Source: Candidatus Nanopelagicales bacterium
GTDB taxonomy: Bacteria > Actinomycetota > Actinomycetes > S36-B12
Length of the DNA: 40,240 nucleotides
Assembly: GCA_049317345.1 (NCBI GenBank)
Contig: JBMOIL010000001.1
Span: forward strand, 1 to 40,240
Reading direction: 5' to 3'
In this document: positions 1 to 40,240 of the stretch, in pieces
How positions within the stretch are numbered: position 1 is the stretch's first letter
Layout: every line of letters begins with the position of its first letter
Made by a program: the position numbers and the translations under genes
The notes under the pieces: model-generated
Seen by the model: the letters and a program-made list of their open reading frames with translations, nothing else
What the model was told of the DNA's origin: nothing
Databases searched by the model: none

Positions 1-282
1 AAGCCCACGGGCAAGGGCGCGGGCGGCTCTCCCCGCCCCGCCGCCGGCAAGACGCGCATCTGGGTGTCCCTCGGTCGCAAGTCCGGCGTCACCCCGAGCG
101 ACATCGTCGGTGCGGTCACTGGCGAAGCAGGGCTGAAGGGCAAGGATGTCGGGCCTGTGAAGATCCAGGAGTTCTTCTCACTGGTCGACGTCCCCGAGGA
201 CAAGGCACGCAAGGTTGTCAAGGCGCTCAATCACTGCACGATTCGAGGGCGTAAGGCCAAGGTGAAGCTCGACCAGGGCTGA
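1..282 (+). CDS. DEAD-box RNA helicase, C-terminal fragment (DbpA-type RNA-binding domain); 5' end lies outside the window
   Basis: Frame 1 is open from nt 1. The translation ...GKTRIWVSLGRKSGVTPSDIVGAVTGEAGLKGKDVGPVKIQEFFSLVDVPEDKARKVVKALNHCTIRGRKAKVKL fits the DeaD/DbpA C-terminal RNA-binding domain pattern (GR..GV.P.DIVGA...EAG....IG.I.I....S.VDVP). Confidence 0.65.
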   Translation, partial: KPTGKGAGGSPRPAAGKTRIWVSLGRKSGVTPSDIVGAVTGEAGLKGKDVGPVKIQEFFSLVDVPEDKARKVVKALNHCTIRGRKAKVKLDQG

Positions 283-344
283 GCCTCACGGGCCTCGCAA
301 CGACCGAGCTCACCGTGCGGATTCGTCCTCGCGTGCGACCGCGC

Positions 345-887
345 CTAGTCGAACTGAGCAGAGACCAGGTCGACGAGCAGTTTCTTGTCGACCTTCCAGT
401 CGACAGGAACCCGAATGGTCTTCTTGTTGACCTCGTAGCCCTCGAGACGCGGTCGGAATTCGTCGATGATGCCCTCATCGAACGGAGCGATGAGGATGTG
501 CGCCTTCTGTGCTCCCGCACCGAAGAGATAGCGCCCATCCTGCTTGAGCATCGGCTGATTCCACGCGATCACGACCTCGGCCTTGCGGAACTTCGCTGTC
601 AGGGTGGCGAAGATTGTGCGCATCGTCTTGGCCTTGGTTTCATCCAGCGTCTTGAGGTAGTCGTCGAAGGTCTCGTAGCGCCGTGACGACGTGTTGCCCT
701 TGGAGTAGAGGACGAGCGCATTGGCATGCGCGCGGCTGAGGCCGTGCTGCTCCTGCAGGAAGGCCATCTGATCGGCGTACTTCTCGCCCTTGACCTTCTT
801 CATCTGGGTGAACCAGTAGGACATGGGCTTGCCGTAGCGCTTCTCGATCGCAGGGAAGTGGGAGGCGCGATCAGGGCTGGATGGCAT
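345..887 (-). CDS. DUF4287 + DUF1801 (YdhG-like) domain protein
   Basis: 180-aa ORF. The N-terminal HFPAIEKRYGKPMSYWF...QEQHGLSRAHANALV resembles DUF4287. The C-terminal half (VIAWNQPMLKQDGRYLFGAGAQKAHILIAPF) resembles the DUF1801/YdhG fold. Confidence 0.55.
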   Translation of the reverse strand: MPSSPDRASHFPAIEKRYGKPMSYWFTQMKKVKGEKYADQMAFLQEQHGLSRAHANALVLYSKGNTSSRRYETFDDYLKTLDETKAKTMRTIFATLTAKFRKAEVVIAWNQPMLKQDGRYLFGAGAQKAHILIAPFDEGIIDEFRPRLEGYEVNKKTIRVPVDWKVDKKLLVDLVSAQFD

Positions 888-896
888 GCGGTGAGG

Positions 897-1247
897 CTAA
901 CTCTGCGCGGAGTAGGCGATCAACTGAATGGTGCGTCCGTCGGGGTCGGTGATGGTGGCGACGGCTCCACCGGGGATCTCATGCGGCTCGGAGCATGCGA
1001 TGCCAGAGCTCGACAGCCGCGCAGACTCATCCTCGAGCGAGTCGACCTCGAGGAGCATCACTTGCGAACCTCCCGTGGTCGTCATGCCTGGCCGCCACGG
1101 CGTGTGGAGGGCTATCCAACTGCCGTCGGCGAGCCCGAAACGCGCCCAGCCGACTCCCGGGGTGGGCTCTGCGGCGAGCAGGAGTGAGTAGAACGCTCTG
1201 CATTCGTCGAAGCGCTCGGTGATGAGCATCGTGCCGTCGTACCTCAT
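897..1247 (-). CDS. VOC (glyoxalase/bleomycin-resistance fold) family protein
   Basis: 116-aa ORF with the typical VOC layout (ERFDECRAFYSLLL ... ITDPDGRTIQLI). The start could instead be the Met at residue 7. Confidence 0.55.
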   Translation of the reverse strand: MRYDGTMLITERFDECRAFYSLLLAAEPTPGVGWARFGLADGSWIALHTPWRPGMTTTGGSQVMLLEVDSLEDESARLSSSGIACSEPHEIPGGAVATITDPDGRTIQLIAYSAQS

Positions 1248-1333
1248 GCCGAGACATTAGCGATAGGGCTCTCGGTTGCCCAGGGCCACCGCGCCCTCAG
1301 GCGGGGCTGTCATCGCCGTACTACGGTCTACGC

Positions 1334-3208
1334 GTGGCTGCCCACCCTCTTGACCCCCTTGATGATGTCGAGCTGCAGCGAATCGCAGTAGGTCTCCGCT
1401 CCGCCGGTGTCCTCCGCGACGGCGTCTTTGTCGCCGGAGTTGCACTCGATGAGCCCGACAAGGCGGCCCTGGCCGCATGGCGCCCGGGGGATTCACCGAA
1501 GCGGATCGCTCGTCTGTCGCTGTGGGACTCCGCGACGCGCACCATGTCACTCGCGCACGTGTCGGTGGACGGGGAACTGCTCTCCGTTGCCGCCGAACCA
1601 GGCGCGGTCGCCCCTCTGATTTCCACGCAGGCTGAGGCGGCCATGGACGCCGCCCGTGCCGATCCACGCTTCCAGGCCGCGATGCTGGCGCGCGGTATTC
1701 GGGATATGGAAGAGGTCTACCTGGAGGCCTGGCCCTTCGGGTCCGCGGTGCCTGACGACATCGATGGCGACAGGCGCCTGGCCTGGACTCCGCTGTGGCA
1801 TCGACCGACACCCGACGCAAATGTCTACGCGCACCCGATTTCCGGACTGCGCGCGATCGTCGACCTGGACACCGCGGAAGTCCTCGCCGTGGAGGATGAG
1901 GGCATCGTGCCCATCCCGAGCACTCCGGGCCCCTATCGAGCAGGCGAGACAGGCGCCGACATCCATCTCAAGCCACTCACGATCTCCCAACCCGAGGGCG
2001 CCTCGTTCGAGATGGATGGATGGGCCGTGACCTGGGAGCGGTGGCGGCTGCGCATCGGATTCGACCAGCGCGAGGGGCTGGTCATCCACGACGTGCGCTT
2101 TGTGGACGGTGACATCGAACGCCGCATCGCGCATCGCCTGTCGATCGCAGAGCTCGTCATTCCCTACGGCGACACGGTGGCCGAAGCGCACCGCAAGCAG
2201 GCCTTCGATACCGGGGAGTTCGGGCTTGGTGCCTACACCAACTCGCTCGTGTTGGGTTGCGACTGCCTCGGCGAGATCGTCTACCGGGACGTGACCCTCA
2301 TGGACCCGACCGGTGACGTGCGGGTCGTCAAGCAGGGGATCTGCTTGCACGAGGAGGACTTCGGGATCCTGTGGAAGCACACCGATGAACACGGTCACGT
2401 TGAGGTGCGGCGCGGTCGCCGCTTCGTGGCCTCGTCCATCGTCACGATCAACAACTACGAGTACGGCTACTTCTGGTACTTCTACCAGGACGGTTCCATC
2501 GAGTTCGAGGCCAAACTCACCGGCATCGTCCTCACCATCGCTGGAAAGCCGGGACCGTCTTCCACCGAATTGGAGCCGGGGCTCCTCGCCCCGTACCACC
2601 AGCACATCTTCTGTGCCCGCCTCGATCTCGACGTCGATGGCGCGAGCAACACGGTGATGGAGGTCGAGTCCGAAGCCCTTCCTCCCGGGCCCGACAACCC
2701 GCACGGGGCGGCGTACACCACACGCAGGACCCCCCTGAAGTCCGAGTTGCAGGCGCGCCGCACCGTCGATCCCTTCAACGGCCGCTACTGGAAAGTGGTC
2801 AACCCGAATTCGACCAACCACCTCGGTGACGCCGTCGGCTACAAGCTGGTCCCCGGGCATACGACCTATCCCATGGCTAGCCCCGACTCGGTCATCGGAC
2901 AACGTGCCGGATTCATGTACCACCACCTATGGGTCACACCGTACGACGGTGCGGAGCGCTATCCCGCTGGTGAGTACCCCTTCATGCACCCGGGTGGTGC
3001 GGGTCTGCCGACGTGGACAGCGCATGATCGCGCACTCACCGACACCGACGTCGTGCTCTGGTACTCCTTCGGGACCAATCACATCCCGCGGACGGAGGAC
3101 TGGCCGGTGATGCCGGTCGAGCGGGTCGGCTTCCACCTCAAGCCCGTGGGCTTCTTCAGACGCAGTCCCGGCATAGACGTGGCGCCTCAGGCGGGACACT
3201 GCCACTGA
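1334..3208 (+). CDS. Copper-containing primary amine oxidase (topaquinone enzyme)
   Basis: 624-aa ORF with a GTG start. It has the TPQ precursor consensus TINNYEYG, the Cu-ligand region HQHIFCARLDLDVDG, the C-terminal WYSFGTNHIPRTEDWPVMP and the N-terminal HPLDPL. Confidence 0.9.
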   Translation: MAAHPLDPLDDVELQRIAVGLRSAGVLRDGVFVAGVALDEPDKAALAAWRPGDSPKRIARLSLWDSATRTMSLAHVSVDGELLSVAAEPGAVAPLISTQAEAAMDAARADPRFQAAMLARGIRDMEEVYLEAWPFGSAVPDDIDGDRRLAWTPLWHRPTPDANVYAHPISGLRAIVDLDTAEVLAVEDEGIVPIPSTPGPYRAGETGADIHLKPLTISQPEGASFEMDGWAVTWERWRLRIGFDQREGLVIHDVRFVDGDIERRIAHRLSIAELVIPYGDTVAEAHRKQAFDTGEFGLGAYTNSLVLGCDCLGEIVYRDVTLMDPTGDVRVVKQGICLHEEDFGILWKHTDEHGHVEVRRGRRFVASSIVTINNYEYGYFWYFYQDGSIEFEAKLTGIVLTIAGKPGPSSTELEPGLLAPYHQHIFCARLDLDVDGASNTVMEVESEALPPGPDNPHGAAYTTRRTPLKSELQARRTVDPFNGRYWKVVNPNSTNHLGDAVGYKLVPGHTTYPMASPDSVIGQRAGFMYHHLWVTPYDGAERYPAGEYPFMHPGGAGLPTWTAHDRALTDTDVVLWYSFGTNHIPRTEDWPVMPVERVGFHLKPVGFFRRSPGIDVAPQAGHCH

Positions 3209-3230
3209 AGAGACCGCCTCGATTGAGTTT

Positions 3231-3253
3231 TTGACTGGGCTTTGATCAGTCAA
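3231..3253. promoter_or_regulatory. Inverted repeat TTGACTG-n9-CAGTCAA between the amine oxidase and metalloprotease genes
   Basis: Perfect 7-bp arms read directly from the sequence, lying in the 68-nt intergenic gap. It could be an operator or a weak terminator stem; there is no T-tract. Confidence 0.25.
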
Positions 3254-3276
3254 TGACTTGCGCTTAGCCTGAAGGT

Positions 3277-4005
3277 ATGAGTGCTGGACTCATCAGGGCA
3301 GGCGTCGCCGCTCTCGCGGTCGCGCTGTTTATCGGCGTGGCACCCGCCCAGGCAGGTCCGACAGGGGGGGACCAGCCGACCCGCCAGGCTGTTGCACTCG
3401 TGGCCGAATCCGACTACTCCAGCTTCTTCGGCGACGCCTCCCTGAGCGGATCGGGATGGGCGGCGTGCCCCGAGCCCGTGACCTGGAGCGTGGACATGGG
3501 TCGGCTCAGCCCCGCCGCCGCGAAGCGCGAGATGGCGCGCCTGCAGAAGGCTCTCGGACTGTGGTCGCGCTACTCAGGAGTGCCACTGGAATTCGCGGGG
3601 CGTCAACCGCTCGTCTACGACAACACCTCCTACCAACTGAGGGCTGCTGACAATTCAGCCTCGCGCACGCGCCATATCTATATCGGCTTCTACGGTGGCA
3701 AGGAAGTCGCCGGACTCAGTGGCAACGTCGTGGGGCTCGCTCGACCCACCTCCGTGCTCGCCGGCGAGCTCATCTCGGGCATGGCCGTCTTTCGGCGCGG
3801 CTATGTGCTGCGTGAGCAATCGGAGGAGCCCCGCCATCTGACGCATCTCTACCTGCATGAATTGGGGCACATCTTCGGCCTGGGTCACGCAACATCACCT
3901 GAAAACGTGATGTACCCAACGTTGGGCACTATGACTGACCTCGGACCCGGCGACCGCGCTGGCGCACGGGACTTCGCGCAAGAGTGCACGACCCAGCCTG
4001 AGTGA
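3277..4005 (+). CDS. Secreted zinc metalloprotease, metzincin/matrixin-like
   Basis: N-terminal signal peptide (AALAVALFIGVAPAQA|GP), the extended zinc motif HELGHIFGLGH (HExxHxxGxxH) and a downstream Met-turn (NVMYP). Confidence 0.8.
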   Translation: MSAGLIRAGVAALAVALFIGVAPAQAGPTGGDQPTRQAVALVAESDYSSFFGDASLSGSGWAACPEPVTWSVDMGRLSPAAAKREMARLQKALGLWSRYSGVPLEFAGRQPLVYDNTSYQLRAADNSASRTRHIYIGFYGGKEVAGLSGNVVGLARPTSVLAGELISGMAVFRRGYVLREQSEEPRHLTHLYLHELGHIFGLGHATSPENVMYPTLGTMTDLGPGDRAGARDFAQECTTQPE

Positions 4006-4121
4006 CTCTCTGCCCGTGAGATAGAGGAACACCCTCTGGTCAGCGTGCTACTGGCCCTGCGAGGATCCGCCGCCTGGGCAATAGCCCCACCGGGCCATAC
4101 CGCGTCTCCTACGATGACCCC

Positions 4122-4922
4122 GTGAGCAACAGGGAGCCCGGGCCAGGCAGGTCATCCGACGTCCTCGACGCAATCCTGGGCAAGGTCTCGGACAACCGCA
4201 CGCGCACGGAGACGACAAACGCTCTCTTCCGCGCCAAGGCCCTCGATCAGTTGGACATCGCAGCCGACATCGACAACCAACTCCCCCTGGTCTCGCGACG
4301 CAACTGGCTGCTCCTTGTCGGGGCCGCACTCATCGTCGTTGCCTTCGTGATCTGGGCGGCTCTGACCCCGGCCACCCAGTCGGTGTCTGGGACCGGGCGC
4401 ACCCTCGCGCCCTCCGGGCTGCTCTCCATCACGTCACCGGTCAGTGGATTTGTCGTCGAGATGACCGTCACCAGCAGCGATCCCATCCAGCCTGGCGACA
4501 AGGTCGCCCTGGTCCAGTCCGACTCTGCCCAGGTGCCGATCACGTCGATCGTCGCCGGCACTACCTGGCAGGTGTCGACGACGATCGGTTCGCCGGTGGC
4601 GCAGGGTGAAGTGATCGTGACCGTCCTGCCTGCCAAGTCGGAAACCACCGCCCTGGTGGTGCTGCCCGACGAGAGCGCCGAATTGGTGCGTGCCGGCATG
4701 ACGGTCAATGCCAACGGCAGCTCCGTAGGGACGGTCGCCGCCGTGCAGCCACCACTTCCCGCCGCGGAGGTCATGCAGCGGACCGGGATCACCGTGCCCG
4801 CGGGTCAGCTTGCCTCGATCGTCGAGGTCGCACTGTCGCAGCCCGCAGAGCCGGGGCGCTCGACGACCTACACCATCACGCTCACGAGCCAGTCGATCCT
4901 CCAGCAGATCTTCACGCGCTGA
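4122..4922 (+). CDS. NHLP-type bacteriocin system secretion protein (HlyD-like membrane fusion protein), set 1
   Basis: GTG start. It has the LFRAKALDQLDIAADIDNQLPLVSRRNWLLL motif followed by a single TM helix, then a beta-rich body. Its stop overlaps the next gene's start (TGATG). It is a paralogue of 26090-26872. Confidence 0.7.
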   Translation: MSNREPGPGRSSDVLDAILGKVSDNRTRTETTNALFRAKALDQLDIAADIDNQLPLVSRRNWLLLVGAALIVVAFVIWAALTPATQSVSGTGRTLAPSGLLSITSPVSGFVVEMTVTSSDPIQPGDKVALVQSDSAQVPITSIVAGTTWQVSTTIGSPVAQGEVIVTVLPAKSETTALVVLPDESAELVRAGMTVNANGSSVGTVAAVQPPLPAAEVMQRTGITVPAGQLASIVEVALSQPAEPGRSTTYTITLTSQSILQQIFTR

Positions 4923-7108
4923 TGTCGACGACAAGCCCGCCGCAGGCATCTACGAAGTCGGAGCATCCTCGAAAGCTCCGGCGGCGCGTACCCAGCATCC
5001 TCCAGATGGAGGTCACCGAGTGCGGGGCGGCGAGCCTTGGCATGGTCCTTGCGTACTACGGGCTCTTCCGCCCGCTCGAGGAGCTCCGGATTCGGTGCGG
5101 AGTCGCTCGTGACGGGGCGACCGCAAGGAACATCGTCCAGGCGGCACGCGCATACGGACTGAAGCCCCGCGCGATGAAGCGGGAGCCGCACCAGCTCAAG
5201 GACATGGCGTTTCCGCTCATCATCCACTGGCGCTTCTACCACTTCCTCGTTCTCGAGGGGTACTACCCCGGCGGCTGGTACTTGAACGACCCTGCCATGG
5301 GTCCGCGTACCTGCGACGACGATGAATTTGACGAGTCCTTCACCGGAGTCGCCATCGAGTTCAGCCCGGACGAGGGGTTCGAACCGGGCGGCAAGAGGCG
5401 CGGGGTCCTCGGCCGTCTGCTCTCGGCGGCAGGGACGGTCCGGCCGATGATGATCTTCTCCGCAATCCTGGCCCTGCTTCTCGTCGTCCCCACGATTCTT
5501 GTGCCCGCTGTCGTGCAGCTCTTCGGAAACGGCCTTGCCGGCGCCGAGGGAATCGCTCTTCAGGCTGCCATCCTCGGGCTGGCCATCGCTCTGGTCATGC
5601 AGGTGCTCCTTCTGTGGCTCCAGGGCGGGCTCTCGATGCGACTTGCCACCAAGATCACGACTCGTGTCGGTGCTGGCATGGTGCTTCGCCTCCTTCGATT
5701 GCCGATGGCCTTCCATGCCCAGCGCGGCGCGAGTGCCCTTGCCCAGCGCGCGCTCCTCATCGACCAGATGAGTGCCGCCGTGACCGCAGTTCTCGTCTCA
5801 GCCACCGGGGGAATGCTGCTCGCGGTCGTGGCCGGCGTGGTGCTTTTGGCACTCAACTGGGTGTCAGGTCTCGTTGCCGCTGCAGTCGCGCTCACGACCG
5901 CCCTCACGGTCCGGCACACCCTGGCAAAGTCGCGCGACGAGGCCAGTCGCGTCATCCGGGAGTACGTCGAGGTCGGCGCGGTGATGTCCTCCTCGCTAAG
6001 CCAGATCGAGCCCATTAAGGCATCCGGCACGGAGGACGGGATCATCGCCCGCGGCCTAGCGGCCGAGAACCGGCTGTTGGATGCCCAGCAGCGCATCGGC
6101 GTCCGCTCGCTCAACCTCACGATCCTGCCGGGGGTCCTCGCGGGAGGAGGCACTGTCCTCATCGCCATGGCAGCCGCGTGGCAGGTGCTCTCGGGCAACC
6201 TCGATCCAGGGGGATTCCTCGCTGTACTTGCCCTCGCCGCTGTCGTCATCGCGCCCATGTCGCAGGTGGTGGTCGCACTGGACCAGGCCCAGACACTGAG
6301 AGCAACCCTGGACCAGGTGGATGACATCTCCGACGCACCCGAGGATCCAGAGCTCGCCAACGTGCCGGAGGGCGAAGTGCCGGCCACGCTCGCGGGCGAC
6401 CTGCGACTGGTCGACGTGACCTTCGGTTACAGCCCCCTCGGTGAGCCGACGATCAGCAATCTCGACCTGCACATCTCCCCCGGCCGACGCGTGGCTCTCG
6501 TGGGTCCCAGTGGCTGCGGCAAGTCCACCGTGTCCCGTTTGGTCACCGGCCTGTACGCGCCCACCTCAGGTGAACTCCTCATCGATGGCCGGCCACGCTC
6601 TCAGCACGCACGGGGCGTCCTCACCGATCGCATCGCTCTGGTGGATCAGGATGTGACGATTTTCAGCGGCACGCTGCGCGACAACGTGACGCTCTGGGAT
6701 CCGACCATCTCGGATCGCGACGTCATGGCCGCGCTCGTCGACGCGCAACTGGGCGACCTCGTGGCCACGCGACCCGGCGGCCTCGACACCGAGTTGACGG
6801 AGGGTGGCGCGGACCTCTCGGGGGGCCAGCGCCAGCGCATCGAGATCGCCAGGGCGTTGGCCCGCAATCCCGTGCTCCTCGTCATGGATGAAGCGACGAG
6901 CGCCCTGGATCCGGTGACAGAAGAAGCCATTGACGTCGCGGTACGTCGGCGCGGCATCACCTGCCTGGTCATCGCGCATCGGCTCTCGACGATCCGCGAC
7001 AGCGACGAGATCGTCGTCATGCGTCAGGGACGGGTGGTTGAGCGAGGAACGCACGACGAGTTGATGCGCACCGGCGGCGCCTACGCACAGTTGGTGGGAA
7101 CCCAGTGA
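4922..7108 (+). CDS. Peptidase C39-domain ABC exporter (peptidase/permease/ATPase), set 1, catalytically intact peptidase domain
   Basis: The N-terminus reads ILQMEVTECGAASLGMVL (Gln28, Cys34 at nt 5021-5023), followed by HWRFYHFLVLEG and NDP. This is followed by six predicted TM helices, Walker A GPSGCGKST, signature LSGGQRQR and Walker B LLVMDEATSALD. Confidence 0.9.
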   Translation: MSTTSPPQASTKSEHPRKLRRRVPSILQMEVTECGAASLGMVLAYYGLFRPLEELRIRCGVARDGATARNIVQAARAYGLKPRAMKREPHQLKDMAFPLIIHWRFYHFLVLEGYYPGGWYLNDPAMGPRTCDDDEFDESFTGVAIEFSPDEGFEPGGKRRGVLGRLLSAAGTVRPMMIFSAILALLLVVPTILVPAVVQLFGNGLAGAEGIALQAAILGLAIALVMQVLLLWLQGGLSMRLATKITTRVGAGMVLRLLRLPMAFHAQRGASALAQRALLIDQMSAAVTAVLVSATGGMLLAVVAGVVLLALNWVSGLVAAAVALTTALTVRHTLAKSRDEASRVIREYVEVGAVMSSSLSQIEPIKASGTEDGIIARGLAAENRLLDAQQRIGVRSLNLTILPGVLAGGGTVLIAMAAAWQVLSGNLDPGGFLAVLALAAVVIAPMSQVVVALDQAQTLRATLDQVDDISDAPEDPELANVPEGEVPATLAGDLRLVDVTFGYSPLGEPTISNLDLHISPGRRVALVGPSGCGKSTVSRLVTGLYAPTSGELLIDGRPRSQHARGVLTDRIALVDQDVTIFSGTLRDNVTLWDPTISDRDVMAALVDAQLGDLVATRPGGLDTELTEGGADLSGGQRQRIEIARALARNPVLLVMDEATSALDPVTEEAIDVAVRRRGITCLVIAHRLSTIRDSDEIVVMRQGRVVERGTHDELMRTGGAYAQLVGTQ

Positions 7109-9936
7109 GCACGACATCGCAGGTACGGCCCCTCACGGCAGTCGACACGCTGCGACCCGAGCCGGGGGAGGTCATCGATGTGCTGGAGGGGGAGGTGCTG
7201 GTCTTCGCCGTCGGCACCGACGATCACCGCACTCCCCTGTGCACAGCGCGAGCCGGCTCCGTAGTCGTCGGCTGCAACACTGCACCCGATGGAGCGACCT
7301 TGCTTGTCACCGGGCTACCCGGGGCGCAGGTGCGGGTCACATCACTCGACAGCAACAGCCTGAATGCCGGGCAGCTCGACACGTGGCTCGACCTCCTCGG
7401 CTCATCGCTCGCTCAGGGCCGATGGCCCAGCAGCCTGGTGCCTGTCGCATCCGCGGGCTCAATGCTCGCTCCCGGGGAGTGCGTCGGGCCGCAGCGAGAC
7501 GACCCGCACCTGGTCTGGGTGCGGCTCACCGCTGGCACTGCAGACCTATGCGGCCTGGATGGAGCCACACTTGACGCGCAGTCACCACCGATTCCGATTC
7601 CCCGCGGCACCTGGCTGCGTGCGGGTCTGAGGTGTCGGATTGCCGAGGCGGACCCTCCGAGCACCACCGGGGAGTGGGCTGACGCTCTCGACGTGTGGGG
7701 GCGACTCACGGTCTCCGCGGTCGAGTCGCGGGCACGCCGGGCGGACCTTGCGGCGGCCCTCGAACGCCAGGCCGTGGACGCACGTTCGGGCGCAGCAATC
7801 CACAAGGGGGTGGATCTGCTCACCACGGCGGTCGGCGCCAAGGAGCGTCCGCCCGCCCTTGCGGACGAAGCCCAATCCCAGCAACTCTTCGCGGCACTGA
7901 CAGCAGCACGGGCCAGCGGTCTGACGATCACCGATGAGGCGCTACTTCGGGCCGCCGAGGATGTCGACAGCGGACGGGATCCCGCGGCCGCCCTCGCCGC
8001 CGTCGCCGACGCACGCGCCCGGCCCATCACGCTCGAGGCAGGATGGCACCGTCGCGAGGGGACTGCGAAGTATGTCGACGTCGTGCAGGAGCATTCCCGC
8101 GCTAGCGAGCCCCGAGCGCTCGTGTGGCGACGCGGCTGGGTGCTCATCGATGCCGACGGCCAGGGCCTGCCAGTAGACGACGAGGTAGCCGAACGCATCT
8201 CCCGGAAGGCCATCGAGTTCCTGCCTGTCCTTCCGCCACGACCGAGCAGCCTCTCCGACCTCGTCCGGCTCGCACAGCGTGGCAGCGCACGCGAGTGGGT
8301 CGCGGTAGGCATCGTCACCGCCCTCGTTGCCTCTATGGCCTTCTTCACACCGTTTCTCCTGGGCAGGCTGCCGACGCTCTTCTCCCAGGACGCTCCCGCG
8401 ACCGCCTACGCCGCAATTTTCATCGCTCTCCTGCTCATCGTGCTGGCGGGCGCGGCATGGCAGGCAGTGCGCGCCCTGGCGCTGCTGCGCGCGCGGAGCC
8501 GATCCGTGGCCGTCGCCTCCGGTGCTGTGTGGGAACGCATCATGCGACTGCCCGCACCGTGGCATGGCTCACGCAAACTTGGCGATCGACTCAATCAGGC
8601 GAGCTCGGTGAACTTCGCGTCCGCTGCATTCCCGGACGAGACCCTCACTCAACTACTTAACACCGCAGCAATTTTCGGTGCTCTACTCGCCATCGCGACC
8701 ACCGGCCCGGTGCTGCTCGTCGCGCTGCTCATCGTGTTCGCTCTGCAGGGGCTCGTCATCGCCGGCTTCCTGCGCGCCACCGTGTCACGGGCATCCGATC
8801 GGATCACCGCTTCCGCGGATGCGAGCGGGAGGCTAATCGAGATCCTGAGGGCCATTCCGCGCCTGCGCGTGAGCGGGGCCGAGTCGCGCGCCTTCCTCCG
8901 CTGGGCGCAGCTCCAGGCGCGTTTCGCCCAGGCGGATCTCAGTCTCCGTCGGATCACCATGGTCCAGGGTGTGGTCATCGCAGCATGGCCCGTGTTCACG
9001 CTCATCGTCATCATCGCGGTCATCGGCGTGACCGGTGGCACCTTCGGTGACTTCATCACCGCGCAGACGGCTGCGACGGCAGGCACGGTTGCTATCTCCG
9101 CCCTCGCCATGTCGGGCGGCGCCGCTGTTGTGGCGCGCCAGTCTCTCCTGCGTACCCGCCCCGCGCTCGAGGCCGTGCCCGAAGGCGGGGGCGACGGAAT
9201 CCAGCCCGGTGCGTTGAGCGGACTCATCGAGGTGCGAGACATCGTCTTCCGCTACGCGCCGGGCCTGCCCCCGGTCCTGGACCACGTGAGCCTGACGGTC
9301 AACCCTGGCGAGCAGGTGGCCATCGTCGGACCGTCAGGATGCGGCAAGACGACGCTGATGCGCATCATCCTGGGCCTGGAGAACGCCGAATCCGGCGTCA
9401 TGCTGGTCGACGGCCGAGATCTCAGCGGCCTGGACAAGCCAGCCGTGCGACGCCAGGTGGGATCGGTGCTGCAGTCGGCGGTTCTTCTTCCTGCCAGCAT
9501 CCGCGAAAACGTCGCCATGGGCCGGACGCTCACGCAGGACGAGGTCTGGGCTGCTCTCGATGCCGCCTTCGTGGGGGACGATGTGCGCAAGCTTGCCATG
9601 GGTCTGGACACTCCCGTATCCGATGGCGGCGGCACGCTATCGGGAGGCCAGCGCCAACGCATCCTCATCGCTCGCGCACTCGCAGGCCGGCCGCGCGTGC
9701 TCGTCCTCGACGAGGCCACCAGCGCGCTGGACAACATCACGCAGGCCGGGATTGTCTCGGCGCTCGACCAGCTGAACATCACGCGCCTCGTCGTAGCGCA
9801 CCGCCTCTCAACGATCCGCAACGCGGATCGCATCTTCGTGCTCGACGGTGGCCGGCTGGTCGATGAGGGCACATACGAGGAGCTCATCAGTCACCCCGGC
9901 CCCTTCCGAGACCTCGCTCTCCGCCAGGAGACCTAG
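7105..9936 (+). CDS. ABC exporter permease/ATPase with a ~400-aa N-terminal extension (NHLP export partner), set 1
   Basis: GTGA overlap with the upstream gene. It has a TM region, Walker A GPSGCGKTT, signature LSGGQRQR and Walker B VLVLDEATSALD. The N-terminal segment GEVIDVLEGEVLVFAV...ARAGSVVVG looks like a cNMP-binding-like beta barrel. Confidence 0.85.
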   Translation: MSTTSQVRPLTAVDTLRPEPGEVIDVLEGEVLVFAVGTDDHRTPLCTARAGSVVVGCNTAPDGATLLVTGLPGAQVRVTSLDSNSLNAGQLDTWLDLLGSSLAQGRWPSSLVPVASAGSMLAPGECVGPQRDDPHLVWVRLTAGTADLCGLDGATLDAQSPPIPIPRGTWLRAGLRCRIAEADPPSTTGEWADALDVWGRLTVSAVESRARRADLAAALERQAVDARSGAAIHKGVDLLTTAVGAKERPPALADEAQSQQLFAALTAARASGLTITDEALLRAAEDVDSGRDPAAALAAVADARARPITLEAGWHRREGTAKYVDVVQEHSRASEPRALVWRRGWVLIDADGQGLPVDDEVAERISRKAIEFLPVLPPRPSSLSDLVRLAQRGSAREWVAVGIVTALVASMAFFTPFLLGRLPTLFSQDAPATAYAAIFIALLLIVLAGAAWQAVRALALLRARSRSVAVASGAVWERIMRLPAPWHGSRKLGDRLNQASSVNFASAAFPDETLTQLLNTAAIFGALLAIATTGPVLLVALLIVFALQGLVIAGFLRATVSRASDRITASADASGRLIEILRAIPRLRVSGAESRAFLRWAQLQARFAQADLSLRRITMVQGVVIAAWPVFTLIVIIAVIGVTGGTFGDFITAQTAATAGTVAISALAMSGGAAVVARQSLLRTRPALEAVPEGGGDGIQPGALSGLIEVRDIVFRYAPGLPPVLDHVSLTVNPGEQVAIVGPSGCGKTTLMRIILGLENAESGVMLVDGRDLSGLDKPAVRRQVGSVLQSAVLLPASIRENVAMGRTLTQDEVWAALDAAFVGDDVRKLAMGLDTPVSDGGGTLSGGQRQRILIARALAGRPRVLVLDEATSALDNITQAGIVSALDQLNITRLVVAHRLSTIRNADRIFVLDGGRLVDEGTYEELISHPGPFRDLALRQET

Positions 9937-9938
9937 TC

Positions 9939-11210
9939 GTGCAGGTCAGCGGGCGTCCCGCGGCCTTAGTTGTCGCACTGGCTCCAGGGGTGAAACGCAC
10001 CTGGTCTGGGCTCCACGGGACCACCGGGCACACACAGCTCACCGACGGTCCGCTGCTCGACGCCCTCGAGGAGGGCGCGACACTGCAGCGCCTGCTGGAG
10101 GTGGGCACGCCACGCGCTGGCCGCGACGTGAGGGGCGTCCTCGAGACCCTCCACCACAGGCGGCTCATTTGCTGGCAGGCCATGGATCCCAGGGGCACGA
10201 TCTGGGCAACGCTTCTGCCGCTGCGCAGTGACCTTCCGCTTCCGGAGCCACCCACCGAGGCCGTCGAGCACAGCATCCATCTGTCACGCTTCGCGCTCAT
10301 GCGCTCAACCGGGGACCTGTGGTTAGTGGAGTCCGGACGCTCGCCGTTCTGCGCGATCTTGTCAGGCGAGGCATCAGCAGCATTCACCTCCGGCGAGGGG
10401 CCAGTCGAGCTCGGGTCGCTCCTAGCGATGGGCTGCCTCCTCGACGACAGCGACGACGACGGGCTCGCGCGCTACTGGGAGTTTCACGATCGATACTTTG
10501 CCTCGCGATCGCGCATGGACTCCGCCCCGAGCGGCGGGACCTTCCGCTTCGCCGGCGTCCACGACCCGGAGCCCGCCATCTCTCGGCCACCGCACGTGGG
10601 TCCCGTGATCGAGTTGCCTATTCCCGACCCCGGCGACCCCGGCCCAGGGATTTGGCAGGTCACGGAGAGTCGTCGCAGCCATCTCGACACTAGCGACAAG
10701 GCGCTGGAACTCGATCGGCTCGGCTCCCTCCTGTGGCACACCCTGCGCGTGACCGATTCGCGTCTACGCGATCCCCAATCGGCGACGTCGTACGACGGCA
10801 TTATGCGTCCCATTCCCTCGGGAGGTGGCACTCACTCGATTGGGCTGTGGCTCGGCGTGCGCAATGTCGCGGGCATCGACTCCGGGGCGTGGTGGTACGA
10901 CCCTGAGGAGCATGCGCTGGTGCGCGTCGCGGACGTACCCGAGCAATTCGGCGAGACGACTGTCGCTGTCCACGGCCTGCTCATCAGCCGTCACGCGCGC
11001 CTGGCGTGGAAGTACGAGGGGATTGCCCATGCGCTCGCGCTCAAGGACTGCGGGGTGATCCTGCACGCCCTGCAACTCGGGGCCACGGCACTTGGTCTTG
11101 CCATGTGCCCGATCGGGAGTGGTCCCACGGCGCCCGTGCTCGATGCCCTGGGACTCGATGAGGATGAGTACATACCCGTGGGAGAGTTCTGGTTGGCGAT
11201 GCCGCTCTAG
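9939..11210 (+). CDS. SagB/ThcOx-type FMN dehydrogenase (azoline oxidase)
   Basis: GTG start 2 nt after the upstream stop. The C-terminal nitroreductase-like half has MRPIPSGGGTHSIGLWLGVRNVAGIDSGAWWYDPEEHALV and ALKDCGVILHALQLGATALGLAMCPIG, which is typical of SagB-type dehydrogenases. Confidence 0.8.
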   Translation: MQVSGRPAALVVALAPGVKRTWSGLHGTTGHTQLTDGPLLDALEEGATLQRLLEVGTPRAGRDVRGVLETLHHRRLICWQAMDPRGTIWATLLPLRSDLPLPEPPTEAVEHSIHLSRFALMRSTGDLWLVESGRSPFCAILSGEASAAFTSGEGPVELGSLLAMGCLLDDSDDDGLARYWEFHDRYFASRSRMDSAPSGGTFRFAGVHDPEPAISRPPHVGPVIELPIPDPGDPGPGIWQVTESRRSHLDTSDKALELDRLGSLLWHTLRVTDSRLRDPQSATSYDGIMRPIPSGGGTHSIGLWLGVRNVAGIDSGAWWYDPEEHALVRVADVPEQFGETTVAVHGLLISRHARLAWKYEGIAHALALKDCGVILHALQLGATALGLAMCPIGSGPTAPVLDALGLDEDEYIPVGEFWLAMPL

Positions 11211-11914
11211 GACCCATCGGCGAGGGCAGCGAGTTCTCGCCAGGTTTCCTCGTCGCCGTGGCCGACCGCCGCGTCCACCCACTCGTCGGCCAGCGCCTCG
11301 CGCACCGCATCGGCGGGCACGGTCGCTCTATTTGCCGGAGCGCGTCGAAGCCAATCTGGGTGCACCCGCGCCCATCGCGCGAGATCGTCCGCTCTCGTCG
11401 ACAGGTCCTCGGTCCGGCACCACCAGGTGCGGTCCCGGGGCAACGCGGCGATGGCCTGTGCCGCCTGGCGCCAGTAGCCCATGGCCGCGTTAAGAAATGC
11501 CTGCGGCTCCTCGAGGGGCTGTGATCCCATGTCGTCAGCGCCGCTCGCGCGTCCCCACGCAAGGTGCTCTTCGCTCACCTCACCCATCGCAATCAGCATT
11601 CCGGCGAGGGAACGACACCAGTCGCGTGGATGCCGCACCGTGGCGACGAAGCGAGCGTCGGGGAAGAGGGCGGGCAAGCGGTCGGCCCAGGACCACAGGA
11701 AACTGGTCGAGTCCACCTCGGCGTTGCAGCGTTGATCGCGGGCAATCAGCCACGCTGCCACGTCTGCACGCGTCATCTCCCCGGCCTGCTCAAGGAGGCG
11801 CACATGCGCTGCCTCATCCATCTCGAACTCGTGGCGCGCACGAAGCACAGGAGCGAGCATCGTTGCGATTGACGTCGTGCCGCTCTTGGGCATGCCGCAC
11901 CCGATGAGATGCAC
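11207..11914 (-). CDS. Sulfotransferase-fold protein (PAPS-binding motifs), copy 1
   Basis: GTG start. It has a 5'-PSB-like loop GMPKSGTTS near the N-terminus and a 3'-PB-like VATVRHPRDWCRS. It is a paralogue of 15440-16312. Its stop overlaps the convergent SagB stop (CTAG). Confidence 0.6.
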   Translation of the reverse strand: MHLIGCGMPKSGTTSIATMLAPVLRARHEFEMDEAAHVRLLEQAGEMTRADVAAWLIARDQRCNAEVDSTSFLWSWADRLPALFPDARFVATVRHPRDWCRSLAGMLIAMGEVSEEHLAWGRASGADDMGSQPLEEPQAFLNAAMGYWRQAAQAIAALPRDRTWWCRTEDLSTRADDLARWARVHPDWLRRAPANRATVPADAVREALADEWVDAAVGHGDEETWRELAALADGS

Positions 11915-11948
11915 TCGACGAGAGATAGCGAAGACGATGACAGCCCCC

Positions 11949-12722
11949 TCACTGAGCTTGAGGACGGATCTCAGTGAGCAGCGGCGTCACCGCGTTGACC
12001 GCACGGGCGCCATAGGCGCGATCGGGGAAGATCCGCCTGCGGTAGCGCTCACGGCCGTCGGTGAAGAGCGGGCGGTCATCGGACTCCAGGCGCGCACCGT
12101 CGAGATAGGTGATGAAACTGACGGCCAGAGTCATCTCTTCGTACGTCTGGCCAGCATGCTCGGCGTTCACATCGTGATACGACAGCGCGCCAGGAGTCAT
12201 ACCGCTGAAGGTGTAGCTCTCGGCATCACCCGTCTGGCGGGAACGGTAGAGCAGCCCTTGCTCGGTGGGCGCGGCGATGACGGGCAGCCAGTACTGCAGG
12301 ACCGGGCCGGTGATCGGGATAAACCCGGCGTCCGCGTGCCAGAAGGTGCCGGGCTCGCCTGCAGGCCTATAGAAGATGACCCACGTGGCGAAGCGCACGT
12401 CATCTCGGCCATACCCCTCGTAGACGATGCGGTGCAGGGACTCCTGTCCCAGCAGGTCGATGACGGAATCGGGTGCCTCGTCGAGTCGCCATGCGAGGTG
12501 CCGCTCCTCGCGGCGATCGGTAACCGTGGATGCGCTGCTGCCCCACACGCCGTGATGCAACCGCAGCAGGTCGGCCCCCGCCGCAGCGGCAAGGTCTGCG
12601 GGCACGGCATCGGCTACTGCCGAGAAGCCGTGCTCGGAGAGGAAGGCCACGTGATCGAGCGGTGGCGCCATCACGTGAAGGGTCGCCGGATCGTAGTCAT
12701 TCGACAGCACACACCCGCTCAT
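11949..12722 (-). CDS. PhyH-like Fe(II)/2-oxoglutarate dioxygenase, copy 1
   Basis: ATG at 12722 is preceded by GGGAGG; the ORF track's GTG at 12728 is also possible. It has the N-terminal FLSEHGF, an HxD in FWHADAG and a distal His in SYHDVNAEHAG. Confidence 0.6.
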   Translation of the reverse strand: MSGCVLSNDYDPATLHVMAPPLDHVAFLSEHGFSAVADAVPADLAAAAGADLLRLHHGVWGSSASTVTDRREERHLAWRLDEAPDSVIDLLGQESLHRIVYEGYGRDDVRFATWVIFYRPAGEPGTFWHADAGFIPITGPVLQYWLPVIAAPTEQGLLYRSRQTGDAESYTFSGMTPGALSYHDVNAEHAGQTYEEMTLAVSFITYLDGARLESDDRPLFTDGRERYRRRIFPDRAYGARAVNAVTPLLTEIRPQAQ

Positions 12723-12749
12723 GTGCACCTCCCTTCGCGCATGCTCAGG

Positions 12750-13685
12750 CTACCTCTGCCCCGGCAGCAGGATGTGCGCTCCCACGTACGCCTTGACCTT
12801 GCCACCCGGCCCCATCTTGATGTGGTCAATGCCGCTGAGCAGACGAATCGCCGGAAGCGAGTCGAACATGTGGATGCCCTGGACCTCGAGCAGCGCGGAC
12901 AGGCTGCGAGCGGCATCCCCCCACAGAGGGCTTGGCTGTAGCACGGGGTGCCACCTTCCCTCCACCATCGCCTTCTCACGTTCCCAGAAGGAGCCTTCCC
13001 ACGAGACAGAGCTGCGGCCCTCGGCATCCGTGCCCACCGCGACCGCCGAGCCATCAAGCTCGCGCATCAGGTGAGCAACAAGGGCGCTCCGGGGATCCAC
13101 GGCGATCGTCGCCCACGAAGCGAGCCCTTCGATCAGACCCACTGCCGCACTGTCGAAGTCAGGTAGGAGGGCCGCAGCCACCGGCGAGGGTTGACGTTCG
13201 GGGAAGAAACCGATCAGTCGACCTGGACCGCGCCAGTGGGGGGCAATCGCAGACTCGAGGATGCCGACGGCTCGAGCAAGTTCATGATCCGACTCGGCAG
13301 CGCCTCTGACAGTCGGCAGGGCATCGGTGCACTCTGAGCGGATGAACACCCCGACAGGGCTGCGGGCCTCGGACGTGTCGAGTTCCCACCACGTGCTCTC
13401 CGACGACCCAACCGACATGGCCAGGGATGACAGGGCGCCATGGCCACTTCGAGCAAAGTGAGGGACCCGCCGGGACGGCATCAGGACTGAGATGTCACAG
13501 GCTGCCGGATGCGGCGGCAACACGACTTCCAGGCCGAGGGCTATCGTCGAGAGCACATCTAGATGAGATAGCGCGTCGCGAGCACGAGCAGCGTCGGCCT
13601 CGGGCACCAGCGGCCCGAGGATCTCGATGATGGGATCCACAAGGCCCACGAGGGAGTCTGGCACCCTCCGGGGAAAGGCGGGCAT
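12750..13685 (-). CDS. Hypothetical protein (311 aa), no confidently recognised domain; possibly an ABBA-type aromatic prenyltransferase fold
   Basis: The ORF is translationally coupled to the upstream gene (TGATG). It has no TM helix or signal peptide. There is a weak resemblance to the NphB/CloQ family (GRLIGFFPER; GGKVKAYVGAHI near the C-terminus; ~310 aa). Confidence 0.5.
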   Translation of the reverse strand: MPAFPRRVPDSLVGLVDPIIEILGPLVPEADAARARDALSHLDVLSTIALGLEVVLPPHPAACDISVLMPSRRVPHFARSGHGALSSLAMSVGSSESTWWELDTSEARSPVGVFIRSECTDALPTVRGAAESDHELARAVGILESAIAPHWRGPGRLIGFFPERQPSPVAAALLPDFDSAAVGLIEGLASWATIAVDPRSALVAHLMRELDGSAVAVGTDAEGRSSVSWEGSFWEREKAMVEGRWHPVLQPSPLWGDAARSLSALLEVQGIHMFDSLPAIRLLSGIDHIKMGPGGKVKAYVGAHILLPGQR

Positions 13686-14419
13686 CACGAGCGGGTCAGC
13701 GATGCCAAGGCAGGGGTGGCGGCGGTCACGACGGAGCCGCGGTGGCGCAGGTCAGGTGAGATCCGACGACACAGTTGCCCGCGCATGCCGCGCAACTGCG
13801 GCCAGTCGCCCAGGTCGATCCGCGCTCGAGAACCAGCGACTGCGATGCCGAAGGCCAGGAAGTCGACGGGGCAGTCCTCGGCCTTATGCACAACGGTCAT
13901 GTTGTGCCACGTGAGATCTCCGGGGTCGAGATCCCACTGGCGAGCAGGCCGCGGGCCGGTGCCATCGACATCGGCAAGTGCAACGAGGCCGGTGCGGGTG
14001 GGCACGTGCGTGAGGGGAATCCAGAATGCAACGCAGGGACCGGCCACCGGGACGGCCACGTCATCGCTGTGCCAGGGCGTCGCAGGAGCGCCTGCCCGCC
14101 GGGCGAAGGCCTGCCAGGACATGACGTGCGGCTCGTCTCCGTCGAGGAGTTCACGTGCGATGTCGGTCAACTCGACCAGGCGCAAGTCAGCCACAAGGTC
14201 GTCGGGTATCGCGGATACCGGCCACGGCATCGACCGCTGGATGCTCGATGTATCCGCGGGGAGAGTCGCCTGCATCGCATCGTGCAGCTGCCAGACGCGC
14301 CTACCGAGGGACACTGCTTCGTCCTGGGTGTAGAAGCCCTTGCGCCCGCTGTAGCCATGCTGGCGGAAGTAGGCCACGGGGTCGTTAGGAAACGCATGGT
14401 CGATGACCTCGCGGGACAT
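13685..14419 (-). CDS. PhyH-like Fe(II)/2-oxoglutarate dioxygenase, copy 2
   Basis: ATG at 14419 is preceded by GAGG; a GTG at 14446 would overlap the upstream gene by 17 nt. It has YFRQHGY, an HxD in PWHSDD and a distal His in TWHNMTVVHKAED. Confidence 0.6.
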   Translation of the reverse strand: MSREVIDHAFPNDPVAYFRQHGYSGRKGFYTQDEAVSLGRRVWQLHDAMQATLPADTSSIQRSMPWPVSAIPDDLVADLRLVELTDIARELLDGDEPHVMSWQAFARRAGAPATPWHSDDVAVPVAGPCVAFWIPLTHVPTRTGLVALADVDGTGPRPARQWDLDPGDLTWHNMTVVHKAEDCPVDFLAFGIAVAGSRARIDLGDWPQLRGMRGQLCRRISPDLRHRGSVVTAATPALASLTRS

Positions 14420-14429
14420 CGGATCGACC

Positions 14430-15443
14430 TCAGCTGACGTGCCCACCGGTCGTCCCCTCTCGCGTCAAGGCGCCCAGAGCGCGCACGACCGTGGCGGTGG
14501 TGAACACCCGACGCAGATCCTCCACCACGGCGCCCTCGATGCGGCCACCGGGAACCCAGTCGACCACGGAATCAGGGTCGGTGTCCTCGGGATGCGGCAC
14601 GCGCAGAAGCGCGCCGGGAGCCCACGACCCGTCGGGGAGCATGGTGAAGGTCAGCGCGCGCACTGCGGATACGGCCGGCGCTTCCCCGGACCGGCCGGTG
14701 AGGACAGCGATGAGCAGGAGGTTGGCGGTCTCGAAGGCAGTCAGGCCATCCGAGGTCAGGGCGGCCAAGGCCCAGTCACCCGCATGCGCGAGTGCGGGCG
14801 CAGCGGAGTCGAAGGGCGAAAGAGACTCCACGGACAGGGCCGTCGCGAAGGAATCAGACGCCCACCAATAACTGCGCCACCGGCCGTCCGGGCGCTGCGC
14901 CGCGACGAGGACGGCGGGGTCGACGAGTCCGTCGACGGAAGCAGCGGCCGCCGTGACGCACGCATGACCGGCAGTCCACCCGCGGAAGTCCTGATCGGAG
15001 TTGGCATCGATGAAGCGTGCAATATCGGCCGTGGGGCCATACGTCCCGAGAAGCCCGTCAGAGTGCGTGAACGCCGTCAGGCTCGCACGCGCATCCCGAG
15101 CAATCTGGTCGTCTCCACGTCCGATTCGCTGGGCGAGGCGCAACGCCCAGGTGGTGGAGTCCGCGTCCTGAGGGACCTGCACGTTGTATCCCCACCCGGC
15201 ACCCGTCCGCTCGTGGCGCCGCGCCTCAAGCGCCCGCCACGCTCGGTCTACCGCATCGCGCGTACCGGTTTCGCCCGCAATTCGATCGCCGACGTACCCG
15301 GTGATCCACTCGTCAGACAGCCCGGGTGCGAGGAGGAAGTCCGACCACAGTCCCTCAGGCGACTGGCGCTCGACGAGGAATGCAGTGCCAGCGCCGCGGG
15401 CATCCTCCGGGGTCCGAGCCAGGGCGGACCACACGCTGGTCAC
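14430..15443 (-). CDS. Prenyltransferase/squalene-oxidase-repeat (terpene-cyclase-fold, alpha/alpha toroid) protein
   Basis: GTG at 15443 forms a GTGA overlap with the upstream stop. It has QW-like repeats (RQSPEGLW, QRPDGRWRSYWW, MLPDGSWAP) and GAGWGYNVQVPQDADSTTWALRLA, which resembles the GGWG...DxDDTA region of class II terpene cyclases. Confidence 0.55.
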   Translation of the reverse strand: MTSVWSALARTPEDARGAGTAFLVERQSPEGLWSDFLLAPGLSDEWITGYVGDRIAGETGTRDAVDRAWRALEARRHERTGAGWGYNVQVPQDADSTTWALRLAQRIGRGDDQIARDARASLTAFTHSDGLLGTYGPTADIARFIDANSDQDFRGWTAGHACVTAAAASVDGLVDPAVLVAAQRPDGRWRSYWWASDSFATALSVESLSPFDSAAPALAHAGDWALAALTSDGLTAFETANLLLIAVLTGRSGEAPAVSAVRALTFTMLPDGSWAPGALLRVPHPEDTDPDSVVDWVPGGRIEGAVVEDLRRVFTTATVVRALGALTREGTTGGHVS

Positions 15444-16312
15444 TGCGGCCGACCCTCTTGGTTGTCCCAGCCCACGAGTTCCGCATCGACGCGACGGAGG
15501 TAGTCGTCCCATCCGGACGGGTCCGAGTTCACCGTGCGATTCAGGATCCGTGCGTGCTCGTCGGGGAAGTGCTCTGCCATGAGTTCAGCGCAGTGCTCGG
15601 CATAGACCCGATCGACCTCGTCTCGATCCGCGATCACGAAACGGTCGAATGTGGCCACGGTCCTGTTGCTGTGCACGGCATCCATGACCAGCGAATCCAC
15701 GGGGATCTTCAGGAACTCTGCAAGTTCCGGCGTGCGGGCGGTGATCTCGGAGGTCTTAAGCCACAGTGTGCTCTCAGCGGGAAGCACCGTCGGCATGTGA
15801 CGCATGTAGGTCGCCCAGGTGCGCATCAGAGCGGGAAGCGCAACCGTGTCGATGTCATCTCGTCCGAAACGAAAGGGGATGGTCCCCTCACCCGCCCAAT
15901 CGCCGTAGCTGTCTATCCAACCGCGCCGTCTCTCCTGGTAATCAGTTGGCATGCGCCGCACAGAGGTGCACATGCTCAGCATGGAATTCACCCACGAGCG
16001 CACATCACGGTACGTCACGATGAAACTTGCCTTGGGATACTGCTCCATGAGGACGTCCGCGTAGAGGTGATGGCAGGTCACCGCATCCATCTCCGCTCGC
16101 AGGGGCACGAATCGGCGCTTGACGGTCGCCCAGAAGGCGGCGTCGTCGATCTCGCCTCGCGCGCGCGCGACGCCGGCGGTCGCGAGGAAGTCCAACCACG
16201 TCTCGTGGCCCGCGCGGTACTCGCCCATGAGACCCGCGAGCGACGTCGATCCCGTCTTGGGCAATCCCACGACGTAGGCGTGGAAACGCAGCCAGGGCAT
16301 CTGACTACTCAC
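15440..16312 (-). CDS. Sulfotransferase-fold protein (PAPS-binding motifs), copy 2
   Basis: GTGA overlap with the YcaO stop; ATG at 16300 is an alternative start. It has a 5'-PSB-like GLPKTGSTS and a 3'-PB-like IVTYRDVRSWVNS. Confidence 0.6.
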   Translation of the reverse strand: MSSQMPWLRFHAYVVGLPKTGSTSLAGLMGEYRAGHETWLDFLATAGVARARGEIDDAAFWATVKRRFVPLRAEMDAVTCHHLYADVLMEQYPKASFIVTYRDVRSWVNSMLSMCTSVRRMPTDYQERRRGWIDSYGDWAGEGTIPFRFGRDDIDTVALPALMRTWATYMRHMPTVLPAESTLWLKTSEITARTPELAEFLKIPVDSLVMDAVHSNRTVATFDRFVIADRDEVDRVYAEHCAELMAEHFPDEHARILNRTVNSDPSGWDDYLRRVDAELVGWDNQEGRPQ

Positions 16313-18465
16313 AGGATCATGGCCCTCGGGTTCAGGTCGGCCTCGCCGTAGCCCCCATCGCGCCAGCCCAAGAGTGGAGGTACGTCGTAGAGCCGGCCGG
16401 GTGCGTAGCGATTCCAGAAATGGCGGATGCCCGGGGCGTAGGTCCGCACGATGCTCAGTTGCATGTCCGGCCGGCTGGAGTCGGCCCAGAGCACGGTGAG
16501 GCCAGCGTGCTCCATGCGAGCGACCACGTCATCGATGGCGTCACCCAGGGCGGCGTAGCGGGGCGCATCGGGCGGGGCGACATGACCGTGCGGGGCCATC
16601 CACGGGTGGTCGGCGACGGTCACCTGCGTGAACCACTTCTGCTCCCCGGGACCCATGCCCTCGACCGCATCGGTCACGCAGCGATAGAAGCCGGCCTGCA
16701 TCTGGGCCAGCTCGGTGAGGGCGCGGACGACGGCGAGAGCCGGATCGACGTGCGCGCCGTATCCCATGATCGGAGCCTGTGTGGACGGCATGCCCTGCGC
16801 AACAGCAACCGCGGCCGGGATCCCGAGGTCGGAGGTGATGTCCAGGACCCAAACCTCGTTGCCGAGCGCACGCTGCGGCGCGAGAGCCGCTTCGATCCGA
16901 GGGTCATCCCACGCAGCGAGGTCGAACGCCGGACGGTTGCACATCGGATGCCACCACAGCGCAACCGAGTCGCGTTCGACCAACTCGAGCAGGCCCTGGA
17001 GGATCGCCTCTTCAAGCGTGTTGCCGGCGGCAGCGCCGTTGGAAGATCCGCGGTAGGCGCCCGGATCCAGACCGGGCCAGTCGAACCACACGAGCGATGA
17101 CGGCAACCACCTCGTCTCACCGGTGCGCAGATCCGCGACCGGGCTCCAGTCGTGCTCGACCTCGACGTCGAAGGGGAGTGGGACCGGTCGATGGCCAGCC
17201 TGATCGGGCACATTCAGCATCCCGAACGCGGCAAGTCCCTCGGCCTTGCGTAATTGCGCTTCGCTGAAGAGCTCGACGTCATTGGGGTGGATGGCACCCT
17301 CGAGGTCAGCCATACGGGCCCGTCTGAACGGCTCGCCCCCCGTCGCCCGCAGTCCGCCTCGCTCCAAAGCCTCCGCGAGCGCCCCGGTGCGAGCGCCCGA
17401 CCGGGTGATCCCCTTCCCGCCCGCACCCGACCTCAGTCGCGAGGAGAATGCAACGGGATCGTCCAGCGCTGCGGCGTTCAGCCCGGACGAGTAGGAGCGC
17501 AGCTCACGGCGGGGCCCGGGGACGACGTAGGGCACCAGACCGACGACGTCATTGACGAGGTGAGCGTGGTCGTCCCATGTGTCCTCCGGGTCCACCGTGC
17601 GATAGCCGCCCCCGCCACCGTCGTCGAAGGTCGCGTCCTCCAGTGACAGCGGGCCATCGAGATGTCGCATCCGCGCAGTCGGGCCACCCGGCTCGCACGC
17701 GGCGCACCCAGGGACGGGAACGACCACGTACCGCTGCATCGCCGCAGTACTGACATCGAAGGCGACGACCTGCCTCTCCCACTCCGATGCTGTGGCAATC
17801 TGCGCGACGGCGGCAGCGGCAGCGGCCACGGATGACGGATGACGGATCGGGTGAGCCGGTGGTACCGCGAGTCCGACGCGCTGCGCGCCGACGACCTCGG
17901 CGGACAGGCGATGGCGCAAGCGAGCGTCCAGGCATGCGGGGCAGCGACCGCGCTCCCCGGGGACGAGAACCGGGCTGACGACCGCACGCGCCCCCCGCAT
18001 GCTCACGGCGACGTATGGACCGTCCGGCACCTGATCCGCCCCTTGCATCGCGAGCGCGTGGGGGACGACAACGACCGGGAGCGCGCCGGGTGAGTCGTGC
18101 ACATCTACGCCGATGGCGCGCAGCGCCTCCGAGAGGAGATGAGCGTCATCGAGGCCATCGGTGGCGTCGATAACACGCACGGAGGCAGGAGTGGGGCCCA
18201 CAGCCGAGCCTTGGTCGACAACATGTCCCGATGCTCGCCACTTGCCCAGGATTTCGCGCGCACGGTCACGAGCAAGTCCCGCGGACTCCGCACTCGCGAC
18301 GATCGTCTCCTCGTCGCCACCCGCGTCCACGGCACGCGCCAGGGGGCCGGCGCCTCGACCGGCGAGGCGCACGGGGCCATCACCACCGAACATCCAGACT
18401 TCAGCGTCGTCGGCGCTCACGATGATCGAGCGGTCAGGTCGCCACGACAGGCTCGCCGATGTCAT
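16309..18465 (-). CDS. Fused cyclodehydratase: E1/ThiF-like docking domain + YcaO (SagD-type) domain
   Basis: The N-terminal half has paired CxxC motifs (RCPACLD ... GCAACEPG), typical of the ocin-ThiF-like domain. The C-terminal half has YcaO motifs (GAGGKGITRSGARTGALAEALER, SSNGAAAGNTLEEAILQGLLELVERD). The start is set at ATG 18465, because the longer ORF (to 19005) would run antisense through precursor A1. ATG 18576 is also possible. Confidence 0.85.
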   Translation of the reverse strand: MTSASLSWRPDRSIIVSADDAEVWMFGGDGPVRLAGRGAGPLARAVDAGGDEETIVASAESAGLARDRAREILGKWRASGHVVDQGSAVGPTPASVRVIDATDGLDDAHLLSEALRAIGVDVHDSPGALPVVVVPHALAMQGADQVPDGPYVAVSMRGARAVVSPVLVPGERGRCPACLDARLRHRLSAEVVGAQRVGLAVPPAHPIRHPSSVAAAAAAVAQIATASEWERQVVAFDVSTAAMQRYVVVPVPGCAACEPGGPTARMRHLDGPLSLEDATFDDGGGGGYRTVDPEDTWDDHAHLVNDVVGLVPYVVPGPRRELRSYSSGLNAAALDDPVAFSSRLRSGAGGKGITRSGARTGALAEALERGGLRATGGEPFRRARMADLEGAIHPNDVELFSEAQLRKAEGLAAFGMLNVPDQAGHRPVPLPFDVEVEHDWSPVADLRTGETRWLPSSLVWFDWPGLDPGAYRGSSNGAAAGNTLEEAILQGLLELVERDSVALWWHPMCNRPAFDLAAWDDPRIEAALAPQRALGNEVWVLDITSDLGIPAAVAVAQGMPSTQAPIMGYGAHVDPALAVVRALTELAQMQAGFYRCVTDAVEGMGPGEQKWFTQVTVADHPWMAPHGHVAPPDAPRYAALGDAIDDVVARMEHAGLTVLWADSSRPDMQLSIVRTYAPGIRHFWNRYAPGRLYDVPPLLGWRDGGYGEADLNPRAMIL

Positions 18466-18633
18466 GTGCGAATCCGACGTTGTCGATTGGACAGGAACAC
18501 GTGGTGATAGTAGCCATGCCTGGGGGTCGCCGGCCCCGACAGAGAAACTCACCCCCGAAGGGGCCGCGAGGTCCATTCTTGACGTGGCATCATCGCTATG
18601 TAGGCCTACTTGGCCCAGACTCGGAGGTTTCCC
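18466..18633. promoter_or_regulatory. Divergent intergenic region between the tailoring operon (- strand) and the precursor/rSAM operon (+ strand)
   Basis: The call rests on position only. It is the sole gap from which both divergent operons can be transcribed. TTGACG lies at 18579-18584, but no well-spaced -10 box was found. Confidence 0.3.
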
Positions 18634-18903
18634 ATGGCTGTCCCGACACGATCCGAAGTGGAGGCGACCATCGCCGAGCGGATCGCCGCCGACCCCGCCT
18701 TCCGCGACGGGCTCCTCGCTGATCCCCGCGCCGTACTCTCCGAGGTCGTCGGCTTCGACATCCCCGACACCGTCCAGGTCGTCCTGCACGAGGAGTCCCT
18801 CACCCAGATCCACCTCACCATCCCCTCCAGCGCCGAGCTCAGCGAGAGCGACCTCGAGCTCGTCGCAGGCGGCAGGTGCTGGGTGGATGGGTGCACCACA
18901 TGA
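18634..18903 (+). CDS. NHLP-leader RiPP precursor A1 (core RCWVDGCTT)
   Basis: GGAGG lies 6 nt upstream of the ATG. The leader is MAVPTRSEVEATIAERIAADPAFRDGLLADPRAVLSEVVGFDIPDTVQVVLHEESLTQIHLTIPSSAELSESDLELVAGG. Confidence 0.9.
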   Translation: MAVPTRSEVEATIAERIAADPAFRDGLLADPRAVLSEVVGFDIPDTVQVVLHEESLTQIHLTIPSSAELSESDLELVAGGRCWVDGCTT

Positions 18904-19051
18904 GGTAGCACTCCGTGAAGGAGCAGGCAGCGACAAGTTGAGCCTGGCGCATGCCCCCCACTTGTTCATCGAAAGCGTTTCGTTCGGTGGCCCGTTTAGG
19001 CCCATACGTCAATGAACCTGTGCGTCAAGCGCTGTCGACTTGGAGGTCTCC

Positions 19052-19348
19052 ATGGCTGTTCCCACCCGATCCGAGGTCGAGGCGATCATCGCTGAGCGCA
19101 TCGCTGCCGATCCTGCCTTCCGCGACGCACTCCTCGCCAACCCGCGCGCCGTACTCTCCGAAATCGTCGGCCTCGACATCCCCGACGGTATTCAGATCGA
19201 CCTGCACGAGGAATCGCTCACCCAGATCCACCTCACCATTCCCGGCACAGAGGAACTCAGCGACTCCGACCTCGAACTCGTCGCGGGCGGGTTCTGGGCT
19301 GGCGATGAGGCATGCGAGAGCGGCTCGTGCTCATGCGACCACGGCTGA
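19052..19348 (+). CDS. NHLP-leader RiPP precursor A2 (core FWAGDEACESGSCSCDHG)
   Basis: GGAGG RBS. It has the same leader family, with the EIVGLDIPDGIQIDLHEE variant, and ends in LELVAGG. Confidence 0.9.
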   Translation: MAVPTRSEVEAIIAERIAADPAFRDALLANPRAVLSEIVGLDIPDGIQIDLHEESLTQIHLTIPGTEELSDSDLELVAGGFWAGDEACESGSCSCDHG

Positions 19349-19447
19349 CGCCCCCATGAATTGATCTCAACGGGGGGGTGACAGCGACACCCAAGGGGCC
19401 TAGAGTTGTCGGTCGACACGCCGTGCCTATCTACGTGGAGGCTTGCT

Positions 19448-19738
19448 ATGGCTGTTCCCACCCGCGCCGAAGTCGAGGCGACCATCGCCGAGCGCATCGC
19501 GGCCGACCCTGATTTCCGCGACGCGCTGCTGGCCGACCCTCGCGCCGTACTATCCGAGCTTGTCGGCTTCAACATCCCCGAGAGCGTCCAGATCGTCCTA
19601 CACGAGGAATCTCTCACCCAGATCCACCTCACCATCCCGTCCAGCCAGGAACTAAGCGAGGCCGACTTGGAACTGGTGGCTGGCGCCGGGGAGTGCTGGT
19701 CAGAGTTCAACATGTGCTGCTCCGCCGGCTGCATCTAG
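19448..19738 (+). CDS. NHLP-leader RiPP precursor A3 (core ECWSEFNMCCSAGCI after LELVAGAG)
   Basis: GGAGG lies upstream of the ATG. The leader begins MAVPTRAEVEATIAERIAADPDFRD... and has the GAG variant of the double-glycine site. Confidence 0.9.
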   Translation: MAVPTRAEVEATIAERIAADPDFRDALLADPRAVLSELVGFNIPESVQIVLHEESLTQIHLTIPSSQELSEADLELVAGAGECWSEFNMCCSAGCI

Positions 19739-19760
19739 CCGTCAACGACGTGGAGATCGC

Positions 19761-19835
19761 ATAGCTCTTCCAACGCGATCCGAGGTGGGACGCTCATCGC
19801 TGAGTGCACCGCCGCCGATCTTGCTGGTCGGACTG
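19761..19835 (+). pseudogene. Decayed precursor relic (leader 5' end only; ATG->ATA plus a 1-nt deletion)
   Basis: By eye, acgtggag-n5-ATAgctcttccaacgcgatccgaggt-gggacgctcatcgctgagtgcaccgccgccgatc aligns with the A2/A3 start region at roughly three quarters of positions. The homology fades after ~75 nt. Confidence 0.55.
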
Positions 19836-19935
19836 CAGACAAGCCGGGCTCTGTTCGTGTCCGACAACCTAGGGCGTTTGGACTCGACGGATCCACATGC
19901 GCTGTAGCGTCAACCCTGGATGGAAGAGGTGACTT

Positions 19936-21501
19936 GTGCTTCGGACGGATAGCCCAGTCGTGAGCACGCTCGAGCGGCCGCTCGTGCTTACGGACCGCTT
20001 GCGCCCCTTCGTGTGGCAGGGTCGTCAGTACGCACATACGTCGGCTGTGCCTTTGGCCTACCTATCTGTTTCTGCTCCGACATGGGCGTTGCTTCAGCAG
20101 TTCGCCACTGCGCGACGGCCAGGCGACCTCCTCTCCGAGGCAACGCTTGCGGACACGGTATTCCTCGATGAGTTGGTGACCGCTGGGATCCTTCTTGACG
20201 CCGAGCGGCCCGATCCCGTGCACTCCTTCACGCCGCGCTCGGATGCTGTGGCTACCTTCTTTCTCTATCCAACGAGTTCATGCAATCTGCGGTGCGTCTA
20301 CTGCTACGCGACTTCAGGCCCCGGCTCTGGCCCACGCCTGAGCCTTGAGCACGCACTCATGGCGATCGAGGACTTCTTCGAGGGCCTCGGACCGCAGGTG
20401 GAAGTGGCGGAGCTCAACTTCCACGGAGGGGGTGAGCCCACGACTAACTTCGCTGTGATGGAGTCCTCCTGGCAGCGCTTTCGTGCTCTCGCAGCCGAGC
20501 GGGGTCTTCGTTCATCTGTCAACACGATCACCAACGGCACATTCGGTCCGAGCGTGCTGCGCACACTGTCCCAGCCGGAATGGTCCGTCATGGTCTCCTA
20601 CGACGGGCCCCGCCAGGCAGACCAGAGGCCCACAGCCGCCGGGACCGACAGCCGAGATCGAGTCATCGCGAATCTGCGCGCCCTTCGCGAGTCGGGGAAG
20701 CACATCTCCACGCGCGCGACCCTGACACGAGATGGGCTCCCCTTCCTTAATGCCCTTGTCGAAGACGCCGCCGACGTGGGAATCGGATCGGTGCAAATCG
20801 AGGCGGCCAGTCTCGTGGGGCGGGGAGCCAACCTCGAGGACGGACCACCCGATCCGCTGGAGTTCGCCGAGGCATTCCTCGACGCCTTTCGCCTCGGGCT
20901 CAGCCTCGGAGTGCACGTGACGACCGCAGGCCTTTCCCATGCCCGGGTCGGCAACGGGCGGCACTGCGGGGCCATCTCAGGACTCACCGCGCTGACCCCG
21001 GATGGCTTTGTCTCAGCGTGCGTCGAGGCCACGGACGGCAATGACCCCGAGGATCCCTTCATCATTGGCACCCTCAACTCGATCACCTCCCGACTCGAGA
21101 TCTGGCCCCTGCGCGAAGAAAAGCTGCAGTCGCGCGTCGGCTACGACATGCCCCACTGCTCCTCGTGCTACATGGTGGACACGTGCGCAGGTGGCTGCGC
21201 CTCCCGTGCACGTGCGCGGCACGGGAGTGCCTTCGTGCGTGACGAGGCGCACTGCGTGGTCTCGCGACGCGTGAATCCCGAGGTGATGTCGGATCTGGCG
21301 GATGGACGGCTACTGCCGGACATCGGTTGGCAGCCCCGCGAAGCCGAGCTACGCGAAGGCGAGTCGTCGATCGCCGGGGCGACCGGTCGCGTGGTCGAGC
21401 TCGTGCCGAGCTACGCCCGGCGCGTGTGGAACGCCGACCCGCGTCGGCGCCCCTTCGTGCCGGTTCCGCTCCGGCCACAGTTCTTCCACCTCCCGGCCTA
21501 G
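19936..21501 (+). CDS. Radical SAM enzyme with a full SPASM domain and an N-terminal RRE-like (PqqD-like) region
   Basis: GTG start. It has CNLRCVYCY (Cx3Cx2C) and a complete 7-Cys SPASM pattern: HCGAISGLTALTPDGFVSAC (C-x12-G-x4-C), CSSCYMVDTCAGGC (Cx2Cx5Cx3C) and a distal C in EAHCV. About 110 aa precede the rSAM core. Confidence 0.85.
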   Translation: MLRTDSPVVSTLERPLVLTDRLRPFVWQGRQYAHTSAVPLAYLSVSAPTWALLQQFATARRPGDLLSEATLADTVFLDELVTAGILLDAERPDPVHSFTPRSDAVATFFLYPTSSCNLRCVYCYATSGPGSGPRLSLEHALMAIEDFFEGLGPQVEVAELNFHGGGEPTTNFAVMESSWQRFRALAAERGLRSSVNTITNGTFGPSVLRTLSQPEWSVMVSYDGPRQADQRPTAAGTDSRDRVIANLRALRESGKHISTRATLTRDGLPFLNALVEDAADVGIGSVQIEAASLVGRGANLEDGPPDPLEFAEAFLDAFRLGLSLGVHVTTAGLSHARVGNGRHCGAISGLTALTPDGFVSACVEATDGNDPEDPFIIGTLNSITSRLEIWPLREEKLQSRVGYDMPHCSSCYMVDTCAGGCASRARARHGSAFVRDEAHCVVSRRVNPEVMSDLADGRLLPDIGWQPREAELREGESSIAGATGRVVELVPSYARRVWNADPRRRPFVPVPLRPQFFHLPA

Positions 21502-21504
21502 ACC

Positions 21505-22485
21505 GTGGCGAGCAACCGCCTGTCGTGGATGAACTCCTGGGACAGAGCGGCAGACACCTTCCAGACACACGACGCACCCGCCTACGCACGGCTCGCGCGT
21601 GCCTTCGCCGACGAGCCCGAGGCAGGTGTTCCCGAGTCCCCGCTCGTCGTACTCGCGGCGCTGCGGTTGGCCGCATTCGAGGGGCGCGCCACCGACCCCT
21701 TCGTGGGCGACGTAGAAGCTACGAGGGCCGATGCGCTCCGTCTAGCCGACGAGATCAGCGAGGCGGTGGCAACGGGTCTGGTGCAGTACACCGATCCACT
21801 GCGTCTCGGCGACATCGTTCCGGGCCTGTGCCTCACCTCCCAGTGGTACCCCGGCCGGCCATTGCGCATCGTCGACCTGGGGACGTCCGCCGGCATGCTG
21901 CTCCTGGCTTCGGACATCTCCATCCGGTTTAGCAACGCCGCCTGGACGCCCCAGGGATCTCTCGAAGCCGTCGACTACCCCATGGCGGTCCCACGGGACC
22001 TGCTTGCCACACCCGTGCCGATTGAGTCCGCCGTGGGCATCGACCTCCGACCGCTCGACGCCCGTGACCCGCGCACTCCGAGGCTCCTGCATTCGTACCA
22101 GTGGCCCGGTCCGGCCCAGCGCGAGGAGCGCCTCGACCTGGGCATCCGGGTCGCCTCCCGACGCCCGCCTCACTTGATCGCGGGGGACGTGCTCGAGGTC
22201 GCTCCGGATGTGATCCGCGAGTGCCTGTCCCGCGAGGCGGTCACGGTCGTGATCGACAGCGCCTTCTCTCACTATCTCCCCGTGCATGCCCAGGTGCAGT
22301 TGGGCCGGATCCTCGACATGCTCCGCGGGCTCGGGCCACTGGTGATGGTGGGGCGCGGCCCACAAACAGCGGCTAACCGCGCACGCTCGACGATTCGGGC
22401 CATCGACATGACCGGACAGCGACGGATGGTGTACGCCGAAACCGACTTGCTCAGTGAATCGCCCGCATGGGTCGCGTCCCCGTGA
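21505..22485 (+). CDS. DUF2332-like protein (methyltransferase-like fold suspected)
   Basis: GTG start 3 nt after the rSAM stop. From memory it resembles DUF2332 proteins: YARLARAFADEPE, IVDLGTSAGMLLL (a glycine-rich loop) and LLHSYQWPGPAQREERL. Confidence 0.5.
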   Translation: MASNRLSWMNSWDRAADTFQTHDAPAYARLARAFADEPEAGVPESPLVVLAALRLAAFEGRATDPFVGDVEATRADALRLADEISEAVATGLVQYTDPLRLGDIVPGLCLTSQWYPGRPLRIVDLGTSAGMLLLASDISIRFSNAAWTPQGSLEAVDYPMAVPRDLLATPVPIESAVGIDLRPLDARDPRTPRLLHSYQWPGPAQREERLDLGIRVASRRPPHLIAGDVLEVAPDVIRECLSREAVTVVIDSAFSHYLPVHAQVQLGRILDMLRGLGPLVMVGRGPQTAANRARSTIRAIDMTGQRRMVYAETDLLSESPAWVASP

Positions 22486-22536
22486 AGTAGGGGGCATACT
22501 CAAGGAGTCACTAGACCATGATGCCCGGAGGTCCAC

Positions 22537-22821
22537 ATGGCTATTCCCACCCGCTCCGAAGTCGAGGCGATCATCGCTGAGCGCATCGCTGCCGATCCTG
22601 GCTTCCGCGACGCACTTCTCGCCGACCCGCGCGCCGTACTCTCCGAGGTCGTCGGCTTCGACATCCCTGAGACGGTACAGGTGGTCCTGCACGAGGAGTC
22701 CCTCACGCAGATCCACCTCACCATCCCCTCCAGCGAGGCACTCAGCGAGAGCGATCTCGAACTCGTCGCCGGAGGCATATTGTGCTGGTCCGACGGGTGC
22801 TACCCGTATCCGGCGTCTTAG
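22537..22821 (+). CDS. NHLP-leader RiPP precursor A4 (core ILCWSDGCYPYPAS)
   Basis: GGAGG RBS, conserved leader, LELVAGG site. Confidence 0.9.
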   Translation: MAIPTRSEVEAIIAERIAADPGFRDALLADPRAVLSEVVGFDIPETVQVVLHEESLTQIHLTIPSSEALSESDLELVAGGILCWSDGCYPYPAS

Positions 22822-22986
22822 CCCGCTTCGATCCAGCCGGTGAACAACCGCTGCCATCAAGAACTCCCCGGATAGCGGCGGGGATGGGTCTGCCGGAGTG
22901 GTTCACGGCAGTGCACGTGAAGGTGATGCAGCCGAACTCAACATCACCCTGCCGGGCCCGCTCGACACTGATGCCCGGAGGTCCCC

Positions 22987-23268
22987 ATGGCTATTCCCAC
23001 TCGCTCCGAAGTCGAGGCGATCATCGCCGAGCGCATCGCCGCCGATCCTGGCTTCCGCGACACCTTGCTCGCCGACCCCCGCGCCGTGCTGTCCGAGGTC
23101 GTCGGCTTCGACATCCCCGAGAGCGTCCAGGTCGTCCTGCACGAGGAATCCCTGACCCAGATCCACCTCACCATCCCCTCGAGCGAGACACTCAGCGAAG
23201 CCGAGCTCGAACTCGTCGCCGGAGGCGCATGCTGGGCCGATGGCGGCGGCACCGTGATCTGCGCCTAA
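22987..23268 (+). CDS. NHLP-leader RiPP precursor A5 (core ACWADGGGTVICA)
   Basis: GGAGGTCCCC-ATG context, conserved leader, LELVAGG site. Confidence 0.9.
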   Translation: MAIPTRSEVEAIIAERIAADPGFRDTLLADPRAVLSEVVGFDIPESVQVVLHEESLTQIHLTIPSSETLSEAELELVAGGACWADGGGTVICA

Positions 23269-23389
23269 CGAGTGCAGTGGACCCCGCGACATGCCCTCAG
23301 GGCCAAGAGTTCACGCGCAAACCGCCGCGCGCCCCTCAAGTAGGGGGCATACTCGATGAACCACTCACCCCTGATGCTCGGAGGTCCCC

Positions 23390-23674
23390 ATGGCTATTCC
23401 CACCCGCTCCGAAGTCGAAGCGATCATCGCTGAACGCATCGCCGCCGACCCCGCCTTCCGCGACACCCTGCTGGCCGACCCCCGCGCCGTGCTGTCCGAG
23501 GTTGTCGGCTTCGACATCCCAGACAACGTCCAGGTCGTCCTACACGAGGAATCCCTCACCCAGATCCACCTCACCATCCCCTCCAGCGAGGAACTCAGTG
23601 AGAGCGACCTCGAACTCGTCGCCGGAGCAGGGTGGGGGGATGACATACGAAATCGCCCAGAGGGCTGCGCTTAG
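23390..23674 (+). CDS. NHLP-leader RiPP precursor A6 (core WGDDIRNRPEGCA after LELVAGAG)
   Basis: GGAGGTCCCC-ATG context, conserved leader, GAG variant site. Confidence 0.85.
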   Translation: MAIPTRSEVEAIIAERIAADPAFRDTLLADPRAVLSEVVGFDIPDNVQVVLHEESLTQIHLTIPSSEELSESDLELVAGAGWGDDIRNRPEGCA

Positions 23675-23733
23675 CCACCGGGCCCGCAGAGCCGCCATAC
23701 TCACCAATCACGCAGGCCCATACGGAGGACCCC

Positions 23734-24012
23734 ACGGCCGTTCCCACTCGTTCTGAGGTCGAGGCGATTATTGCTGAGCGCATCGCCGCCGACCCCGGCT
23801 TCCGCGACACACTGCTGGCCGACCCGCGCGCCGTACTCTCCGAAATCGTCGGCCTCGACATCCCCGACACCGTCCAGATCGACCTACACGAAGAATCCCT
23901 CACCCAAATCCACCTCACCATCCCCTCCAGCGAGGCACTCAGCGACGCCGACCTCGAACTCGTCGCCGGAGGAACGTGCTGGTCGGAAGGGTGCTATCAC
24001 CCCGAGCCCTGA
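23734..24012 (+). pseudogene. Precursor A7 with a lost start codon (ACG in place of ATG); otherwise an intact frame (core TCWSEGCYHPEP)
   Basis: The context is tacGGAGGaccccACGgccgttcccactcgt.... The frame is open from 23644 to TGA at 24010-24012 with no in-frame ATG, GTG or TTG between the upstream stop and the leader. It translates to (T)AVPTRSEVEAIIAERIAADPGFRDTLL...LELVAGGTCWSEGCYHPEP. Confidence 0.7.
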
Positions 24013-24132
24013 CGAGCGCATCGGACCCCGCGACATGACCTCAGGGTCAAGAGTTCACGCGGAAACCACGGCGCGCCCCTGTGGTGGGGGAATACTCAAT
24101 AGATCACTCGTCCCTGATGCTCGGAGGTCCCC

Positions 24133-24438
24133 ATGGCTATTCCCACCCGCTCCGCAGTCGAAGCGATCATCGCTGAGCGCATCACCGCCGACCCCGCCTT
24201 CCGCGACACACTCCTCGCCGACCCGCGCGCCGTACTCTCCGAAATCGTCGGCCTCGACATCCCCGACACCGTCCAGATCGACCTGCACGAAGAATCCCTG
24301 ACCCAGATCCACCTCACCATCCCCGCCAGCGAGGCACTCAGCGACGCCGACCTCGAACTCGTCGCCGGCGGCGGAGTCTGGGGACCCCCAGTGAGTTGCG
24401 GAACCCCCGATCCGGTCACCTGCGAAAACCCCGGCTGA
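24133..24438 (+). CDS. NHLP-leader RiPP precursor A8 (core GVWGPPVSCGTPDPVTCENPG)
   Basis: GGAGGTCCCC-ATG context. The leader has the ITADP and EIVGLDIPDTVQIDLHEE variants and a LELVAGG site. Confidence 0.9.
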   Translation: MAIPTRSAVEAIIAERITADPAFRDTLLADPRAVLSEIVGLDIPDTVQIDLHEESLTQIHLTIPASEALSDADLELVAGGGVWGPPVSCGTPDPVTCENPG

Positions 24439-24439
24439 G

Positions 24440-24504
24440 AGGTCCCTCCGGCACTTCTCACTCAGCCAGAGGTCGAGGAGATCATCACCGAGCGAGTTGC
24501 CGAT
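24440..24504 (+). pseudogene. Decayed precursor relic (RBS-like gaggtccc plus ~12 leader codons, ..PEVEEIITERVAD..)
   Basis: gagaggtccctccggcacttctcactcagccagaggtcgaggagatcatcaccgagcgagttgccgat parallels ggaggtccccatggct...gaagtcgaggcgatcatcgctgagcgcatcgccgccgat. It has no start codon, and the homology ends after GAT. Confidence 0.5.
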
Positions 24505-24633
24505 GGGGCGGGGGGAACCGGCAGTCGATATCGGCGGTCAGGAAGTCCGCGGGCGATCCCTAGCGGCTAGCCGCGCCTGGGCCCCATACTGAGACCACCT
24601 GCACGAGTTCCGTGCCTGGCACCGGAGGTCCCC

Positions 24634-24918
24634 ATGGCCGTCCCCACCCGCTCTGAAGTCGAGGCAATCATCGCTGAGCGCATCGCCGCCGATCCTGGCT
24701 TCCGCGACACTCTCCTCGCCGATCCTCGCGCTGTGCTGTCCGAGGTTGTCGGCTTCGACATCCCCGAGGGCGTCCAGGTCGTCCTGCACGAGGAATCCCT
24801 CACCCAAATCCACCTCACCATCCCCTCCAGCGAGGAACTCAGCGAGAGCGACCTCGAACTCGTCGCCGGAGGAATGTGCTGGTCGGATGTGTGCAGTTGC
24901 CTCTCCATCGGGCCCTGA
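24634..24918 (+). CDS. NHLP-leader RiPP precursor A9 (core MCWSDVCSCLSIGP)
   Basis: GGAGGTCCCC-ATG context, conserved leader, LELVAGG site. Confidence 0.9.
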   Translation: MAVPTRSEVEAIIAERIAADPGFRDTLLADPRAVLSEVVGFDIPEGVQVVLHEESLTQIHLTIPSSEELSESDLELVAGGMCWSDVCSCLSIGP

Positions 24919-25038
24919 CGAGCGCATCGGACCCAGTGACATGCCCTTAGGGTCACGAGTTCACGCGGAAACCACCGCGCGCCCCTGAGATAGGGACATA
25001 CTCAACGAACCACTCGCCCCTGATGCTCGGAGGTCCCC

Positions 25039-25311
25039 ATGGCTATTCCCACCCGCTCCGCAGTCGAAGCGATCATCGCTGAGCGCATCGCCGCCGATCC
25101 TGGCTTCCGCGACGCACTTCTCGCCGACCCGCGCGCCGTACTCTCCGAGGTCGTCGGCTTCGACATCCCTGAGACGGTACAGGTGGTCCTGCACGAGGAG
25201 TCCCTCACGCAGATCCACCTCACCATCCCCTCCAGCGAGGCACTCAGCGACGCCGACCTCGAGTTGGTTGCCGGCGGGGTGTGCTGGTCCAACCCGGCCT
25301 GCGTGGGATGA
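25039..25311 (+). CDS. NHLP-leader RiPP precursor A10 (core VCWSNPACVG)
   Basis: GGAGGTCCCC-ATG context, conserved leader, LELVAGG site. A 158-nt tract is identical to A4. Confidence 0.9.
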   Translation: MAIPTRSAVEAIIAERIAADPGFRDALLADPRAVLSEVVGFDIPETVQVVLHEESLTQIHLTIPSSEALSDADLELVAGGVCWSNPACVG

Positions 25312-25324
25312 CCTGCGGTCCGTA

Positions 25325-25624
25325 GTGGCGCCTACTCCCACCCGCTCCGAGGTCGAAGCGATCATCGCTGAACGCATCGCCGCCGACCCCGCCTTCCGCG
25401 ACACCCTGCTCGCTGACCCCCGCGCCGTTCTGTCCGAGGTCGTCGACGTCAACATCCCCGAAGGCGTACAGATCGTCCTGCACGAGGAGTCCCTCACCCA
25501 GATCCACCTCACCATCGCCTCGTCGGGAAGTCTCACCGAATCCGACCTCGAACTCGTCGCCGGCGGGTTTTGGCGGGGCGGCCATGACGGAGGTCCCGGT
25601 CCCCACTGGTCGGACACCTCCTGA
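25325..25624 (+). CDS. NHLP-leader RiPP precursor A11, divergent N-terminus, Cys-free core (FWRGGHDGGPGPHWSDTS)
   Basis: The probable GTG start lies 13 nt after the A10 stop, with no GGAGG. The leader is (M)APTPTRSEVEAIIAERIAADPAFRDTLL...IASSGSLTESDLELVAGG. The ORF track's ATG at 25268 lies inside A10. Confidence 0.65.
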   Translation: MAPTPTRSEVEAIIAERIAADPAFRDTLLADPRAVLSEVVDVNIPEGVQIVLHEESLTQIHLTIASSGSLTESDLELVAGGFWRGGHDGGPGPHWSDTS

Positions 25625-25647
25625 TGCGGCACGACCTGCGGTCCCTA

Positions 25648-25932
25648 GTGGCGCCCGTCCGCACCCGCTCCGCAGTCGAAGCGATCATCGCTGAGCGCAT
25701 CACCGCCGATCCTGGCTTCCGCGACACCCTCCTCGCCGACCCGCGCGCCGTACTCTCCGAAATCGTCGGCCTCGACATCCCCGACACCGTCCAGATCGAC
25801 CTGCACGAAGAATCCCTCACCTAGATCCACCTCACCATCCCCTCCAGCGACGAACTCACCGAATCCGACCTCGAACTCGTCGCCGGAGGCGGCAATTGCT
25901 GGTCGAACAGTTGTCGCTTTCCGGGAGCGTGA
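25648..25932 (+). pseudogene. Precursor A12 interrupted by an in-frame TAG (at the conserved Gln of SLTQIHL); the downstream frame is intact (core GNCWSNSCRFPGA)
   Basis: TAG at 25822-25824 sits where all other copies have CAG or CAA. The same frame continues IHLTIPSSDELTESDLELVAGGGNCWSNSCRFPGA to TGA at 25930-25932. The start is GTG 25648 or ATG 25624. Confidence 0.7.
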
Positions 25933-26010
25933 AGATGAGATCGACTTTCCCGTACGTCGTGAGATCTGCAGGGGTAGGCCTTCCGCACCCATGACGCCAC
26001 TGCGTACGCG

Positions 26011-26026
26011 GCTCTCGCGCGAGAGC
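26011..26026. promoter_or_regulatory. Perfect 16-bp palindrome GCTCTCGCGCGAGAGC between the precursor array and the second export operon
   Basis: Read directly from the sequence. It could form a 6-bp stem with a 4-nt loop or act as a dimeric-regulator operator. No T-tract follows. Confidence 0.3.
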
Positions 26027-26089
26027 TCGCCGTAGCAGGCCTTGACCCGTCCGCCTGAACGCCGTGAGCCGAATCGCTAGGGTCGACGC

Positions 26090-26872
26090 ATGGAGGGCAG
26101 CGTCTCCCCCGTGGCGAGGGTCGATCAGGTAGCCACTTTCGCTCGCCCACGCATGTGGGTGGCCCTGATCGGGATCATCGTGCTGCTCCTGGCATTCATT
26201 GCCTGGGGCTTCATCGCCCGGGCACCGGTCAGCGTCGCTGTCGGCGGTCTCATCACCACATCCGGTGGCGTCTCCGCCATCAGGAGTTCGCTGACCGGCA
26301 CGGTGAGCGCGGTCTACGTCGACATCGGGGACCGGGTCGACGTCGGCACCAGCGTCGTGTCGATCAAGGACGATCTCGGTGCCTCGGCAGAAGTCAGGGC
26401 CAAGATCCCCGGCACCGTGCTCGAGGTCGCCACAAGGGTCGGAGCCTTTGTCACCGCAGGACAGGAACTGATGATCCTGCAGACAAACGACGAGCCGCTC
26501 ACCGCCATCGCACTCGTGCCGGTGACCGACTCTGGTCGCATCACATCGGGCCAACAGGTGCTCATCTCCCCCTCCTCCGCATCACCATCGGAGTACGGCT
26601 ACATCCAGGGCACCGTGGACTCGGTAAGCGGTATTCCCATCAGTTCAGCGCGCCTCGAGCAGCTCACTGCGGGGATTGCCGGGCTGGCCAATTCCGAGGA
26701 CCTGACCGGGCCGGTGCTCGAGGTCAGCATCGTTCTCGCGTCTGCGGACACGACCTCGGGCTATGCCTGGACCATCGGCGCGGGTCCGCCGTTCGCGCTG
26801 CTCGCGGGGACGCCCTTCACAGGAGAGATCATCGTGGGCGAGCAGGCCCCGCTCGTGCGATTGCTGGGCTGA
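26090..26872 (+). CDS. NHLP-type bacteriocin system secretion protein (HlyD-like), set 2
   Basis: It has the same architecture as 4122-4922: VDQVATFARPRMWVALIGIIVLLLAFIAW as the TM helix, then a beta-rich body. An in-frame TAG at 26078 fixes the start. A TGATG junction links it to the next gene. Confidence 0.7.
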   Translation: MEGSVSPVARVDQVATFARPRMWVALIGIIVLLLAFIAWGFIARAPVSVAVGGLITTSGGVSAIRSSLTGTVSAVYVDIGDRVDVGTSVVSIKDDLGASAEVRAKIPGTVLEVATRVGAFVTAGQELMILQTNDEPLTAIALVPVTDSGRITSGQQVLISPSSASPSEYGYIQGTVDSVSGIPISSARLEQLTAGIAGLANSEDLTGPVLEVSIVLASADTTSGYAWTIGAGPPFALLAGTPFTGEIIVGEQAPLVRLLG

Positions 26873-29142
26873 TGCACGTCCCCGTGCGCCTCGCACTCGG
26901 CGCCAACGAGACGGGCGTCGCCTGCCTGGCGATGCTCCTCGCCGCGTGCGGGACGCGCATCGGCCAGGAGGAACTGATCAGGACCATCGGCGTCACGCGC
27001 GACGGACTGAGCTTCCGTGAACTCGCCGACACCGCTGAGGTTTACGGCGTCCGTGCCGAGATCCGGTCCGGCAACCCCGACGTACTCGACTCAATGGCCC
27101 TTCCCGCGATGGTGCGATGGGGCCACTCGCACGCTCGCGTACTTGAGTCGCGCACCCGCAGCGGCTGGGTCGCCGTCGACCCGATCCTGGGGCGCCTGCA
27201 GATCAGCGATGACGACCTGCGGGCGGCCTGGGGCGGGGAGGCGCTCGCGCTGGACGGATCGACGGCGCGCCGAGGAGTTAAGTTGTGGACGGGCGTGGGA
27301 CGTCGGCTGAAGGGCAGTGGGCCCGGAATCGCGTTCGTCGTGCTTGCCGGCCTCGCGCTCATCATCCCGGGCCTGCTGGCCCCGGCGCTCATCCGCGCAT
27401 TCGTCGACGAGTACCTGATTGCCGGCGACCGGCAGGGATCGCTCAGCATCTTCATCGGGCTCGTGGCCGCGTTGGCGGTCGGTCTCGTGATCGGCTACCT
27501 GCAGGCACGCGGCCTGCAGCGCCTGCTCACCGTCTCCGTCATCCGCAACGCCTCCCACTTCGTCTGGCATCTCCTGCGCATGCCCGCGTGGTTCCTGACC
27601 CAGCGCGACGCCACGACCCTCTCCTACCGGGTGCGCCTGAACGAGCAACTCGCCGACGTAATCTCAGGTCGGTTCGCAACGGCGCTGCTAGCCGAGCTCA
27701 CCAGCGTGTTCTACCTCGTGGTGATGTTCGTCTATTCCCCGATCCTCGGTCTCATCGCCCTATCCGGACCCCTGCTCGTCATCGTCCTCGTCTGGCGCAT
27801 CACGCTGCTGCGCTCGGAGGTACGCCAGCGGCAGGCGCGCGAAGTCTCGGTAACGGCCACCGAACTAGGCGTCACCTTGCGCATGATCGAAACGCTGAAG
27901 GCGACCGGAAGTGAAGATGTCGCTTTCCAGCGCACCTTTGCATCCGTGGGCCGCCGCATCACCCTGGGGTATACCCGGCTATGGGGCTATCTCGCCATGG
28001 TCCCGGTGCTGGCCAACTCCCTCGCCACCGCTCTCGTCCTCTGCGTCGGGGCCTACCTCGTCATGCAGGGCAGCATCACCCAGGGCACCCTGGCGGCGTT
28101 CAGCATCCTGCTCGGTGGCTTCCTTGCTCCCCTCATCATCCTCGTGCCGACCATCGACTCGGTGCTCAATCTCCGGGGAGCCTGGGAGCAGTTGAACGAT
28201 GTGCTCAACCAGCCCGTGGAAGCGTCACTTGGGGACCCCTACGCCGATGGGGTCGACCCAGACGTCCCTGCGGAGGAGCGTGCGACCACGCGGCCAGGGG
28301 TATCTCATCCGGCATCAGCGCAGGCCACAGCGGTCGAAGAAGAGGAGGATCCCCTCGACCTGCTCGCCGCGGCCAGCAGGTCGGGGGTCAGCGGACGGCG
28401 CAAGCGTGGGCTGGCCATCGATCCGTGGGCGGCCTCACTCACCCTCAACGACGTGACCTTCGGCTACTCGCCGCGGCAGCCGCCGCTGCTCGACTGCGTA
28501 TCCCTGCAGGCTGAGCCAGGCCGCGTGATCGCCATCGTCGGTCCTAGCGGCAGCGGTAAGTCGACAGTCGGGCGCCTTGTCGGCGGGCTCTACCGGCCCT
28601 GGAGCGGAGCGGTCCTCCTCGACGGGCGCCCCATCGAGTCCTACCCCAGGGATGCGCGTGCGCGCGAGGTGACCTTCGTCAACCAAGACGTCGTGCTCTA
28701 CGCCGCCACAATCCGCGACAACATCACGATGTTTGATCCAGGCATCCGCGATCGCGACATCATCGCCGCCGCCCGGGATGCCTGCGTCCATGACGACATT
28801 ACGGCGCGACCGGGAGGGTACGACTCGATACTGGCTGAGGATGGCCGAGATCTGTCCGGAGGGCAGCGTCAGCGCCTGGTGATCGCCCGCGCACTGGTGC
28901 GCAGGCCTCGGCTCATCGTCCTCGATGAGGCAACGAGTGCGCTCGATGCGCGGACCGAGGCGCAGGTAGTCCAGCACCTGCGCGACCGCGGATGCACGGT
29001 GCTCGTCGTCGCTCATCGCCTGTCCACCGTGCGTGATGCGGACGAGATCATCGTGCTCGACGACGGCCGTGTCGCCCAGCGGGGCACCCACTCCACGCTG
29101 GCCGGCGAGCCTGGCCCCTACCTGGATCTGATGTCGTCATGA
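26872..29142 (+). CDS. ABC exporter with a degenerate C39-like N-terminal domain (permease/ATPase), set 2
   Basis: ATG at 26872 overlaps the HlyD2 stop. The N-terminus RLALGANETGVACLAMLL aligns with ILQMEVTECGAASLGMVL of set 1, with Gln->Ala and the catalytic Cys->Thr (acg at 26911-26913). It has a TM region, Walker A GPSGSGKST, signature LSGGQRQR and Walker B LIVLDEATSALD. Confidence 0.85.
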   Translation: MHVPVRLALGANETGVACLAMLLAACGTRIGQEELIRTIGVTRDGLSFRELADTAEVYGVRAEIRSGNPDVLDSMALPAMVRWGHSHARVLESRTRSGWVAVDPILGRLQISDDDLRAAWGGEALALDGSTARRGVKLWTGVGRRLKGSGPGIAFVVLAGLALIIPGLLAPALIRAFVDEYLIAGDRQGSLSIFIGLVAALAVGLVIGYLQARGLQRLLTVSVIRNASHFVWHLLRMPAWFLTQRDATTLSYRVRLNEQLADVISGRFATALLAELTSVFYLVVMFVYSPILGLIALSGPLLVIVLVWRITLLRSEVRQRQAREVSVTATELGVTLRMIETLKATGSEDVAFQRTFASVGRRITLGYTRLWGYLAMVPVLANSLATALVLCVGAYLVMQGSITQGTLAAFSILLGGFLAPLIILVPTIDSVLNLRGAWEQLNDVLNQPVEASLGDPYADGVDPDVPAEERATTRPGVSHPASAQATAVEEEEDPLDLLAAASRSGVSGRRKRGLAIDPWAASLTLNDVTFGYSPRQPPLLDCVSLQAEPGRVIAIVGPSGSGKSTVGRLVGGLYRPWSGAVLLDGRPIESYPRDARAREVTFVNQDVVLYAATIRDNITMFDPGIRDRDIIAAARDACVHDDITARPGGYDSILAEDGRDLSGGQRQRLVIARALVRRPRLIVLDEATSALDARTEAQVVQHLRDRGCTVLVVAHRLSTVRDADEIIVLDDGRVAQRGTHSTLAGEPGPYLDLMSS

Positions 29143-31292
29143 GCAGCCGCGAGCAGCGCGATTTCGATGCCGAACTCGCTGCCGCACGGCTCGGCCGGGT
29201 ACTGAACCCGGGCCGATCCCTCCCCGCGTCGCCGGATGGTGGCGGGCGCGCTGTCGCCGTGGTGGGCCTGCTCGGCGAGCAACTCAACTTCGTTCCACGT
29301 CCGGTCACAGTCGATGAGTCTGCCGCGCCACTCGAACAGGCACGCAGAATCGTCGAGGGCTCTGCGGTCCGCGCAAGGCCTGTGACCCTCGCCAAAGACT
29401 GGTGGCAACGCACCGTGCCCCCCCTGCTCGTCGAGCACGCAGGAAGCGTCGCCATCGTCCTACCGGGACCGATGTTCCGGCCGCGGCTGTGGCGCCCCGA
29501 GCGCGACCCGGTCCCCGTCACTGCTTCCGTCGCATCCGAGATCTCGCCGCGAGCCTACGAGATCACGCGACCTCTGCCCCCCCGGGCCGCAGGCCTGCGG
29601 GAGTTGCTCCGGCTGTCCCTCGTCGGGACGCGACGTGACTTCGGCTACGCGATCGCCATGGCGCTGCTACTCGGCCTCGTCAGCCTCGCGGTTCCCGTCG
29701 CGACCTCCATCATCTTCAGCGACATTGTCCCGACCGGGGACCGGGGACGGCTGCTTCTCGTCGCGCTCATCCTCGTCTCCTTCGCCGTAGCCGCAGCGAT
29801 GTTCGCGTACACGCGTGCCTACCAGATCAGTCGGCTGAGCGACGCAGTCGAGACAAGCACTTCGGGCGCCATCCTCGACCGGCTGCTGCGGGTGCCTGCC
29901 AGCTCCCTGCGCCGCTGGCCGAGCGCGGATTTGGCCAGCCGGGTTCTCGTGAGTGGGTCCATCGCAGCGGCACTGGATCAAGGCGTCTCGGTGGGTCTCA
30001 TGTCGCTGGCGCTAGTCCTCTTGAACGGCGTCCTCATGGTCATCCTGAGCCCGCCGCTAGGGGCCATCGCCCTCGCTGCAGGGGTGACGATCATCGCCGT
30101 GTCCTACGCGCTGAGCCGAGCAGAGGGGCGCCGCGTGCTGGTCGAGCTCGAAGACTGCAGCGACATGGAGCGCGTGAGCTTGGACATCCTGCGCGGTTGG
30201 GTGCCCGTGCGGCTGTCCGACGGCGACGTCTCCGCGTTTGGTAGGTGGGCAGCCGCATATGGCCGCTACCGTTCGGCCTTCAACGCCCGTTGGAATCTCG
30301 AGATCGCGTCCGACCTCATGCGCACGGCGGTCATCGGGCTCGCCCTCGCGCTCGTCGTCATCGTGTCCTATGCCCTGCCTACCGGGTCGGTCGACTCAGC
30401 CACCTTCCTCGCCTTCGTCTCCGCCTACGGCATCTTCACAGCAGGGCTGGCTGGAATCGCCGACAGCATCCGAGCGGTCGTGCGCATCATCCCTGAGATC
30501 GACCGCGTCGCACCCCTCCTCGCCCTTGAAACCGAGAGCGGGCAGCAGCGGGAGGATCCGGGGGTGATCACAGGTCGCATCGACGTGCGTCGCATCAGCT
30601 TCCGATACGCCGACGACCTCCCCTGGATCCTGCGTGACATCACCTTCACGGTGCCCGCTGGTTCGTCCGTAGCCATCGTCGGCACGTCGGGTTCGGGCAA
30701 AAGCTCGCTGCTGCGGCTACTGCTCGGCTTCGAATCGCCCCGCAGCGGCACCATCCTCTACGACGAGGCGGATCTTGATGTGCTTGACCTGACACTGCTA
30801 CGCAGGCAGTTCGGCGTCGTGCTGCAATCCAGCCTTCTGCTTCCTGGCACTCTCCGCGACAATCTCACCGTTTCGAGCGGGCCGCTGCAGGATGCGCGCC
30901 TGTGGGACGTGCTGGAGCAAGTCAGCCTCGCCGACTGGGTTGCCGCGCTTCCCCTGGGCCTCGACACCACCGTGGACGAGGGATCGACCATCCTGTCCGG
31001 CGGGCAGCGACAGCGGCTGCTCCTCGGGCGCGCGATCGCGGGCAATCCGGTCGTCCTCTTCTTGGACGAGGCGACCAGCGCCCTGGACAACATCACCCAG
31101 GCCGCCGTGACGTCCACGATCTCCCGCCTGGGCATGACACGTGTGGTCATCGCGCATCGACTCTCCACCGTGCAGGACGTGGATCAGATCATCGTCCTCG
31201 ATCAGGGGCGTATCGCTGAGTCGGGGGACTACGCATCACTCATGGCAGCCAAAGGAATCTTCGCCGAGCTCGTGACAAGGCAGGAGCTCTAG
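29139..31292 (+). CDS. ABC exporter permease/ATPase (NHLP export partner), set 2
   Basis: ATGA overlap with the upstream gene. It has a ~150-aa N-terminal soluble region, a TM domain, Walker A GTSGSGKSS, signature LSGGQRQR and Walker B VLFLDEATSALD. Confidence 0.85.
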   Translation: MSSREQRDFDAELAAARLGRVLNPGRSLPASPDGGGRAVAVVGLLGEQLNFVPRPVTVDESAAPLEQARRIVEGSAVRARPVTLAKDWWQRTVPPLLVEHAGSVAIVLPGPMFRPRLWRPERDPVPVTASVASEISPRAYEITRPLPPRAAGLRELLRLSLVGTRRDFGYAIAMALLLGLVSLAVPVATSIIFSDIVPTGDRGRLLLVALILVSFAVAAAMFAYTRAYQISRLSDAVETSTSGAILDRLLRVPASSLRRWPSADLASRVLVSGSIAAALDQGVSVGLMSLALVLLNGVLMVILSPPLGAIALAAGVTIIAVSYALSRAEGRRVLVELEDCSDMERVSLDILRGWVPVRLSDGDVSAFGRWAAAYGRYRSAFNARWNLEIASDLMRTAVIGLALALVVIVSYALPTGSVDSATFLAFVSAYGIFTAGLAGIADSIRAVVRIIPEIDRVAPLLALETESGQQREDPGVITGRIDVRRISFRYADDLPWILRDITFTVPAGSSVAIVGTSGSGKSSLLRLLLGFESPRSGTILYDEADLDVLDLTLLRRQFGVVLQSSLLLPGTLRDNLTVSSGPLQDARLWDVLEQVSLADWVAALPLGLDTTVDEGSTILSGGQRQRLLLGRAIAGNPVVLFLDEATSALDNITQAAVTSTISRLGMTRVVIAHRLSTVQDVDQIIVLDQGRIAESGDYASLMAAKGIFAELVTRQEL

Positions 31293-31453
31293 CCCAACTC
31301 CGAGTGCCATCGTTCCCTTTCGGTGATCTCACTCACGCTCGCTGCCACGCGGGCTCGATCGATCTCCGGGCTGAGGCGCTTCGCAAGTGGACAGTGATGC
31401 CGCACGACGGTGGTGCTGCCACAATCGCTCCCGTGAGCAACTTGGCGCCGACG

Positions 31454-31579
31454 ATGGCAGAATCACGCACCCTCGCGTCGCTCCTGCGCTGGACATGGCC
31501 CTATCTCGCACCTTCTCGCAGGCAACTTGTTGGCGTCGGGCTGCTCCGGTGCCGGGGCCGGGGCCTGGGCTCATCGTGA
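31454..31579 (+). pseudogene. Possible remnant of an ABC-exporter N-terminus (41 codons before the stop)
   Basis: MAESRTLASLLRWTWPYLAPSRRQLVGVGLL resembles the usual start of MsbA-type exporters (..LLR..WPYL.P.RR.L...LL), but it then runs into RCRGRGLGSS-stop. This is a weak, by-eye call only. Confidence 0.25.
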
Positions 31580-31682
31580 CGGGCTACCTGCTAGAGCGCC
31601 AGGCGCAGCCCGTGCACCCCGTGCACCGGCGTGCCACCAAGTCCGGAGTGGCCGATATCCTCAACCGGATCGGAGGTGCGGA

Positions 31683-32723
31683 ATGACTACCAAGCGGCGT
31701 AGCATCTTCGTCTCTCTGCGACTGAAACTCCTCGCCGCATTCGCCGGCGCCTTCACGATCGTCTTCATCTTCATCGCCATCTGGGTCTTCCAGTTCACGA
31801 CTCAAACGACCGAGTCCCGCCTCATTCAGGAGCTAACCCAAAGCGCCCAGGGGGGCGCTGCCAACATCAACGCCAGCGTCTTCGAGGAACTTGTCTCGAC
31901 GGTCCCGTCCGTGGGCGGACCCAAATTGGCCGACGGCACCGGCGCCGGATACCCGGACAGTCCCCTCTACCTCGATGTGGCACAGAGCCTGCTCGACACG
32001 CGGCGCATCGTCAGCGACGCCGGCACCTACAGCTACTTCAAGGATCCCGCTGACGGCCAGCTCTACTTCGCCGCGTCAGCCGGGTACCTGCTCGATCCCC
32101 AGCGCGGGGTGACCTACAAGGTGCCCGTCAACCAAATCGTCTCCGAGCGCACGTACGGGTTCATGGATCAGGGCTTGACGGCGACCATCAACGAACCTCC
32201 TTACACCGACGAGTACGGCAGCTTCATCTCCGCCTACTCGCCCATCGTGGACGCATCGGGAAAATCGGTCGGGGCCATCGGGCTGGACCTCCCACTCGAC
32301 TACGTCGACCAGGTCCAGACCCGCGCGCGCGCGAGGCTCTTCCCGGTGATGCTCGGGTCCTATCTCGTCCTGCTCATCCTCGTCCTGGCTCTCTCCACTG
32401 CCATCACGCGGCCAGTCAAGCGGCTCACCTCGGCTACAACAGTCATCGCCGACGGTGATTACGACATCGATGTCAAGGGGCTCGTCAGCTCACGCTTCCC
32501 CGACGAACTCGCGACTCTGGCCGATTCCTTCGCCGCCATGGCGGAGAAGGTCGCGGCCCGCGAGCGCTCGCTGACTACCGAGGTCCAGCGCTTGCGCGTC
32601 GAGATCGATCAGGTGCGCCGAGAAGAGTCGGTGAAGCAGATCACCGAGTCGGACGCTTTCGCCGACATCGCCGGGCGAGCCGCTGAGATGCGGCGCCGTA
32701 TGCGCGAGCATCCCGAAGCATGA
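31683..32723 (+). CDS. Membrane sensor-like protein: TM - Cache-like extracellular domain - TM - HAMP - coiled coil, with no recognisable output domain
   Basis: GGAGG lies 6 nt upstream of ATG 31683. It has the N-terminal TM helix LKLLAAFAGAFTIVFIFIAIWVF, a Cache-like segment YTDEYGSFISAYSPIVDASGKSVGAIGLDLP, a second TM helix, the HAMP segment ITRPVKRLTSATTVIADGDYDIDV...DELATLADSFAAMAEKV and a charged C-terminal helix. Confidence 0.65.
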   Translation: MTTKRRSIFVSLRLKLLAAFAGAFTIVFIFIAIWVFQFTTQTTESRLIQELTQSAQGGAANINASVFEELVSTVPSVGGPKLADGTGAGYPDSPLYLDVAQSLLDTRRIVSDAGTYSYFKDPADGQLYFAASAGYLLDPQRGVTYKVPVNQIVSERTYGFMDQGLTATINEPPYTDEYGSFISAYSPIVDASGKSVGAIGLDLPLDYVDQVQTRARARLFPVMLGSYLVLLILVLALSTAITRPVKRLTSATTVIADGDYDIDVKGLVSSRFPDELATLADSFAAMAEKVAARERSLTTEVQRLRVEIDQVRREESVKQITESDAFADIAGRAAEMRRRMREHPEA

Positions 32724-33448
32724 CGCAGCGAGATGGCCACCCACTCGCCGGCGTGCCAGGCATCGACGTCGTAGATGTCCTCCCGGGGACGGACCACACT
32801 CGACTGACCCAGCTGCAGGGCATCCACGCACTCACCTTCGCGGACCATTCCCATGTCCTCGTGGAGATGGAGCAGGCGTGGTCAGAAGGCAGCTTCGATC
32901 CCGGCATCATCGTGCACCAGTGGCTGCTACTGCATGAGGGCGAACCCGTGGGTGAGTTCGTCTTTCACACCAACCTGCGCCGAGCGATAACCGTGCGTCA
33001 CTTTCTCGCGATGGACAAGGACGTGCGTGCCGCCCTTCCACTCGGCTGGGCGGCTCAGCTCGTCGATGCCGCACAGAGGCAGTCGGAAGAGGATGCGCAA
33101 TCTAGGGGAATCGAGATCGTGGCGCTCATGAGCGAGATCGACCCGGACCAGCCGCGCCTGCTCGCGCACTGGCGCAGGTTAGGCCACGTGAGCGTCCCGT
33201 CGATCGACTATCGCGAGCCCTACCACGGCAAGCACTGGCGCGACGCTGGGCCGCTGGCCTTCTTCCCCATGGTGCCGAACATCAAGATCACCGATGCGGG
33301 CCTGCGCAGGCCGCTGGGCGACGTGGTCTCAGCCGCCGTCAGTGCCTTCCTCCTCGACCACTACCTGCTACCTGCAGACGAGCCGATGGTGGCCGGCATC
33401 ATCGACCGGGCACACGCCGTGCAGCCGGGCGATCTGATCCGCAGCTAG
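32720..33448 (+). CDS. Hypothetical protein, possibly GNAT-fold
   Basis: ATGA overlap with the upstream gene. The strand/helix pattern HQWLLLHEGEPVGEFVFHT...VRHFLAMDKDVR...GIEIVALMSEID...HWRRLGHVSV is GNAT-like, but no clear Q/RxxGxG/A motif was seen. Confidence 0.35.
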   Translation: MTQRDGHPLAGVPGIDVVDVLPGTDHTRLTQLQGIHALTFADHSHVLVEMEQAWSEGSFDPGIIVHQWLLLHEGEPVGEFVFHTNLRRAITVRHFLAMDKDVRAALPLGWAAQLVDAAQRQSEEDAQSRGIEIVALMSEIDPDQPRLLAHWRRLGHVSVPSIDYREPYHGKHWRDAGPLAFFPMVPNIKITDAGLRRPLGDVVSAAVSAFLLDHYLLPADEPMVAGIIDRAHAVQPGDLIRS

Positions 33449-34935
33449 TCGAAGTCCAGAGTTCTGTTCTGCTTGCGGCGCCGAAGGCGCCAATTGAGCA
33501 GGCTGTCCTCCCAGCCGAGCATCACCTTGCGCGCCAGGGGGACGGCAGCAGCTGCGACCACCGCCACGATCACGCCCACGATCCACAACTGACCGGTGAC
33601 GACCCCGACGATGGCCAGGGGAGTCGCGACAATAAGGCCGAGCGACAGGGGCAGCAGATCGACCAGGAAGGACACCCTCGTCCTGCGCTCGTCTGGTACG
33701 AGCGCGAGTGCGGCACGCCGCGCATTCTCGTCGATGCTCCAGCGGGGAAGGCGCCACAGCGTGATGGCGACTGCGAGAACCACAAGTGAGCCAAGCGCGC
33801 TGCCCATCGCGAGCAGCACTCCGGCGATCACCGTCGCTACGGGCAGGACGAGCAACGTTCCGGGGATGCCGAGGCGCTCGAGGATGCGCTCGGCGACCGT
33901 GGACTGGACCAGCCATGCGATGACGAAGGCGGCCAGGCTCACCGCCCCGAAGAACACCTGGATGCTTCCCGCGTCCCGGTCCAGCAGGTCAGCCGACCCA
34001 ACCATGAAGACGATAAATCCGGTCATCCCGGCAGCGAAGGTGAGCACAGACGCCAGAAGGAAGGTGCGCCAGATAGGCACCCCGGTCACAAAGTCCCAGG
34101 CGCTCGCCAGCGCTTCCCGCAGGCTCTCATCCTTGGCCAGCCCTCGGGCGGCGCCCGATCCGCGCATGGCGCGCGGCAGCAGGATCGCGAGAAGGACGCA
34201 AACGATCGGATCGATGACAAGCAGCGACGTCAGAGGGATGTCCAAGGCGCCCAGGGCGAAGGGCGAAGCAGTGGCGAGAGCGAGGCCGACAATCTGGCCG
34301 ACGTAGGTCCACGTGACGAGCCAGCCGAAAACTCTGCGGCCCTCAGCGACGTTGAACTCGTCCCCGGCAAGACTCCACACGAGCAGCGGGACCAGGAAAT
34401 TGAGCTGATCGGCCAGTAGCCACACCAGACCGATGGCGATCACGGGGACGACAGACCCCGCAATCAGGCCCAGGGCAACGGCGAAGACGGCGGCATAGCC
34501 GAACGTGACGACGCGCAACATCCGCAGGCGGGCCCCGGCATCGACGAACCGGAACTGAATCAGCGCCGCGACCAGGAGCCCGACGCCGCCGAGGGGGTAC
34601 ATGACGAGCAGCGACGTCGGACCGGCGAGAGCGAGCATCTGACTCGCGGCGACCATCTCGGTGAGGAAACCGGCCAAGGAGACCGCGGCGAGGGCGATCG
34701 CCATCGGCAGAGCGCGTCGCTTGAGGCTGACCAACGGCATGTCCGCGCGCAACTCGCCCCGGGCCCGGGCGACGGGGGGCTCGGCAGCCTCCTCAGACAC
34801 GGGAGCGGCTTCGCTGTCACGGCGCTCAGCCATCTCGCGCTTGCGCGCTGCGAGGAAGTCCCAGTCGCCCCCGTCGGACACCGCGGTGCCTAACCCCGGA
34901 GGCGTTCGGCAACCCCGCGGATCTGCTGAGACCAC
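33445..34935 (-). CDS. Polytopic membrane transporter (MFS-like / TLC nucleotide-carrier-like)
   Basis: It has about 12 hydrophobic segments. LLVWSLAGDEFNVAEGRRVFGWLVTWTYVGQIVG resembles the FWSFAN...AKR.F..I..G..LG motif of the ATP/ADP-translocase-like MFS family. The start is uncertain: 34935 overlaps the upstream gene by 46 nt, and Met35 at 34833 is an alternative. Confidence 0.5.
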   Translation of the reverse strand: MVSADPRGCRTPPGLGTAVSDGGDWDFLAARKREMAERRDSEAAPVSEEAAEPPVARARGELRADMPLVSLKRRALPMAIALAAVSLAGFLTEMVAASQMLALAGPTSLLVMYPLGGVGLLVAALIQFRFVDAGARLRMLRVVTFGYAAVFAVALGLIAGSVVPVIAIGLVWLLADQLNFLVPLLVWSLAGDEFNVAEGRRVFGWLVTWTYVGQIVGLALATASPFALGALDIPLTSLLVIDPIVCVLLAILLPRAMRGSGAARGLAKDESLREALASAWDFVTGVPIWRTFLLASVLTFAAGMTGFIVFMVGSADLLDRDAGSIQVFFGAVSLAAFVIAWLVQSTVAERILERLGIPGTLLVLPVATVIAGVLLAMGSALGSLVVLAVAITLWRLPRWSIDENARRAALALVPDERRTRVSFLVDLLPLSLGLIVATPLAIVGVVTGQLWIVGVIVAVVAAAAVPLARKVMLGWEDSLLNWRLRRRKQNRTLDFD

Positions 34936-35654
34936 GGGTGGTCCGGATGAGTGAGGGAGAACAGCCCGCTTGAGGCGTTCTGGACTACCTCCTCCGAGAG
35001 CGGCAGGATGGCGGCGGTCTCGGCGGCGTAGGCGGCGGTCATCTGCTCGCGCAGATCCTCGGTGTCGACACCCCGGGGGACCTTGTTGACCATTAGATAC
35101 AGCGTGGGCACCTCGAGTTTGCGGGCGACATCCACCGTCACAGCCGTCCCCTGGAAGTCCTGACGGTCTGGGCGGAGGAGGAGAAGCAGCACATCGCTGA
35201 TCGTGATGGACAGCAGGGTCTCCTCATTGAGTCCCGGGTGGGTATCGATGAGAAGGAAATCGAGATCCAGCGCTTTGGCGAGATCACGGAACCCATCATT
35301 GAGCGTGCCCACGTCGTAGCCTTCGCGGAGCACCCGGGCGATGTCTCCCGCCTTCATGCTGGAGGGCACGAGGTACAAGATGCCGCCCTCGGCCACGGGC
35401 ACGGAAGCGCGCACCTTGTCTGTCACATCGTGGGCTGCGCGCTCGATCGGAATCTTGCCCCAAAGGAAGTCGTTCAGCGTGTTGTCGAGGTTCTCGTCGT
35501 AGCCGAAGAGCACGTGGATTCCGGGGCTCTGGATGTCGGTGTCGACGACCCCCACCCTGGCCCCGAGGGCGGCGAGGTTGGCCGCGATGTTGGAGGTACT
35601 GTTGCTCTTGCCAGTCCCTCCACGAAAGGAGTGAATGGATACCACGGTGGTCAT
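34890..35654 (-). CDS. ParA/MinD-family P-loop ATPase
   Basis: It has the deviant Walker A IHSFRGGTGKSNSTSNIA and the Walker B-like FLLIDTHPG. The start is set at ATG 35654 (MTTVVSIHS...). Confidence 0.75.
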   Translation of the reverse strand: MTTVVSIHSFRGGTGKSNSTSNIAANLAALGARVGVVDTDIQSPGIHVLFGYDENLDNTLNDFLWGKIPIERAAHDVTDKVRASVPVAEGGILYLVPSSMKAGDIARVLREGYDVGTLNDGFRDLAKALDLDFLLIDTHPGLNEETLLSITISDVLLLLLRPDRQDFQGTAVTVDVARKLEVPTLYLMVNKVPRGVDTEDLREQMTAAYAAETAAILPLSEEVVQNASSGLFSLTHPDHPWSQQIRGVAERLRG

Positions 35655-35725
35655 GTGAACTCCCGACGCCGATAGAAAGCCCCAGGCTACCTTCACGCCC
35701 AGCGACTTTGTGGGCGACTGTGGGC

Positions 35726-36634
35726 TTAGCCGAGGTCGGTGGCCACCGGGAAGGCGGAGAGTGCGGCCGAGGTGGCGACTCGTCGGCTTCCCGGCGCGAG
35801 GCCGGCAAGCACCGCCGCTGCCGCACTTGCGATCAGGACTCGATCATGAAGATCCGCTCCCTTGAGCAGGGCCCAGGCGTAGGCACCGTGGAAGGCATCA
35901 CCGCATCCGGTCGTGTCGACAGCCGTGACGGGGAAGGCGGGCACGTGCACCACCGATGTCGGGGCGTCGAACGCGTGGGCTCCCGCCGTGCCTTCCGTGA
36001 GCACGACGACGGAGCGGTTGTCGTTCCACAGGGCTTGGGAGATGGCGACCGGATCATCGAACCCCGTCACCATCGAACCAAACGTGCGGGGGATGACGAG
36101 ATGATCTGCAGCCGCGACCAGGGCGAGGACGGTGGGCGACGGGTCTCGCTCCGCATCGAGGATCACGGGGACTCCGCGGTCACGCGCATGCTCCACAACC
36201 TCGAGCGAGCCGGGAGGGGCAACGCACGCATCGATGAGCAGCGCACCAGCGATATCGAGCGCGCGGGCGACGATGTCCTGGCTCGGGAGTGGTGTCCTGC
36301 CCAGAGGCGCATCGTCGAATGCGATGTAGCGCTCTCCACCCGCGGTCACGGTGATGCGCGACTCCACAGGATCTGCGCCAGCAACTCGCTCGACGTACTC
36401 CGTGCTGATGTTGTACTCGACAAGGTCGGCTACCGCCTCATCGCCAACCGGGGTGATGCCGATAGCCCCGAGGTAGCCGGCCGGATGGCCGAGGGCCGCA
36501 ACCGTGGCGAGAGCATTGCGAACATTTCCACCGAAGCGAGTCTCACTCTCGATGACGCGGCCCTTGCCCGACTCCCATGGTGTCTGTGTCACCAGGATGA
36601 GGTCGTGCGCGATGCAGCCGAGGCCGAGGATCAT
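35726..36634 (-). CDS. PfkB-family carbohydrate kinase (ribokinase-like)
   Basis: The N-terminus is ILGLGCIAHDLI, and the C-terminus carries the PfkB signature VDTTGCGDAFHGAYAWALL. Confidence 0.8.
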   Translation of the reverse strand: MILGLGCIAHDLILVTQTPWESGKGRVIESETRFGGNVRNALATVAALGHPAGYLGAIGITPVGDEAVADLVEYNISTEYVERVAGADPVESRITVTAGGERYIAFDDAPLGRTPLPSQDIVARALDIAGALLIDACVAPPGSLEVVEHARDRGVPVILDAERDPSPTVLALVAAADHLVIPRTFGSMVTGFDDPVAISQALWNDNRSVVVLTEGTAGAHAFDAPTSVVHVPAFPVTAVDTTGCGDAFHGAYAWALLKGADLHDRVLIASAAAAVLAGLAPGSRRVATSAALSAFPVATDLG

Positions 36635-37425
36635 GCGCGTGCGAGAGCCTCGTCGGCGTCAAGACCGTCGTGAATCACTGCCGCGTAGGCGCGGGCCGCG
36701 TGCTCCATGTCCGCCTCTCCCCAGATATTGCGCCCCACCACCGCGCCACGCGCACCCGCACGCATGCCCGCGTGGATGTGGGCGAGCGCTGCGCGCAGGG
36801 TCGGCTCCTTGGGGCCCCCCGCCATGACGACGGGCGCCGGGCACGAGGCGATGATCTCCGCAAAAGCCTGCTCATCACCGGGGTAGCCGACCTTGATGAC
36901 ATCGACACCGGTCTCGATCCCCACGCGCACGGCGTAGGCGATCTCATCGGGGGTGAAGACGATCTTGACGCCGTCGGAGTAGTCCCTCGGATAGATGTGC
37001 GCGACGACGGGGAGCTCGTACGCCGCCGCATCACGAACCGCATCGGAGAGCCAGCGGATGAAGTCGCCCTCCGTCTCGCCGCGCACGGCAATGGCGACAG
37101 CGAGCGCATCAGCGCCGAGGCGCACGGCATCAGCCGGTGTCGCGAGGCGGTCGCGGATCCGGTCGTCCGGTGTCCAGTAGCTCGCCTGCACGATGAGAGA
37201 GGCCTGACCGACATACGGCGGCCAGCAATGCTTGGCAGTGCCCGGGGTCATAGTCATCGTGTCCGGATGAGCCTTCATGCAGTGCTCGACCGCATGGGGG
37301 AGGTCGGCCAGACCACCCTCGCGGACATTGCCGTAGCCGACGAAGTGGTCGACTGCGATCCCGAAGAGGTTGCCCGAGGGGTTCGAAAAGAGCCGAGAGA
37401 GACGGATGTCTGTGCCTAGGCCCAC
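36631..37425 (-). CDS. Class I aldolase family protein (DhnA/FbaB/LsrF-like)
   Basis: The 264-aa sequence RLSRLFSNPSGNLFGIAVDH...ADALAVAI...VIKVGYPGD...VVMAGGPK fits the TIM-barrel Schiff-base aldolase family. It overlaps the downstream kinase gene by 4 nt. Confidence 0.65.
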   Translation of the reverse strand: MGLGTDIRLSRLFSNPSGNLFGIAVDHFVGYGNVREGGLADLPHAVEHCMKAHPDTMTMTPGTAKHCWPPYVGQASLIVQASYWTPDDRIRDRLATPADAVRLGADALAVAIAVRGETEGDFIRWLSDAVRDAAAYELPVVAHIYPRDYSDGVKIVFTPDEIAYAVRVGIETGVDVIKVGYPGDEQAFAEIIASCPAPVVMAGGPKEPTLRAALAHIHAGMRAGARGAVVGRNIWGEADMEHAARAYAAVIHDGLDADEALARA

Positions 37426-37513
37426 GGAAACACCTTTCGGATCGATGTAGCCCCCGGCCAGAGTCTAGCGAGGCCGGGACGCAGACCCTATCTGTGCACG
37501 ATGCCGCTTCCGA

Positions 37514-38266
37514 CTAGTCGATTGCAGCATCGAAGAACGTGTCCGGATAGGGCTCATCAGCGAGTGTGTAGTGCCACCACTCTTCGGGAAGATTGGTGAA
37601 CCCGGCCTGCATCATCAAGGACACGAGGAGATCGCGATTCGCTCGCTGCGGCGCCGATAGCCCTACGACGGCCGTCGCCGAGAGCGGATCGAAGCAATCG
37701 AAGCCCGTCCCCATATCGATGGACGTGTCGGGGAAACGCTGGCCCTCCGGAGCAGCGCAATCCACGATCGGATCGCCGCCCTGCCATGTCGGGCTCGCGC
37801 CAGAACCCAATGGGATGAGCGTGAGGTCGACGGTGGACCCGCGGCTATGACCGCTCTTGGCGGCGATCAGGCCGAGGGGGAAGAGTTGATCCTTCTCCAG
37901 TCGCGGGTAGAACTCCGCTCGCATGGTGTCGTCATCCGGTTGCTGAGCCCATGCGACGAAGTCGTCGACCGCTCGCTGCGGGCGGAAGCAGTCGTAGACC
38001 TTGAGGGAGTAGCCAAGACCGACGGCCTGCTCCTGGACGCGTGCGAGCGCTTCGGCAGCAGGAGCCGTGAGCCAGCATTCCGCTGCGTCGTATCCGGTGA
38101 TCGGCCGGCCAATGAAGTTGTGCTCACCGGCGTAGCGCATCTCCTGAACGATGCTCGGTGCCACGTCCGCGAGCCTGACGAAGCCATCGGGCATCGCCGC
38201 TTGCTGGGTGCAGGACACGAGTGCGAACGCCGCAACGGGGAGGAAGAGCACTTTCGTCGACGGCAT
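37514..38266 (-). CDS. D-Ala-D-Ala dipeptidase (VanX/DdpX, peptidase M15D) with a lipoprotein signal peptide
   Basis: ATG 38266 is preceded by GGAGG. It has the lipobox FALVSC, MRYAGEHNFIGRPI, SGHSRGSTVDLTL (SxHxxGxAxD-like) and EEWWHYTL. The longer ORF to 38335 would overlap the tRNA. Confidence 0.8.
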   Translation of the reverse strand: MPSTKVLFLPVAAFALVSCTQQAAMPDGFVRLADVAPSIVQEMRYAGEHNFIGRPITGYDAAECWLTAPAAEALARVQEQAVGLGYSLKVYDCFRPQRAVDDFVAWAQQPDDDTMRAEFYPRLEKDQLFPLGLIAAKSGHSRGSTVDLTLIPLGSGASPTWQGGDPIVDCAAPEGQRFPDTSIDMGTGFDCFDPLSATAVVGLSAPQRANRDLLVSLMMQAGFTNLPEEWWHYTLADEPYPDTFFDAAID

Positions 38267-38308
38267 TCGACCTCCCGGGCTATGCGCAGAGGAGAGTCTT
38301 GCATCGGG

Positions 38309-38392
38309 TGCGCGAGGGGGGAGTTGAACCCCCACACCCTTACGGGCACACGGACCTGAACCGTGCGCGTCTGCCTATTCCGCCACTCGCGC
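38309..38392 (-). tRNA. tRNA-Leu (anticodon CAG)
   Basis: The reverse complement folds by hand into a class II cloverleaf. It has acceptor GCGCGAG/CTCGCGC+A, a 3-bp D stem, anticodon stem CACGG/CCGTG with loop TTCAGGT, a 15-nt variable arm and T arm GGGGG-TTCAACT-CCCCC. It is 84 nt long and has no encoded CCA. Confidence 0.9.
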
Positions 38393-38488
38393 GTCGCCCT
38401 GTCTCCAGGGCAGGATCGAGGGTACCGCCTACGGCCCACTCGCTCCGCCTCGGCTGCCTACTCTGGTCCGATGCGATCCGCGCAGGCG

Positions 38489-39427
38489 ATGCCCCGTGTC
38501 CGAATCGGCACCTCCGAGCTGGAGATATCCCGCCTCGCTCTCGGCGGCAACGTTTTCGGTTGGACGGCTGACAAGCAGACCTCATGCGACATCCTCGATG
38601 CGTACGTCGAAGGCGGCGGCAATGTCATCGACCTCGCGGATTCCTACCCGCACTGGGCCCCGGGATGCTCGGGAGGGGAATCCGAGGAGATCGTCGGCCA
38701 CTGGATGCGCGAGAGGGGCAATCGCTCCGATGTCGTCATCTGCACCAAGGTGGGCAAAATCCCCGGCAATCACGGGTTGAGCTACTCGCAAATCATCTCG
38801 GGTATCGACGGATCCCTGCGGCGACTGCAGACGGACTATGTCGACCTCTACTACTGCCATGCGGATGACCCGCGCACTCCGCTCGAGGAGACGCTCCGGG
38901 CTCTGGGGGAACTCATCGCCGCAGGCAAGGTGCGCGCGATCGCCGCGTCCAACTACACCGCCGATCGGCTCACCGAGGCCCTCCTCGTCGCTGACGAGAT
39001 TGGGCTGCCTCGCTTCTGTGCCGTGCAGCCGCAGTACAGCCTCGTCGTACGCGATGAATTCGAAGGCCCACTCCAGGACGTGTGCGAGCGTGATGGGCTC
39101 GCCTGTCTGCCCTACTGGCCGCTCGCCGCGGGATTCCTCACCGGCAAGTACGACGCCTCCGCCCCCTCGGGCGCCAGAAGCGACACGGTGAGCCAGTTCC
39201 AGACACCCCGCAATGAGGCCGTCCTCAACGTCGTGCGCACCGTCGCTGACCGGCATCGGGTCGCACCCGCGACGGTCGCGCTCGCCTGGCTGCTCACACG
39301 GCCGACCGTCGCCGCTCCCATCGCCTCAGTGTCGCGGGTGGAGCAACTCCCCGCTCTCGTGGCCAGCACACGACTCGACCTGAGCCCCGAGGACCTCGCC
39401 GACCTGGAGGCGGTCTCGCGCCCCTGA
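38489..39427 (+). CDS. Aldo/keto reductase
   Basis: MPRVRIGTSELEISRLALGGNVFGW..., DLADSYP, DYVDLYYCH and GKVRAIAASNY are typical AKR motifs. ATG 38471 is an alternative start. The ORF track's start at 38363 overlaps the tRNA. Confidence 0.8.
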   Translation: MPRVRIGTSELEISRLALGGNVFGWTADKQTSCDILDAYVEGGGNVIDLADSYPHWAPGCSGGESEEIVGHWMRERGNRSDVVICTKVGKIPGNHGLSYSQIISGIDGSLRRLQTDYVDLYYCHADDPRTPLEETLRALGELIAAGKVRAIAASNYTADRLTEALLVADEIGLPRFCAVQPQYSLVVRDEFEGPLQDVCERDGLACLPYWPLAAGFLTGKYDASAPSGARSDTVSQFQTPRNEAVLNVVRTVADRHRVAPATVALAWLLTRPTVAAPIASVSRVEQLPALVASTRLDLSPEDLADLEAVSRP

Positions 39428-39477
39428 CTGTGGATAGCGGGCTTGACCAACCTTGGTCAAGCCCGCACACTGGGCGC

Positions 39478-39720
39478 ATGGCACGCACTGTCAACGTCTA
39501 CGAGGCCAAGACCAAGCTCTCCTCCCTGCTCGCGGAGGTTGAGACCGGAGGCGAGATCGTCATCGCCCGTGCGGGGCGACCCATCGCGCGCCTGGTGAAG
39601 ATCGGCGCCGCGGCAGGTCGCAGGCAACCGGGGGCCTGGCGGGGCCGCGTCCACATCCACGACGACTTCGACGAGCTGCCACAGGACGTGGCACGAGCGT
39701 TCACGGGCGAGGACGCGTGA
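39478..39720 (+). CDS. Type II antitoxin, Phd/YefM family
   Basis: The 80-aa sequence begins MARTVNVYEAKTKLSSLLAEVETGGEIVIARAGRPIARLV. Its stop overlaps the VapC start (GTGA). Confidence 0.8.
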   Translation: MARTVNVYEAKTKLSSLLAEVETGGEIVIARAGRPIARLVKIGAAAGRRQPGAWRGRVHIHDDFDELPQDVARAFTGEDA

Positions 39721-40091
39721 GGTTGCTCCTTGATACTCACGTCCTGCTGTGGTGGCTTCAGGGCGCACCCATCTCCGAGGAAGCTGCGGAGAAGATCGGG
39801 GACACCGCCAATGAAGTGATCGTGTCCGCCGCCACGGTGTGGGAGTTGTCGATCAAACGTCAAATAGGGAAAGTCGACATGCCGCCCGACCTGGTCGATC
39901 AATGCCACTCGGAGGGATTTGCGCTCCTTGCCATGGACGCCCGCCATGCCGATCGCGCTGGTTCACTTCCCCTGCATCACACGGATCCCTTCGATCGCAT
40001 GCTAGTCGCGCAGGCAGAACTCGACACTCTTGTCCTGGTGACGCGCGACCGAACTCTCGCGTCGTACGGCGTGCAACTGCTCACCGCCTAG
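39717..40091 (+). CDS. vapC: Type II toxin, PIN-domain VapC family
   Basis: It has LLLDTHVLLWW, SAATVWELSIK and HTDPFDRMLVAQA, which provide the PIN acidic residues. Confidence 0.8.
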   Translation: MRLLLDTHVLLWWLQGAPISEEAAEKIGDTANEVIVSAATVWELSIKRQIGKVDMPPDLVDQCHSEGFALLAMDARHADRAGSLPLHHTDPFDRMLVAQAELDTLVLVTRDRTLASYGVQLLTA

Positions 40092-40100
40092 GCTGCCGAC

Positions 40101-40240
40101 ATGAGTCGTGACGCTATCGAGATCGCACTCGGCGTCCACGTGATGACATCACGTCGGTACGCCACCACATCCACCGTCATCATCGCCGGAGATGAGGCGC
40201 TCGTCATCGATCCGTGCTGGGACGCCGACGAGCTCGCAGG
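40101..40240 (+). CDS. Probable MBL-fold metallo-hydrolase, N-terminal fragment (3' end outside the window)
   Basis: MSRDAIEIALGVHVMTSRRYATTSTVIIAGDEALVIDPCWDADELA resembles the first beta-strands of MBL-fold proteins (..T.s.li.g....lIDPg). The His motif is not within the window. Confidence 0.4.
   Translation, partial: MSRDAIEIALGVHVMTSRRYATTSTVIIAGDEALVIDPCWDADELA

Follow-up and report, generated by a model that had tools for sequence, protein, structure and literature searches.

Analysis of a 40,240-nucleotide stretch of DNA from an uncultured freshwater actinobacterium (the window) revealed that positions 4122-31292, a span of 27 kb, are a genuine gene cluster for small ribosomal peptides. 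The unifying feature of this cluster is a prenyltransferase and terpene cyclase pair with an invariant tryptophan in the peptide cores. The peptides most likely bear a cyclised terpene on the conserved tryptophan, along with thiazole, thioether, hydroxyl and sulfate decorations, and it is probable that the genes make up a full pathway in which one cluster yields a library of small proteusin-type peptides with a tryptophan-linked terpenoid. All that goes further than the assignment of families and folds is inference.

The region contains NHLP precursors, tailoring enzymes and exporters and nothing else, as an earlier sequence-only reading had claimed. The gene map of that reading is correct in its coordinates, which confirm operon junctions that overlap or lie a few nucleotides apart. 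HMM searches upheld nearly all of its enzyme-family calls, which are essentially right, and matches to YcaO, TIGR03882, SagB, SPASM, PhyH, Sulfotransfer_4, DUF2332 and the NHLP leader are above curated cut-offs. Nor is the arrangement accidental, as independent metagenome contigs show these genes again, in unchanged order and at 60-85% protein identity. The genes other than the precursors are listed below.

4122-4922, + strand: HlyD-like membrane-fusion adaptor, set 1 (266 aa; PF13437, 30 bits)
4922-7108, + strand: C39 peptidase/permease/ATPase exporter, set 1 (PF03412, 110 bits; PF00664; PF00005)
7105-9936, + strand: second ABC permease/ATPase subunit, set 1 (943 aa; TIGR03797, 533 bits, cut-off 709)
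9939-11210, + strand: SagB-type FMN dehydrogenase, azoline to azole (TIGR03605, 101 bits, above 78.4; PF00881)
11207-11914, - strand: PAPS-type sulfotransferase a (PF17784, Sulfotransfer_4, 42.5 bits, above 22.8)
11949-12728, - strand: second PhyH-like Fe(II)/2-oxoglutarate oxygenase (paralogue of the 13685-14446 protein)
12750-13688, - strand: ABBA-fold aromatic prenyltransferase, predicted tryptophan prenyltransferase (312 aa; AF2 and Foldseek)
13685-14446, - strand: PhyH-family Fe(II)/2-oxoglutarate oxygenase (PF05721, 33.9 bits, above 22)
14430-15443, - strand: monodomain class II terpene cyclase, MstE-like (phmmer against PDB)
15440-16312, - strand: PAPS-type sulfotransferase b (PF17784, 40.6 bits, above 22.8)
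16309-18465, - strand: fused E1-like leader-binding (TIGR03882) and YcaO cyclodehydratase (PF02624, 241.6 bits)
19936-21501, + strand: radical SAM/SPASM peptide maturase, thioether-former-like (PF04055, 40 bits; TIGR04085, 32 bits, above 27)
21505-22485, + strand: DUF2332 protein, class I SAM-methyltransferase-like (PF10094, 113.9 bits)
26090-26872, + strand: HlyD-like adaptor, set 2 (TIGR03794, 129.5 bits, below 156; PF13437, 50 bits)
26869-29142, + strand: C39-like/permease/ATPase exporter, set 2 (TIGR03796, 630 bits, cut-off 853; PF03412, 59.5 bits)
29139-31292, + strand: second ABC permease/ATPase subunit, set 2 (TIGR03797, 585.9 bits, cut-off 709)

The alpha/alpha-toroid protein (14430-15443/15512; the start is probably GTG at 15443, and the ORF extends to ATG at 15512) has no Pfam match. 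Its phmmer matches in the PDB are 6ij1 'Prenylcyclase' (E 8e-48) and MstE 6sbf (E 2e-46), and its family profile matches MstE at E 5e-92. It is 35-40% identical to enzymes known to cyclise prenyl chains; its acid motif DADST aligns with DADTT of MstE, and D116-A-D118-S-T is invariant or nearly so among 30 homologues. The terpene-cyclase fold proposed earlier stands but was an understatement, the protein being a close homologue of solved class II cyclases with the acid motif in place. MstE cyclises a geranylgeranyl-arene via protonation of the terminal olefin (PMC9401909). A cyclase–PhyH fusion protein was also found (P0107).

The 12750-13688 protein had been labelled an orphan, a label that does not hold because AF2 predicts with high confidence (pLDDT 93) a barrel of five alpha-alpha-beta-beta repeats, as in ABBA aromatic prenyltransferases. 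In a Foldseek comparison with the PDB, the top 50 matches are aromatic, indole or peptide prenyltransferases, CymD, 5-DMATS, MpnD, CloQ, LimF and KgpF among them, with TM about 0.55-0.60 and 9-16% identity for the best. Comparison by hhalign with the N-terminal domain of fused Nostoc enzymes, whose C-terminal half is the cyclase, gave a weak match that suggests remote but collinear homology (E 7e-5, 284 columns, probability 63%). The family is rare (23 representatives among 1.84e9 proteins), and its member here is predicted to alkylate tryptophan. The prenyltransferase and cyclase genes lie two genes apart between YcaO and SagB, in a single tightly coupled operon with 4-nt overlaps, and they stay together in relatives L002, L003, L005-L007, L085-L088 and L090. 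A prenyltransferase fold adjoining a terpene cyclase, fused or split, recurs across phyla. Because the sequence-only reading saw no more than a fold in the cyclase and an orphan in its neighbour, it missed the pair and the invariant tryptophan.

The precursors occupy 12 loci, three at 18634-19738 and an array of nine at 22537-25932.

18634-18903, + strand: NHLP precursor 1, core RCWVDGCTT
19052-19348, + strand: NHLP precursor 2, core FWAGDEACESGSCSCDHG
19448-19738, + strand: NHLP precursor 3, core (GA)GECWSEFNMCCSAGCI
22537-22821, + strand: NHLP precursor 4, core ILCWSDGCYPYPAS
22987-23268, + strand: NHLP precursor 5, core ACWADGGGTVICA
23390-23674, + strand: NHLP precursor 6, core (GA)GWGDDIRNRPEGCA
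23734-24012, + strand: NHLP precursor 7, core TCWSEGCYHPEP; ACG where the others have ATG
24133-24438, + strand: NHLP precursor 8, core GVWGPPVSCGTPDPVTCENPG
24634-24918, + strand: NHLP precursor 9, core MCWSDVCSCLSIGP
25039-25311, + strand: NHLP precursor 10, core VCWSNPACVG
25325-25624, + strand: NHLP precursor 11, core FWRGGHDGGPGPHWSDTS
25624-25932, + strand: NHLP precursor 12, core GNCWSNSCRFPGA; in-frame TAG within the leader

The earlier count of 12 is right for loci, but only 10 of them are intact (Nos. 7 and 12 are not). The assignment as an NHLP-leader RiPP cluster is borne out by HMM search, leaders of the precursors at 18634-19738 scoring 60.7 and 63.6 bits with TIGR03793 (cut-off 50.9). 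The 12 leaders share 78-96% identity with one another; the cores vary and are 9-21 aa long. Tryptophan occurs at core positions 2-4 after the Gly-Gly/Gly-Ala site in every one of the 12 cores, the commonest motif being x-C-W-S-D/N/E. A survey of another Actinomycetota MAG, Pilimelia, five Nostoc loci, a Bacteroidia MAG and Microseira found tryptophan in the core of every NHLP precursor beside a homologous cyclase, and in most cores of many lineages a cysteine follows a few residues later, as W-x(1-8)-C.

Such spacing would suit a Trp-Cys link, and thus a scheme along the lines of the earlier reading, in which the products carry azoles, radical-SAM crosslinks, hydroxylation and sulfation and no isoprenoid. 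The peptide itself would then be the substrate of the toroid protein, which might, for instance, form a crosslink (Trp-Cys or another) by acid catalysis or in the manner of a LanC cyclase, and the 312-aa barrel would be a scaffold or an inactive prenyltransferase relic. We regard this scheme as unlikely. It agrees with the finding that no prenyl-diphosphate synthase gene is present in the 40-kb window, and with the inactivity of some ABBA-fold proteins of RiPP/cyanobactin clusters (PatF). However, several cores have no cysteine after the tryptophan (VCWSDDSGTGA and ACWSDIPTPPPTGP in L085; FWRGGHDGGPGPHWSDTS in the window), the cyclase is clearly related to real prenyl-chain cyclases and keeps the acid motif, and the pairing of a prenyltransferase fold with a cyclase across phyla is, in the published outline of such systems, a working unit.

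Very improbable is a free sulfated meroterpenoid, not peptide-bound, made by genes embedded by chance in a RiPP cluster. MstE itself acts on a small molecule (PMC9401909), and many homologous cyclases occur in loci without detectable NHLP precursors; yet the genes here are translationally coupled between YcaO and SagB, the core tryptophan is invariant across phyla too, no gene of a small aromatic acceptor pathway was found in the window, and a peptide-bound precedent is outlined in PMC13290415. The peptide-bound terpenoid remains the preferred reading.

Among the azole-forming enzymes, the fused E1-like/YcaO and SagB calls are all supported, by TIGR03882 (65.3 bits, above 36.9), PF02624 and TIGR03605; TIGR03604 gave 170.8 bits, below its cut-off of 219, and SagB has an N-terminal ThcOx-type domain (PF22767, 31 bits). 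Both oxygenase calls stand, one by PF05721 and the other, which has no Pfam match, by its paralogy (27% identical over 249 aa, E 6e-28) and its HxD motif, with WHAD and WHSD aligned between the two. The two sulfotransferases are paralogues (E 4e-14), and besides their PF17784 scores both contain PAPS-binding motifs, namely GMPKSGTTS (5'-PSB loop) and RHPRDWCRS (R-x7-S) in sulfotransferase a and the GLPKTGSTS loop and RDVRSWVNS (R-x7-S) in sulfotransferase b. The radical SAM-SPASM and DUF2332 calls are likewise supported (PF04055, TIGR04085, PF10094). The radical SAM enzyme carries CNLRCVYC; the closest structure to it in the PDB is 5wgg (E 7e-17), which we take to be CteB, and among equivalog models rSAM_nif11 (97 bits) and PapB (84 bits) score highest, each falling far short of its cut-off. 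The DUF2332 protein (AF2 pLDDT 92) has a VDLGTSAG motif, and its best Foldseek matches are the SAM methyltransferases PPM1, KedS8, EgtD and SgvM, at a weak TM of just 0.23-0.36.

For the export genes, TIGR03794, TIGR03796 and TIGR03797 are the best models, as proposed earlier, but all scores are below cut-offs; in set 1 the adaptor reached 45 bits (cut-off 156, N-terminal part only) and the C39 exporter 778 bits (cut-off 853). A 266-aa orthologue of the set 1 adaptor lies at the equivalent place in L002 and L088. Alignment of the two C39-ABC proteins (35% identical) revealed an intact catalytic cysteine in set 1 (QMEVTECG) and threonine in place of the nucleophile in set 2 (ANETG; ETG aligns with ECG of set 1). 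Since its peptidase cysteine is lost, exporter 2 alone cannot release cores.

Two complete but only 35% identical HlyD/C39-ABC/ABC sets could belong to two independent adjacent NHLP clusters with separate products, a YcaO/SagB/prenyl/oxygenase/sulfotransferase cluster at 4122-19738 with exporter 1 and an rSAM/DUF2332 cluster at 19936-31292 with exporter 2. Core types do sort by position in L085, where GA|G(x)W-type cores adjoin SagB and the exporter and CWSD-type cores adjoin rSAM/DUF2332 (the latter also in L089 and L090). Furthermore, rSAM is lacking from L003, where the prenyl/YcaO module is present, and the distant relative L091 has rSAM, YcaO, SagB, sulfotransferase, DUF2332 and a CWTN core, with no match to the 12750-13688 family and a cyclase-like match of just 20 bits, so the prenyl module may be separable from the remaining cluster genes. 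Two clusters nevertheless seem quite unlikely. In relatives at about 70% identity the set is complete but comes with one exporter only, which argues for one cluster: L085 and L086 span the whole cluster, lack exporter set 2 and have a single exporter each, and in these as in L089 and L090 rSAM and DUF2332 are directly beside the YcaO operon with its sulfotransferase, cyclase and PhyH genes, in line with the integrated cluster claimed earlier. The close identity of the 12 leaders, the occurrence, within the window, of CWS(D/N/E) as well as GA|G(x)W…C cores to either side of rSAM, and the missing peptidase cysteine of exporter 2 also speak against two clusters.

With the enzyme families established, we infer the step order and modification sites of a single pathway as follows. 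The fused leader-binding/YcaO protein and SagB would convert cysteine, possibly serine and threonine too, to thiazol(in)e. The ABBA-fold prenyltransferase would alkylate the indole of the conserved tryptophan with a long prenyl diphosphate (C15-C20), presumably drawn from primary metabolism because the window has no synthase for it. The MstE-like cyclase, by way of its conserved Asp motif, would donate a proton to the terminal olefin and close the chain to a polycyclic, peptide-bound terpenoid. The two PhyH-type oxygenases might, as a guess, hydroxylate the terpenoid or the beta-carbon of Asp/Asn, and the two sulfotransferases might then sulfate those hydroxyls. For cores of the CWS(D/N/E) type we conjecture a thioether between cysteine and the acidic/amide residue, made by the CteB/PapB-like rSAM-SPASM enzyme, and a methyl group added by the DUF2332 protein, which is methyltransferase-like. 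The set 1 exporter would cut the leader after GG/GA and secrete the product.

For the complete enzyme combination, the searchable literature yielded no characterised counterpart. The novelty claimed earlier was nonetheless overstated, since sub-combinations are known. Like CteB and PapB (ranthipeptide/SCIFF maturases), the radical SAM enzyme has an rSAM + SPASM architecture, and its alignment to the PapB model runs from one end to the other; its scores of 84 and 66 bits fall far short of the cut-offs of 340 and 425 and place it outside the ranthipeptide/SCIFF equivalog families. PapB sites are Cys-X3-Asp, which C-x-x-D/E/N in the present cores resembles; unlike in SCIFF/PapA-type systems, the leader is NHLP. 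The leader family, Gly-Gly site, HlyD/C39-ABC/ABC trio and cyclodehydratase with SagB are shared with NHLP/TOMM clusters (Haft, Basu and Mitchell 2010), TIGR03793-03797, TIGR03882 and TIGR03604/03605 being the best models for the corresponding genes. In contrast to those clusters, export proteins here are below equivalog cut-offs, adaptors are short (260-266 aa against a 421-position model), and six additional tailoring families are present.

The pairing of YcaO azoles and a radical-SAM crosslink on an NHLP precursor is not new, as nostatin A, in the available account, is an NHLP/proteusin with azoles, dehydro residues, a sactionine bond and isobutyl-proline (PMC11583998). It likewise combines an NHLP leader, YcaO-type azoles and a radical-SAM thioether in a single product. 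At 30 aa its core is long compared with the 9-21 aa of the present cores, and that account makes no mention of prenylation, a terpene cyclase or sulfation. The cyclase resembles MstE (PDB 6sbb-6sbg) and 6ij1 as a single-domain class II enzyme of about 330-370 aa (full-length alignment, E about 1e-47); whereas MstE takes free geranylgeranyl-dihydroxybenzoate, the substrate here would be a prenylated peptide.

Nor is a terpene cyclase on NHLP peptides new. RiPPs with polycyclic isoprenoid moieties were described by Hubrich et al. 2024 (Chem 10:3224; authors including Kandy, Chekan and Piel), with maturases NctPC and ChrPC and the product 'steromaze', as outlined in the review PMC13290415. According to this outline, NctPC (ABBA P domain and MstE-like C domain) geranylgeranylates tryptophan and then cyclises the chain, and ChrPC performs equivalent chemistry with a trans-IDS-like P domain. 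The invariant tryptophan and the prenyltransferase/cyclase pair match this chemistry, with an NHLP/proteusin-type precursor, a core tryptophan acceptor and an MstE-like cyclase unit in common, and Nostoc loci with fused prenyltransferase–cyclase enzymes were recovered as homologues (37-39% identity in the cyclase part). Unlike the fused 'PC' maturases as outlined, the two activities are encoded here by separate genes, which would make them a split-gene equivalent, and unlike the Nostoc P domain the prenyltransferase is a small separate family (23 representative clusters, profile E 7e-5). Beyond what is outlined for NctPC and ChrPC, the present operon brings in YcaO/SagB, a pair of Fe/2OG oxygenases, a pair of sulfotransferases, rSAM-SPASM and DUF2332, and the host belongs to an uncultured freshwater Actinomycetota lineage. 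If our reading is right, the cluster would represent an elaboration of the peptide–terpene chemistry first described in 2024.

HMM searches supported the enzyme families assigned across the cluster (positions 4122-31292), and the gene map of the sequence-only reading was borne out, as were the overlapping or tightly spaced gene junctions (4-nt overlaps or short gaps). The genes are arranged as follows.

Gene arrangement of the cluster
4122-11210, + strand: operon 1, encoding a short HlyD-like adaptor, a C39-ABC protein (TIGR03796, 778 bits), a second ABC subunit (TIGR03797, 533 bits) and SagB
18465 down to 11207, - strand: convergent operon, encoding in this order a leader-binding/YcaO protein, a Sulfotransfer_4 protein, a toroid protein, a PhyH protein, an orphan protein, a 259-aa protein and a second Sulfotransfer_4 protein
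18634-31292, + strand: operon 2, encoding three NHLP precursors, an rSAM/SPASM protein and a DUF2332 protein, with nine precursor loci and a second HlyD/C39-ABC/ABC set

The G+C content of the window is 66%, and for this reason spurious long ORFs occur on both strands; the listed genes are distinct from this background all the same. The genes in both flanks are unrelated to the cluster: copper amine oxidase and M10 peptidase genes upstream, and HAMP protein, ParA-like, PfkB, DeoC, M15 and aldo-keto reductase genes downstream. The M10 peptidase gene (3277-4005), directly upstream of the exporter genes of operon 1, encodes a secreted matrixin-like zinc metalloprotease with a signal-peptide-like N-terminus; related contigs stop short of the equivalent position. 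The cluster is followed (31527-33448) by genes for two proteins, a HAMP-domain membrane protein of 398 aa and one of 242 aa without a Pfam match. The clusters of two related loci, L085 and L086, are flanked by the same pair (362 and 240 aa), which may belong to the cluster with a role in regulation or immunity.

For the toroid protein (14430-15443, - strand) Pfam and NCBIfam gave nothing useful, the only match being a 15.7-bit hopene-cyclase match in NCBIfam. A sequence search against the PDB found nearly end-to-end alignments with 6ij1 ('Prenylcyclase', E 8e-48) and MstE (E 2e-46), and a profile built from 30 homologues matched MstE at E 5e-92. The sequence D116-A-D118-S-T is invariant or nearly so among these 30 homologues and is aligned with DADTT of MstE, at the position that the DxDD-type acid motif occupies among class II cyclases. 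MstE is a class II terpene cyclase with a single domain and makes merosterolic acid. It is described, in a review (PMC9401909), as protonating the terminal double bond of a geranylgeranyl-arene, with the aromatic ring terminating the cascade. The probable start of the window protein is the GTG at 15443; it overlaps the upstream stop (GTGA) and yields 337 aa, as many as a 97%-identical relative has. One homologous protein (P0107; 629 aa), encoded on a 2.6-kb contig, is a cyclase homologue (37% identity) fused to a PhyH domain.

The orphan protein (312 aa; 12750-13688, - strand) likewise gave nothing useful in Pfam and NCBIfam scans, and a profile search of the PDB by sequence found no match even at E 10. 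Its family is rare: 26 clusters at 90% identity were found among 5.8 billion proteins, a HMMER scan run filter-free on 1.84 billion proteins recovered 23 representatives, and annotation is absent from all members found. An AlphaFold2 model based on a 23-sequence alignment (pLDDT 93, pTM 0.91) contains five alpha-alpha-beta-beta repeats. The best 50 PDB matches listed by Foldseek for this model are all ABBA/DMATS-type aromatic prenyltransferases (TM about 0.55-0.60 for the best), including CymD, 5-DMATS, MpnD, TleC, CloQ, AmbP1/3 and the peptide prenyltransferases LimF and KgpF. The orphan protein is thus predicted, at the level of fold only, to be an ABBA-type peptide prenyltransferase.

Many of the cyclase homologues are the C-terminal domains of 690-810-aa stop-to-stop frames from Nostoc, Tolypothrix, Pedobacter, Chitinophaga and others, and the profile of the orphan protein picks out, by their N-terminal domains, precisely those five Nostoc fusions which adjoin NHLP precursors. 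Profile-profile comparison (hhalign) of the orphan protein with the Nostoc prenyltransferase domain covered 284 columns (E 7e-5, probability 63%), with the blocks GIDHIK/GLNHIK and KAYVGA/KIYFGA in common. These two findings together indicate that the window encodes a split-gene prenyltransferase and cyclase unit, its two genes being unfused and separated by the PhyH gene. Judged by sequence, the window prenyltransferase appears to be a divergent form relative to the fused enzymes. At an Eremiobacterota locus (L019) a prenyltransferase-like ORF lies directly upstream of a cyclase; the locus annotation shows no recognisable RiPP context, and the locus therefore adds little on generality.

A total of 80 genomic loci with cyclase homologues were fetched and scanned with a leader HMM built from the window precursors. 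Every NHLP precursor found beside a cyclase homologue in these loci carries tryptophan in its core. Across the lineages the leaders and cores differ widely apart from this residue, tryptophan being the shared element.

Cyclase-associated NHLP cores in other lineages
L003, second Actinomycetota lineage: VNWRGNQIC…, IAWGCGC…
Pilimelia terevasa: DSSTWGPNCATC
Five Nostoc loci: …NHSWTGCASG…
Bacteroidia MAG: AWSWEVC…, DTIWSWVTKC…
Microseira wollei: CTWGANC…

The precursors beside the fused enzymes in Nostoc (L011-L013, L016 and L017) have two NHLP-like leader domains in tandem, with a single GG site and core (…NHSWTGCASGQSGCVATKGC…).

The occurrence of W-x(n)-C across phyla prompted consideration of a Savige-Fontana-like Trp-Cys crosslink (tryptathionine), in which PhyH would oxidise tryptophan and the toroid protein would serve as the acid catalyst. 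This reading was dropped because the orphan protein is modelled as a prenyltransferase barrel, because several cores are without cysteine after tryptophan, and because literature precedent exists for prenylation and cyclisation.

Among the window precursors, three were scored with the NHLP leader model TIGR03793 and gave 60.7, 63.6 and 59.8 bits, above the cut-off of 50.9; the remaining nine leaders share 78-96% identity with them. All 12 leaders end in ELVAGG or ELVAGA, followed by a short core. The claimed count of 3 + 9 precursors stands for loci, 12 being present, and falls to 10 for clearly intact copies, because precursor 7 (23734-24012) has ACG where all others have the ATG start and precursor 12 (25624-25932) has an in-frame TAG inside the leader, in place of the conserved Gln codon in LHEESLTQIHL. 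Both precursors retain a good CWS(E/N) core; they look disabled and may be recent pseudogenes, assembly errors or cases of unusual expression. Tryptophan occurs at positions 2-4 after the GG/GA site in 12 of 12 cores and is embedded in the motif x-C-W-[SAV]-[DEN] in eight of them. Cysteine is present in 11 cores, and the remaining core has Ser/Thr only (potential azol(in)e substrates). A tandem-repeat scan of the precursor array found a single 289-bp pair; given their divergence and irregular spacing, the copies do not amount to a DNA tandem array.

Of the enzymes of azole formation, the leader-binding/YcaO fusion (718 aa) scored 241.6 bits with PF02624 and 65.3 bits with TIGR03882 (cut-off 36.9), and 170.8 bits with TIGR03604, below the cut-off of 219. 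The SagB-type FMN dehydrogenase scored 101.2 bits with TIGR03605 (cut-off 78.4). Both sulfotransferases matched PF17784 (Sulfotransfer_4; 42.5 and 40.6 bits, cut-off 22.8), with 5'-PSB loops PKSGTT and PKTGST and 3'-PB R-x7-S sequences RHPRDWCRS and RDVRSWVNS. A PKxGxT 5'-PSB loop and an R-x7-S 3'-PB motif are typical of PAPS-dependent (cytosolic) sulfotransferases. The proposal of two PhyH-like proteins holds by Pfam for 13685-14446 (PF05721, 33.9 bits, cut-off 22; WHSD), while the 259-aa protein (11949-12728) has no Pfam match, gave nothing useful with NCBIfam either and qualifies by paralogy only; the two are clear paralogues (E 6e-28) with the HxD aligned (WHAD). Loci with cyclase homologues from several other phyla likewise hold PhyH-like genes. 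This association and the P0107 fusion mildly favour the terpenoid, or the Trp-terpenoid junction, as the putative PhyH target, and the fusion suggests that oxygenase and cyclase act on the same substrate.

The rSAM protein contains CxxxCxxC (CNLRCVYC) and matched PF04055 (40 bits) and the SPASM model TIGR04085 (32.2 bits, cut-off 27). Its best equivalog matches were rSAM_nif11 (97 against a cut-off of 518.7 bits), PapB (84.5 against 340) and SCIFF (65.9 against 425), and it lies so far below these cut-offs that it is not a member of the ranthipeptide (PapB/SCIFF) or nif11 families. By sequence likeness it may nevertheless work like nif11-type or PapB ranthipeptide maturases. Its nearest solved structure is 5wgg (E 7e-17), the thioether-forming CteB, and a reasonable guess is that it makes a thioether from cysteine to the D/N/E of CWS(D/N/E). 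The DUF2332 protein matched PF10094 (113.9 bits, cut-off 25) and has a glycine-rich VDLGTSAG motif. Class I SAM methyltransferases, e.g. the Leu carboxyl methyltransferase PPM1, were the best structural matches of its AlphaFold2 model (pLDDT 92), at a TM of only 0.23-0.36, and a methyltransferase-like fold is suggested by this model.

The transporters of both export sets fell below the cut-offs of their best models: TIGR03794 for the HlyD adaptors (45 and 129 bits, cut-off 156), TIGR03796 for the C39-ABC proteins (778 and 630 bits, cut-off 853) and TIGR03797 for the second ABC subunits (533 and 586 bits, cut-off 709). The catalytic cysteine of the C39 peptidase domain is kept in set 1 (4122-9936; TECG). 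In the set 2 exporter (26869-29142) threonine replaces this nucleophile (ANETG) and leucine replaces the upstream glutamine; the set 2 exporter may bind leaders without cleaving them.

The presence of two exporter sets would suggest that two NHLP clusters have been merged side by side. However, the set 2 exporter (set 2, 26090-31292) is only 35% identical to that of set 1, has lost the nucleophile and is missing in L085 and L086, whose clusters (proteins about 70% identical) are spanned from the HAMP-side flank to a single exporter; moreover, all 12 window leaders share 78-96% identity. The comparative data thus favour the cluster as one unit. The order in L085 and L086 is precursors, DUF2332, rSAM, precursors, YcaO, sulfotransferase, cyclase, PhyH, prenyltransferase, PhyH-like, sulfotransferase, SagB, precursors and exporter, and the flanking HAMP and 240-aa genes are those that come after the second exporter in the window. 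Two further loci (L089 and L090; about 68-78% identical) have cyclase/sulfotransferase/YcaO, precursors, rSAM and DUF2332 in the same order, on contigs that end before the SagB/exporter side, and the same - strand operon occurs in L002, L005-L007 and L088. L005 (CAMAVT010000014.1) is titled 'MAG: Bifidobacterium breve' yet carries the cluster, and this label looks wrong. The other close relatives are MAGs of uncultured Actinomycetota or actinobacterium, with isolate names that resemble lake-sample codes.

Cores in L085 sort by place: those next to rSAM/DUF2332 are of the CWSD type, and those next to SagB and the exporter are of the GA|G(x)W…C type. In L003 the prenyl/YcaO/sulfotransferase module is present and rSAM and SagB are absent. 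A distant locus, L091 (JGI 3300020048), encodes rSAM (59%), YcaO (50%), SagB (44%), sulfotransferase (48%) and DUF2332 (40%) homologues and the core AVCWTNSCTSGGP (AVCWTNSC). Searches of this locus found no match to the window prenyltransferase family and only a 20-bit cyclase-like match, in a 361-aa ORF beside an unassigned 303-aa ORF; L091 may have the prenyl module in a third version, or may lack it. These three loci show some modularity within the cluster. A second, divergent NHLP-like precursor family, absent from the window, occurs in L089 (11450-18011) and L085 (15944-16273), with leaders of the form …LAALAPALTDA…AELSEEQL..VSGG and cores that are C-rich or LPPQDRAPLGINGLYRNPSW. Together with this family, L089 has a YcaO dedicated to it (43% identical) and an enzyme that is FAD-dependent and Trp-halogenase-like.

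From the families and folds of the enzymes, the conservation of acid motif and synteny, the way the operons are built and the invariant tryptophan, we infer the following order of enzymes, sites, donor length and product chemistry. Leader-guided azole formation would come first, followed by prenylation of tryptophan with a long-chain donor from primary metabolism; no prenyl-diphosphate synthase gene was found in the 40-kb window. Acid-initiated polycyclisation of the prenyl chain would follow, and then hydroxylation and sulfation. Thioether formation and methylation would take place on the CWS(D/N/E) cores, and the leader would be removed after GG/GA and the product exported by set 1. Overall, our analysis suggests that the product is probably a Trp-prenylated and cyclised, azole-bearing NHLP peptide. 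Tentatively, and with distinctly less confidence, the cluster might specify a new type of peptide-terpenoid hybrid: short thiazole/thioether peptides carrying on tryptophan a hydroxylated, O-sulfated polycyclic terpenoid as a steroid-sulfate-like head. Stand-alone peptide Trp prenyltransferases of a family not recognised before would install it together with a stand-alone MstE-like cyclase, a core library of 10-12 members would diversify the peptide part, and the producers would be abundant, uncultured freshwater Actinomycetota.

If this proposal is true, the cyclised-terpene modification exists also as separable prenyltransferase and cyclase genes, which would make mix-and-match engineering easier, and a single short peptide would bear the terpene in addition to azole, thioether, hydroxyl and sulfate chemistry. 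Sulfated terpenoid-peptides would then constitute a new class of amphiphilic natural products, and the roughly ten natural core variants that share one leader could serve directly as a panel of substrates. For the rare, unannotated family of the 312-aa orphan protein the cluster supplies a function that can be tested, and for DUF2332 a context. It is also a pointer to specialised metabolism in freshwater lineages of Actinomycetota that are uncultured and known here from metagenomes only. The cluster is a good, concrete target for natural-product research.

Cyclised-terpene modification of ribosomal peptides was reportedly first shown by Hubrich et al. in 2024, for fused enzymes of cyanobacteria and Bacteroidota. 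In a review (PMC13290415), the fused maturase NctPC adds a C20 geranylgeranyl group to tryptophan and then cyclises it, ChrPC performs the same reaction with a trans-IDS-like prenyltransferase domain, and fusion of prenyltransferase and cyclase is common, not obligatory, among RiPPs with a cyclised isoprenoid on tryptophan. The product is named 'steromaze' in a second article (PMC13647313), and a third (PMC11583998) describes nostatin A, with azole and rSAM thioether on an NHLP peptide. The sequence-only reading had held that no characterised class joins these chemistries; this is no longer so for azole with rSAM thioether (nostatin A) or for a terpene cyclase acting on NHLP peptides (2024), and the statement is only partly right. 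Full-text literature searches (MIBiG and the text of Hubrich et al. 2024 lay outside their scope) found no counterpart of the split prenyltransferase/cyclase architecture, of the rare prenyltransferase family of the window, or of a prenyl/cyclase pair together with YcaO/SagB, two Fe/2OG oxygenases, two sulfotransferases, rSAM and DUF2332. The cluster is more specific than was proposed, but no longer conceptually unprecedented. With the RiPPs of Hubrich et al. 2024 it has in common the MstE-like cyclase with its acid motif and the tryptophan acceptor in the core and, at the level of fold only, the predicted ABBA prenyltransferase; it differs from them in having prenyltransferase and cyclase as separate genes.

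Follow-up and report, generated by a model that had tools for sequence, protein, structure and literature searches.

The window analyzed here is a stretch of 40,240 nucleotides from a Candidatus Nanopelagicales bacterium, and its positions 11207-16312 encode on the minus strand two paralogous sulfotransferases (ST2 and ST1) and two paralogous PhyH-fold Fe/2-oxoglutarate oxygenases (PhyH2 and PhyH1). The initial annotation had placed these four genes in one operon with a YcaO gene, and all four, with every motif that it quoted, were found there. Two additional genes absent from that annotation, X (14430-15443) and Y (12750-13688), are interleaved with them, giving the order YcaO-ST2-X-PhyH2-Y-PhyH1-ST1 in a single operon with YcaO first. 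The presence of X and Y changes the interpretation of this interval: the 2+2 arrangement described initially becomes 2+2+2 once the interleaved prenyltransferase and terpene cyclase genes are counted. Based on the start codons chosen in this analysis, 4-nt overlaps (GTGA) connect YcaO with ST2, ST2 with X, and PhyH2 with Y, and there are gaps of 21 nt (Y/PhyH1) and 34 nt (PhyH1/ST1). X and PhyH2 overlap by 17 nt, given the longest open reading frame. GC3 was ~0.78 in every minus-strand gene, the same as in the adjoining SagB gene.

The YcaO protein (16309-18465, minus strand) is a cyclodehydratase with a fused N-terminal leader-binding (E1-like) domain (Pfam YcaO, 240.8 bits; matches to TIGR03604 and TIGR03882). 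Translation probably begins with the ATG at 18465, since the longer open reading frame overruns a precursor gene on the opposite strand. On the plus strand, a SagB-type FMN dehydrogenase of the azoline-to-azole kind (9939-11210; Pfam Nitroreductase and ThcOx; TIGR03605, 101 bits) is convergent with ST1, the 3' ends of the two genes overlapping by 4 nt. Also on the plus strand is an export and leader-cleavage set (4122-9936), consisting of an HlyD-like protein, a C39-peptidase ABC transporter and another ABC protein and likewise found in related loci. Two more plus-strand genes, conserved across the cluster family, encode a peptide maturase of the radical SAM/SPASM type (19936-21501) and a DUF2332 protein (21505-22485). 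Three plus-strand precursor genes with NHLP leaders (18610-19738; TIGR03793, 63.4 bits) encode the cores RCWVDGCTT, FWAGDEACESGSCSCDHG and GECWSEFNMCCSAGCI after the GG/GA site, and further NHLP precursor genes, eight of them intact and one truncated, follow on the same strand (22522-25824). The sole universal residue in the precursors is a Trp at core position 2-4, which is also the only invariant core residue when related loci are compared across phyla.

Both ST2 (290 aa; 15440-16312, minus strand) and ST1 (235 aa; 11207-11914, minus strand) exceeded the Pfam gathering cut-offs for Sulfotransfer_4 (22.8 bits; scores of 40.6 and 42.5, respectively) and Sulfotransfer_3 (30.6 and 35.8 bits). 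The initial annotation had named classification of these P-loop proteins as something else as grounds for rejecting its idea; Pfam and profile comparison agree that, by classification, they are sulfotransferases. ST2 contains the 5'-PSB loop GLPKTGSTS (16241-16267), a 3'-PB element with R102 and S110 (YRDVRSWVNS, 15983-16012) and a conserved E74-x-D76 (16082-16096). The corresponding motifs of ST1, a shorter paralogue (27% identity, E=4e-14), are GMPKSGTTS (11870-11896), VRHPRDWCRS (11609-11638) and AEVDS (11708-11722). ST1 retains every family-invariant residue and lacks the C-terminal extension of ST2, an extra conserved region of ~85 residues in ST2-type proteins. The best solved relative of both is Schistosoma SULT-OR (4mua, 5tiv; Sulfotransfer_4), a eukaryotic small-molecule enzyme that shares the PSB loop and R...S and is without the ~85-residue C-terminal region; the family profile matched the Schistosoma sulfotransferases with E=2.8e-10. 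Judging from the alignment and the published acceptor geometry of SULT-OR (PMC4618941), the Asp at ST2 D76 probably corresponds to SULT-OR Asp91, which hydrogen-bonds the acceptor hydroxyl.

It seems very improbable that these proteins lack sulfotransferase function, as binders of another nucleotide or noncatalytic scaffolds, or that their sulfation target is a small molecule with no relation to the peptide, e.g., for self-protection. The gene tables revealed no gene for PAPS synthesis in the window or beside its relatives, and distant homologues fused to an HTH domain (L014-L016) lie outside any RiPP context, both of which are compatible with such a role. Against it, the PAPS-binding motifs PKxGxxS and R...S and the candidate base Asp are invariant in 17 diverse family members including ST1, and across phyla the sulfotransferase genes keep their order and their translational coupling with the maturase genes.

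PhyH2 (253 aa; 13685-14446, minus strand) matched Pfam PhyH at 33.9 bits (cut-off, 22) and carries H126-x-D128 in PWHSDD (14060-14077) and H187 in TWHNMTVVH (13886-13912). PhyH1 (259 aa; 11949-12728, minus strand) had no Pfam match. It is a paralogue that has diverged from PhyH2, with which it shares 27% identity across 249 residues (E=6e-28) and all of the catalytic positions that are invariant in the family alignment; its H-A-D lies in FWHADAG (12324-12344) and its distal His in SYHDVNAEH (12156-12182). Pfam, paralogy and Foldseek thus bear out the initial assignment of both as PhyH-fold Fe/2-oxoglutarate oxygenases. An AF2 model of PhyH2 (pLDDT 93.2) had SnoN as its first Foldseek neighbor (E=1.8e-11), followed by MysH, ThoJ, EctD, PrhA, PhyH, FtmOx1 and PtlH, a neighborhood that includes oxygenases of terpenoids and prenyl-indoles (PrhA, SptF, FtmOx1, PtlH) as well as the RiPP hydroxylase ThoJ. 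The latter, a top structural neighbor (E ~5e-10) with <20% sequence identity, and TvaJ are PhyH-fold Fe/2-oxoglutarate enzymes of thioamitide clusters that, like the window, contain YcaO. Unlike the ThoJ/TvaJ type, neither window paralogue has the canonical 2-oxoglutarate-binding Arg ~10-11 residues past the distal His; the Arg that is invariant in them is R116 (PhyH2 numbering). The PhyH2 gene is wedged between X and Y, a position that suggests a prenyl unit as the substrate.

Y (312 aa, minus strand) matched no Pfam family. Its AF2 model (pLDDT 94.3) contains five alpha-beta-beta-alpha repeats, and all Foldseek matches with E<=0.001 (ranks 1-28) were ABBA/DMATS-type prenyltransferases, among them CymD (E=2.6e-5, TM 0.57), PriB, 5-DMATS, CloQ and LimF; by predicted fold, Y is an ABBA aromatic prenyltransferase. 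X (337 aa, minus strand) is an MstE-like class II terpene cyclase. Its profile (A1) matched, in the PDB, MstE (6sbf, E=1.1e-33), 'Prenylcyclase' (6ij1, E=5.9e-31) and monodomain squalene-hopene cyclases (E=5e-16), and D93, D95 and T97 are invariant in its family. X and MstE (merosterolic acid synthase) are both monodomain enzymes, similar over their full length at the profile level (E=1e-33) and with a conserved D-A-D-(T/S)-T motif, while their identity is low; the MstE substrate is free geranylgeranyl-dihydroxybenzoate, not a peptide. MstE cyclizes its geranylgeranyl arene via protonation of the terminal alkene (PMC9401909). Because Y-X fusion proteins exist (P0181 and P0183), as in the published NctPC architecture, Y and X appear to form a functional unit. 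Neither the window nor the neighborhoods of its relatives included a polyprenyl diphosphate synthase gene, according to the gene tables.

Comparison with ~30 related metagenomic loci showed that an ST2-type gene accompanies Y, X, YcaO, the radical SAM enzyme and NHLP precursors, and that PhyH genes are absent from most of these loci. The single sulfotransferase of the wider cluster family is orthologous to ST2 (43% identity for those of L003 and L005), and ST2-type, Y, X and YcaO genes occur together without PhyH in L003, L005, L008, L010, L012 and L013; such PhyH-free clusters span metagenome-assembled genomes of Actinomycetota, Gammaproteobacteria and Acidobacteria. Where PhyH2-type genes are present, they lie between X and Y, and in two short contigs (L019 and L021) the available sequence contains one with a single sulfotransferase gene. 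ST1 immediately follows PhyH1 in every locus with PhyH1 that extends beyond it (L001/L025, L022, L023, L026-L032), including one from which ST2 is absent (L031). Of the two hydroxylase-sulfotransferase pairs initially proposed, therefore, PhyH1 and ST1 behave as a pair, but ST2 is independent of PhyH hydroxylation, since its orthologues occur in clusters without PhyH, and the location of PhyH2-type genes and the single sulfotransferase of the two short contigs do not favor pairing PhyH2 with ST2. Both Y-X fusion loci examined encode a Sulfotransfer_1 enzyme (56.9 bits in L033; 49.5 bits in L035) that in hhalign comparisons shows no similarity to the ST2 family outside the PSB loop, and their precursor cores have just Trp in common.

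Because most ST2 loci lack PhyH, some cores lack Ser, Thr and Tyr, and Y-X fusions adjoin an unrelated Sulfotransfer_1 enzyme, sulfation appears to be tied to the prenyltransferase-cyclase unit, not to PhyH. The pathway that we infer, including its chemistry, donor chain length, acceptor atoms and order of events, would begin with Y placing a polyprenyl group on the core Trp, after which the class II cyclase X would protonate the terminal double bond and close the chain into rings. YcaO and SagB would turn Cys residues flanking Trp into thiazoles. ST2, as the ancestral PAPS-dependent sulfotransferase of the cluster family, would sulfate an acceptor within, or created by, the prenyl or cyclized isoprenoid-Trp unit, most plausibly an alcohol from water capture ending cyclization. 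PhyH2 would oxidize this same unit, and PhyH1 and ST1 would be a lineage-specific add-on pair for hydroxylation and then O-sulfation of the new hydroxyl; this logic likely fits PhyH1-ST1 alone. We consider the chances about even that the product is a thiazole-containing ribosomal NHLP-leader peptide with a cyclized, oxidized and sulfated isoprenoid on the invariant Trp.

Several considerations count against a sulfated isoprenoid. Class II cyclization need not finish as an alcohol, with MstE finishing by aromatic substitution, and a tertiary alcohol would be an unusual substrate for sulfation. One locus (L009) combines a sulfotransferase, a radical SAM enzyme and a typical precursor, yet Y, X and YcaO are all missing within 10 kb, and a more distant prenyltransferase/cyclase NHLP cluster has no sulfotransferase nearby (L036); the link between these enzymes is recurrent, not universal. 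The missing 2-oxoglutarate-binding Arg, the missing PAPS and polyprenyl diphosphate synthesis genes, and the homologues outside RiPP contexts also count against it. Alternatively, sulfation might activate a hydroxyl for elimination, substitution or further ring closure, leaving a mature product free of sulfate. Hydroxyls are activated in this way by the CurM sulfotransferase domain and by Schistosoma SULT-OR acting on oxamniquine, and the Schistosoma enzymes, whose known reaction yields a reactive sulfate ester, are the nearest relatives with solved structures; the sulfotransferase is, moreover, tightly coupled to carbocation-type enzymes (prenyltransferase and cyclase). This purely inferential reading is improbable, as there is no evident partner such as a lyase or thioesterase and we know of no precedent in RiPPs.

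Spelled out in full, the original proposal would have each PhyH enzyme beta-hydroxylate a peptide residue, such as the Asp/Asn after Trp, and each sulfotransferase O-sulfate the resulting hydroxyl or else a Ser or Tyr, giving two isoprenoid-independent sulfation sites. Asn or Asp two residues past Trp is frequent, PhyH1-ST1 adjacency is conserved, PhyH-fold enzymes hydroxylate RiPP residues, ThoJ being one of the PhyH2 neighbors, and Tyr is the target of the RiPP sulfotransferases characterized so far (SslST, RaxST), all of which favor this reading. Nevertheless, the suggested acceptors are not conserved: in the window's clade, Trp is followed by variable residues (S/A/V/G/R, then D/E/N/G/P) and few precursors contain Tyr, while some PhyH-free clusters with a sulfotransferase have cores devoid of Ser, Thr and Tyr, e.g., GACWDNCNCGV and EMCWGNCGNCAP. 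Together with the absence of PhyH from most ST2 clusters and the recruitment of an unrelated sulfotransferase family beside Y-X fusions whose cores share Trp alone, these patterns make peptide-residue sulfation unlikely. The comparison with RaxX, exported like the window's peptides by an HlyD and C39-ABC pair, is superficial, because this exporter type is generic for double-glycine leaders, no Tyr is conserved, and the best family here is Sulfotransfer_4, not the tyrosylprotein type. A PAPS-type sulfotransferase in a RiPP cluster is common to the window, RaxX/RaxST and the SslST-made sulfonated lanthipeptides. However, the characterized RaxST and SslST act on specific Tyr residues (PMC11143521) and differ in sulfotransferase family from ST1 and ST2, and cysCDN genes, present in the ssl and ssc clusters, are absent from the window.

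The closest known kind of product would be the polycyclic-isoprenoid RiPPs of NctPC/ChrPC (Hubrich et al., Chem 2024), a likeness drawn from a review's description. As described there, NctPC combines an ABBA prenyltransferase domain with an MstE-like cyclase domain, geranylgeranylates Trp and then cyclizes the chain (PMC13290415), so that both systems would direct such a pair to a precursor Trp. The P-then-C order of these fusions recurs in P0181 and P0183 of the window's own Y family. As far as the review's account extends, the window differs in that Y and X are separate proteins, translationally interleaved with oxygenases and sulfotransferases, and in the addition of the fused E1-YcaO, SagB dehydrogenase, radical SAM/SPASM enzyme and DUF2332 protein. 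The initial annotation is partly supported, its fold assignments being right and its logic of two pairs acting on peptide residues mostly unsupported. The likely product of this locus is a peptide with a sulfated isoprenoid, rather than one with sulfate on its own amino acids.

Directly behind a YcaO gene (window 16309-18465, minus strand), which heads the operon, lie six further minus-strand genes: the sulfotransferase gene ST2 (15440-16312); X (14430-15443), which encodes a class II terpene cyclase-like protein; the PhyH-fold oxygenase gene PhyH2 (13685-14446); Y (12750-13688), which encodes an ABBA prenyltransferase-like protein; PhyH1 (11949-12728), a paralogue of PhyH2; and a second sulfotransferase gene, ST1 (11207-11914). 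Under our choice of start codons, 4-nt GTGA overlaps connect YcaO/ST2, ST2/X and PhyH2/Y, the X/PhyH2 overlap is up to 17 nt, and gaps of 21 and 34 nt separate Y from PhyH1 and PhyH1 from ST1. GC3 is approximately 0.78 in all six genes, the same as in the adjoining SagB gene, and no comparable consistent pattern was found in the long plus-strand ORFs across this DNA. The SagB gene (plus strand) and ST1 converge, their 3' ends overlapping by 4 nt (11207-11210), which leaves no space for terminators between the two operons. The longest YcaO ORF would encode 898 aa (16309-19005, minus strand); because it covers the precursor gene at 18610-18903 antisense, translation probably begins at the ATG at 18465 instead. 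The initial annotation had described the two sulfotransferases and the two oxygenases, and every motif that it quoted for these four genes is present at its position, but it overlooked X and Y, the informative genes of the same interval.

Searches of X, Y and PhyH1 against Pfam and NCBIfam returned nothing useful. A profile of four X sequences matched the merosterolic acid synthase MstE in the PDB over its full length (E=1.1e-33), and also 'Prenylcyclase' (5.9e-31) and monodomain squalene-hopene cyclases (5e-16). The acid motif reads QDADSTTW in X and GDADTTGW in MstE, with D93, D95 and T97 invariant. In MstE, a geranylgeranyl arene is cyclised via protonation of its terminal double bond (PMC9401909). 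Y matched no Pfam family and, by sequence profile, nothing in the PDB; the predicted structure (pLDDT 94.3) forms a barrel of five alpha-beta-beta-alpha repeats. Its Foldseek matches at E<=0.001 (ranks 1-28) are without exception aromatic prenyltransferases of the ABBA/DMATS type, including CymD, PriB, 5- and 6-DMATS, CloQ and LimF; KgpF falls slightly below this cut-off. Many of these structural matches are Trp- or indole-specific. The Y family comprises 214 members, and an exhaustive profile search revealed two Y-X fusions, P0181 and P0183, of approximately 666 residues each with the Y part N-terminal. This is the domain order of NctPC, a prenyltransferase-cyclase fusion described in a review, according to which Trp of a ribosomal peptide is geranylgeranylated and the chain then cyclised (PMC13290415). 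X and Y occur together in the operons of all related loci long enough to show both; tblastn and BLASTP gave no link from them to two unnamed genes of loci L003 and L005, to which alignment and HMMs tied them. A lanthipeptide-like scheme, with X as a LanC-like cyclase and the sulfotransferase as a dehydration-activating enzyme, was dropped because X matches MstE and Y matches prenyltransferases.

By all sequence tests applied, ST1 and ST2 are sulfotransferases of the PAPS-dependent superfamily, paralogous to each other (27% identity, E=4e-14). Both exceed the Pfam gathering cut-offs of Sulfotransfer_4 (22.8) and Sulfotransfer_3 (27), with 42.5 and 35.8 bits for ST1 and 40.6 and 30.6 bits for ST2. 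The nearest solved proteins are Schistosoma sulfotransferases, including the oxamniquine-activating enzyme, which were matched at E 0.002-0.08 by single sequences; the family profile matched solved sulfotransferases at E=2.8e-10 over residues 10-205 and TPSTs weakly (E about 0.1). An alignment of 17 members (23-88% identity, ST1 included) contains the 5'-phosphosulfate-binding loop, PKxGT/S-T/S-S (GMPKSGTTS and GLPKTGSTS; P18, K19, G21 and S24 invariant), and the 3'-phosphate-binding motif, an Arg with a Ser eight residues on (VRHPRDWCRS and YRDVRSWVNS; R102 and S110 invariant). R33, H36, E37, R67, E74, D76, W107 and W166 are likewise invariant. The candidate catalytic base is D76 of E74-x-D76, which aligns with the Asp of the SmSULT 'ATTD' segment; the invariant H36-E37 is also available. 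In SmSULT, Asp91 forms a hydrogen bond to the acceptor hydroxyl (PMC4618941), the numbering offset to the 'ATTD' Asp being assumed. Pfam, profile and invariant motifs thus bear out the earlier placement of these P-loop proteins among the sulfotransferases, and none of them classified the proteins otherwise. A rival reading, in which their function is non-catalytic or unrelated to the peptide, is unlikely in view of these invariant residues. The family also has members in other settings. Locus L009 has an ST, a radical SAM (rSAM) gene and a precursor, with no Y, X or YcaO within 10 kb, and a search there for divergent X and Y gave candidate ORFs that look like antisense noise. In L014-L016 (P0079-P0082), from Nitrospirae and Nitrospinota MAGs, ST homologues of ~30% identity have an HTH domain at the N terminus, and RiPP genes could not be detected in their vicinity.

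PhyH2 scores above the Pfam PhyH threshold; PhyH1, which has no Pfam match, is assigned the fold by paralogy to PhyH2 only (E=6e-28), and a metagenome scan for PhyH1 gave three loci. The HxD...H iron-binding triad (H126, D128, H187) is invariant among 27 aligned members of both paralogue groups, as are H181, W111, F114, R116, G119 and T123. The PhyH2 model (pLDDT 93.2) has the double-stranded beta-helix fold of the PhyH clade, and its best 50 Foldseek matches are PhyH-fold proteins, nearly all of them characterised Fe/2OG oxygenases or halogenases. SnoN is the top match (E=1.8e-11, TM 0.61); other neighbours include MysH, the RiPP hydroxylase ThoJ, SnoK, EctD, PrhA, human PhyH, FtmOx1 and PtlH, and for several of the neighbours the substrates are terpenoids or prenylated indoles. 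The canonical Arg for the 2OG C5-carboxylate, 10-11 residues past the distal His, is absent from the 27 members, the position being an invariant A198; R209 is not invariant, and R116, upstream of HxD, is the sole invariant Arg. Because the Arg after the distal His is missing, these paralogues may hold 2OG differently or use a different co-substrate.

The window encodes eleven intact precursors and one truncated copy (25624-25824) in two plus-strand arrays, 18610-19738 and 22522-25824. Each has a leader of the NHLP type (TIGR03793 above cut-off) that ends at a double-glycine site. Leaders are nearly identical, and cores are hypervariable; the gene at 24634-24918 (plus strand) has the core MCWSDVCSCLSIGP. 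Trp, at core position 2-4, is the sole residue found in every core, both in the window and in all related loci. Distant relatives have cores of the form x-C-W-x-N-(x)-C, with C-W-x-N observed in L003, L005, L008 and L011-L013. The W-x-N element resembles the motif of three residues in which rSAM/SPASM maturases form a cyclophane. Given this motif and a conserved rSAM gene, the core Trp may be used twice. The rSAM protein (19936-21501, plus strand) matches cyclophane- and thioether-forming models below their cut-offs only, and its gene is adjoined throughout the cluster family by one for a DUF2332 protein (21505-22485, plus strand). Ser- or Tyr-type acceptors, as proposed in the initial annotation, are at odds with two ST-containing clusters, the cores of which, GACWDNCNCGV (L003) and EMCWGNCGNCAP (L005), contain no Ser, Thr or Tyr.

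All homologues of ST2, Y and PhyH identified so far are from uncultured bacteria, in metagenomes or MAGs, and HMM censuses of the fetched loci revealed four layouts. In the first, YcaO, Y, X and one ST occur without PhyH (L003, L005, L008, L010, L012 and L013; Actinomycetota, Gammaproteobacteria and Acidobacteria). In the second, represented by two short contigs (L019 and L021), there is one ST and one PhyH2-type gene between X and Y. The third is the window's order, YcaO-ST2-X-PhyH2-Y-PhyH1-ST1, found in L001/L025, L023 and L028-L030 (the MAG of L028 is GCA_046081405.1) and partially in L022, L026 and L027. The fourth, L031 (10616 bp), has YcaO-X-PhyH2-Y-PhyH1-ST1, i.e., the third layout minus ST2; here ST1 may replace ST2, or ST2 may sit elsewhere. 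Because ST2 is closer than ST1 to the single ST of the PhyH-free layout (43% versus about 31% identity), sequence comparison identifies ST2 as the ancestral copy. A Sulfotransfer_1 enzyme is encoded in both readable Y-X fusion loci (L033, 56.9 bits; L035, 49.5 bits), and hhalign detected no significant similarity between it and the ST2 family. No sulfotransferase gene lies near L036, a prenyltransferase/cyclase locus that is more distant. Two neighbouring features were also observed. In L033, a P-loop kinase gene (4801-5430) directly follows the Y-X fusion, beside the Sulfotransfer_1 gene and one for a PqqD-like protein; its product matches PRK at 31.8 bits and APS_kinase at 14.5 bits, the latter below cut-off, and could be a PAPS-supply or phosphorylating enzyme. 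In L003 (14848-17865), a class II lanthipeptide synthetase (DUF4135 and LANC_like) and small ORFs lie beside the YcaO/Y/X/ST cluster.

We infer that prenyltransferase, cyclase and sulfotransferase form the conserved unit, whose substrate is a Trp-containing NHLP peptide that YcaO/SagB also heterocyclise. The acceptor of ST2 would be the prenyl-Trp or cyclised-isoprenoid-Trp unit, because ST2-type enzymes are found without any oxygenase, because they are found with cores lacking hydroxyl amino acids, and because a second sulfotransferase family has been recruited to the fused enzyme pair. The simplest candidate acceptor would be an alcohol arising from water capture. PhyH2 most likely oxidises the same isoprenoid-Trp unit, since its gene always lies between X and Y and several of its structural neighbours have terpenoid or prenyl-indole substrates. 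The main rival, hydroxylation and sulfation of peptide residues, was the logic of the initial annotation, which envisaged two hydroxylase-sulfotransferase pairs and likened the export to that of RaxX. PhyH1 and ST1 fit 'hydroxylate, then sulfate' as one such pair, gained together and never separated, with ST1 directly after PhyH1 in every PhyH1-bearing locus that extends past PhyH1, but the ST2-type enzymes of PhyH-free clusters do not. The enzyme families had been recognised correctly, and the pairing and the proposed acceptors were mostly wrong. In another rival, sulfate would be a transient leaving group.

Tyr is found in few of the 11 window cores and is missing from most relatives, and because there is no conserved Tyr acceptor and the exporter likeness to the RaxX/RaxST system is generic, the window system is not RaxX-type. 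A second export set (26090-31292, plus strand), comprising an HlyD-like gene (26090-26872), a C39-ABC gene (about 26869-29142) and an ABC gene (29139-31292), is additional to the set at 4122-9936. The flanks (1334-4005, 37514-38335 and 39430-40091) encode, among others, a copper amine oxidase, a matrixin-like metallopeptidase that adjoins HlyD and is a possible leader protease, a D-Ala-D-Ala dipeptidase resembling VanX, and a toxin-antitoxin pair of the Phd/PIN type.

By analogy, the system would work like the polycyclic-isoprenoid RiPPs of NctPC and ChrPC, with which, at the level of architecture as reviewed, it shares an ABBA prenyltransferase, an MstE-like cyclase, Y-X fusions within the family and a Trp that is invariant. 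Clusters of this type may already be catalogued in the primary report of 2024. It differs in that the window's two enzymes are split, in the addition of YcaO/SagB, rSAM and DUF2332, and in a conserved sulfotransferase, together with oxygenases in the window's clade. In the sulfated RiPPs known so far, the sulfate is on Tyr, and the lanthipeptide examples among them have cysCDN genes in their clusters (PMC11143521). In contrast to those clusters, no cysCDN genes were found in the window; neither PAPS-synthesis nor polyprenyl synthase genes were found within it. Literature searches that combined sulfotransferase with YcaO or with NHLP yielded no work bearing on clusters of this type.

Ribosomal peptides with cyclised terpenes were first described in 2024, and few are known. 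To our knowledge, sulfated ribosomal peptides are rare and in every characterised case the sulfated residue is Tyr. The two would be joined in this operon and in related ones, with a sulfotransferase as near-constant partner of prenyltransferase and class II cyclase. We consider it quite possible, at somewhat below an even chance, that these loci encode the first sulfated isoprenoid-peptide hybrids: thiazole-containing ribosomal peptides in which Trp bears a cyclised, hydroxylated and O-sulfated terpene, with sulfotransferases of at least two unrelated families having joined the prenyltransferase-cyclase pair independently in uncultured members of the Actinomycetota, Acidobacteria and Gammaproteobacteria. 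If so, engineering would gain new sulfotransferases that are peptide-directed and PhyH enzymes that oxidise terpenoids, and, if the sulfate sits on the isoprenoid, the products would be a new amphiphilic lipopeptide chemotype.

What the first reader, a model, noticed from the sequence alone, without database searches (positions are those of the whole stretch)
18634..25932. Twelve paralogous precursors: near-invariant ~80-aa leader, hypervariable 9-21-aa cores (one-cluster peptide library)
Seen: there are 12 copies of the leader M-A-[VI]-P-T-R-S-x-V-E-A-x-I-A-E-R-I-[AT]-A-D-P-x-F-R-D-x-L-L-A-[DN]-P-R-A-V-L-S-E-...-H-E-E-S-L-T-Q-I-H-L-T-I-...-[DE]-L-E-L-V-A-G-[GA]-(G). Sequence conservation collapses exactly at the Gly-Gly site. 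The cores are A1 RCWVDGCTT, A2 FWAGDEACESGSCSCDHG, A3 ECWSEFNMCCSAGCI, A4 ILCWSDGCYPYPAS, A5 ACWADGGGTVICA, A6 WGDDIRNRPEGCA, A7 TCWSEGCYHPEP, A8 GVWGPPVSCGTPDPVTCENPG, A9 MCWSDVCSCLSIGP, A10 VCWSNPACVG, A11 FWRGGHDGGPGPHWSDTS and A12 GNCWSNSCRFPGA. Established: many-precursor, one-enzyme-set arrangements are known for the prochlorosins (NHLP/Nif11 leaders with LanM). Inference: here the same library logic is attached to a different and larger enzyme set, in a high-GC Gram-positive-type genome.
Basis: seen in the sequence. Interest (0 to 1): 0.85.

Follow-up and report, generated by a model that had tools for sequence, protein, structure and literature searches.

The report
Tandem NHLP-leader RiPP precursor array
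The window holds a real tandem family of twelve peptide-precursor genes with a shared 80-residue NHLP-type leader and different short cores, but this "many precursors, one enzyme set" layout was described for this leader family in 2010, and three of the twelve copies look defective.

Summary
The twelve copies are real and sit at the stated coordinates. All have an 80-codon leader ending GG or GA. The leader is a bona fide NHLP leader (TIGR03793, 60-64 bits, cutoff 50.9). Conservation does collapse at the Gly-Gly site: leader nucleotide identity is 0.85, leader third positions 0.72 and homologous spacers 0.84-0.87, but cores reach 0.50 against 0.47 for shuffled sequence.

- Only nine copies are clean. 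A7 has ACG instead of ATG. A11 and A12 lack a Shine-Dalgarno and start at GTG. A12 carries an in-frame TAG.
- The leader is 85% identical, not near-invariant.
- Cores are not fully hypervariable. All keep a Trp, most as C-W-S-[D/N/E], followed by a variable Cys-rich tail.

The array sits in a hybrid cluster: a LynD-like YcaO with SagB, an uncharacterised RRE-radical-SAM/SPASM enzyme, DUF2332, sulfotransferase-fold proteins and two NHLP-type exporters. Near-identical metagenome strains carry 7 copies; more distant relatives of the same clade carry about 10 or at least 9. Cores there are either identical or swapped wholesale, so turnover is by cassette recombination in the leaders.

The library logic is published (Haft 2010: 12 NHLPs with one cyclodehydratase). 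This is a new member of a known kind, though its enzyme chemistry is unknown.

The parts
18634..18903 (+). A1 precursor, core RCWVDGCTT; intact (GGAGGT Shine-Dalgarno, ATG)
   Evidence: The same core occurs in other samples on diverged leaders (P0150, P0154).
19052..19348 (+). A2 precursor, core FWAGDEACESGSCSCDHG; intact
   Evidence: Core is identical in L001 (0/54 nt differences).
19448..19738 (+). A3 precursor, leader ends GA, core (G)ECWSEFNMCCSAGCI; intact
19936..21501 (+). RRE-radical SAM-SPASM peptide maturase of an unnamed subfamily, lying between A3 and A4
   Evidence: Pfam Radical_SAM and TIGR04085 SPASM (32.2 bits, cutoff 27). C116/C120/C123 are invariant. AF2 model has pLDDT 86.8 with an N-terminal beta3-alpha3 domain; the best folds are TigE 8vpo and CteB 5wgg.
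21505..22485 (+). DUF2332 protein, co-conserved with the rSAM enzyme
   Evidence: Pfam PF10094, 113.8 bits. Adjacent to the rSAM gene in L001, L006, L007, L010, L011, L017, L084-L089. Only a weak methyltransferase-like fold match, TM about 0.25-0.3.
22537..22821 (+). A4 precursor, core ILCWSDGCYPYPAS; intact
   Evidence: 100% nucleotide identity to the L001 copy.
22875..22984 (+). Frameshifted relic of a different NHLP-like precursor, in the A4-A5 spacer
   Evidence: tblastn with the L084 2-310 peptide gives two frames, 82% over 11 aa and 64% over 25 aa.
22987..23268 (+). A5 precursor, core ACWADGGGTVICA; intact
   Evidence: In L001 the same leader carries the core TCWSDGFPYPAS.
23390..23674 (+). 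A6 precursor, leader ends GA, core (G)WGDDIRNRPEGCA; intact
23734..24012 (+). A7 copy, core TCWSEGCYHPEP; start codon is ACG, so probably not translated
   Evidence: Intact ortholog P0119 begins MAIPTRS.
24133..24438 (+). A8 precursor, core GVWGPPVSCGTPDPVTCENPG; intact
24439..24570 (+). Relic of a leader N-terminus in the A8-A9 spacer
   Evidence: Leader HMM positions 2-21, E 0.023; weak.
24634..24918 (+). A9 precursor, core MCWSDVCSCLSIGP; intact
   Evidence: Core is identical in L001 although the leader differs at 16 nt.
25039..25311 (+). A10 precursor, core VCWSNPACVG; intact
   Evidence: Leader is a mosaic with A4.
25325..25624 (+). A11 copy, Cys-free core FWRGGHDGGPGPHWSDTS; GTG start 13 nt after the A10 stop, no Shine-Dalgarno; doubtful
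25648..25932 (+). A12 copy, core GNCWSNSCRFPGA; no Shine-Dalgarno, GTG start, in-frame TAG at 25825-25827; pseudogene
   Evidence: The intact ortholog in L001/L002 has CAG and GGAGGT...ATG.
16309..18465 (-). Fused leader-binding (E1-like) + YcaO heterocyclase, transcribed divergently from A1
   Evidence: Pfam YcaO 240.8 bits; TIGR03882 64.7 bits (cutoff 36.9). LynD, TruD and MusD at E 1e-69 to 1e-82.
9867..11210 (+). SagB-family azoline dehydrogenase (exact start uncertain)
   Evidence: TIGR03605 101 bits (cutoff 78.4). Nitroreductase and ThcOx Pfam hits.
11207..16312 (-). Six co-oriented tailoring-candidate genes: Sulfotransfer_4 (11207-11986), unknown (11949-12749), unknown (12750-13751), PhyH-like dioxygenase (13685-14464), unknown (14430-15512), Sulfotransfer_4 (15440-16312)
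   Evidence: Syntenic in L001, L084 and L087-L089.
4020..9936 (+). Export set 1: HlyD-like adaptor, ABC transporter with an intact C39 double-glycine peptidase (4922-7108), second ABC subunit
   Evidence: The C39 domain matches LahT150 (6mpz) at E 3e-42 with QMEVTECG, His and Asp present.
26090..31292 (+). Export set 2: HlyD-like adaptor, ABC transporter with a C39-like domain lacking the catalytic Cys and Gln (26872-29142), second ABC subunit

Best explanation
The region is a tandem, birth-and-death family of NHLP-leader RiPP precursor genes serving one hybrid maturation pathway. It is a natural combinatorial library with a constant head and a variable tail.

Proposed mechanism:
1. The structured 80-residue leader is the common handle.
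2. It is recognised by the leader-binding domain fused to the LynD-like YcaO heterocyclase, and probably by the N-terminal RRE-like domain of the radical SAM/SPASM enzyme.
3. The rSAM enzyme, with its co-conserved DUF2332 and sulfotransferase-fold partners, most likely acts on the invariant Trp-centred head (C-W-S-D/N/E).
4. YcaO and SagB convert Cys in the variable Cys/Gly/Ser-rich tail to thiazol(in)es.
5. A C39 double-glycine peptidase/ABC exporter cuts after ...L(-12)..L(-7)..V(-4)AGG and exports the product.

Nine copies (A1-A6, A8-A10) are intact. A7, A11 and A12 are decaying.

New repertoires arise by homologous recombination within the conserved leader DNA, which duplicates, deletes and swaps whole core cassettes. 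They do not arise by in-place hypermutation of cores.

Shown: the family assignments, the conservation pattern, the defects, and the strain-to-strain cassette turnover.
Inferred: expression of each copy, which enzyme modifies which residue, and the chemistry.
For: Family assignments:
- Leader: TIGR03793, 59.9-63.6 bits against a cutoff of 50.9. The leader has no Cys. -12/-7/-4 are L/L/V and the end is GG or GA in all 12 copies. This matches the C39 recognition rule quoted in PMC12537861.
- Enzymes: YcaO resembles LynD/TruD. TIGR03882 and SagB score above their cutoffs. The rSAM has a SPASM domain, an RRE-like N-terminus, and a CteB/TigE-like fold.
- Exporters: NHLP-type exporters are the best hits. 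Export set 1 has an active-site-complete, LahT150-like C39 domain.

Selection on the copies:
- Leader dN/dS is 0.20 with dS 0.45, so these are old paralogs held by selection, not recent duplicates.
- Core GC3 is 0.77, against 0.67 in spacers.
- Nine copies have GGAGG followed by ATG.
- Specific cores persist unchanged on diverged leaders in other samples: the A1, A6 and A10 cores appear in P0150/P0154, P0220 and P0224.

Constant head:
- Trp is 96/96 and D/N/E at W+2 is 86/96.
- The head is also present in distant rSAM-linked loci L008-L020, most of which have no YcaO nearby.

Recombination:
- Against L001 (97-99% identical flanks), A4 plus its spacer are 100% identical.
- The A5 leader is nearly identical, and identity then breaks at the core.
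- The A2, A3, A4 and A9 cores show 0 differences while their leaders show 8, 1, 0 and 16.
- The 12 leaders are mosaic: the A4-A10 shared run has p<0.002 and a PHI-like test gives p=0.008.
- Copy number is 7 in L001, about 10 in L089, at least 9 in L090 and 3-5 in L084-L088. Frameshifted or truncated relics occur in each.
Against: - There are no expression or product data of any kind.
- No promoters or terminators stand out above chance.
- Three of the 12 copies are defective, and at least 2 relics lie in the spacers. The fraction that is truly productive is unknown.
- The exporter adjacent to the array has a C39-like domain without the catalytic Cys. Cleavage must be assigned to the distal set 1.
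- The exporter proteins score below NCBIfam equivalog cutoffs.
- The rSAM chemistry is undetermined. All named rSAM families score far below their cutoffs.
- Four cores lack the Cys at W-1, and A11 has no Cys at all. They may not be substrates for every enzyme.
Confidence: 0.75

Rival explanations
1. Mostly debris. One or a few precursors are the real substrates, and the remaining copies are non-functional by-products of unequal crossing-over in a repeat-prone region.
For: - A7 has lost its start, A11 has no Shine-Dalgarno, and A12 has a nonsense codon.
- Relic fragments lie in the window's spacers.
- Frameshifted or truncated copies occur in L084, L086, L089 and L090.
- Most distant family members manage with 1-3 precursors.
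Against: - Leader dN/dS is 0.20 across old paralogs with dS 0.45.
- Nine copies keep a Shine-Dalgarno, ATG and an open frame.
- Cores keep coding-like GC3.
- Individual cores are conserved exactly between strains and across samples on diverged leaders.
Confidence: 0.15
2. Targeted hypermutation. Core diversity is produced in place by a dedicated diversity-generating mechanism, for example a retroelement-type mutator.
For: The drop in identity falls sharply at the leader/core junction while the flanking non-coding spacers stay 84-87% identical.
Against: - Between near-identical strains, cores are either 100% identical or replaced together with their downstream spacer. The break begins inside the leader.
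- Leaders show recombination mosaics.
- No reverse transcriptase or template repeat appeared among the ORFs scanned.
Confidence: 0.03
3. Assembly artefact. The array is a chimeric or mis-collapsed assembly of fewer real copies from mixed strains.
For: - The repeats are 240-nt leaders of 77-95% identity in what is probably a metagenome-derived contig.
- Relatives differ in copy number.
Against: - The copies are well diverged from each other and carry unique cores and spacers.
- Independent contigs from other samples show the same kind of array: L001-L005, L089, L090.
- The order A2-A3-rSAM-DUF2332-A4-A5 is reproduced at 96.7% identity over 4.6 kb in L001.
Confidence: 0.04
4. Multi-component product. 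The peptides are not independent library members but subunits that act together, like two-peptide bacteriocins.
For: - Two core types coexist, CW-type and GW-type. Both types recur across relatives.
- Tandem NHLP pairs that work together are proposed for Burkholderia (PMC2887384).
Against: Copy number and composition vary freely between close strains (7 in L001 against 12 here), with no fixed pairing.
Confidence: 0.08

Closest known systems
NHLP precursor families in TOMM clusters (Haft, Basu & Mitchell 2010; e.g. 12 NHLPs with one fused cyclodehydratase in Pelotomaculum thermopropionicum)
   Same: - The same leader family (TIGR03793).
- A Gly-Gly boundary where conservation ends.
- Cys/Gly/Ser-rich variable cores.
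- A fused docking+YcaO cyclodehydratase and a SagB dehydrogenase.
- A three-gene NHLP-type exporter.
- Even the same copy number.
   Different: - The host is an uncultured Actinomycetota lineage.
- An extra, uncharacterised RRE-rSAM-SPASM enzyme, DUF2332 and two sulfotransferase-fold proteins are present.
- The cores carry a constant Trp-centred head.
- There are two exporter sets, and one has a Cys-less C39-like domain.
Prochlorosins (Nif11/NHLP-type leaders with one promiscuous ProcM LanM)
   Same: Many precursors with a conserved long leader and diverse cores are processed by one enzyme set and cleaved at a double glycine.
   Different: - No LanM or LanC was found among the window ORFs scanned.
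- The genes here are in one tandem array, whereas prochlorosin genes are largely dispersed.
- The chemistry is predicted to be azole formation plus a radical SAM modification, not lanthionine formation.
dpr proteusin cluster of Desulfotomaculum sp. (seven DprE NHLP precursors, DprM LanM, radical SAM enzymes; PMC12537861)
   Same: - A tandem multi-NHLP cluster with conserved leaders and divergent cores.
- It includes radical SAM enzymes and C39 transporters.
- One member lacks Cys and is not modified, which parallels A11 here.
   Different: The main macrocyclase there is a LanM. Here it is YcaO/SagB plus a different rSAM subfamily.
Cyanobactin heterocyclases and oxidases (LynD/TruD, ThcOx)
   Same: The YcaO protein is most similar to LynD and TruD (E about 1e-82), and the dehydrogenase hits ThcOx/SagB. 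The logic is also shared: leader-guided, core-tolerant heterocyclisation.
   Different: - Cyanobactins put several cores in one precursor and use PatA/PatG proteases and macrocyclisation.
- Here there is one core per NHLP precursor and a double-glycine ABC peptidase.
Thioether-forming rSAM-SPASM maturases (CteB/SCIFF, PapB, QhpD) and TigE
   Same: RRE + radical SAM + SPASM architecture. They are the best sequence and fold matches.
   Different: Identity is only 18-19%. Scores are far below every family's cutoff (for example PapB 84.5 against 340). The substrate motif (C-W-S-D/N/E) is unlike theirs, and the reaction is unknown.

Membership tests
NHLP leader peptide RiPP precursors (TIGR03793) | HMM match above the curated cutoff over the whole leader | tested here: met
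   A1, A2 and A4 score 60.7, 63.6 and 59.9 bits against a cutoff of 50.9, covering profile positions 1-77 of 77.
NHLP leader peptide RiPP precursors (TIGR03793) | Homology ends at a Gly-Gly (GG/GA) cleavage motif followed by a variable core | tested here: met
   Residues 79-80 are GG in 10 copies and GA in 2. Nucleotide identity is 0.85 before the junction and 0.50 after it (shuffled 0.47).
NHLP leader peptide RiPP precursors (TIGR03793) | Loss of the nitrile hydratase metal-binding Cys cluster | tested here: met
   None of the 12 leaders contains a Cys (sequences). The NHase_alpha match is only partial and weak.
NHLP leader peptide RiPP precursors (TIGR03793) | Clustering with the three-gene export system TIGR03794/03796/03797 | tested here: inconclusive
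   Both sets have these families as top hits, but all scores are below the equivalog cutoffs: ABC1 778 and 629 against 853, ABC2 533 and 586 against 709, HlyD 45 and 129 against 156.
Thiazole/oxazole-modified microcin (TOMM / linear azol(in)e peptide) clusters | YcaO cyclodehydratase with an E1-like/docking leader-binding partner | tested here: met
   Pfam YcaO 240.8 bits. TIGR03882 64.7 bits against a cutoff of 36.9, in the same polypeptide. LynD and TruD at E about 1e-82.
Thiazole/oxazole-modified microcin (TOMM / linear azol(in)e peptide) clusters | SagB-type FMN dehydrogenase | tested here: met
   TIGR03605 101 bits against a cutoff of 78.4.
Thiazole/oxazole-modified microcin (TOMM / linear azol(in)e peptide) clusters | Cores rich in heterocyclisable residues | tested here: met
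   Of 172 core residues, 25 are Cys, 17 Ser, 7 Thr and 27 Gly. A11 has no Cys.
Thiazole/oxazole-modified microcin (TOMM / linear azol(in)e peptide) clusters | Azol(in)e rings in the mature product | not testable with these tools
   Needs mass spectrometry of the products.
Prochlorosin-type lanthipeptide library | A LanM (class II lanthionine synthetase) acting on the precursors | tested here: not met
   No LanM or LanC domain was found in any of the roughly 30 large ORFs scanned against Pfam/NCBIfam. A LanM elsewhere in the genome cannot be excluded.
Ranthipeptide/sactipeptide-type rSAM-SPASM maturases (PapB, SCIFF/CteB, QhpD) | CxxxCxxC radical SAM motif plus a SPASM auxiliary-cluster domain | tested here: met
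   C116, C120 and C123 are invariant in 18 homologs. TIGR04085 scores 32.2 bits against a cutoff of 27.
Ranthipeptide/sactipeptide-type rSAM-SPASM maturases (PapB, SCIFF/CteB, QhpD) | Equivalog-level match to a named family | tested here: not met
   rSAM_nif11 96.8 against 518.7; PapB 84.5 against 340; QhpD 72.3 against 453; SCIFF 65.9 against 425. In the protein database, identity falls from 50% or more straight to 32%.
Ranthipeptide/sactipeptide-type rSAM-SPASM maturases (PapB, SCIFF/CteB, QhpD) | Cys-to-carbon thioether in the product | not testable with these tools
   Needs MS/NMR. The conserved Cys and D/N/E in the head are only suggestive.
Diversity-generating retroelement | Reverse transcriptase plus a template/variable repeat pair | tested here: not met
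   No RT appeared among the scanned ORFs. Orthologous cores are identical or replaced wholesale, not point-mutated.

The most novel reading that the evidence does not exclude
The array may belong to an undescribed RiPP subclass with these features:
- An RRE-radical-SAM/SPASM enzyme with two co-conserved partners (DUF2332 and a Sulfotransfer_4-fold protein) installs a new modification on an invariant Trp-centred head, C-W-S-(D/N/E).
- In this actinobacterial clade the system has been fused with a cyanobactin-like heterocyclase/oxidase that decorates a freely varying Cys-rich tail.
- The conserved leader DNA itself serves as the recombination handle that shuffles cassettes.
- The result is several hundred distinct natural precursors (376 clusters at 90% identity in public metagenomes).
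Probability: 0.35. Interest if true: 0.65.

Novelty: new member of a known kind. Interest (0 to 1): 0.4.

Why it matters
As a concept it adds little. Multi-precursor NHLP libraries served by one enzyme set have been textbook RiPP biology since 2010, and NCBI already auto-names close homologs 'NHLP leader peptide family RiPP precursor'.

Its practical value is as a well-resolved natural experiment:
- Nine to twelve cores sit behind one leader.
- Near-identical strains carry different cassette sets.
- Relics are present at several stages of decay.
- The enzyme set is uncharacterised (rSAM subfamily, DUF2332, sulfotransferase-fold proteins) and its conserved target motif is easy to test.

Heterologous expression could deliver substrate-tolerant tailoring enzymes, and possibly a new Trp/Cys-centred cross-link.

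Tried and rejected
- Conserved RNA structure in the 120-nt spacers after A5, A7 and A9: RNAalifold predicts hairpins, but 0 of 31 pairs covary. Nothing can be claimed.
- Per-gene promoters and terminators: 1 promoter-like and 3 terminator-like sites, no more than in shuffled sequence.
- In-place hypermutation of cores: rejected, because orthologous cores are identical or swapped wholesale.
- dN/dS for the core tails: not computable, because the tails are unalignable (identity 0.46 against 0.44 for shuffled). That is itself the result.
- DUF2332 function: no PDB sequence match. The fold search gives only weak class-I methyltransferase-like hits with TM 0.25-0.32. No paper mentions DUF2332.
- Sulfotransferase-fold protein: only marginal PDB hits, E 0.002.
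- Literature searches for this rSAM/NHLP/CW-motif combination or a Cys-Trp rSAM cross-link found nothing specific. The library lacks most subscription journals, so absence is weak evidence.
- My first tblastn for YcaO in relatives used an out-of-frame query. It was redone correctly.

Full report
**1. What is in the sequence**

A motif scan and ORF listing find twelve + strand copies of an 80-codon leader followed by a 9-21-residue core, at these coordinates:
- A1 18634-18903
- A2 19052-19348
- A3 19448-19738
- A4 22537-22821
- A5 22987-23268
- A6 23390-23674
- A7 23734-24012
- A8 24133-24438
- A9 24634-24918
- A10 25039-25311
- A11 25325-25624
- A12 25648-25932

A radical SAM gene (19936-21501) and a DUF2332 gene (21505-22485) separate A3 from A4. 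A leader HMM finds no other full copy in the window. It does find two relics:
- a leader N-terminal fragment at 24439-24570;
- a frameshifted fragment of a different NHLP-like precursor at 22875-22984.

**2.

Nine copies (A1-A6, A8-A10) have GGAGG, 5-6 nt of spacing, and ATG. The other three are doubtful:
- A7 has a good Shine-Dalgarno, but ACG where ATG should be. A protein with the same core and an MAIPTRS start exists in other samples (P0119), so this is a derived loss.
- A11 and A12 follow the preceding stop by 13 and 23 nt. They have no GGAGG and could only start at GTG.
- A12 also has an in-frame TAG at 25825-25827. Its intact ortholog in the related contigs L001 and L002 has CAG, a normal Shine-Dalgarno and ATG.
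- The A11 core has no Cys.

**3. Conservation pattern**

- Leaders: mean pairwise nucleotide identity 0.851 (range 0.77-0.95). Amino-acid identity is 0.85, and 49 of 80 columns are invariant.
- Variable sites fall 23, 17 and 59 at codon positions 1, 2 and 3. dN is 0.09, dS 0.45 and the ratio 0.20.
- The copies are therefore old paralogs whose leader is held by purifying selection, not recent duplicates.
- Cores: global-alignment identity is 0.505 against 0.471 for shuffled cores. After the Trp it is 0.464 against 0.443.
- For comparison, leader third positions are 0.72 identical, and the homologous 120-nt non-coding spacers after A5, A7 and A9 are 0.84-0.87 identical.
- The collapse at Gly-Gly is real, and it exceeds neutral divergence.
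- Cores still look translated: GC3 is 0.77, against 0.67 in spacers.

**4. Cores are not fully hypervariable**

- All 12 cores have Trp at core position 2-4, and 8 have C-W-[SAV]-[DEN]-x(1-3)-C.
- A database search with A4 returned 376 precursor clusters.
- Among the top 120 there are 96 distinct cores. Trp is 96/96, Cys at W-1 is 78/96, Ser at W+1 is 62/96, D/N/E at W+2 is 86/96, and every core has at least one Cys.
- The same head appears in distant loci found through the rSAM enzyme, for example VCWTNDCTPGP, VCWSNCSDMGP, LCWTNCPSDMGP and AGWGECPDDMGGL.
- The design is a constant head plus a variable Cys/Gly/Ser/Pro-rich tail.

**5. What the genes are**

- The leader is TIGR03793 (NHLP), at 59.9-63.6 bits against a cutoff of 50.9.
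- It has no Cys. It carries L(-12), L(-7), V(-4) and a terminal GG or GA in all copies. This is the recognition pattern for C39 double-glycine peptidases cited in PMC12537861.
- The cluster spans roughly 4.0-31.3 kb. Its genes are:
  - Export set 1 (4020-9936). Its ABC protein has a LahT150-like C39 domain (6mpz, E 3e-42) with the Gln, Cys, His and Asp in place.
  - A SagB dehydrogenase (TIGR03605, 101 bits against 78.4).
  - Six minus-strand genes, including two Sulfotransfer_4-fold proteins and a PhyH-like dioxygenase.
  - A fused leader-binding + YcaO heterocyclase (TIGR03882 64.7 bits against 36.9; LynD and TruD at E about 1e-82).
  - The precursor array, with the rSAM/SPASM and DUF2332 genes inside it.
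  - Export set 2 (26090-31292).
- The AF2 model of the rSAM enzyme (pLDDT 86.8) has an N-terminal three-strand/three-helix domain in front of the rSAM core. Over its full length it matches TigE and CteB, both RRE-rSAM-SPASM peptide maturases.
- No named rSAM family comes near its cutoff.
- In the 5.8-billion-protein set, the subfamily drops from 50% identity or more (about 89 proteins, all metagenomic) straight to 32%.

**6. Comparison with relatives**

L001, an ENA metagenome scaffold, is 97-99% identical to the window in the flanking genes but has seven precursors.
- A4 and the following spacer are 100% identical.
- The A5 leader differs at 5 nt, all in its last third. Identity then breaks at the core (ACWADGGGTVICA against TCWSDGFPYPAS) and resumes at about 85-93%.
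- The A2, A3, A4 and A9 cores show 0 nt differences, although their leaders differ at 8, 1, 0 and 16 nt.
- The A12 pair differs at 12 of 39 core sites, 25 of 240 leader sites and 32 of 5871 downstream sites.
- L001's first copy joins A1-like upstream sequence to the A2 core.
- Within the window, the leaders are mosaics. A4 and A10 share a run of 59 polymorphic sites (p<0.002), and neighbouring-site incompatibility is lower than in permutations (p=0.008).

Other relatives carry about 10 (L089), at least 9 (L090), or 3-5 (L084-L088) copies. Each includes frameshifted or truncated ones.

Specific cores (those of A1, A6 and A10) recur in other samples on leaders that differ at several residues.

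Together this indicates birth-and-death evolution by recombination in the conserved leader DNA, with established cores maintained by selection. It does not indicate in-place hypermutation.

**7. Which enzymes go with which part of the core (inference)**

- The rSAM enzyme, DUF2332 and a Sulfotransfer_4-fold protein co-occur across Actinomycetota, Thermoleophilia/Solirubrobacterales, Acidobacteria and one Gammaproteobacteria-labelled MAG, together with the CW/GW head.
- YcaO was found only in the actinobacterial loci: L001, L008, L084 and L086-L090.
- I therefore assign the head to the rSAM trio and the Cys-rich tail to YcaO/SagB.
- The nearest rSAM relatives by HMM (PapB, QhpD, the SCIFF maturase) make Cys-to-carbon thioethers onto Asp, Glu or Thr. 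This fits a conserved Cys plus D/N/E, but it is a lead, not a test.

**8. Comparison with what is known**

- Haft, Basu and Mitchell 2010 (PMC2887384) defined NHLP. They noted that conservation ends at Gly-Gly, followed by a hypervariable core.
- They reported 1-12 copies per genome and argued that the single fused cyclodehydratase of P. thermopropionicum processes all 12 of its NHLPs ('natural combinatorial biosynthesis').
- PMC12537861 describes a seven-NHLP cluster with a LanM and radical SAM enzymes.
- NCBI already names close homologs 'NHLP leader peptide family RiPP precursor [Actinomycetota bacterium]'.
- The finding is therefore a new member of a known kind.
- I could not find the following described anywhere: the rSAM subfamily, its DUF2332 and sulfotransferase-fold partners, or the C-W-S-D/N/E head. 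The searchable library is incomplete.

**9. Verdict**

- Interest is moderate (0.4). The upside lies in the uncharacterised chemistry, not in the multi-precursor layout.

Noticed in passing
window 26872-27320 (N-terminus of the ABC protein of export set 2): The C39 domain aligns to LahT150, but it has Thr where the catalytic Cys should be and Ala where the oxyanion Gln should be (...LALGANETGVACL... against ...IMQMEALECGAASL...). His and Asp are kept. The substitution is conserved in L001 (Thr) and in the 63%-identical L017 homolog (Ser). This looks like a stable non-catalytic C39-like domain.
   Followed up: partly
window 4020-9936 and 26090-31292: The cluster has two complete NHLP-type export sets (HlyD-like, ABC1, ABC2). 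Set 2 is missing in relatives L084, L086 and L089, where the array is followed directly by the HAMP-domain gene or other genes. Set 2 therefore looks like a later insertion.
   Followed up: partly
window 15892-18872 against L001 3770-6752: The YcaO gene region is only 88% identical in nucleotides (92% in amino acids) between the window and L001, while the flanks on both sides are 97-99% identical. This is a divergent heterocyclase allele inside an otherwise near-identical cluster.
   Followed up: no
window 15353-15892 against L001 3669-3770: About 540 nt in the window correspond to about 100 nt in L001. This removes the C-terminal half of the second Sulfotransfer_4 gene in L001; only residues 1-140 align there.
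   Followed up: no
window 23269-23389, 24013-24132, 24919-25038: The 120-nt spacers after A5, A7 and A9 are 84-87% identical to each other, more conserved than leader third positions. GC-rich hairpins are predicted, but no covariation supports them.
   Followed up: partly
L084 2-310: A different NHLP-like precursor (...LSEEQLNSVAGG|LPPQDRAPLGINGLYRNPSW, no Cys or Trp head) lies upstream of SagB in a related cluster. A decayed fragment of the same gene type sits in the window's A4-A5 spacer (22875-22984).
   Followed up: partly
window 3268-4005: A matrixin-like (Peptidase_M10) ORF lies immediately upstream of export set 1. It could be a cluster-associated protease or an unrelated neighbour.
   Followed up: no
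loci L010, L011, L014, L019: rSAM orthologs of 52-58% identity, with CW-type NHLP precursors found next to them in all four loci and sulfotransferase-like and/or DUF2332 neighbours in L010, L011 and L014, occur in MAGs labelled Gammaproteobacteria and Acidobacteria. This means either horizontal spread of the system or mis-binned contigs.
   Followed up: no
window 37514-38374 and 1226-3208: A VanX-type D-Ala-D-Ala dipeptidase (Peptidase_M15) and a copper amine oxidase flank the cluster. Both are probably unrelated housekeeping or accessory genes.
   Followed up: no

Follow-up and report, generated by a model that had tools for sequence, protein, structure and literature searches.

Precursor families of the NHLP/Nif11 type that are paired with TOMM (YcaO) maturases were reportedly described by Haft et al. 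in 2010 (cited in PMC11002830). The freshwater actinobacterial gene cluster analyzed here shares with such NHLP/Nif11-TOMM and prochlorosin-like systems an NHLP leader with a double-glycine site, exporters of the C39 ABC type and a locus with many precursors whose leaders are near-identical and whose cores are hypervariable. Hypervariability is, however, incomplete here: most of the cores retain a four-residue island, Cys-Trp-x-Asp/Asn/Glu, close behind the predicted leader cleavage site, and this island goes together with a further enzyme of the radical-SAM class.

Ranthipeptide systems (PapB/freyrasin, QhpD-type and CteB SCIFF/thermocellin) resemble this cluster in having an RRE-radical-SAM-SPASM maturase and repeated short Cys...Asp/Glu core motifs; PapB and QhpD make Cys-Asp/Glu thioethers and CteB is a thioether synthase. 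Asp and Glu are acceptors there and would be acceptors in the cluster described here, with Asn in addition, as for NxxcB. It also differs in the spacing of the motif (C-x3-D in PapA versus C-x-x-[DEN]), in usually carrying one unit per core rather than six, in an NHLP leader and an invariant Trp inside the proposed ring, in the addition of YcaO/SagB, two dioxygenases and two sulfotransferase-like genes, and in an extra C-terminal enzyme domain. PapB uses Asp and Glu as acceptors and tolerates n = 0-6 in Cys-Xn-Asp (PMC9413430), which makes a gap of two residues feasible in chemical terms. In streptococci, NxxcB forms a beta-thioether from the Asn beta carbon to the Cys sulfur in N-x-x-C motifs (PMC11851443). 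The Asn beta-carbon acceptor and the two-residue gap between donor and acceptor would be alike, but the orientation is reversed: Cys lies upstream here, and the opposite, N-x-x-C-like order ([DEN]-x-x-C, 4/26 distant cores) is no more frequent than expected by chance. Nor are the host, the leader or the gene context the same.

In triceptides, or three-residue cyclophanes, the defining feature is that the aromatic residue of an aromatic-X2-X3 motif is joined to a beta carbon (PMC11499958); dynobactin has such a link between Trp and Asn (PMC10288494). The Trp (sometimes Tyr), the beta-carbon residue at +2 and the radical-SAM/SPASM enzyme of these systems have counterparts in our cluster, whereas X3 is limited to D/N/E here, the aromatic residue has a conserved Cys before it, and the enzyme falls outside the AmcB, YhhB and DynA families, with a modelled structure nearer to CteB than to ChlB.

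The gene cluster and its precursors

The window, i.e., the whole stretch of 40,240 nt that was analyzed, comes from contig JBMOIL010000001.1 of a Candidatus Nanopelagicales bacterium. Translation revealed 12 NHLP-type precursors on the + strand, with cores that follow LELVAGG or LELVAGA; the double-glycine motif and two C39-peptidase ABC transporters suggest that the leader is cleaved after this motif. Type I precursors include A1 (18634..18903; NHLP leader, RBS GGAGG and ATG start, core RCWVDGCTT at 18874-18903), A4 (22537..22821; core ILCWSDGCYPYPAS at 22777-22821), whose leader passed the NCBIfam NHLP model TIGR03793 with a score of 59.9 against a cutoff of 50.9, A5 (22987..23268; core ACWADGGGTVICA at 23227-23268), A9 (24634..24918; core MCWSDVCSCLSIGP at 24874-24918) and A10 (25039..25311; core VCWSNPACVG at 25279-25311). 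In A3 (19448..19738; core GECWSEFNMCCSAGCI at 19688-19738) the leader ends in VAGA, and in A7 (23734..24012; core TCWSEGCYHPEP at 23974-24012) an ACG at 23734-23736 replaces the ATG seen in the others, with the conserved GGAGG upstream. The Trp lacks a preceding Cys in A2 (19052..19348; core FWAGDEACESGSCSCDHG at 19292-19348), which has C-S-C-D as a C-x-x-D unit, and in the type II precursor A6 (23390..23674; VAGA followed by core GWGDDIRNRPEGCA at 23630-23674). A8 (24133..24438; core GVWGPPVSCGTPDPVTCENPG at 24373-24438) has neither Cys-Trp nor W-x-[DEN], and A11 (25325..25624; probable GTG start, core FWRGGHDGGPGPHWSDTS at 25568-25624) is free of Cys and fits W-x-[DEN] only at its second Trp (WSD). 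A12 (25648..25932; core GNCWSNSCRFPGA at 25891-25932) probably represents a pseudogene, or else an error of sequencing: the leader codon at 25822-25824 is an in-frame TAG, whereas CAG (Gln) occupies this position in the remaining leaders and in the intact copy of L014, a 98-99% identical strain.

An earlier, sequence-only reading of this DNA had described a Trp near the start of every core, Cys-Trp in eight cores and W-x-[D/E/N] in ten, with A2 (WAGD) and A8 (WGP) as exceptions, and these counts were reproduced (Trp at core position 2-4 in 12/12; 8/12; 10/12). Its count of eight cores with a second Cys 1-5 residues further on was too high for the complete signature: C-W-x-[DEN]-x(1-5)-C is found in seven (A1, A3, A4, A7, A9, A10 and A12). 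The eighth core counted, A2, has neither Cys-Trp nor W-x-D, and in A5 the gap to the second Cys is six residues. The proposal that the variable remainder supplies diversity held, as strain L014 has a different core set.

Between the precursor genes, on the + strand, lie the gene for a radical-SAM/SPASM maturase (19936..21501) and, directly 3' of it, one for a DUF2332 protein (21505..22485; Pfam PF10094 at 1.5e-32; glycine-rich motif VDLGTSAGML), an arrangement that is syntenic in L001-L003, L005, L008, L010-L014 and L017. A fused TOMM leader-binding/YcaO cyclodehydratase is encoded on the - strand (16309..18507, start approximate; Pfam YcaO 1.9e-71; TIGR03882 65.3 against a cutoff of 36.9) and a SagB-type dehydrogenase on the + strand (9939..11210; Pfam Nitroreductase and ThcOx; NCBIfam TIGR03605 101.2 against a cutoff of 78.4). 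Six tailoring genes form a conserved block on the - strand (11207..16312; Pfam), which shows tblastn synteny at 61-88% identity in L005, L007 and L008 and encodes a sulfotransferase-like protein (11207-11914), a PhyH paralogue (11949-12728), a protein with no assigned family (12750-13688), a PhyH-like Fe/2OG enzyme (13685-14446), an alpha/alpha-toroid-like protein of unassigned function (14430-15512) and a second sulfotransferase-like protein (15440-16312); none of the tailoring-block genes was found in those distant clusters where the motif persists. Export and leader cleavage are represented by a + strand module (26090..31292; Pfam HlyD_3, Peptidase_C39, ABC_membrane and ABC_tran) of HlyD (26090-26872), a C39-peptidase ABC transporter (26869-29142) and a second ABC transporter (29139-31292), with a paralogous module at 4122-9936.

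Conservation of the four-residue island

Approximately 160 relatives were compared, among which the close family provided 124 distinct cores. These comparisons show an island that is conserved as a unit throughout the family, within otherwise hypervariable cores. The Trp, whose loss from homologous clusters the sequence-only reading had set beforehand as its refuting test, was present in 123/124 close-family cores, where it is the most conserved single core residue, and most distant-branch cores carry the island. The pattern goes beyond chance: Trp-anchored column entropies across the 124 cores were 3.07 bits at -2, 1.68 at -1, 0 at Trp, 2.09 at +1, 2.35 at +2 and 3.3-3.7 from +3 on; a variable residue at -2 therefore parts the island from the leader. 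Synonymous variation in the Gly, Ser and Asp codons (e.g., GAT 9 versus GAC 8) indicates that selection acts on the protein; the island cannot simply have hitch-hiked with the conserved leader at the DNA level.

The idea that W-x-[DEN] is the common modification unit holds insofar as the island is conserved across the family, but the unit that co-varies is C-x-x-[D/E/N] and not W-x-[D/E/N] alone. In the close family, D/N/E at W+2 was found in 86/86 Cys-Trp cores and in 10/37 cores without Cys-Trp (Fisher p = 3e-19, a value that counts related sequences, is uncorrected for phylogeny and does not refer to independent events). The downstream second Cys is missing in 9/86 Cys-Trp cores and is thus neither part of the conserved unit nor required. 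In the L005 core VCMSNWD, Trp is lost from its usual position and C-x-x-N is kept, while an A2-like core, P0233, has Cys in place of Trp.

In the distant branch, C-x-x-[DEN] was found in 26/26 Cys-containing cores (shuffle mean 6.3, maximum 13) and C-x3-[DEN] in 0/26. Two tandem units are frequent, e.g., V-CWTE-CPND-MGP, in which the second unit is Trp-free, and Trp-free C-P-x-D and C-[AS]-[ES]-D units are conserved in this branch. Aromatic-x-[DEN] ([WYF]-x-[DEN]) is also enriched, with 22/26 cores against a shuffle mean of 5.7.

The radical-SAM enzyme and its co-occurrence with the island

The radical-SAM enzyme (Pfam Radical_SAM) has an RRE-like N-terminal domain, a CX3CX2C motif, a 7-Cys SPASM domain (NCBIfam TIGR04085, 32.2 against a cutoff of 27) and, at its C-terminus, an additional conserved stretch of approximately 80 residues, and belongs to a family of approximately 90 protein clusters at 50-100% identity, followed by a gap to approximately 32%. 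All named maturase families in NCBIfam scored below cutoff. The best named matches spanning the whole enzyme were PapB and QhpD, followed by the SCIFF maturase, although these ranthipeptide cutoffs were missed widely (84.5 versus 340, 72.4 versus 453 and 65.9 versus 425 bits); AmcB, DynA and YhhB, which represent cyclophane families, scored lower and aligned with the N-terminal core only. The closest PDB sequence was CteB (5WGG), and a Foldseek search with the AF2 model (pLDDT 88.9) returned CteB as the best (1.7e-19) and TigE as the second-best match (2.8e-19), with ChlB, a triceptide synthase, and SuiB, a Lys-Trp enzyme, approximately 8 orders of magnitude weaker by E-value than CteB. Since no curated cutoff was reached and TigE makes C-C bonds, such similarity predicts chemistry weakly.

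The island follows the radical-SAM/SPASM gene and not YcaO/SagB or the PhyH-like dioxygenases. The radical-SAM gene is missing from the natural variants L006 and L007, which retain YcaO, DUF2332 and the exporters and whose precursors (8/8) are all of the Gly-Trp type. In L006, where YcaO and PhyH are retained, the Cys-Trp cores are lost and Trp is still invariant; conservation of Trp does not, therefore, need the enzyme. L010, with 94% nucleotide identity to its L006/L007 relatives in the flanks, has the radical-SAM gene with three Cys-Trp cores directly upstream. Seven single-precursor clusters encode a radical-SAM enzyme with 51-63% identity, and C-x-x-[DEN] is found in 7/7 of their cores; YcaO is present in 1/7 and PhyH in 0/7 of these clusters.

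A proposed thioether and alternative explanations

Conservation, co-variation and gene co-occurrence are the observations from which a bond is proposed here. In the reading that we prefer, to which we assign a probability of roughly 0.4, the island would be the crosslinking site of a dedicated, so far uncharacterised radical-SAM/SPASM maturase that joins Cys(i) to Asp/Asn/Glu(i+3) through a non-alpha thioether. This reading draws on the D/N/E found three residues past Cys in every close-family Cys-Trp core, on the exclusively Gly-Trp precursors of L006 and L007, on the retention of C-x-x-[DEN] in the minimal-context clusters, the distant Cys-containing cores and the L005 core VCMSNWD, on the thioether chemistry of the best whole-length HMMs (PapB, QhpD) and the nearest structure (CteB), and on D, E and N being known acceptors of PapB or NxxcB. 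The RRE-like domain would bind the conserved NHLP leader, and the enzyme would take a hydrogen from the beta carbon of Asp/Asn or the beta/gamma carbon of Glu and join that carbon to the sulfur of the upstream Cys, giving a small, four-residue ring of the ranthipeptide type at the core's N-terminal end. The variable remainder could then be tailored by YcaO/SagB, both PhyH-like dioxygenases, the sulfotransferase-like proteins and the DUF2332 protein, before the C39-peptidase ABC transporters cleave after Gly-Gly or Gly-Ala and carry the product out of the cell. Within the ring, the Trp would be a separately conserved aromatic residue, perhaps for enzyme docking or as a pharmacophore, and type II precursors (VAGA followed by G-W) such as A6, whose core has a near-identical counterpart in L006, would not be radical-SAM substrates.

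Some cores count against a thioether, namely nine homologous distant cores entirely without Cys, the Cys-free A11, and AGWGEC, LAWGDC, VWTDY and NFWSDD, which have D/E at W+2 and no Cys three residues before it. The same is true of Tyr, which alone stands in for Trp in two distant cores whose +2 residue is still D (CYAD and CYLD), an exchange that looks like selection for an aromatic ring. In a possible but somewhat less probable alternative, the same enzyme would form a three-residue cyclophane of the triceptide type, with a D/E/N beta-carbon radical attacking the indole of a Trp that lies two residues earlier and Cys used otherwise (thiazole, disulfide with the downstream Cys or auxiliary-cluster contact). 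Besides the near-invariant Trp, the Tyr that replaces it in CYAD and CYLD, the enrichment of [WYF]-x-[DEN] and the triceptide and dynobactin precedents, this alternative can draw on W-x-[DEN] without an upstream Cys in five close and at least five distant cores, and on NCWTNNKFL (upstream Cys only) and LAWGECTQDTVGGL (downstream Cys only, beside the L027 radical-SAM gene), which have just W-x-[E/N] in common. A cyclophane would, however, leave the 86/86 coupling and the Trp-free distant units unexplained; Trp is invariant in L006 without the enzyme, the L022 core AGWDPNAVCAEDYGGGA, which adjoins an enzyme gene, has Pro at W+2, and the AmcB, YhhB and DynA HMMs and the ChlB and SuiB structures match worse than thioether synthases. 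That the enzyme targets the D/E/N carbon with more than one kind of bond (e.g., a thioether in C-x-x-D and a cyclophane in W-x-D, or a Cys-Trp link) or makes a composite three-residue Cys-Trp-Asp crosslink appears unlikely. C-x-x-[DEN] and aromatic-x-[DEN] are each enriched independently and each found alone in enzyme-linked cores, and DarE and DynB are known to make two bond types (cited in PMC10288494), but this explanation is less parsimonious, is not demanded by the sequence data, and would in part involve a radical-SAM-made Cys-Trp bond for which the literature searched gave no precedent.

Just as doubtful is an uncrosslinked island that serves as a docking or recognition element for maturases or as a target-binding part of the mature peptides, with the radical-SAM enzyme acting elsewhere in the core. 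While the retention of Trp in L006 and the islandless cores in radical-SAM-bearing clusters (A8 and VYWSGSSS...) would be consistent with such a role, the cores of minimal clusters are otherwise short and variable (ICWADSCTSGP, TDICWGNCAPQLP) and offer no conserved candidate substrate site other than the island and the next Cys, and the strict D/N/E set matches known radical-SAM acceptor residues. The sequence-only reading, which saw in the conserved unit a probable site of recognition or modification by cyclophane, thioether or hydroxylation, is partly supported by these comparisons, with the radical-SAM enzyme alone co-occurring with the motif; its hydroxylation option did not stand, since clusters without PhyH keep the motif. 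Two PhyH-like genes, YcaO and SagB are indeed present in the window cluster and its close relatives, but retention of D/E/N for beta-hydroxylation by the PhyH-like Fe/2OG enzymes, or of Cys for a YcaO/SagB thiazole, is very improbable. L021, L024, L026 and L028 carry the full C-W-x-[DEN] with no YcaO, SagB or PhyH within 8-10 kb; hydroxylation or azole formation cannot, therefore, explain the conservation. L022 and L027, which also lack these genes, keep C-x-x-D and a Trp without a preceding Cys, the motif being kept as W-x-E in L027, and L023 has YcaO without PhyH, while L006 has both and no Cys-Trp cores. In L024, a methyltransferase gene is the sole gene beside the enzyme, and in L026 there is a sulfotransferase-like gene only.

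Precursors and the conserved island

By translation of the window, 12 tandem genes encoding precursors of about 90 residues each (A1 to A12) lie at 18.6-25.9 kb, three upstream and nine downstream of a gene pair encoding a radical-SAM/SPASM enzyme (19936-21501) and a DUF2332 protein (21505-22485). The surrounding genes encode a YcaO cyclodehydratase fused to a leader-binding domain (16309 to ~18507, minus strand), a SagB dehydrogenase (9939-11210), two paralogous PhyH-like dioxygenases, two sulfotransferase-like proteins (11207-11914 and 15440-16312, both minus strand), two proteins without an assigned family and two export modules (4122-9936 and 26090-31292). Each module comprises an HlyD, a C39-peptidase-ABC and an ABC gene, with the Peptidase_C39+ABC transporters at 4922-7108 and 26869-29142. 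A4 matches the NHLP leader model TIGR03793 at 59.9 bits (cutoff 50.9), and the 11 leaders aligned, those of all precursors except A12, are 76-91% identical to A4. All 12 leaders end in LELVAGG or LELVAGA and, together with the C39 transporter genes, this places the precursors among double-glycine leader peptides, with cleavage predicted at this motif. The locus also has the marks of a TOMM cluster (Pfam YcaO, 241.5 bits; TIGR03882, 65.3 against a cutoff of 36.9; SagB model TIGR03605, 101.2 against 78.4), while the SagD subfamily model fell short (170.7 against 219.25).

The cores, i.e., the parts after the leader motif, were read from sequence alone as carrying Trp near the cleavage site in every case, and this holds in the window: Trp is found at core position 2-4 in 12/12, preceded directly by Cys in eight, and W-x-[D/E/N] occurs in all but A2 and A8. 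The same reading placed a second Cys one to five residues further on in eight cores; seven cores carry the full C-W-x-[DEN]-x(1-5)-C, and in A5 the gap is six residues. Two precursor types can be distinguished, type I, in which x(0-3)-C-W-x-[DEN] comes after VAGG, and type II, in which G-W comes after VAGA and Trp has no Cys before it. The two C39 transporters of the window are only ~33% identical (tblastn), and the paralogous export modules may represent separate routes for the two types. A copper amine oxidase gene (1334-3208) and an M10-type metallopeptidase gene (3277-4005) are found just upstream of the first module.

A search with A4 gave 378 matches; the best 120, with precursors from the related loci fetched for comparison, yielded 124 distinct cores of a close, A4-like family. 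Among these, 123 have Trp within the first five residues, and Cys-Trp is present in 86, in every one of which the second residue after Trp (W+2) is Asp (57), Asn (19) or Glu (10). Cores without Cys-Trp carry one of these residues at W+2 in only 10 of 37 cases among the matches listed and fetched loci (Fisher p 3e-19, counting sequences rather than independent events). Overall, W-x-[DEN] occurs in 96/123 of these close-family cores, and the residue between Trp and D/N/E is Ser in 63 of the 86 listed Cys-Trp cores. Column entropy across the 124 cores is 3.07 bits before Cys, 0 at Trp and 3.3-3.7 bits from W+3 onward, so that a variable residue stands between the leader and the island (C-W-x-[D/E/N] shortly after the cleavage site). 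Since the Gly, Ser and Asp codons vary synonymously, selection acts on the peptide rather than on the DNA; DNA-level hitch-hiking with the conserved leader was rejected, given these synonymous changes and the variability at -2. No other Cys is present in 9/86 listed Cys-Trp cores (e.g., NCWTNNKFL and TCWSDGFPYPAS); judging from these cores, a downstream Cys is common and not required.

The invariance of Trp, which had been claimed from the window, nearly holds in the close family (123/124) but is not strict at greater evolutionary distance. A profile search among 50%-identity representatives showed no Trp near the cleavage site in 58 of 94 parseable tails of remoter NHLP precursors, and because most of them lack it, the feature is family-specific. 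The representative search also recovered an A2-like precursor (P0233) in which Cys replaces Trp (FCAGDEPCESGSCSCDHG, compared to FWAGDEACESGSCSCDHG in the window); its core is one of very few without the aromatic residue at this place.

Association of the island with the radical-SAM enzyme

Loci L006 and L007 represent one cluster, found in several samples, that lacks the radical-SAM gene and retains YcaO, tailoring genes, DUF2332 and exporters. Its eight precursors all belong to type II. A relative with 94% nucleotide identity in the flanks, L010, has the radical-SAM gene, and three Cys-Trp cores are encoded immediately upstream of it. At 5996-7171 of L006, and likewise in L007, the reading frame of a truncated precursor (…LELVSGA GWGGGSG…) runs on into the DUF2332 gene, which looks like the scar of a deletion that took out the radical-SAM gene along with the Cys-Trp precursors.

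Seven single-precursor clusters with radical-SAM enzymes 51-63% identical to that of the window were fetched as a distant branch. Their cores are LCWTNCPSDMGP (L021), VCWTECPNDIGP (L028), GACWDNCNCGV (L023), TDICWGNCAPQLP (L024), ICWADSCTSGP (L026), LAWGECTQDTVGGL (L027) and AGWDPNAVCAEDYGGGA (L022). Only L023 encodes a YcaO protein and none encodes PhyH; the enzyme of L024 has a methyltransferase as its sole neighbour, that of L026 a sulfotransferase-like gene. Across clusters, the radical-SAM enzyme is the only constant partner of the island. Hydroxylation, proposed earlier as a possible role, and azole formation are thus very unlikely to be the reason for its conservation, as the distant clusters keep the island entirely without PhyH and mostly without YcaO, and YcaO/SagB genes are not needed for it. 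A role as a recognition element for the C39 peptidase was rejected, given that L024 and L026 retain the island with no C39 transporter nearby.

The enzyme itself carries the radical-SAM CX3CX2C motif as CNLRCVYC (Pfam Radical_SAM, 40.4 against a cutoff of 29.5), scores 32.2 with the SPASM model TIGR04085 (cutoff 27) and has seven SPASM Cys in its translation (C-x17-C ... CX2CX5CX3C ... C). These are flanked by an N-terminal RRE-like beta-strand/three-helix domain and a conserved C-terminal extension of ~80 residues. It belongs to no curated family, as scores were below cutoff for PapB (NF047865, 84.5 against 340 bits), QhpD (TIGR03906, 72.4 against 453), the SCIFF maturase (TIGR03974, 65.9 against 425), the nif11-type radical-SAM maturase (TIGR04064, 96.8 against 518.7) and the cyclophane synthases AmcB (52.4/425), DynA (49.6/450) and YhhB (40.2/445). 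Alignments to the PapB and QhpD models cover the whole enzyme, those to the cyclophane models only its N-terminal core. By sequence, the nearest solved structure is that of the thioether synthase CteB (7e-17), and the next is that of TigE, a cyclopropylglycine synthase. An AlphaFold model (pLDDT 88.9) matches the CteB fold over its full length (1.7e-19), followed by TigE (2.8e-19), anSME (6e-13), ChlB (1.5e-11) and SuiB (2e-11), with ChlB, a triceptide synthase, in 13th place. In a phmmer alignment, CteB positions F112, F152, T186, S210, H363 and Q364 correspond to Y, H, I, S, V and E, a mapping that follows the catalytic-site proximity profiling of PMC10288494. The family comprises ~90 protein clusters at identities between 100% and 50%, below which nothing appears until ~32%. 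Only three close loci, on short contigs, were found by scanning a genome collection with the radical-SAM protein, and only two loci by scanning metagenomes with a DUF2332 alignment.

Candidate crosslinks

Homologues of the L028 precursor provide a view of the island in the distant branch, where the typical core, V-C-W-T-E-C-P-N-D-x-G-P, contains two tandem C-x-x-[DEN] units, the second without Trp. All 26 Cys-containing distant cores have C-x-x-[DEN] (mean 6.3 and maximum 13 in 2000 shuffles). None of the 26 has the PapB spacing C-x3-[DEN], and the NxxC orientation is at chance level (4/26). The proposal that W-x-[DEN] marks a common modification or recognition site can be kept in part: from the sequence comparisons, the island is very probably the common site, but it is C-x-x-[D/E/N] that goes with the enzyme.

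The reading we prefer, with a probability of about 40%, is that the island would form a non-alpha thioether between Cys(i) and D/E/N(i+3), with H abstraction at a side-chain carbon of the D/E/N residue and subsequent capture by the upstream partner. It is favoured by the coupling of Cys-Trp with D/N/E (86/86 listed cores), by the existence of Trp-free C-x-x-D units and of a core VCMSNWD, by the joint loss of Cys-Trp cores and the radical-SAM gene, and by the resemblance of the enzyme to PapB, QhpD and CteB. Such chemistry is plausible given that PapB tolerates Cys-Xn-Asp gaps of n = 0-6 (PMC9413430) and that NxxcB joins the Asn beta carbon to Cys (PMC11851443). The main rival, somewhat less probable, would use the same abstraction and capture to close a three-residue cyclophane on W-x-[DEN]; it would account for the near-invariance of the aromatic residue and for the persistence of W-x-[DE] where the upstream Cys is missing. 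Cores with W-x-[DEN] conform to the aromatic-X2-X3 motif of triceptides (PMC11499958), and a Trp-Asn link has been described for dynobactin (PMC10288494). In the distant branch [WYF]-x-[DEN] is enriched (22/26 cores compared to 5.7 when shuffled), with Tyr in place of Trp in two cores (GGCYADCPDD and DCYLDCPQD), and W-x-[DE] survives without an upstream Cys in others (AGWGECPDD and LAWGDCTSD); nine distant-branch cores have no Cys at all. A cyclophane would, however, leave unexplained both the coupling of Cys to D/N/E and the invariance of Trp where the enzyme is absent, and the enzyme falls outside the known cyclophane-synthase families AmcB, YhhB and DynA.

Two further readings are each improbable. 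The island could remain unmodified and serve in recognition or as a pharmacophore, or the two bonds could be combined as a dual or composite crosslink. The composite form could even represent a new RiPP crosslink class, a long shot in which, after H abstraction at the D/N/E beta carbon, two neighbouring upstream partners would take part in the capture, giving a tricyclic or doubly bridged Cys-Trp-Asp cap at the N-terminus, or a new Cys-Trp bond. If so, hundreds of hypervariable peptides in freshwater Actinomycetota would share the cap as a constant warhead.

In its logic, the system would resemble a multi-precursor locus of the NHLP/TOMM type to which a ranthipeptide or triceptide pathway has been added. 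While PapB substrates have Cys-X3-Asp/Glu, the motif here is C-x-x-[DEN], and its spacing and orientation (Cys upstream, a two-residue gap, a D/N/E acceptor and Trp inside) match no described system. A literature search (NHLP with radical SAM, YcaO and Trp; ranthipeptide/NxxC; DUF2332; cyclophane/thioether) found no account of this family. Should the island be the substrate site of the enzyme, C-W-x-D/N/E, or more generally C-x-x-D/E/N, would be a simple four-residue tag that predicts crosslinking by a radical-SAM/SPASM clade yet to be characterised, whose ~90 protein clusters come from Actinomycetota, Thermoleophilia and other phyla. Ranthipeptide chemistry would then gain a new spacing and orientation, or the triceptides a variant flanked by Cys, with one conserved cap combinable with hypervariable tails and a second tailoring set (YcaO/SagB, dioxygenases and sulfotransferase-like proteins). 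Natural test material is offered by the minimal two- to three-gene clusters L024 and L026, the variant L006 without the radical-SAM gene, and the near-identical strains of the window and L014 with swapped core cassettes.

Array turnover and partner proteins

The suggestion that the variable remainder of the cores supplies diversity is borne out by comparison of the window with L014, a 99% identical strain. Flanking genes are 98-99% identical, whereas the window (22500-25950) has nine downstream precursors and L014 (9500-11500) has five, with two cores in common; the array evolves fast, in the manner of a cassette region, presumably by recombination between near-identical leaders. A12 (25648-25932) starts with GTG instead of ATG and has an in-frame TAG (25822-25824) in its leader where every other leader has Gln and L014 has CAG; the intact L014 copy encodes a different core (GECWSNDNRCAGV). 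In A7, ACG (23734-23736) replaces ATG behind an intact, conserved GGAGG ribosome-binding site, indicating either a poorly translated or a decaying copy. L014 (3219-3320) also lacks ~440 nt compared to window 15353-15892, a gap at the junction of two genes that truncates both the sulfotransferase-like gene (15440-16312) and the gene at 14430-15512.

The latter gene (minus strand) encodes a 360-residue protein with a GWGYNVxVPQDADSTAW stretch resembling WRYYxDIPPDxDDTAL, which is found in a conserved ~320-residue protein of distant clusters (L021 7563-8531, fused to DUF2332; L022 7658-8611; L023 12392-13381; L027 5689-6609) and is reminiscent of DxDDTA, a motif of the class II terpene cyclases. 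Support for this toroid-like pair is weak (hhalign probability 19%, with weak hopene cyclase/SQHop_cyclase_C matches), as is that for the other window protein and its distant partner (profile-profile probability 0.9%). A second conserved protein of ~350-370 residues (L021 8904-10004, L022 8895-10004, L023 13326-14411, L027 6958-8004, L028 6919-8004) shows translational coupling to the radical-SAM gene in all of these clusters except L023, where it is on the opposite strand, ~1.7 kb from that gene. Three members share 37-44% identity in pairwise BLAST, and neither a Pfam match nor a relative in the window was detected. Sulfotransfer_4-like proteins recur beside the radical-SAM family (window 11207-11914 and 15440-16312, L023 11509-12399, L026 8712-9605), and a literature search found no RiPP role for Sulfotransfer_4. 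In L023, a LanM-type lanthipeptide synthetase (4238-7552) is found alongside the NHLP/radical-SAM/YcaO set, together with a separate precursor that ends in …GGG YTFPRTDWVYCDNPWTNVWCTLKC.
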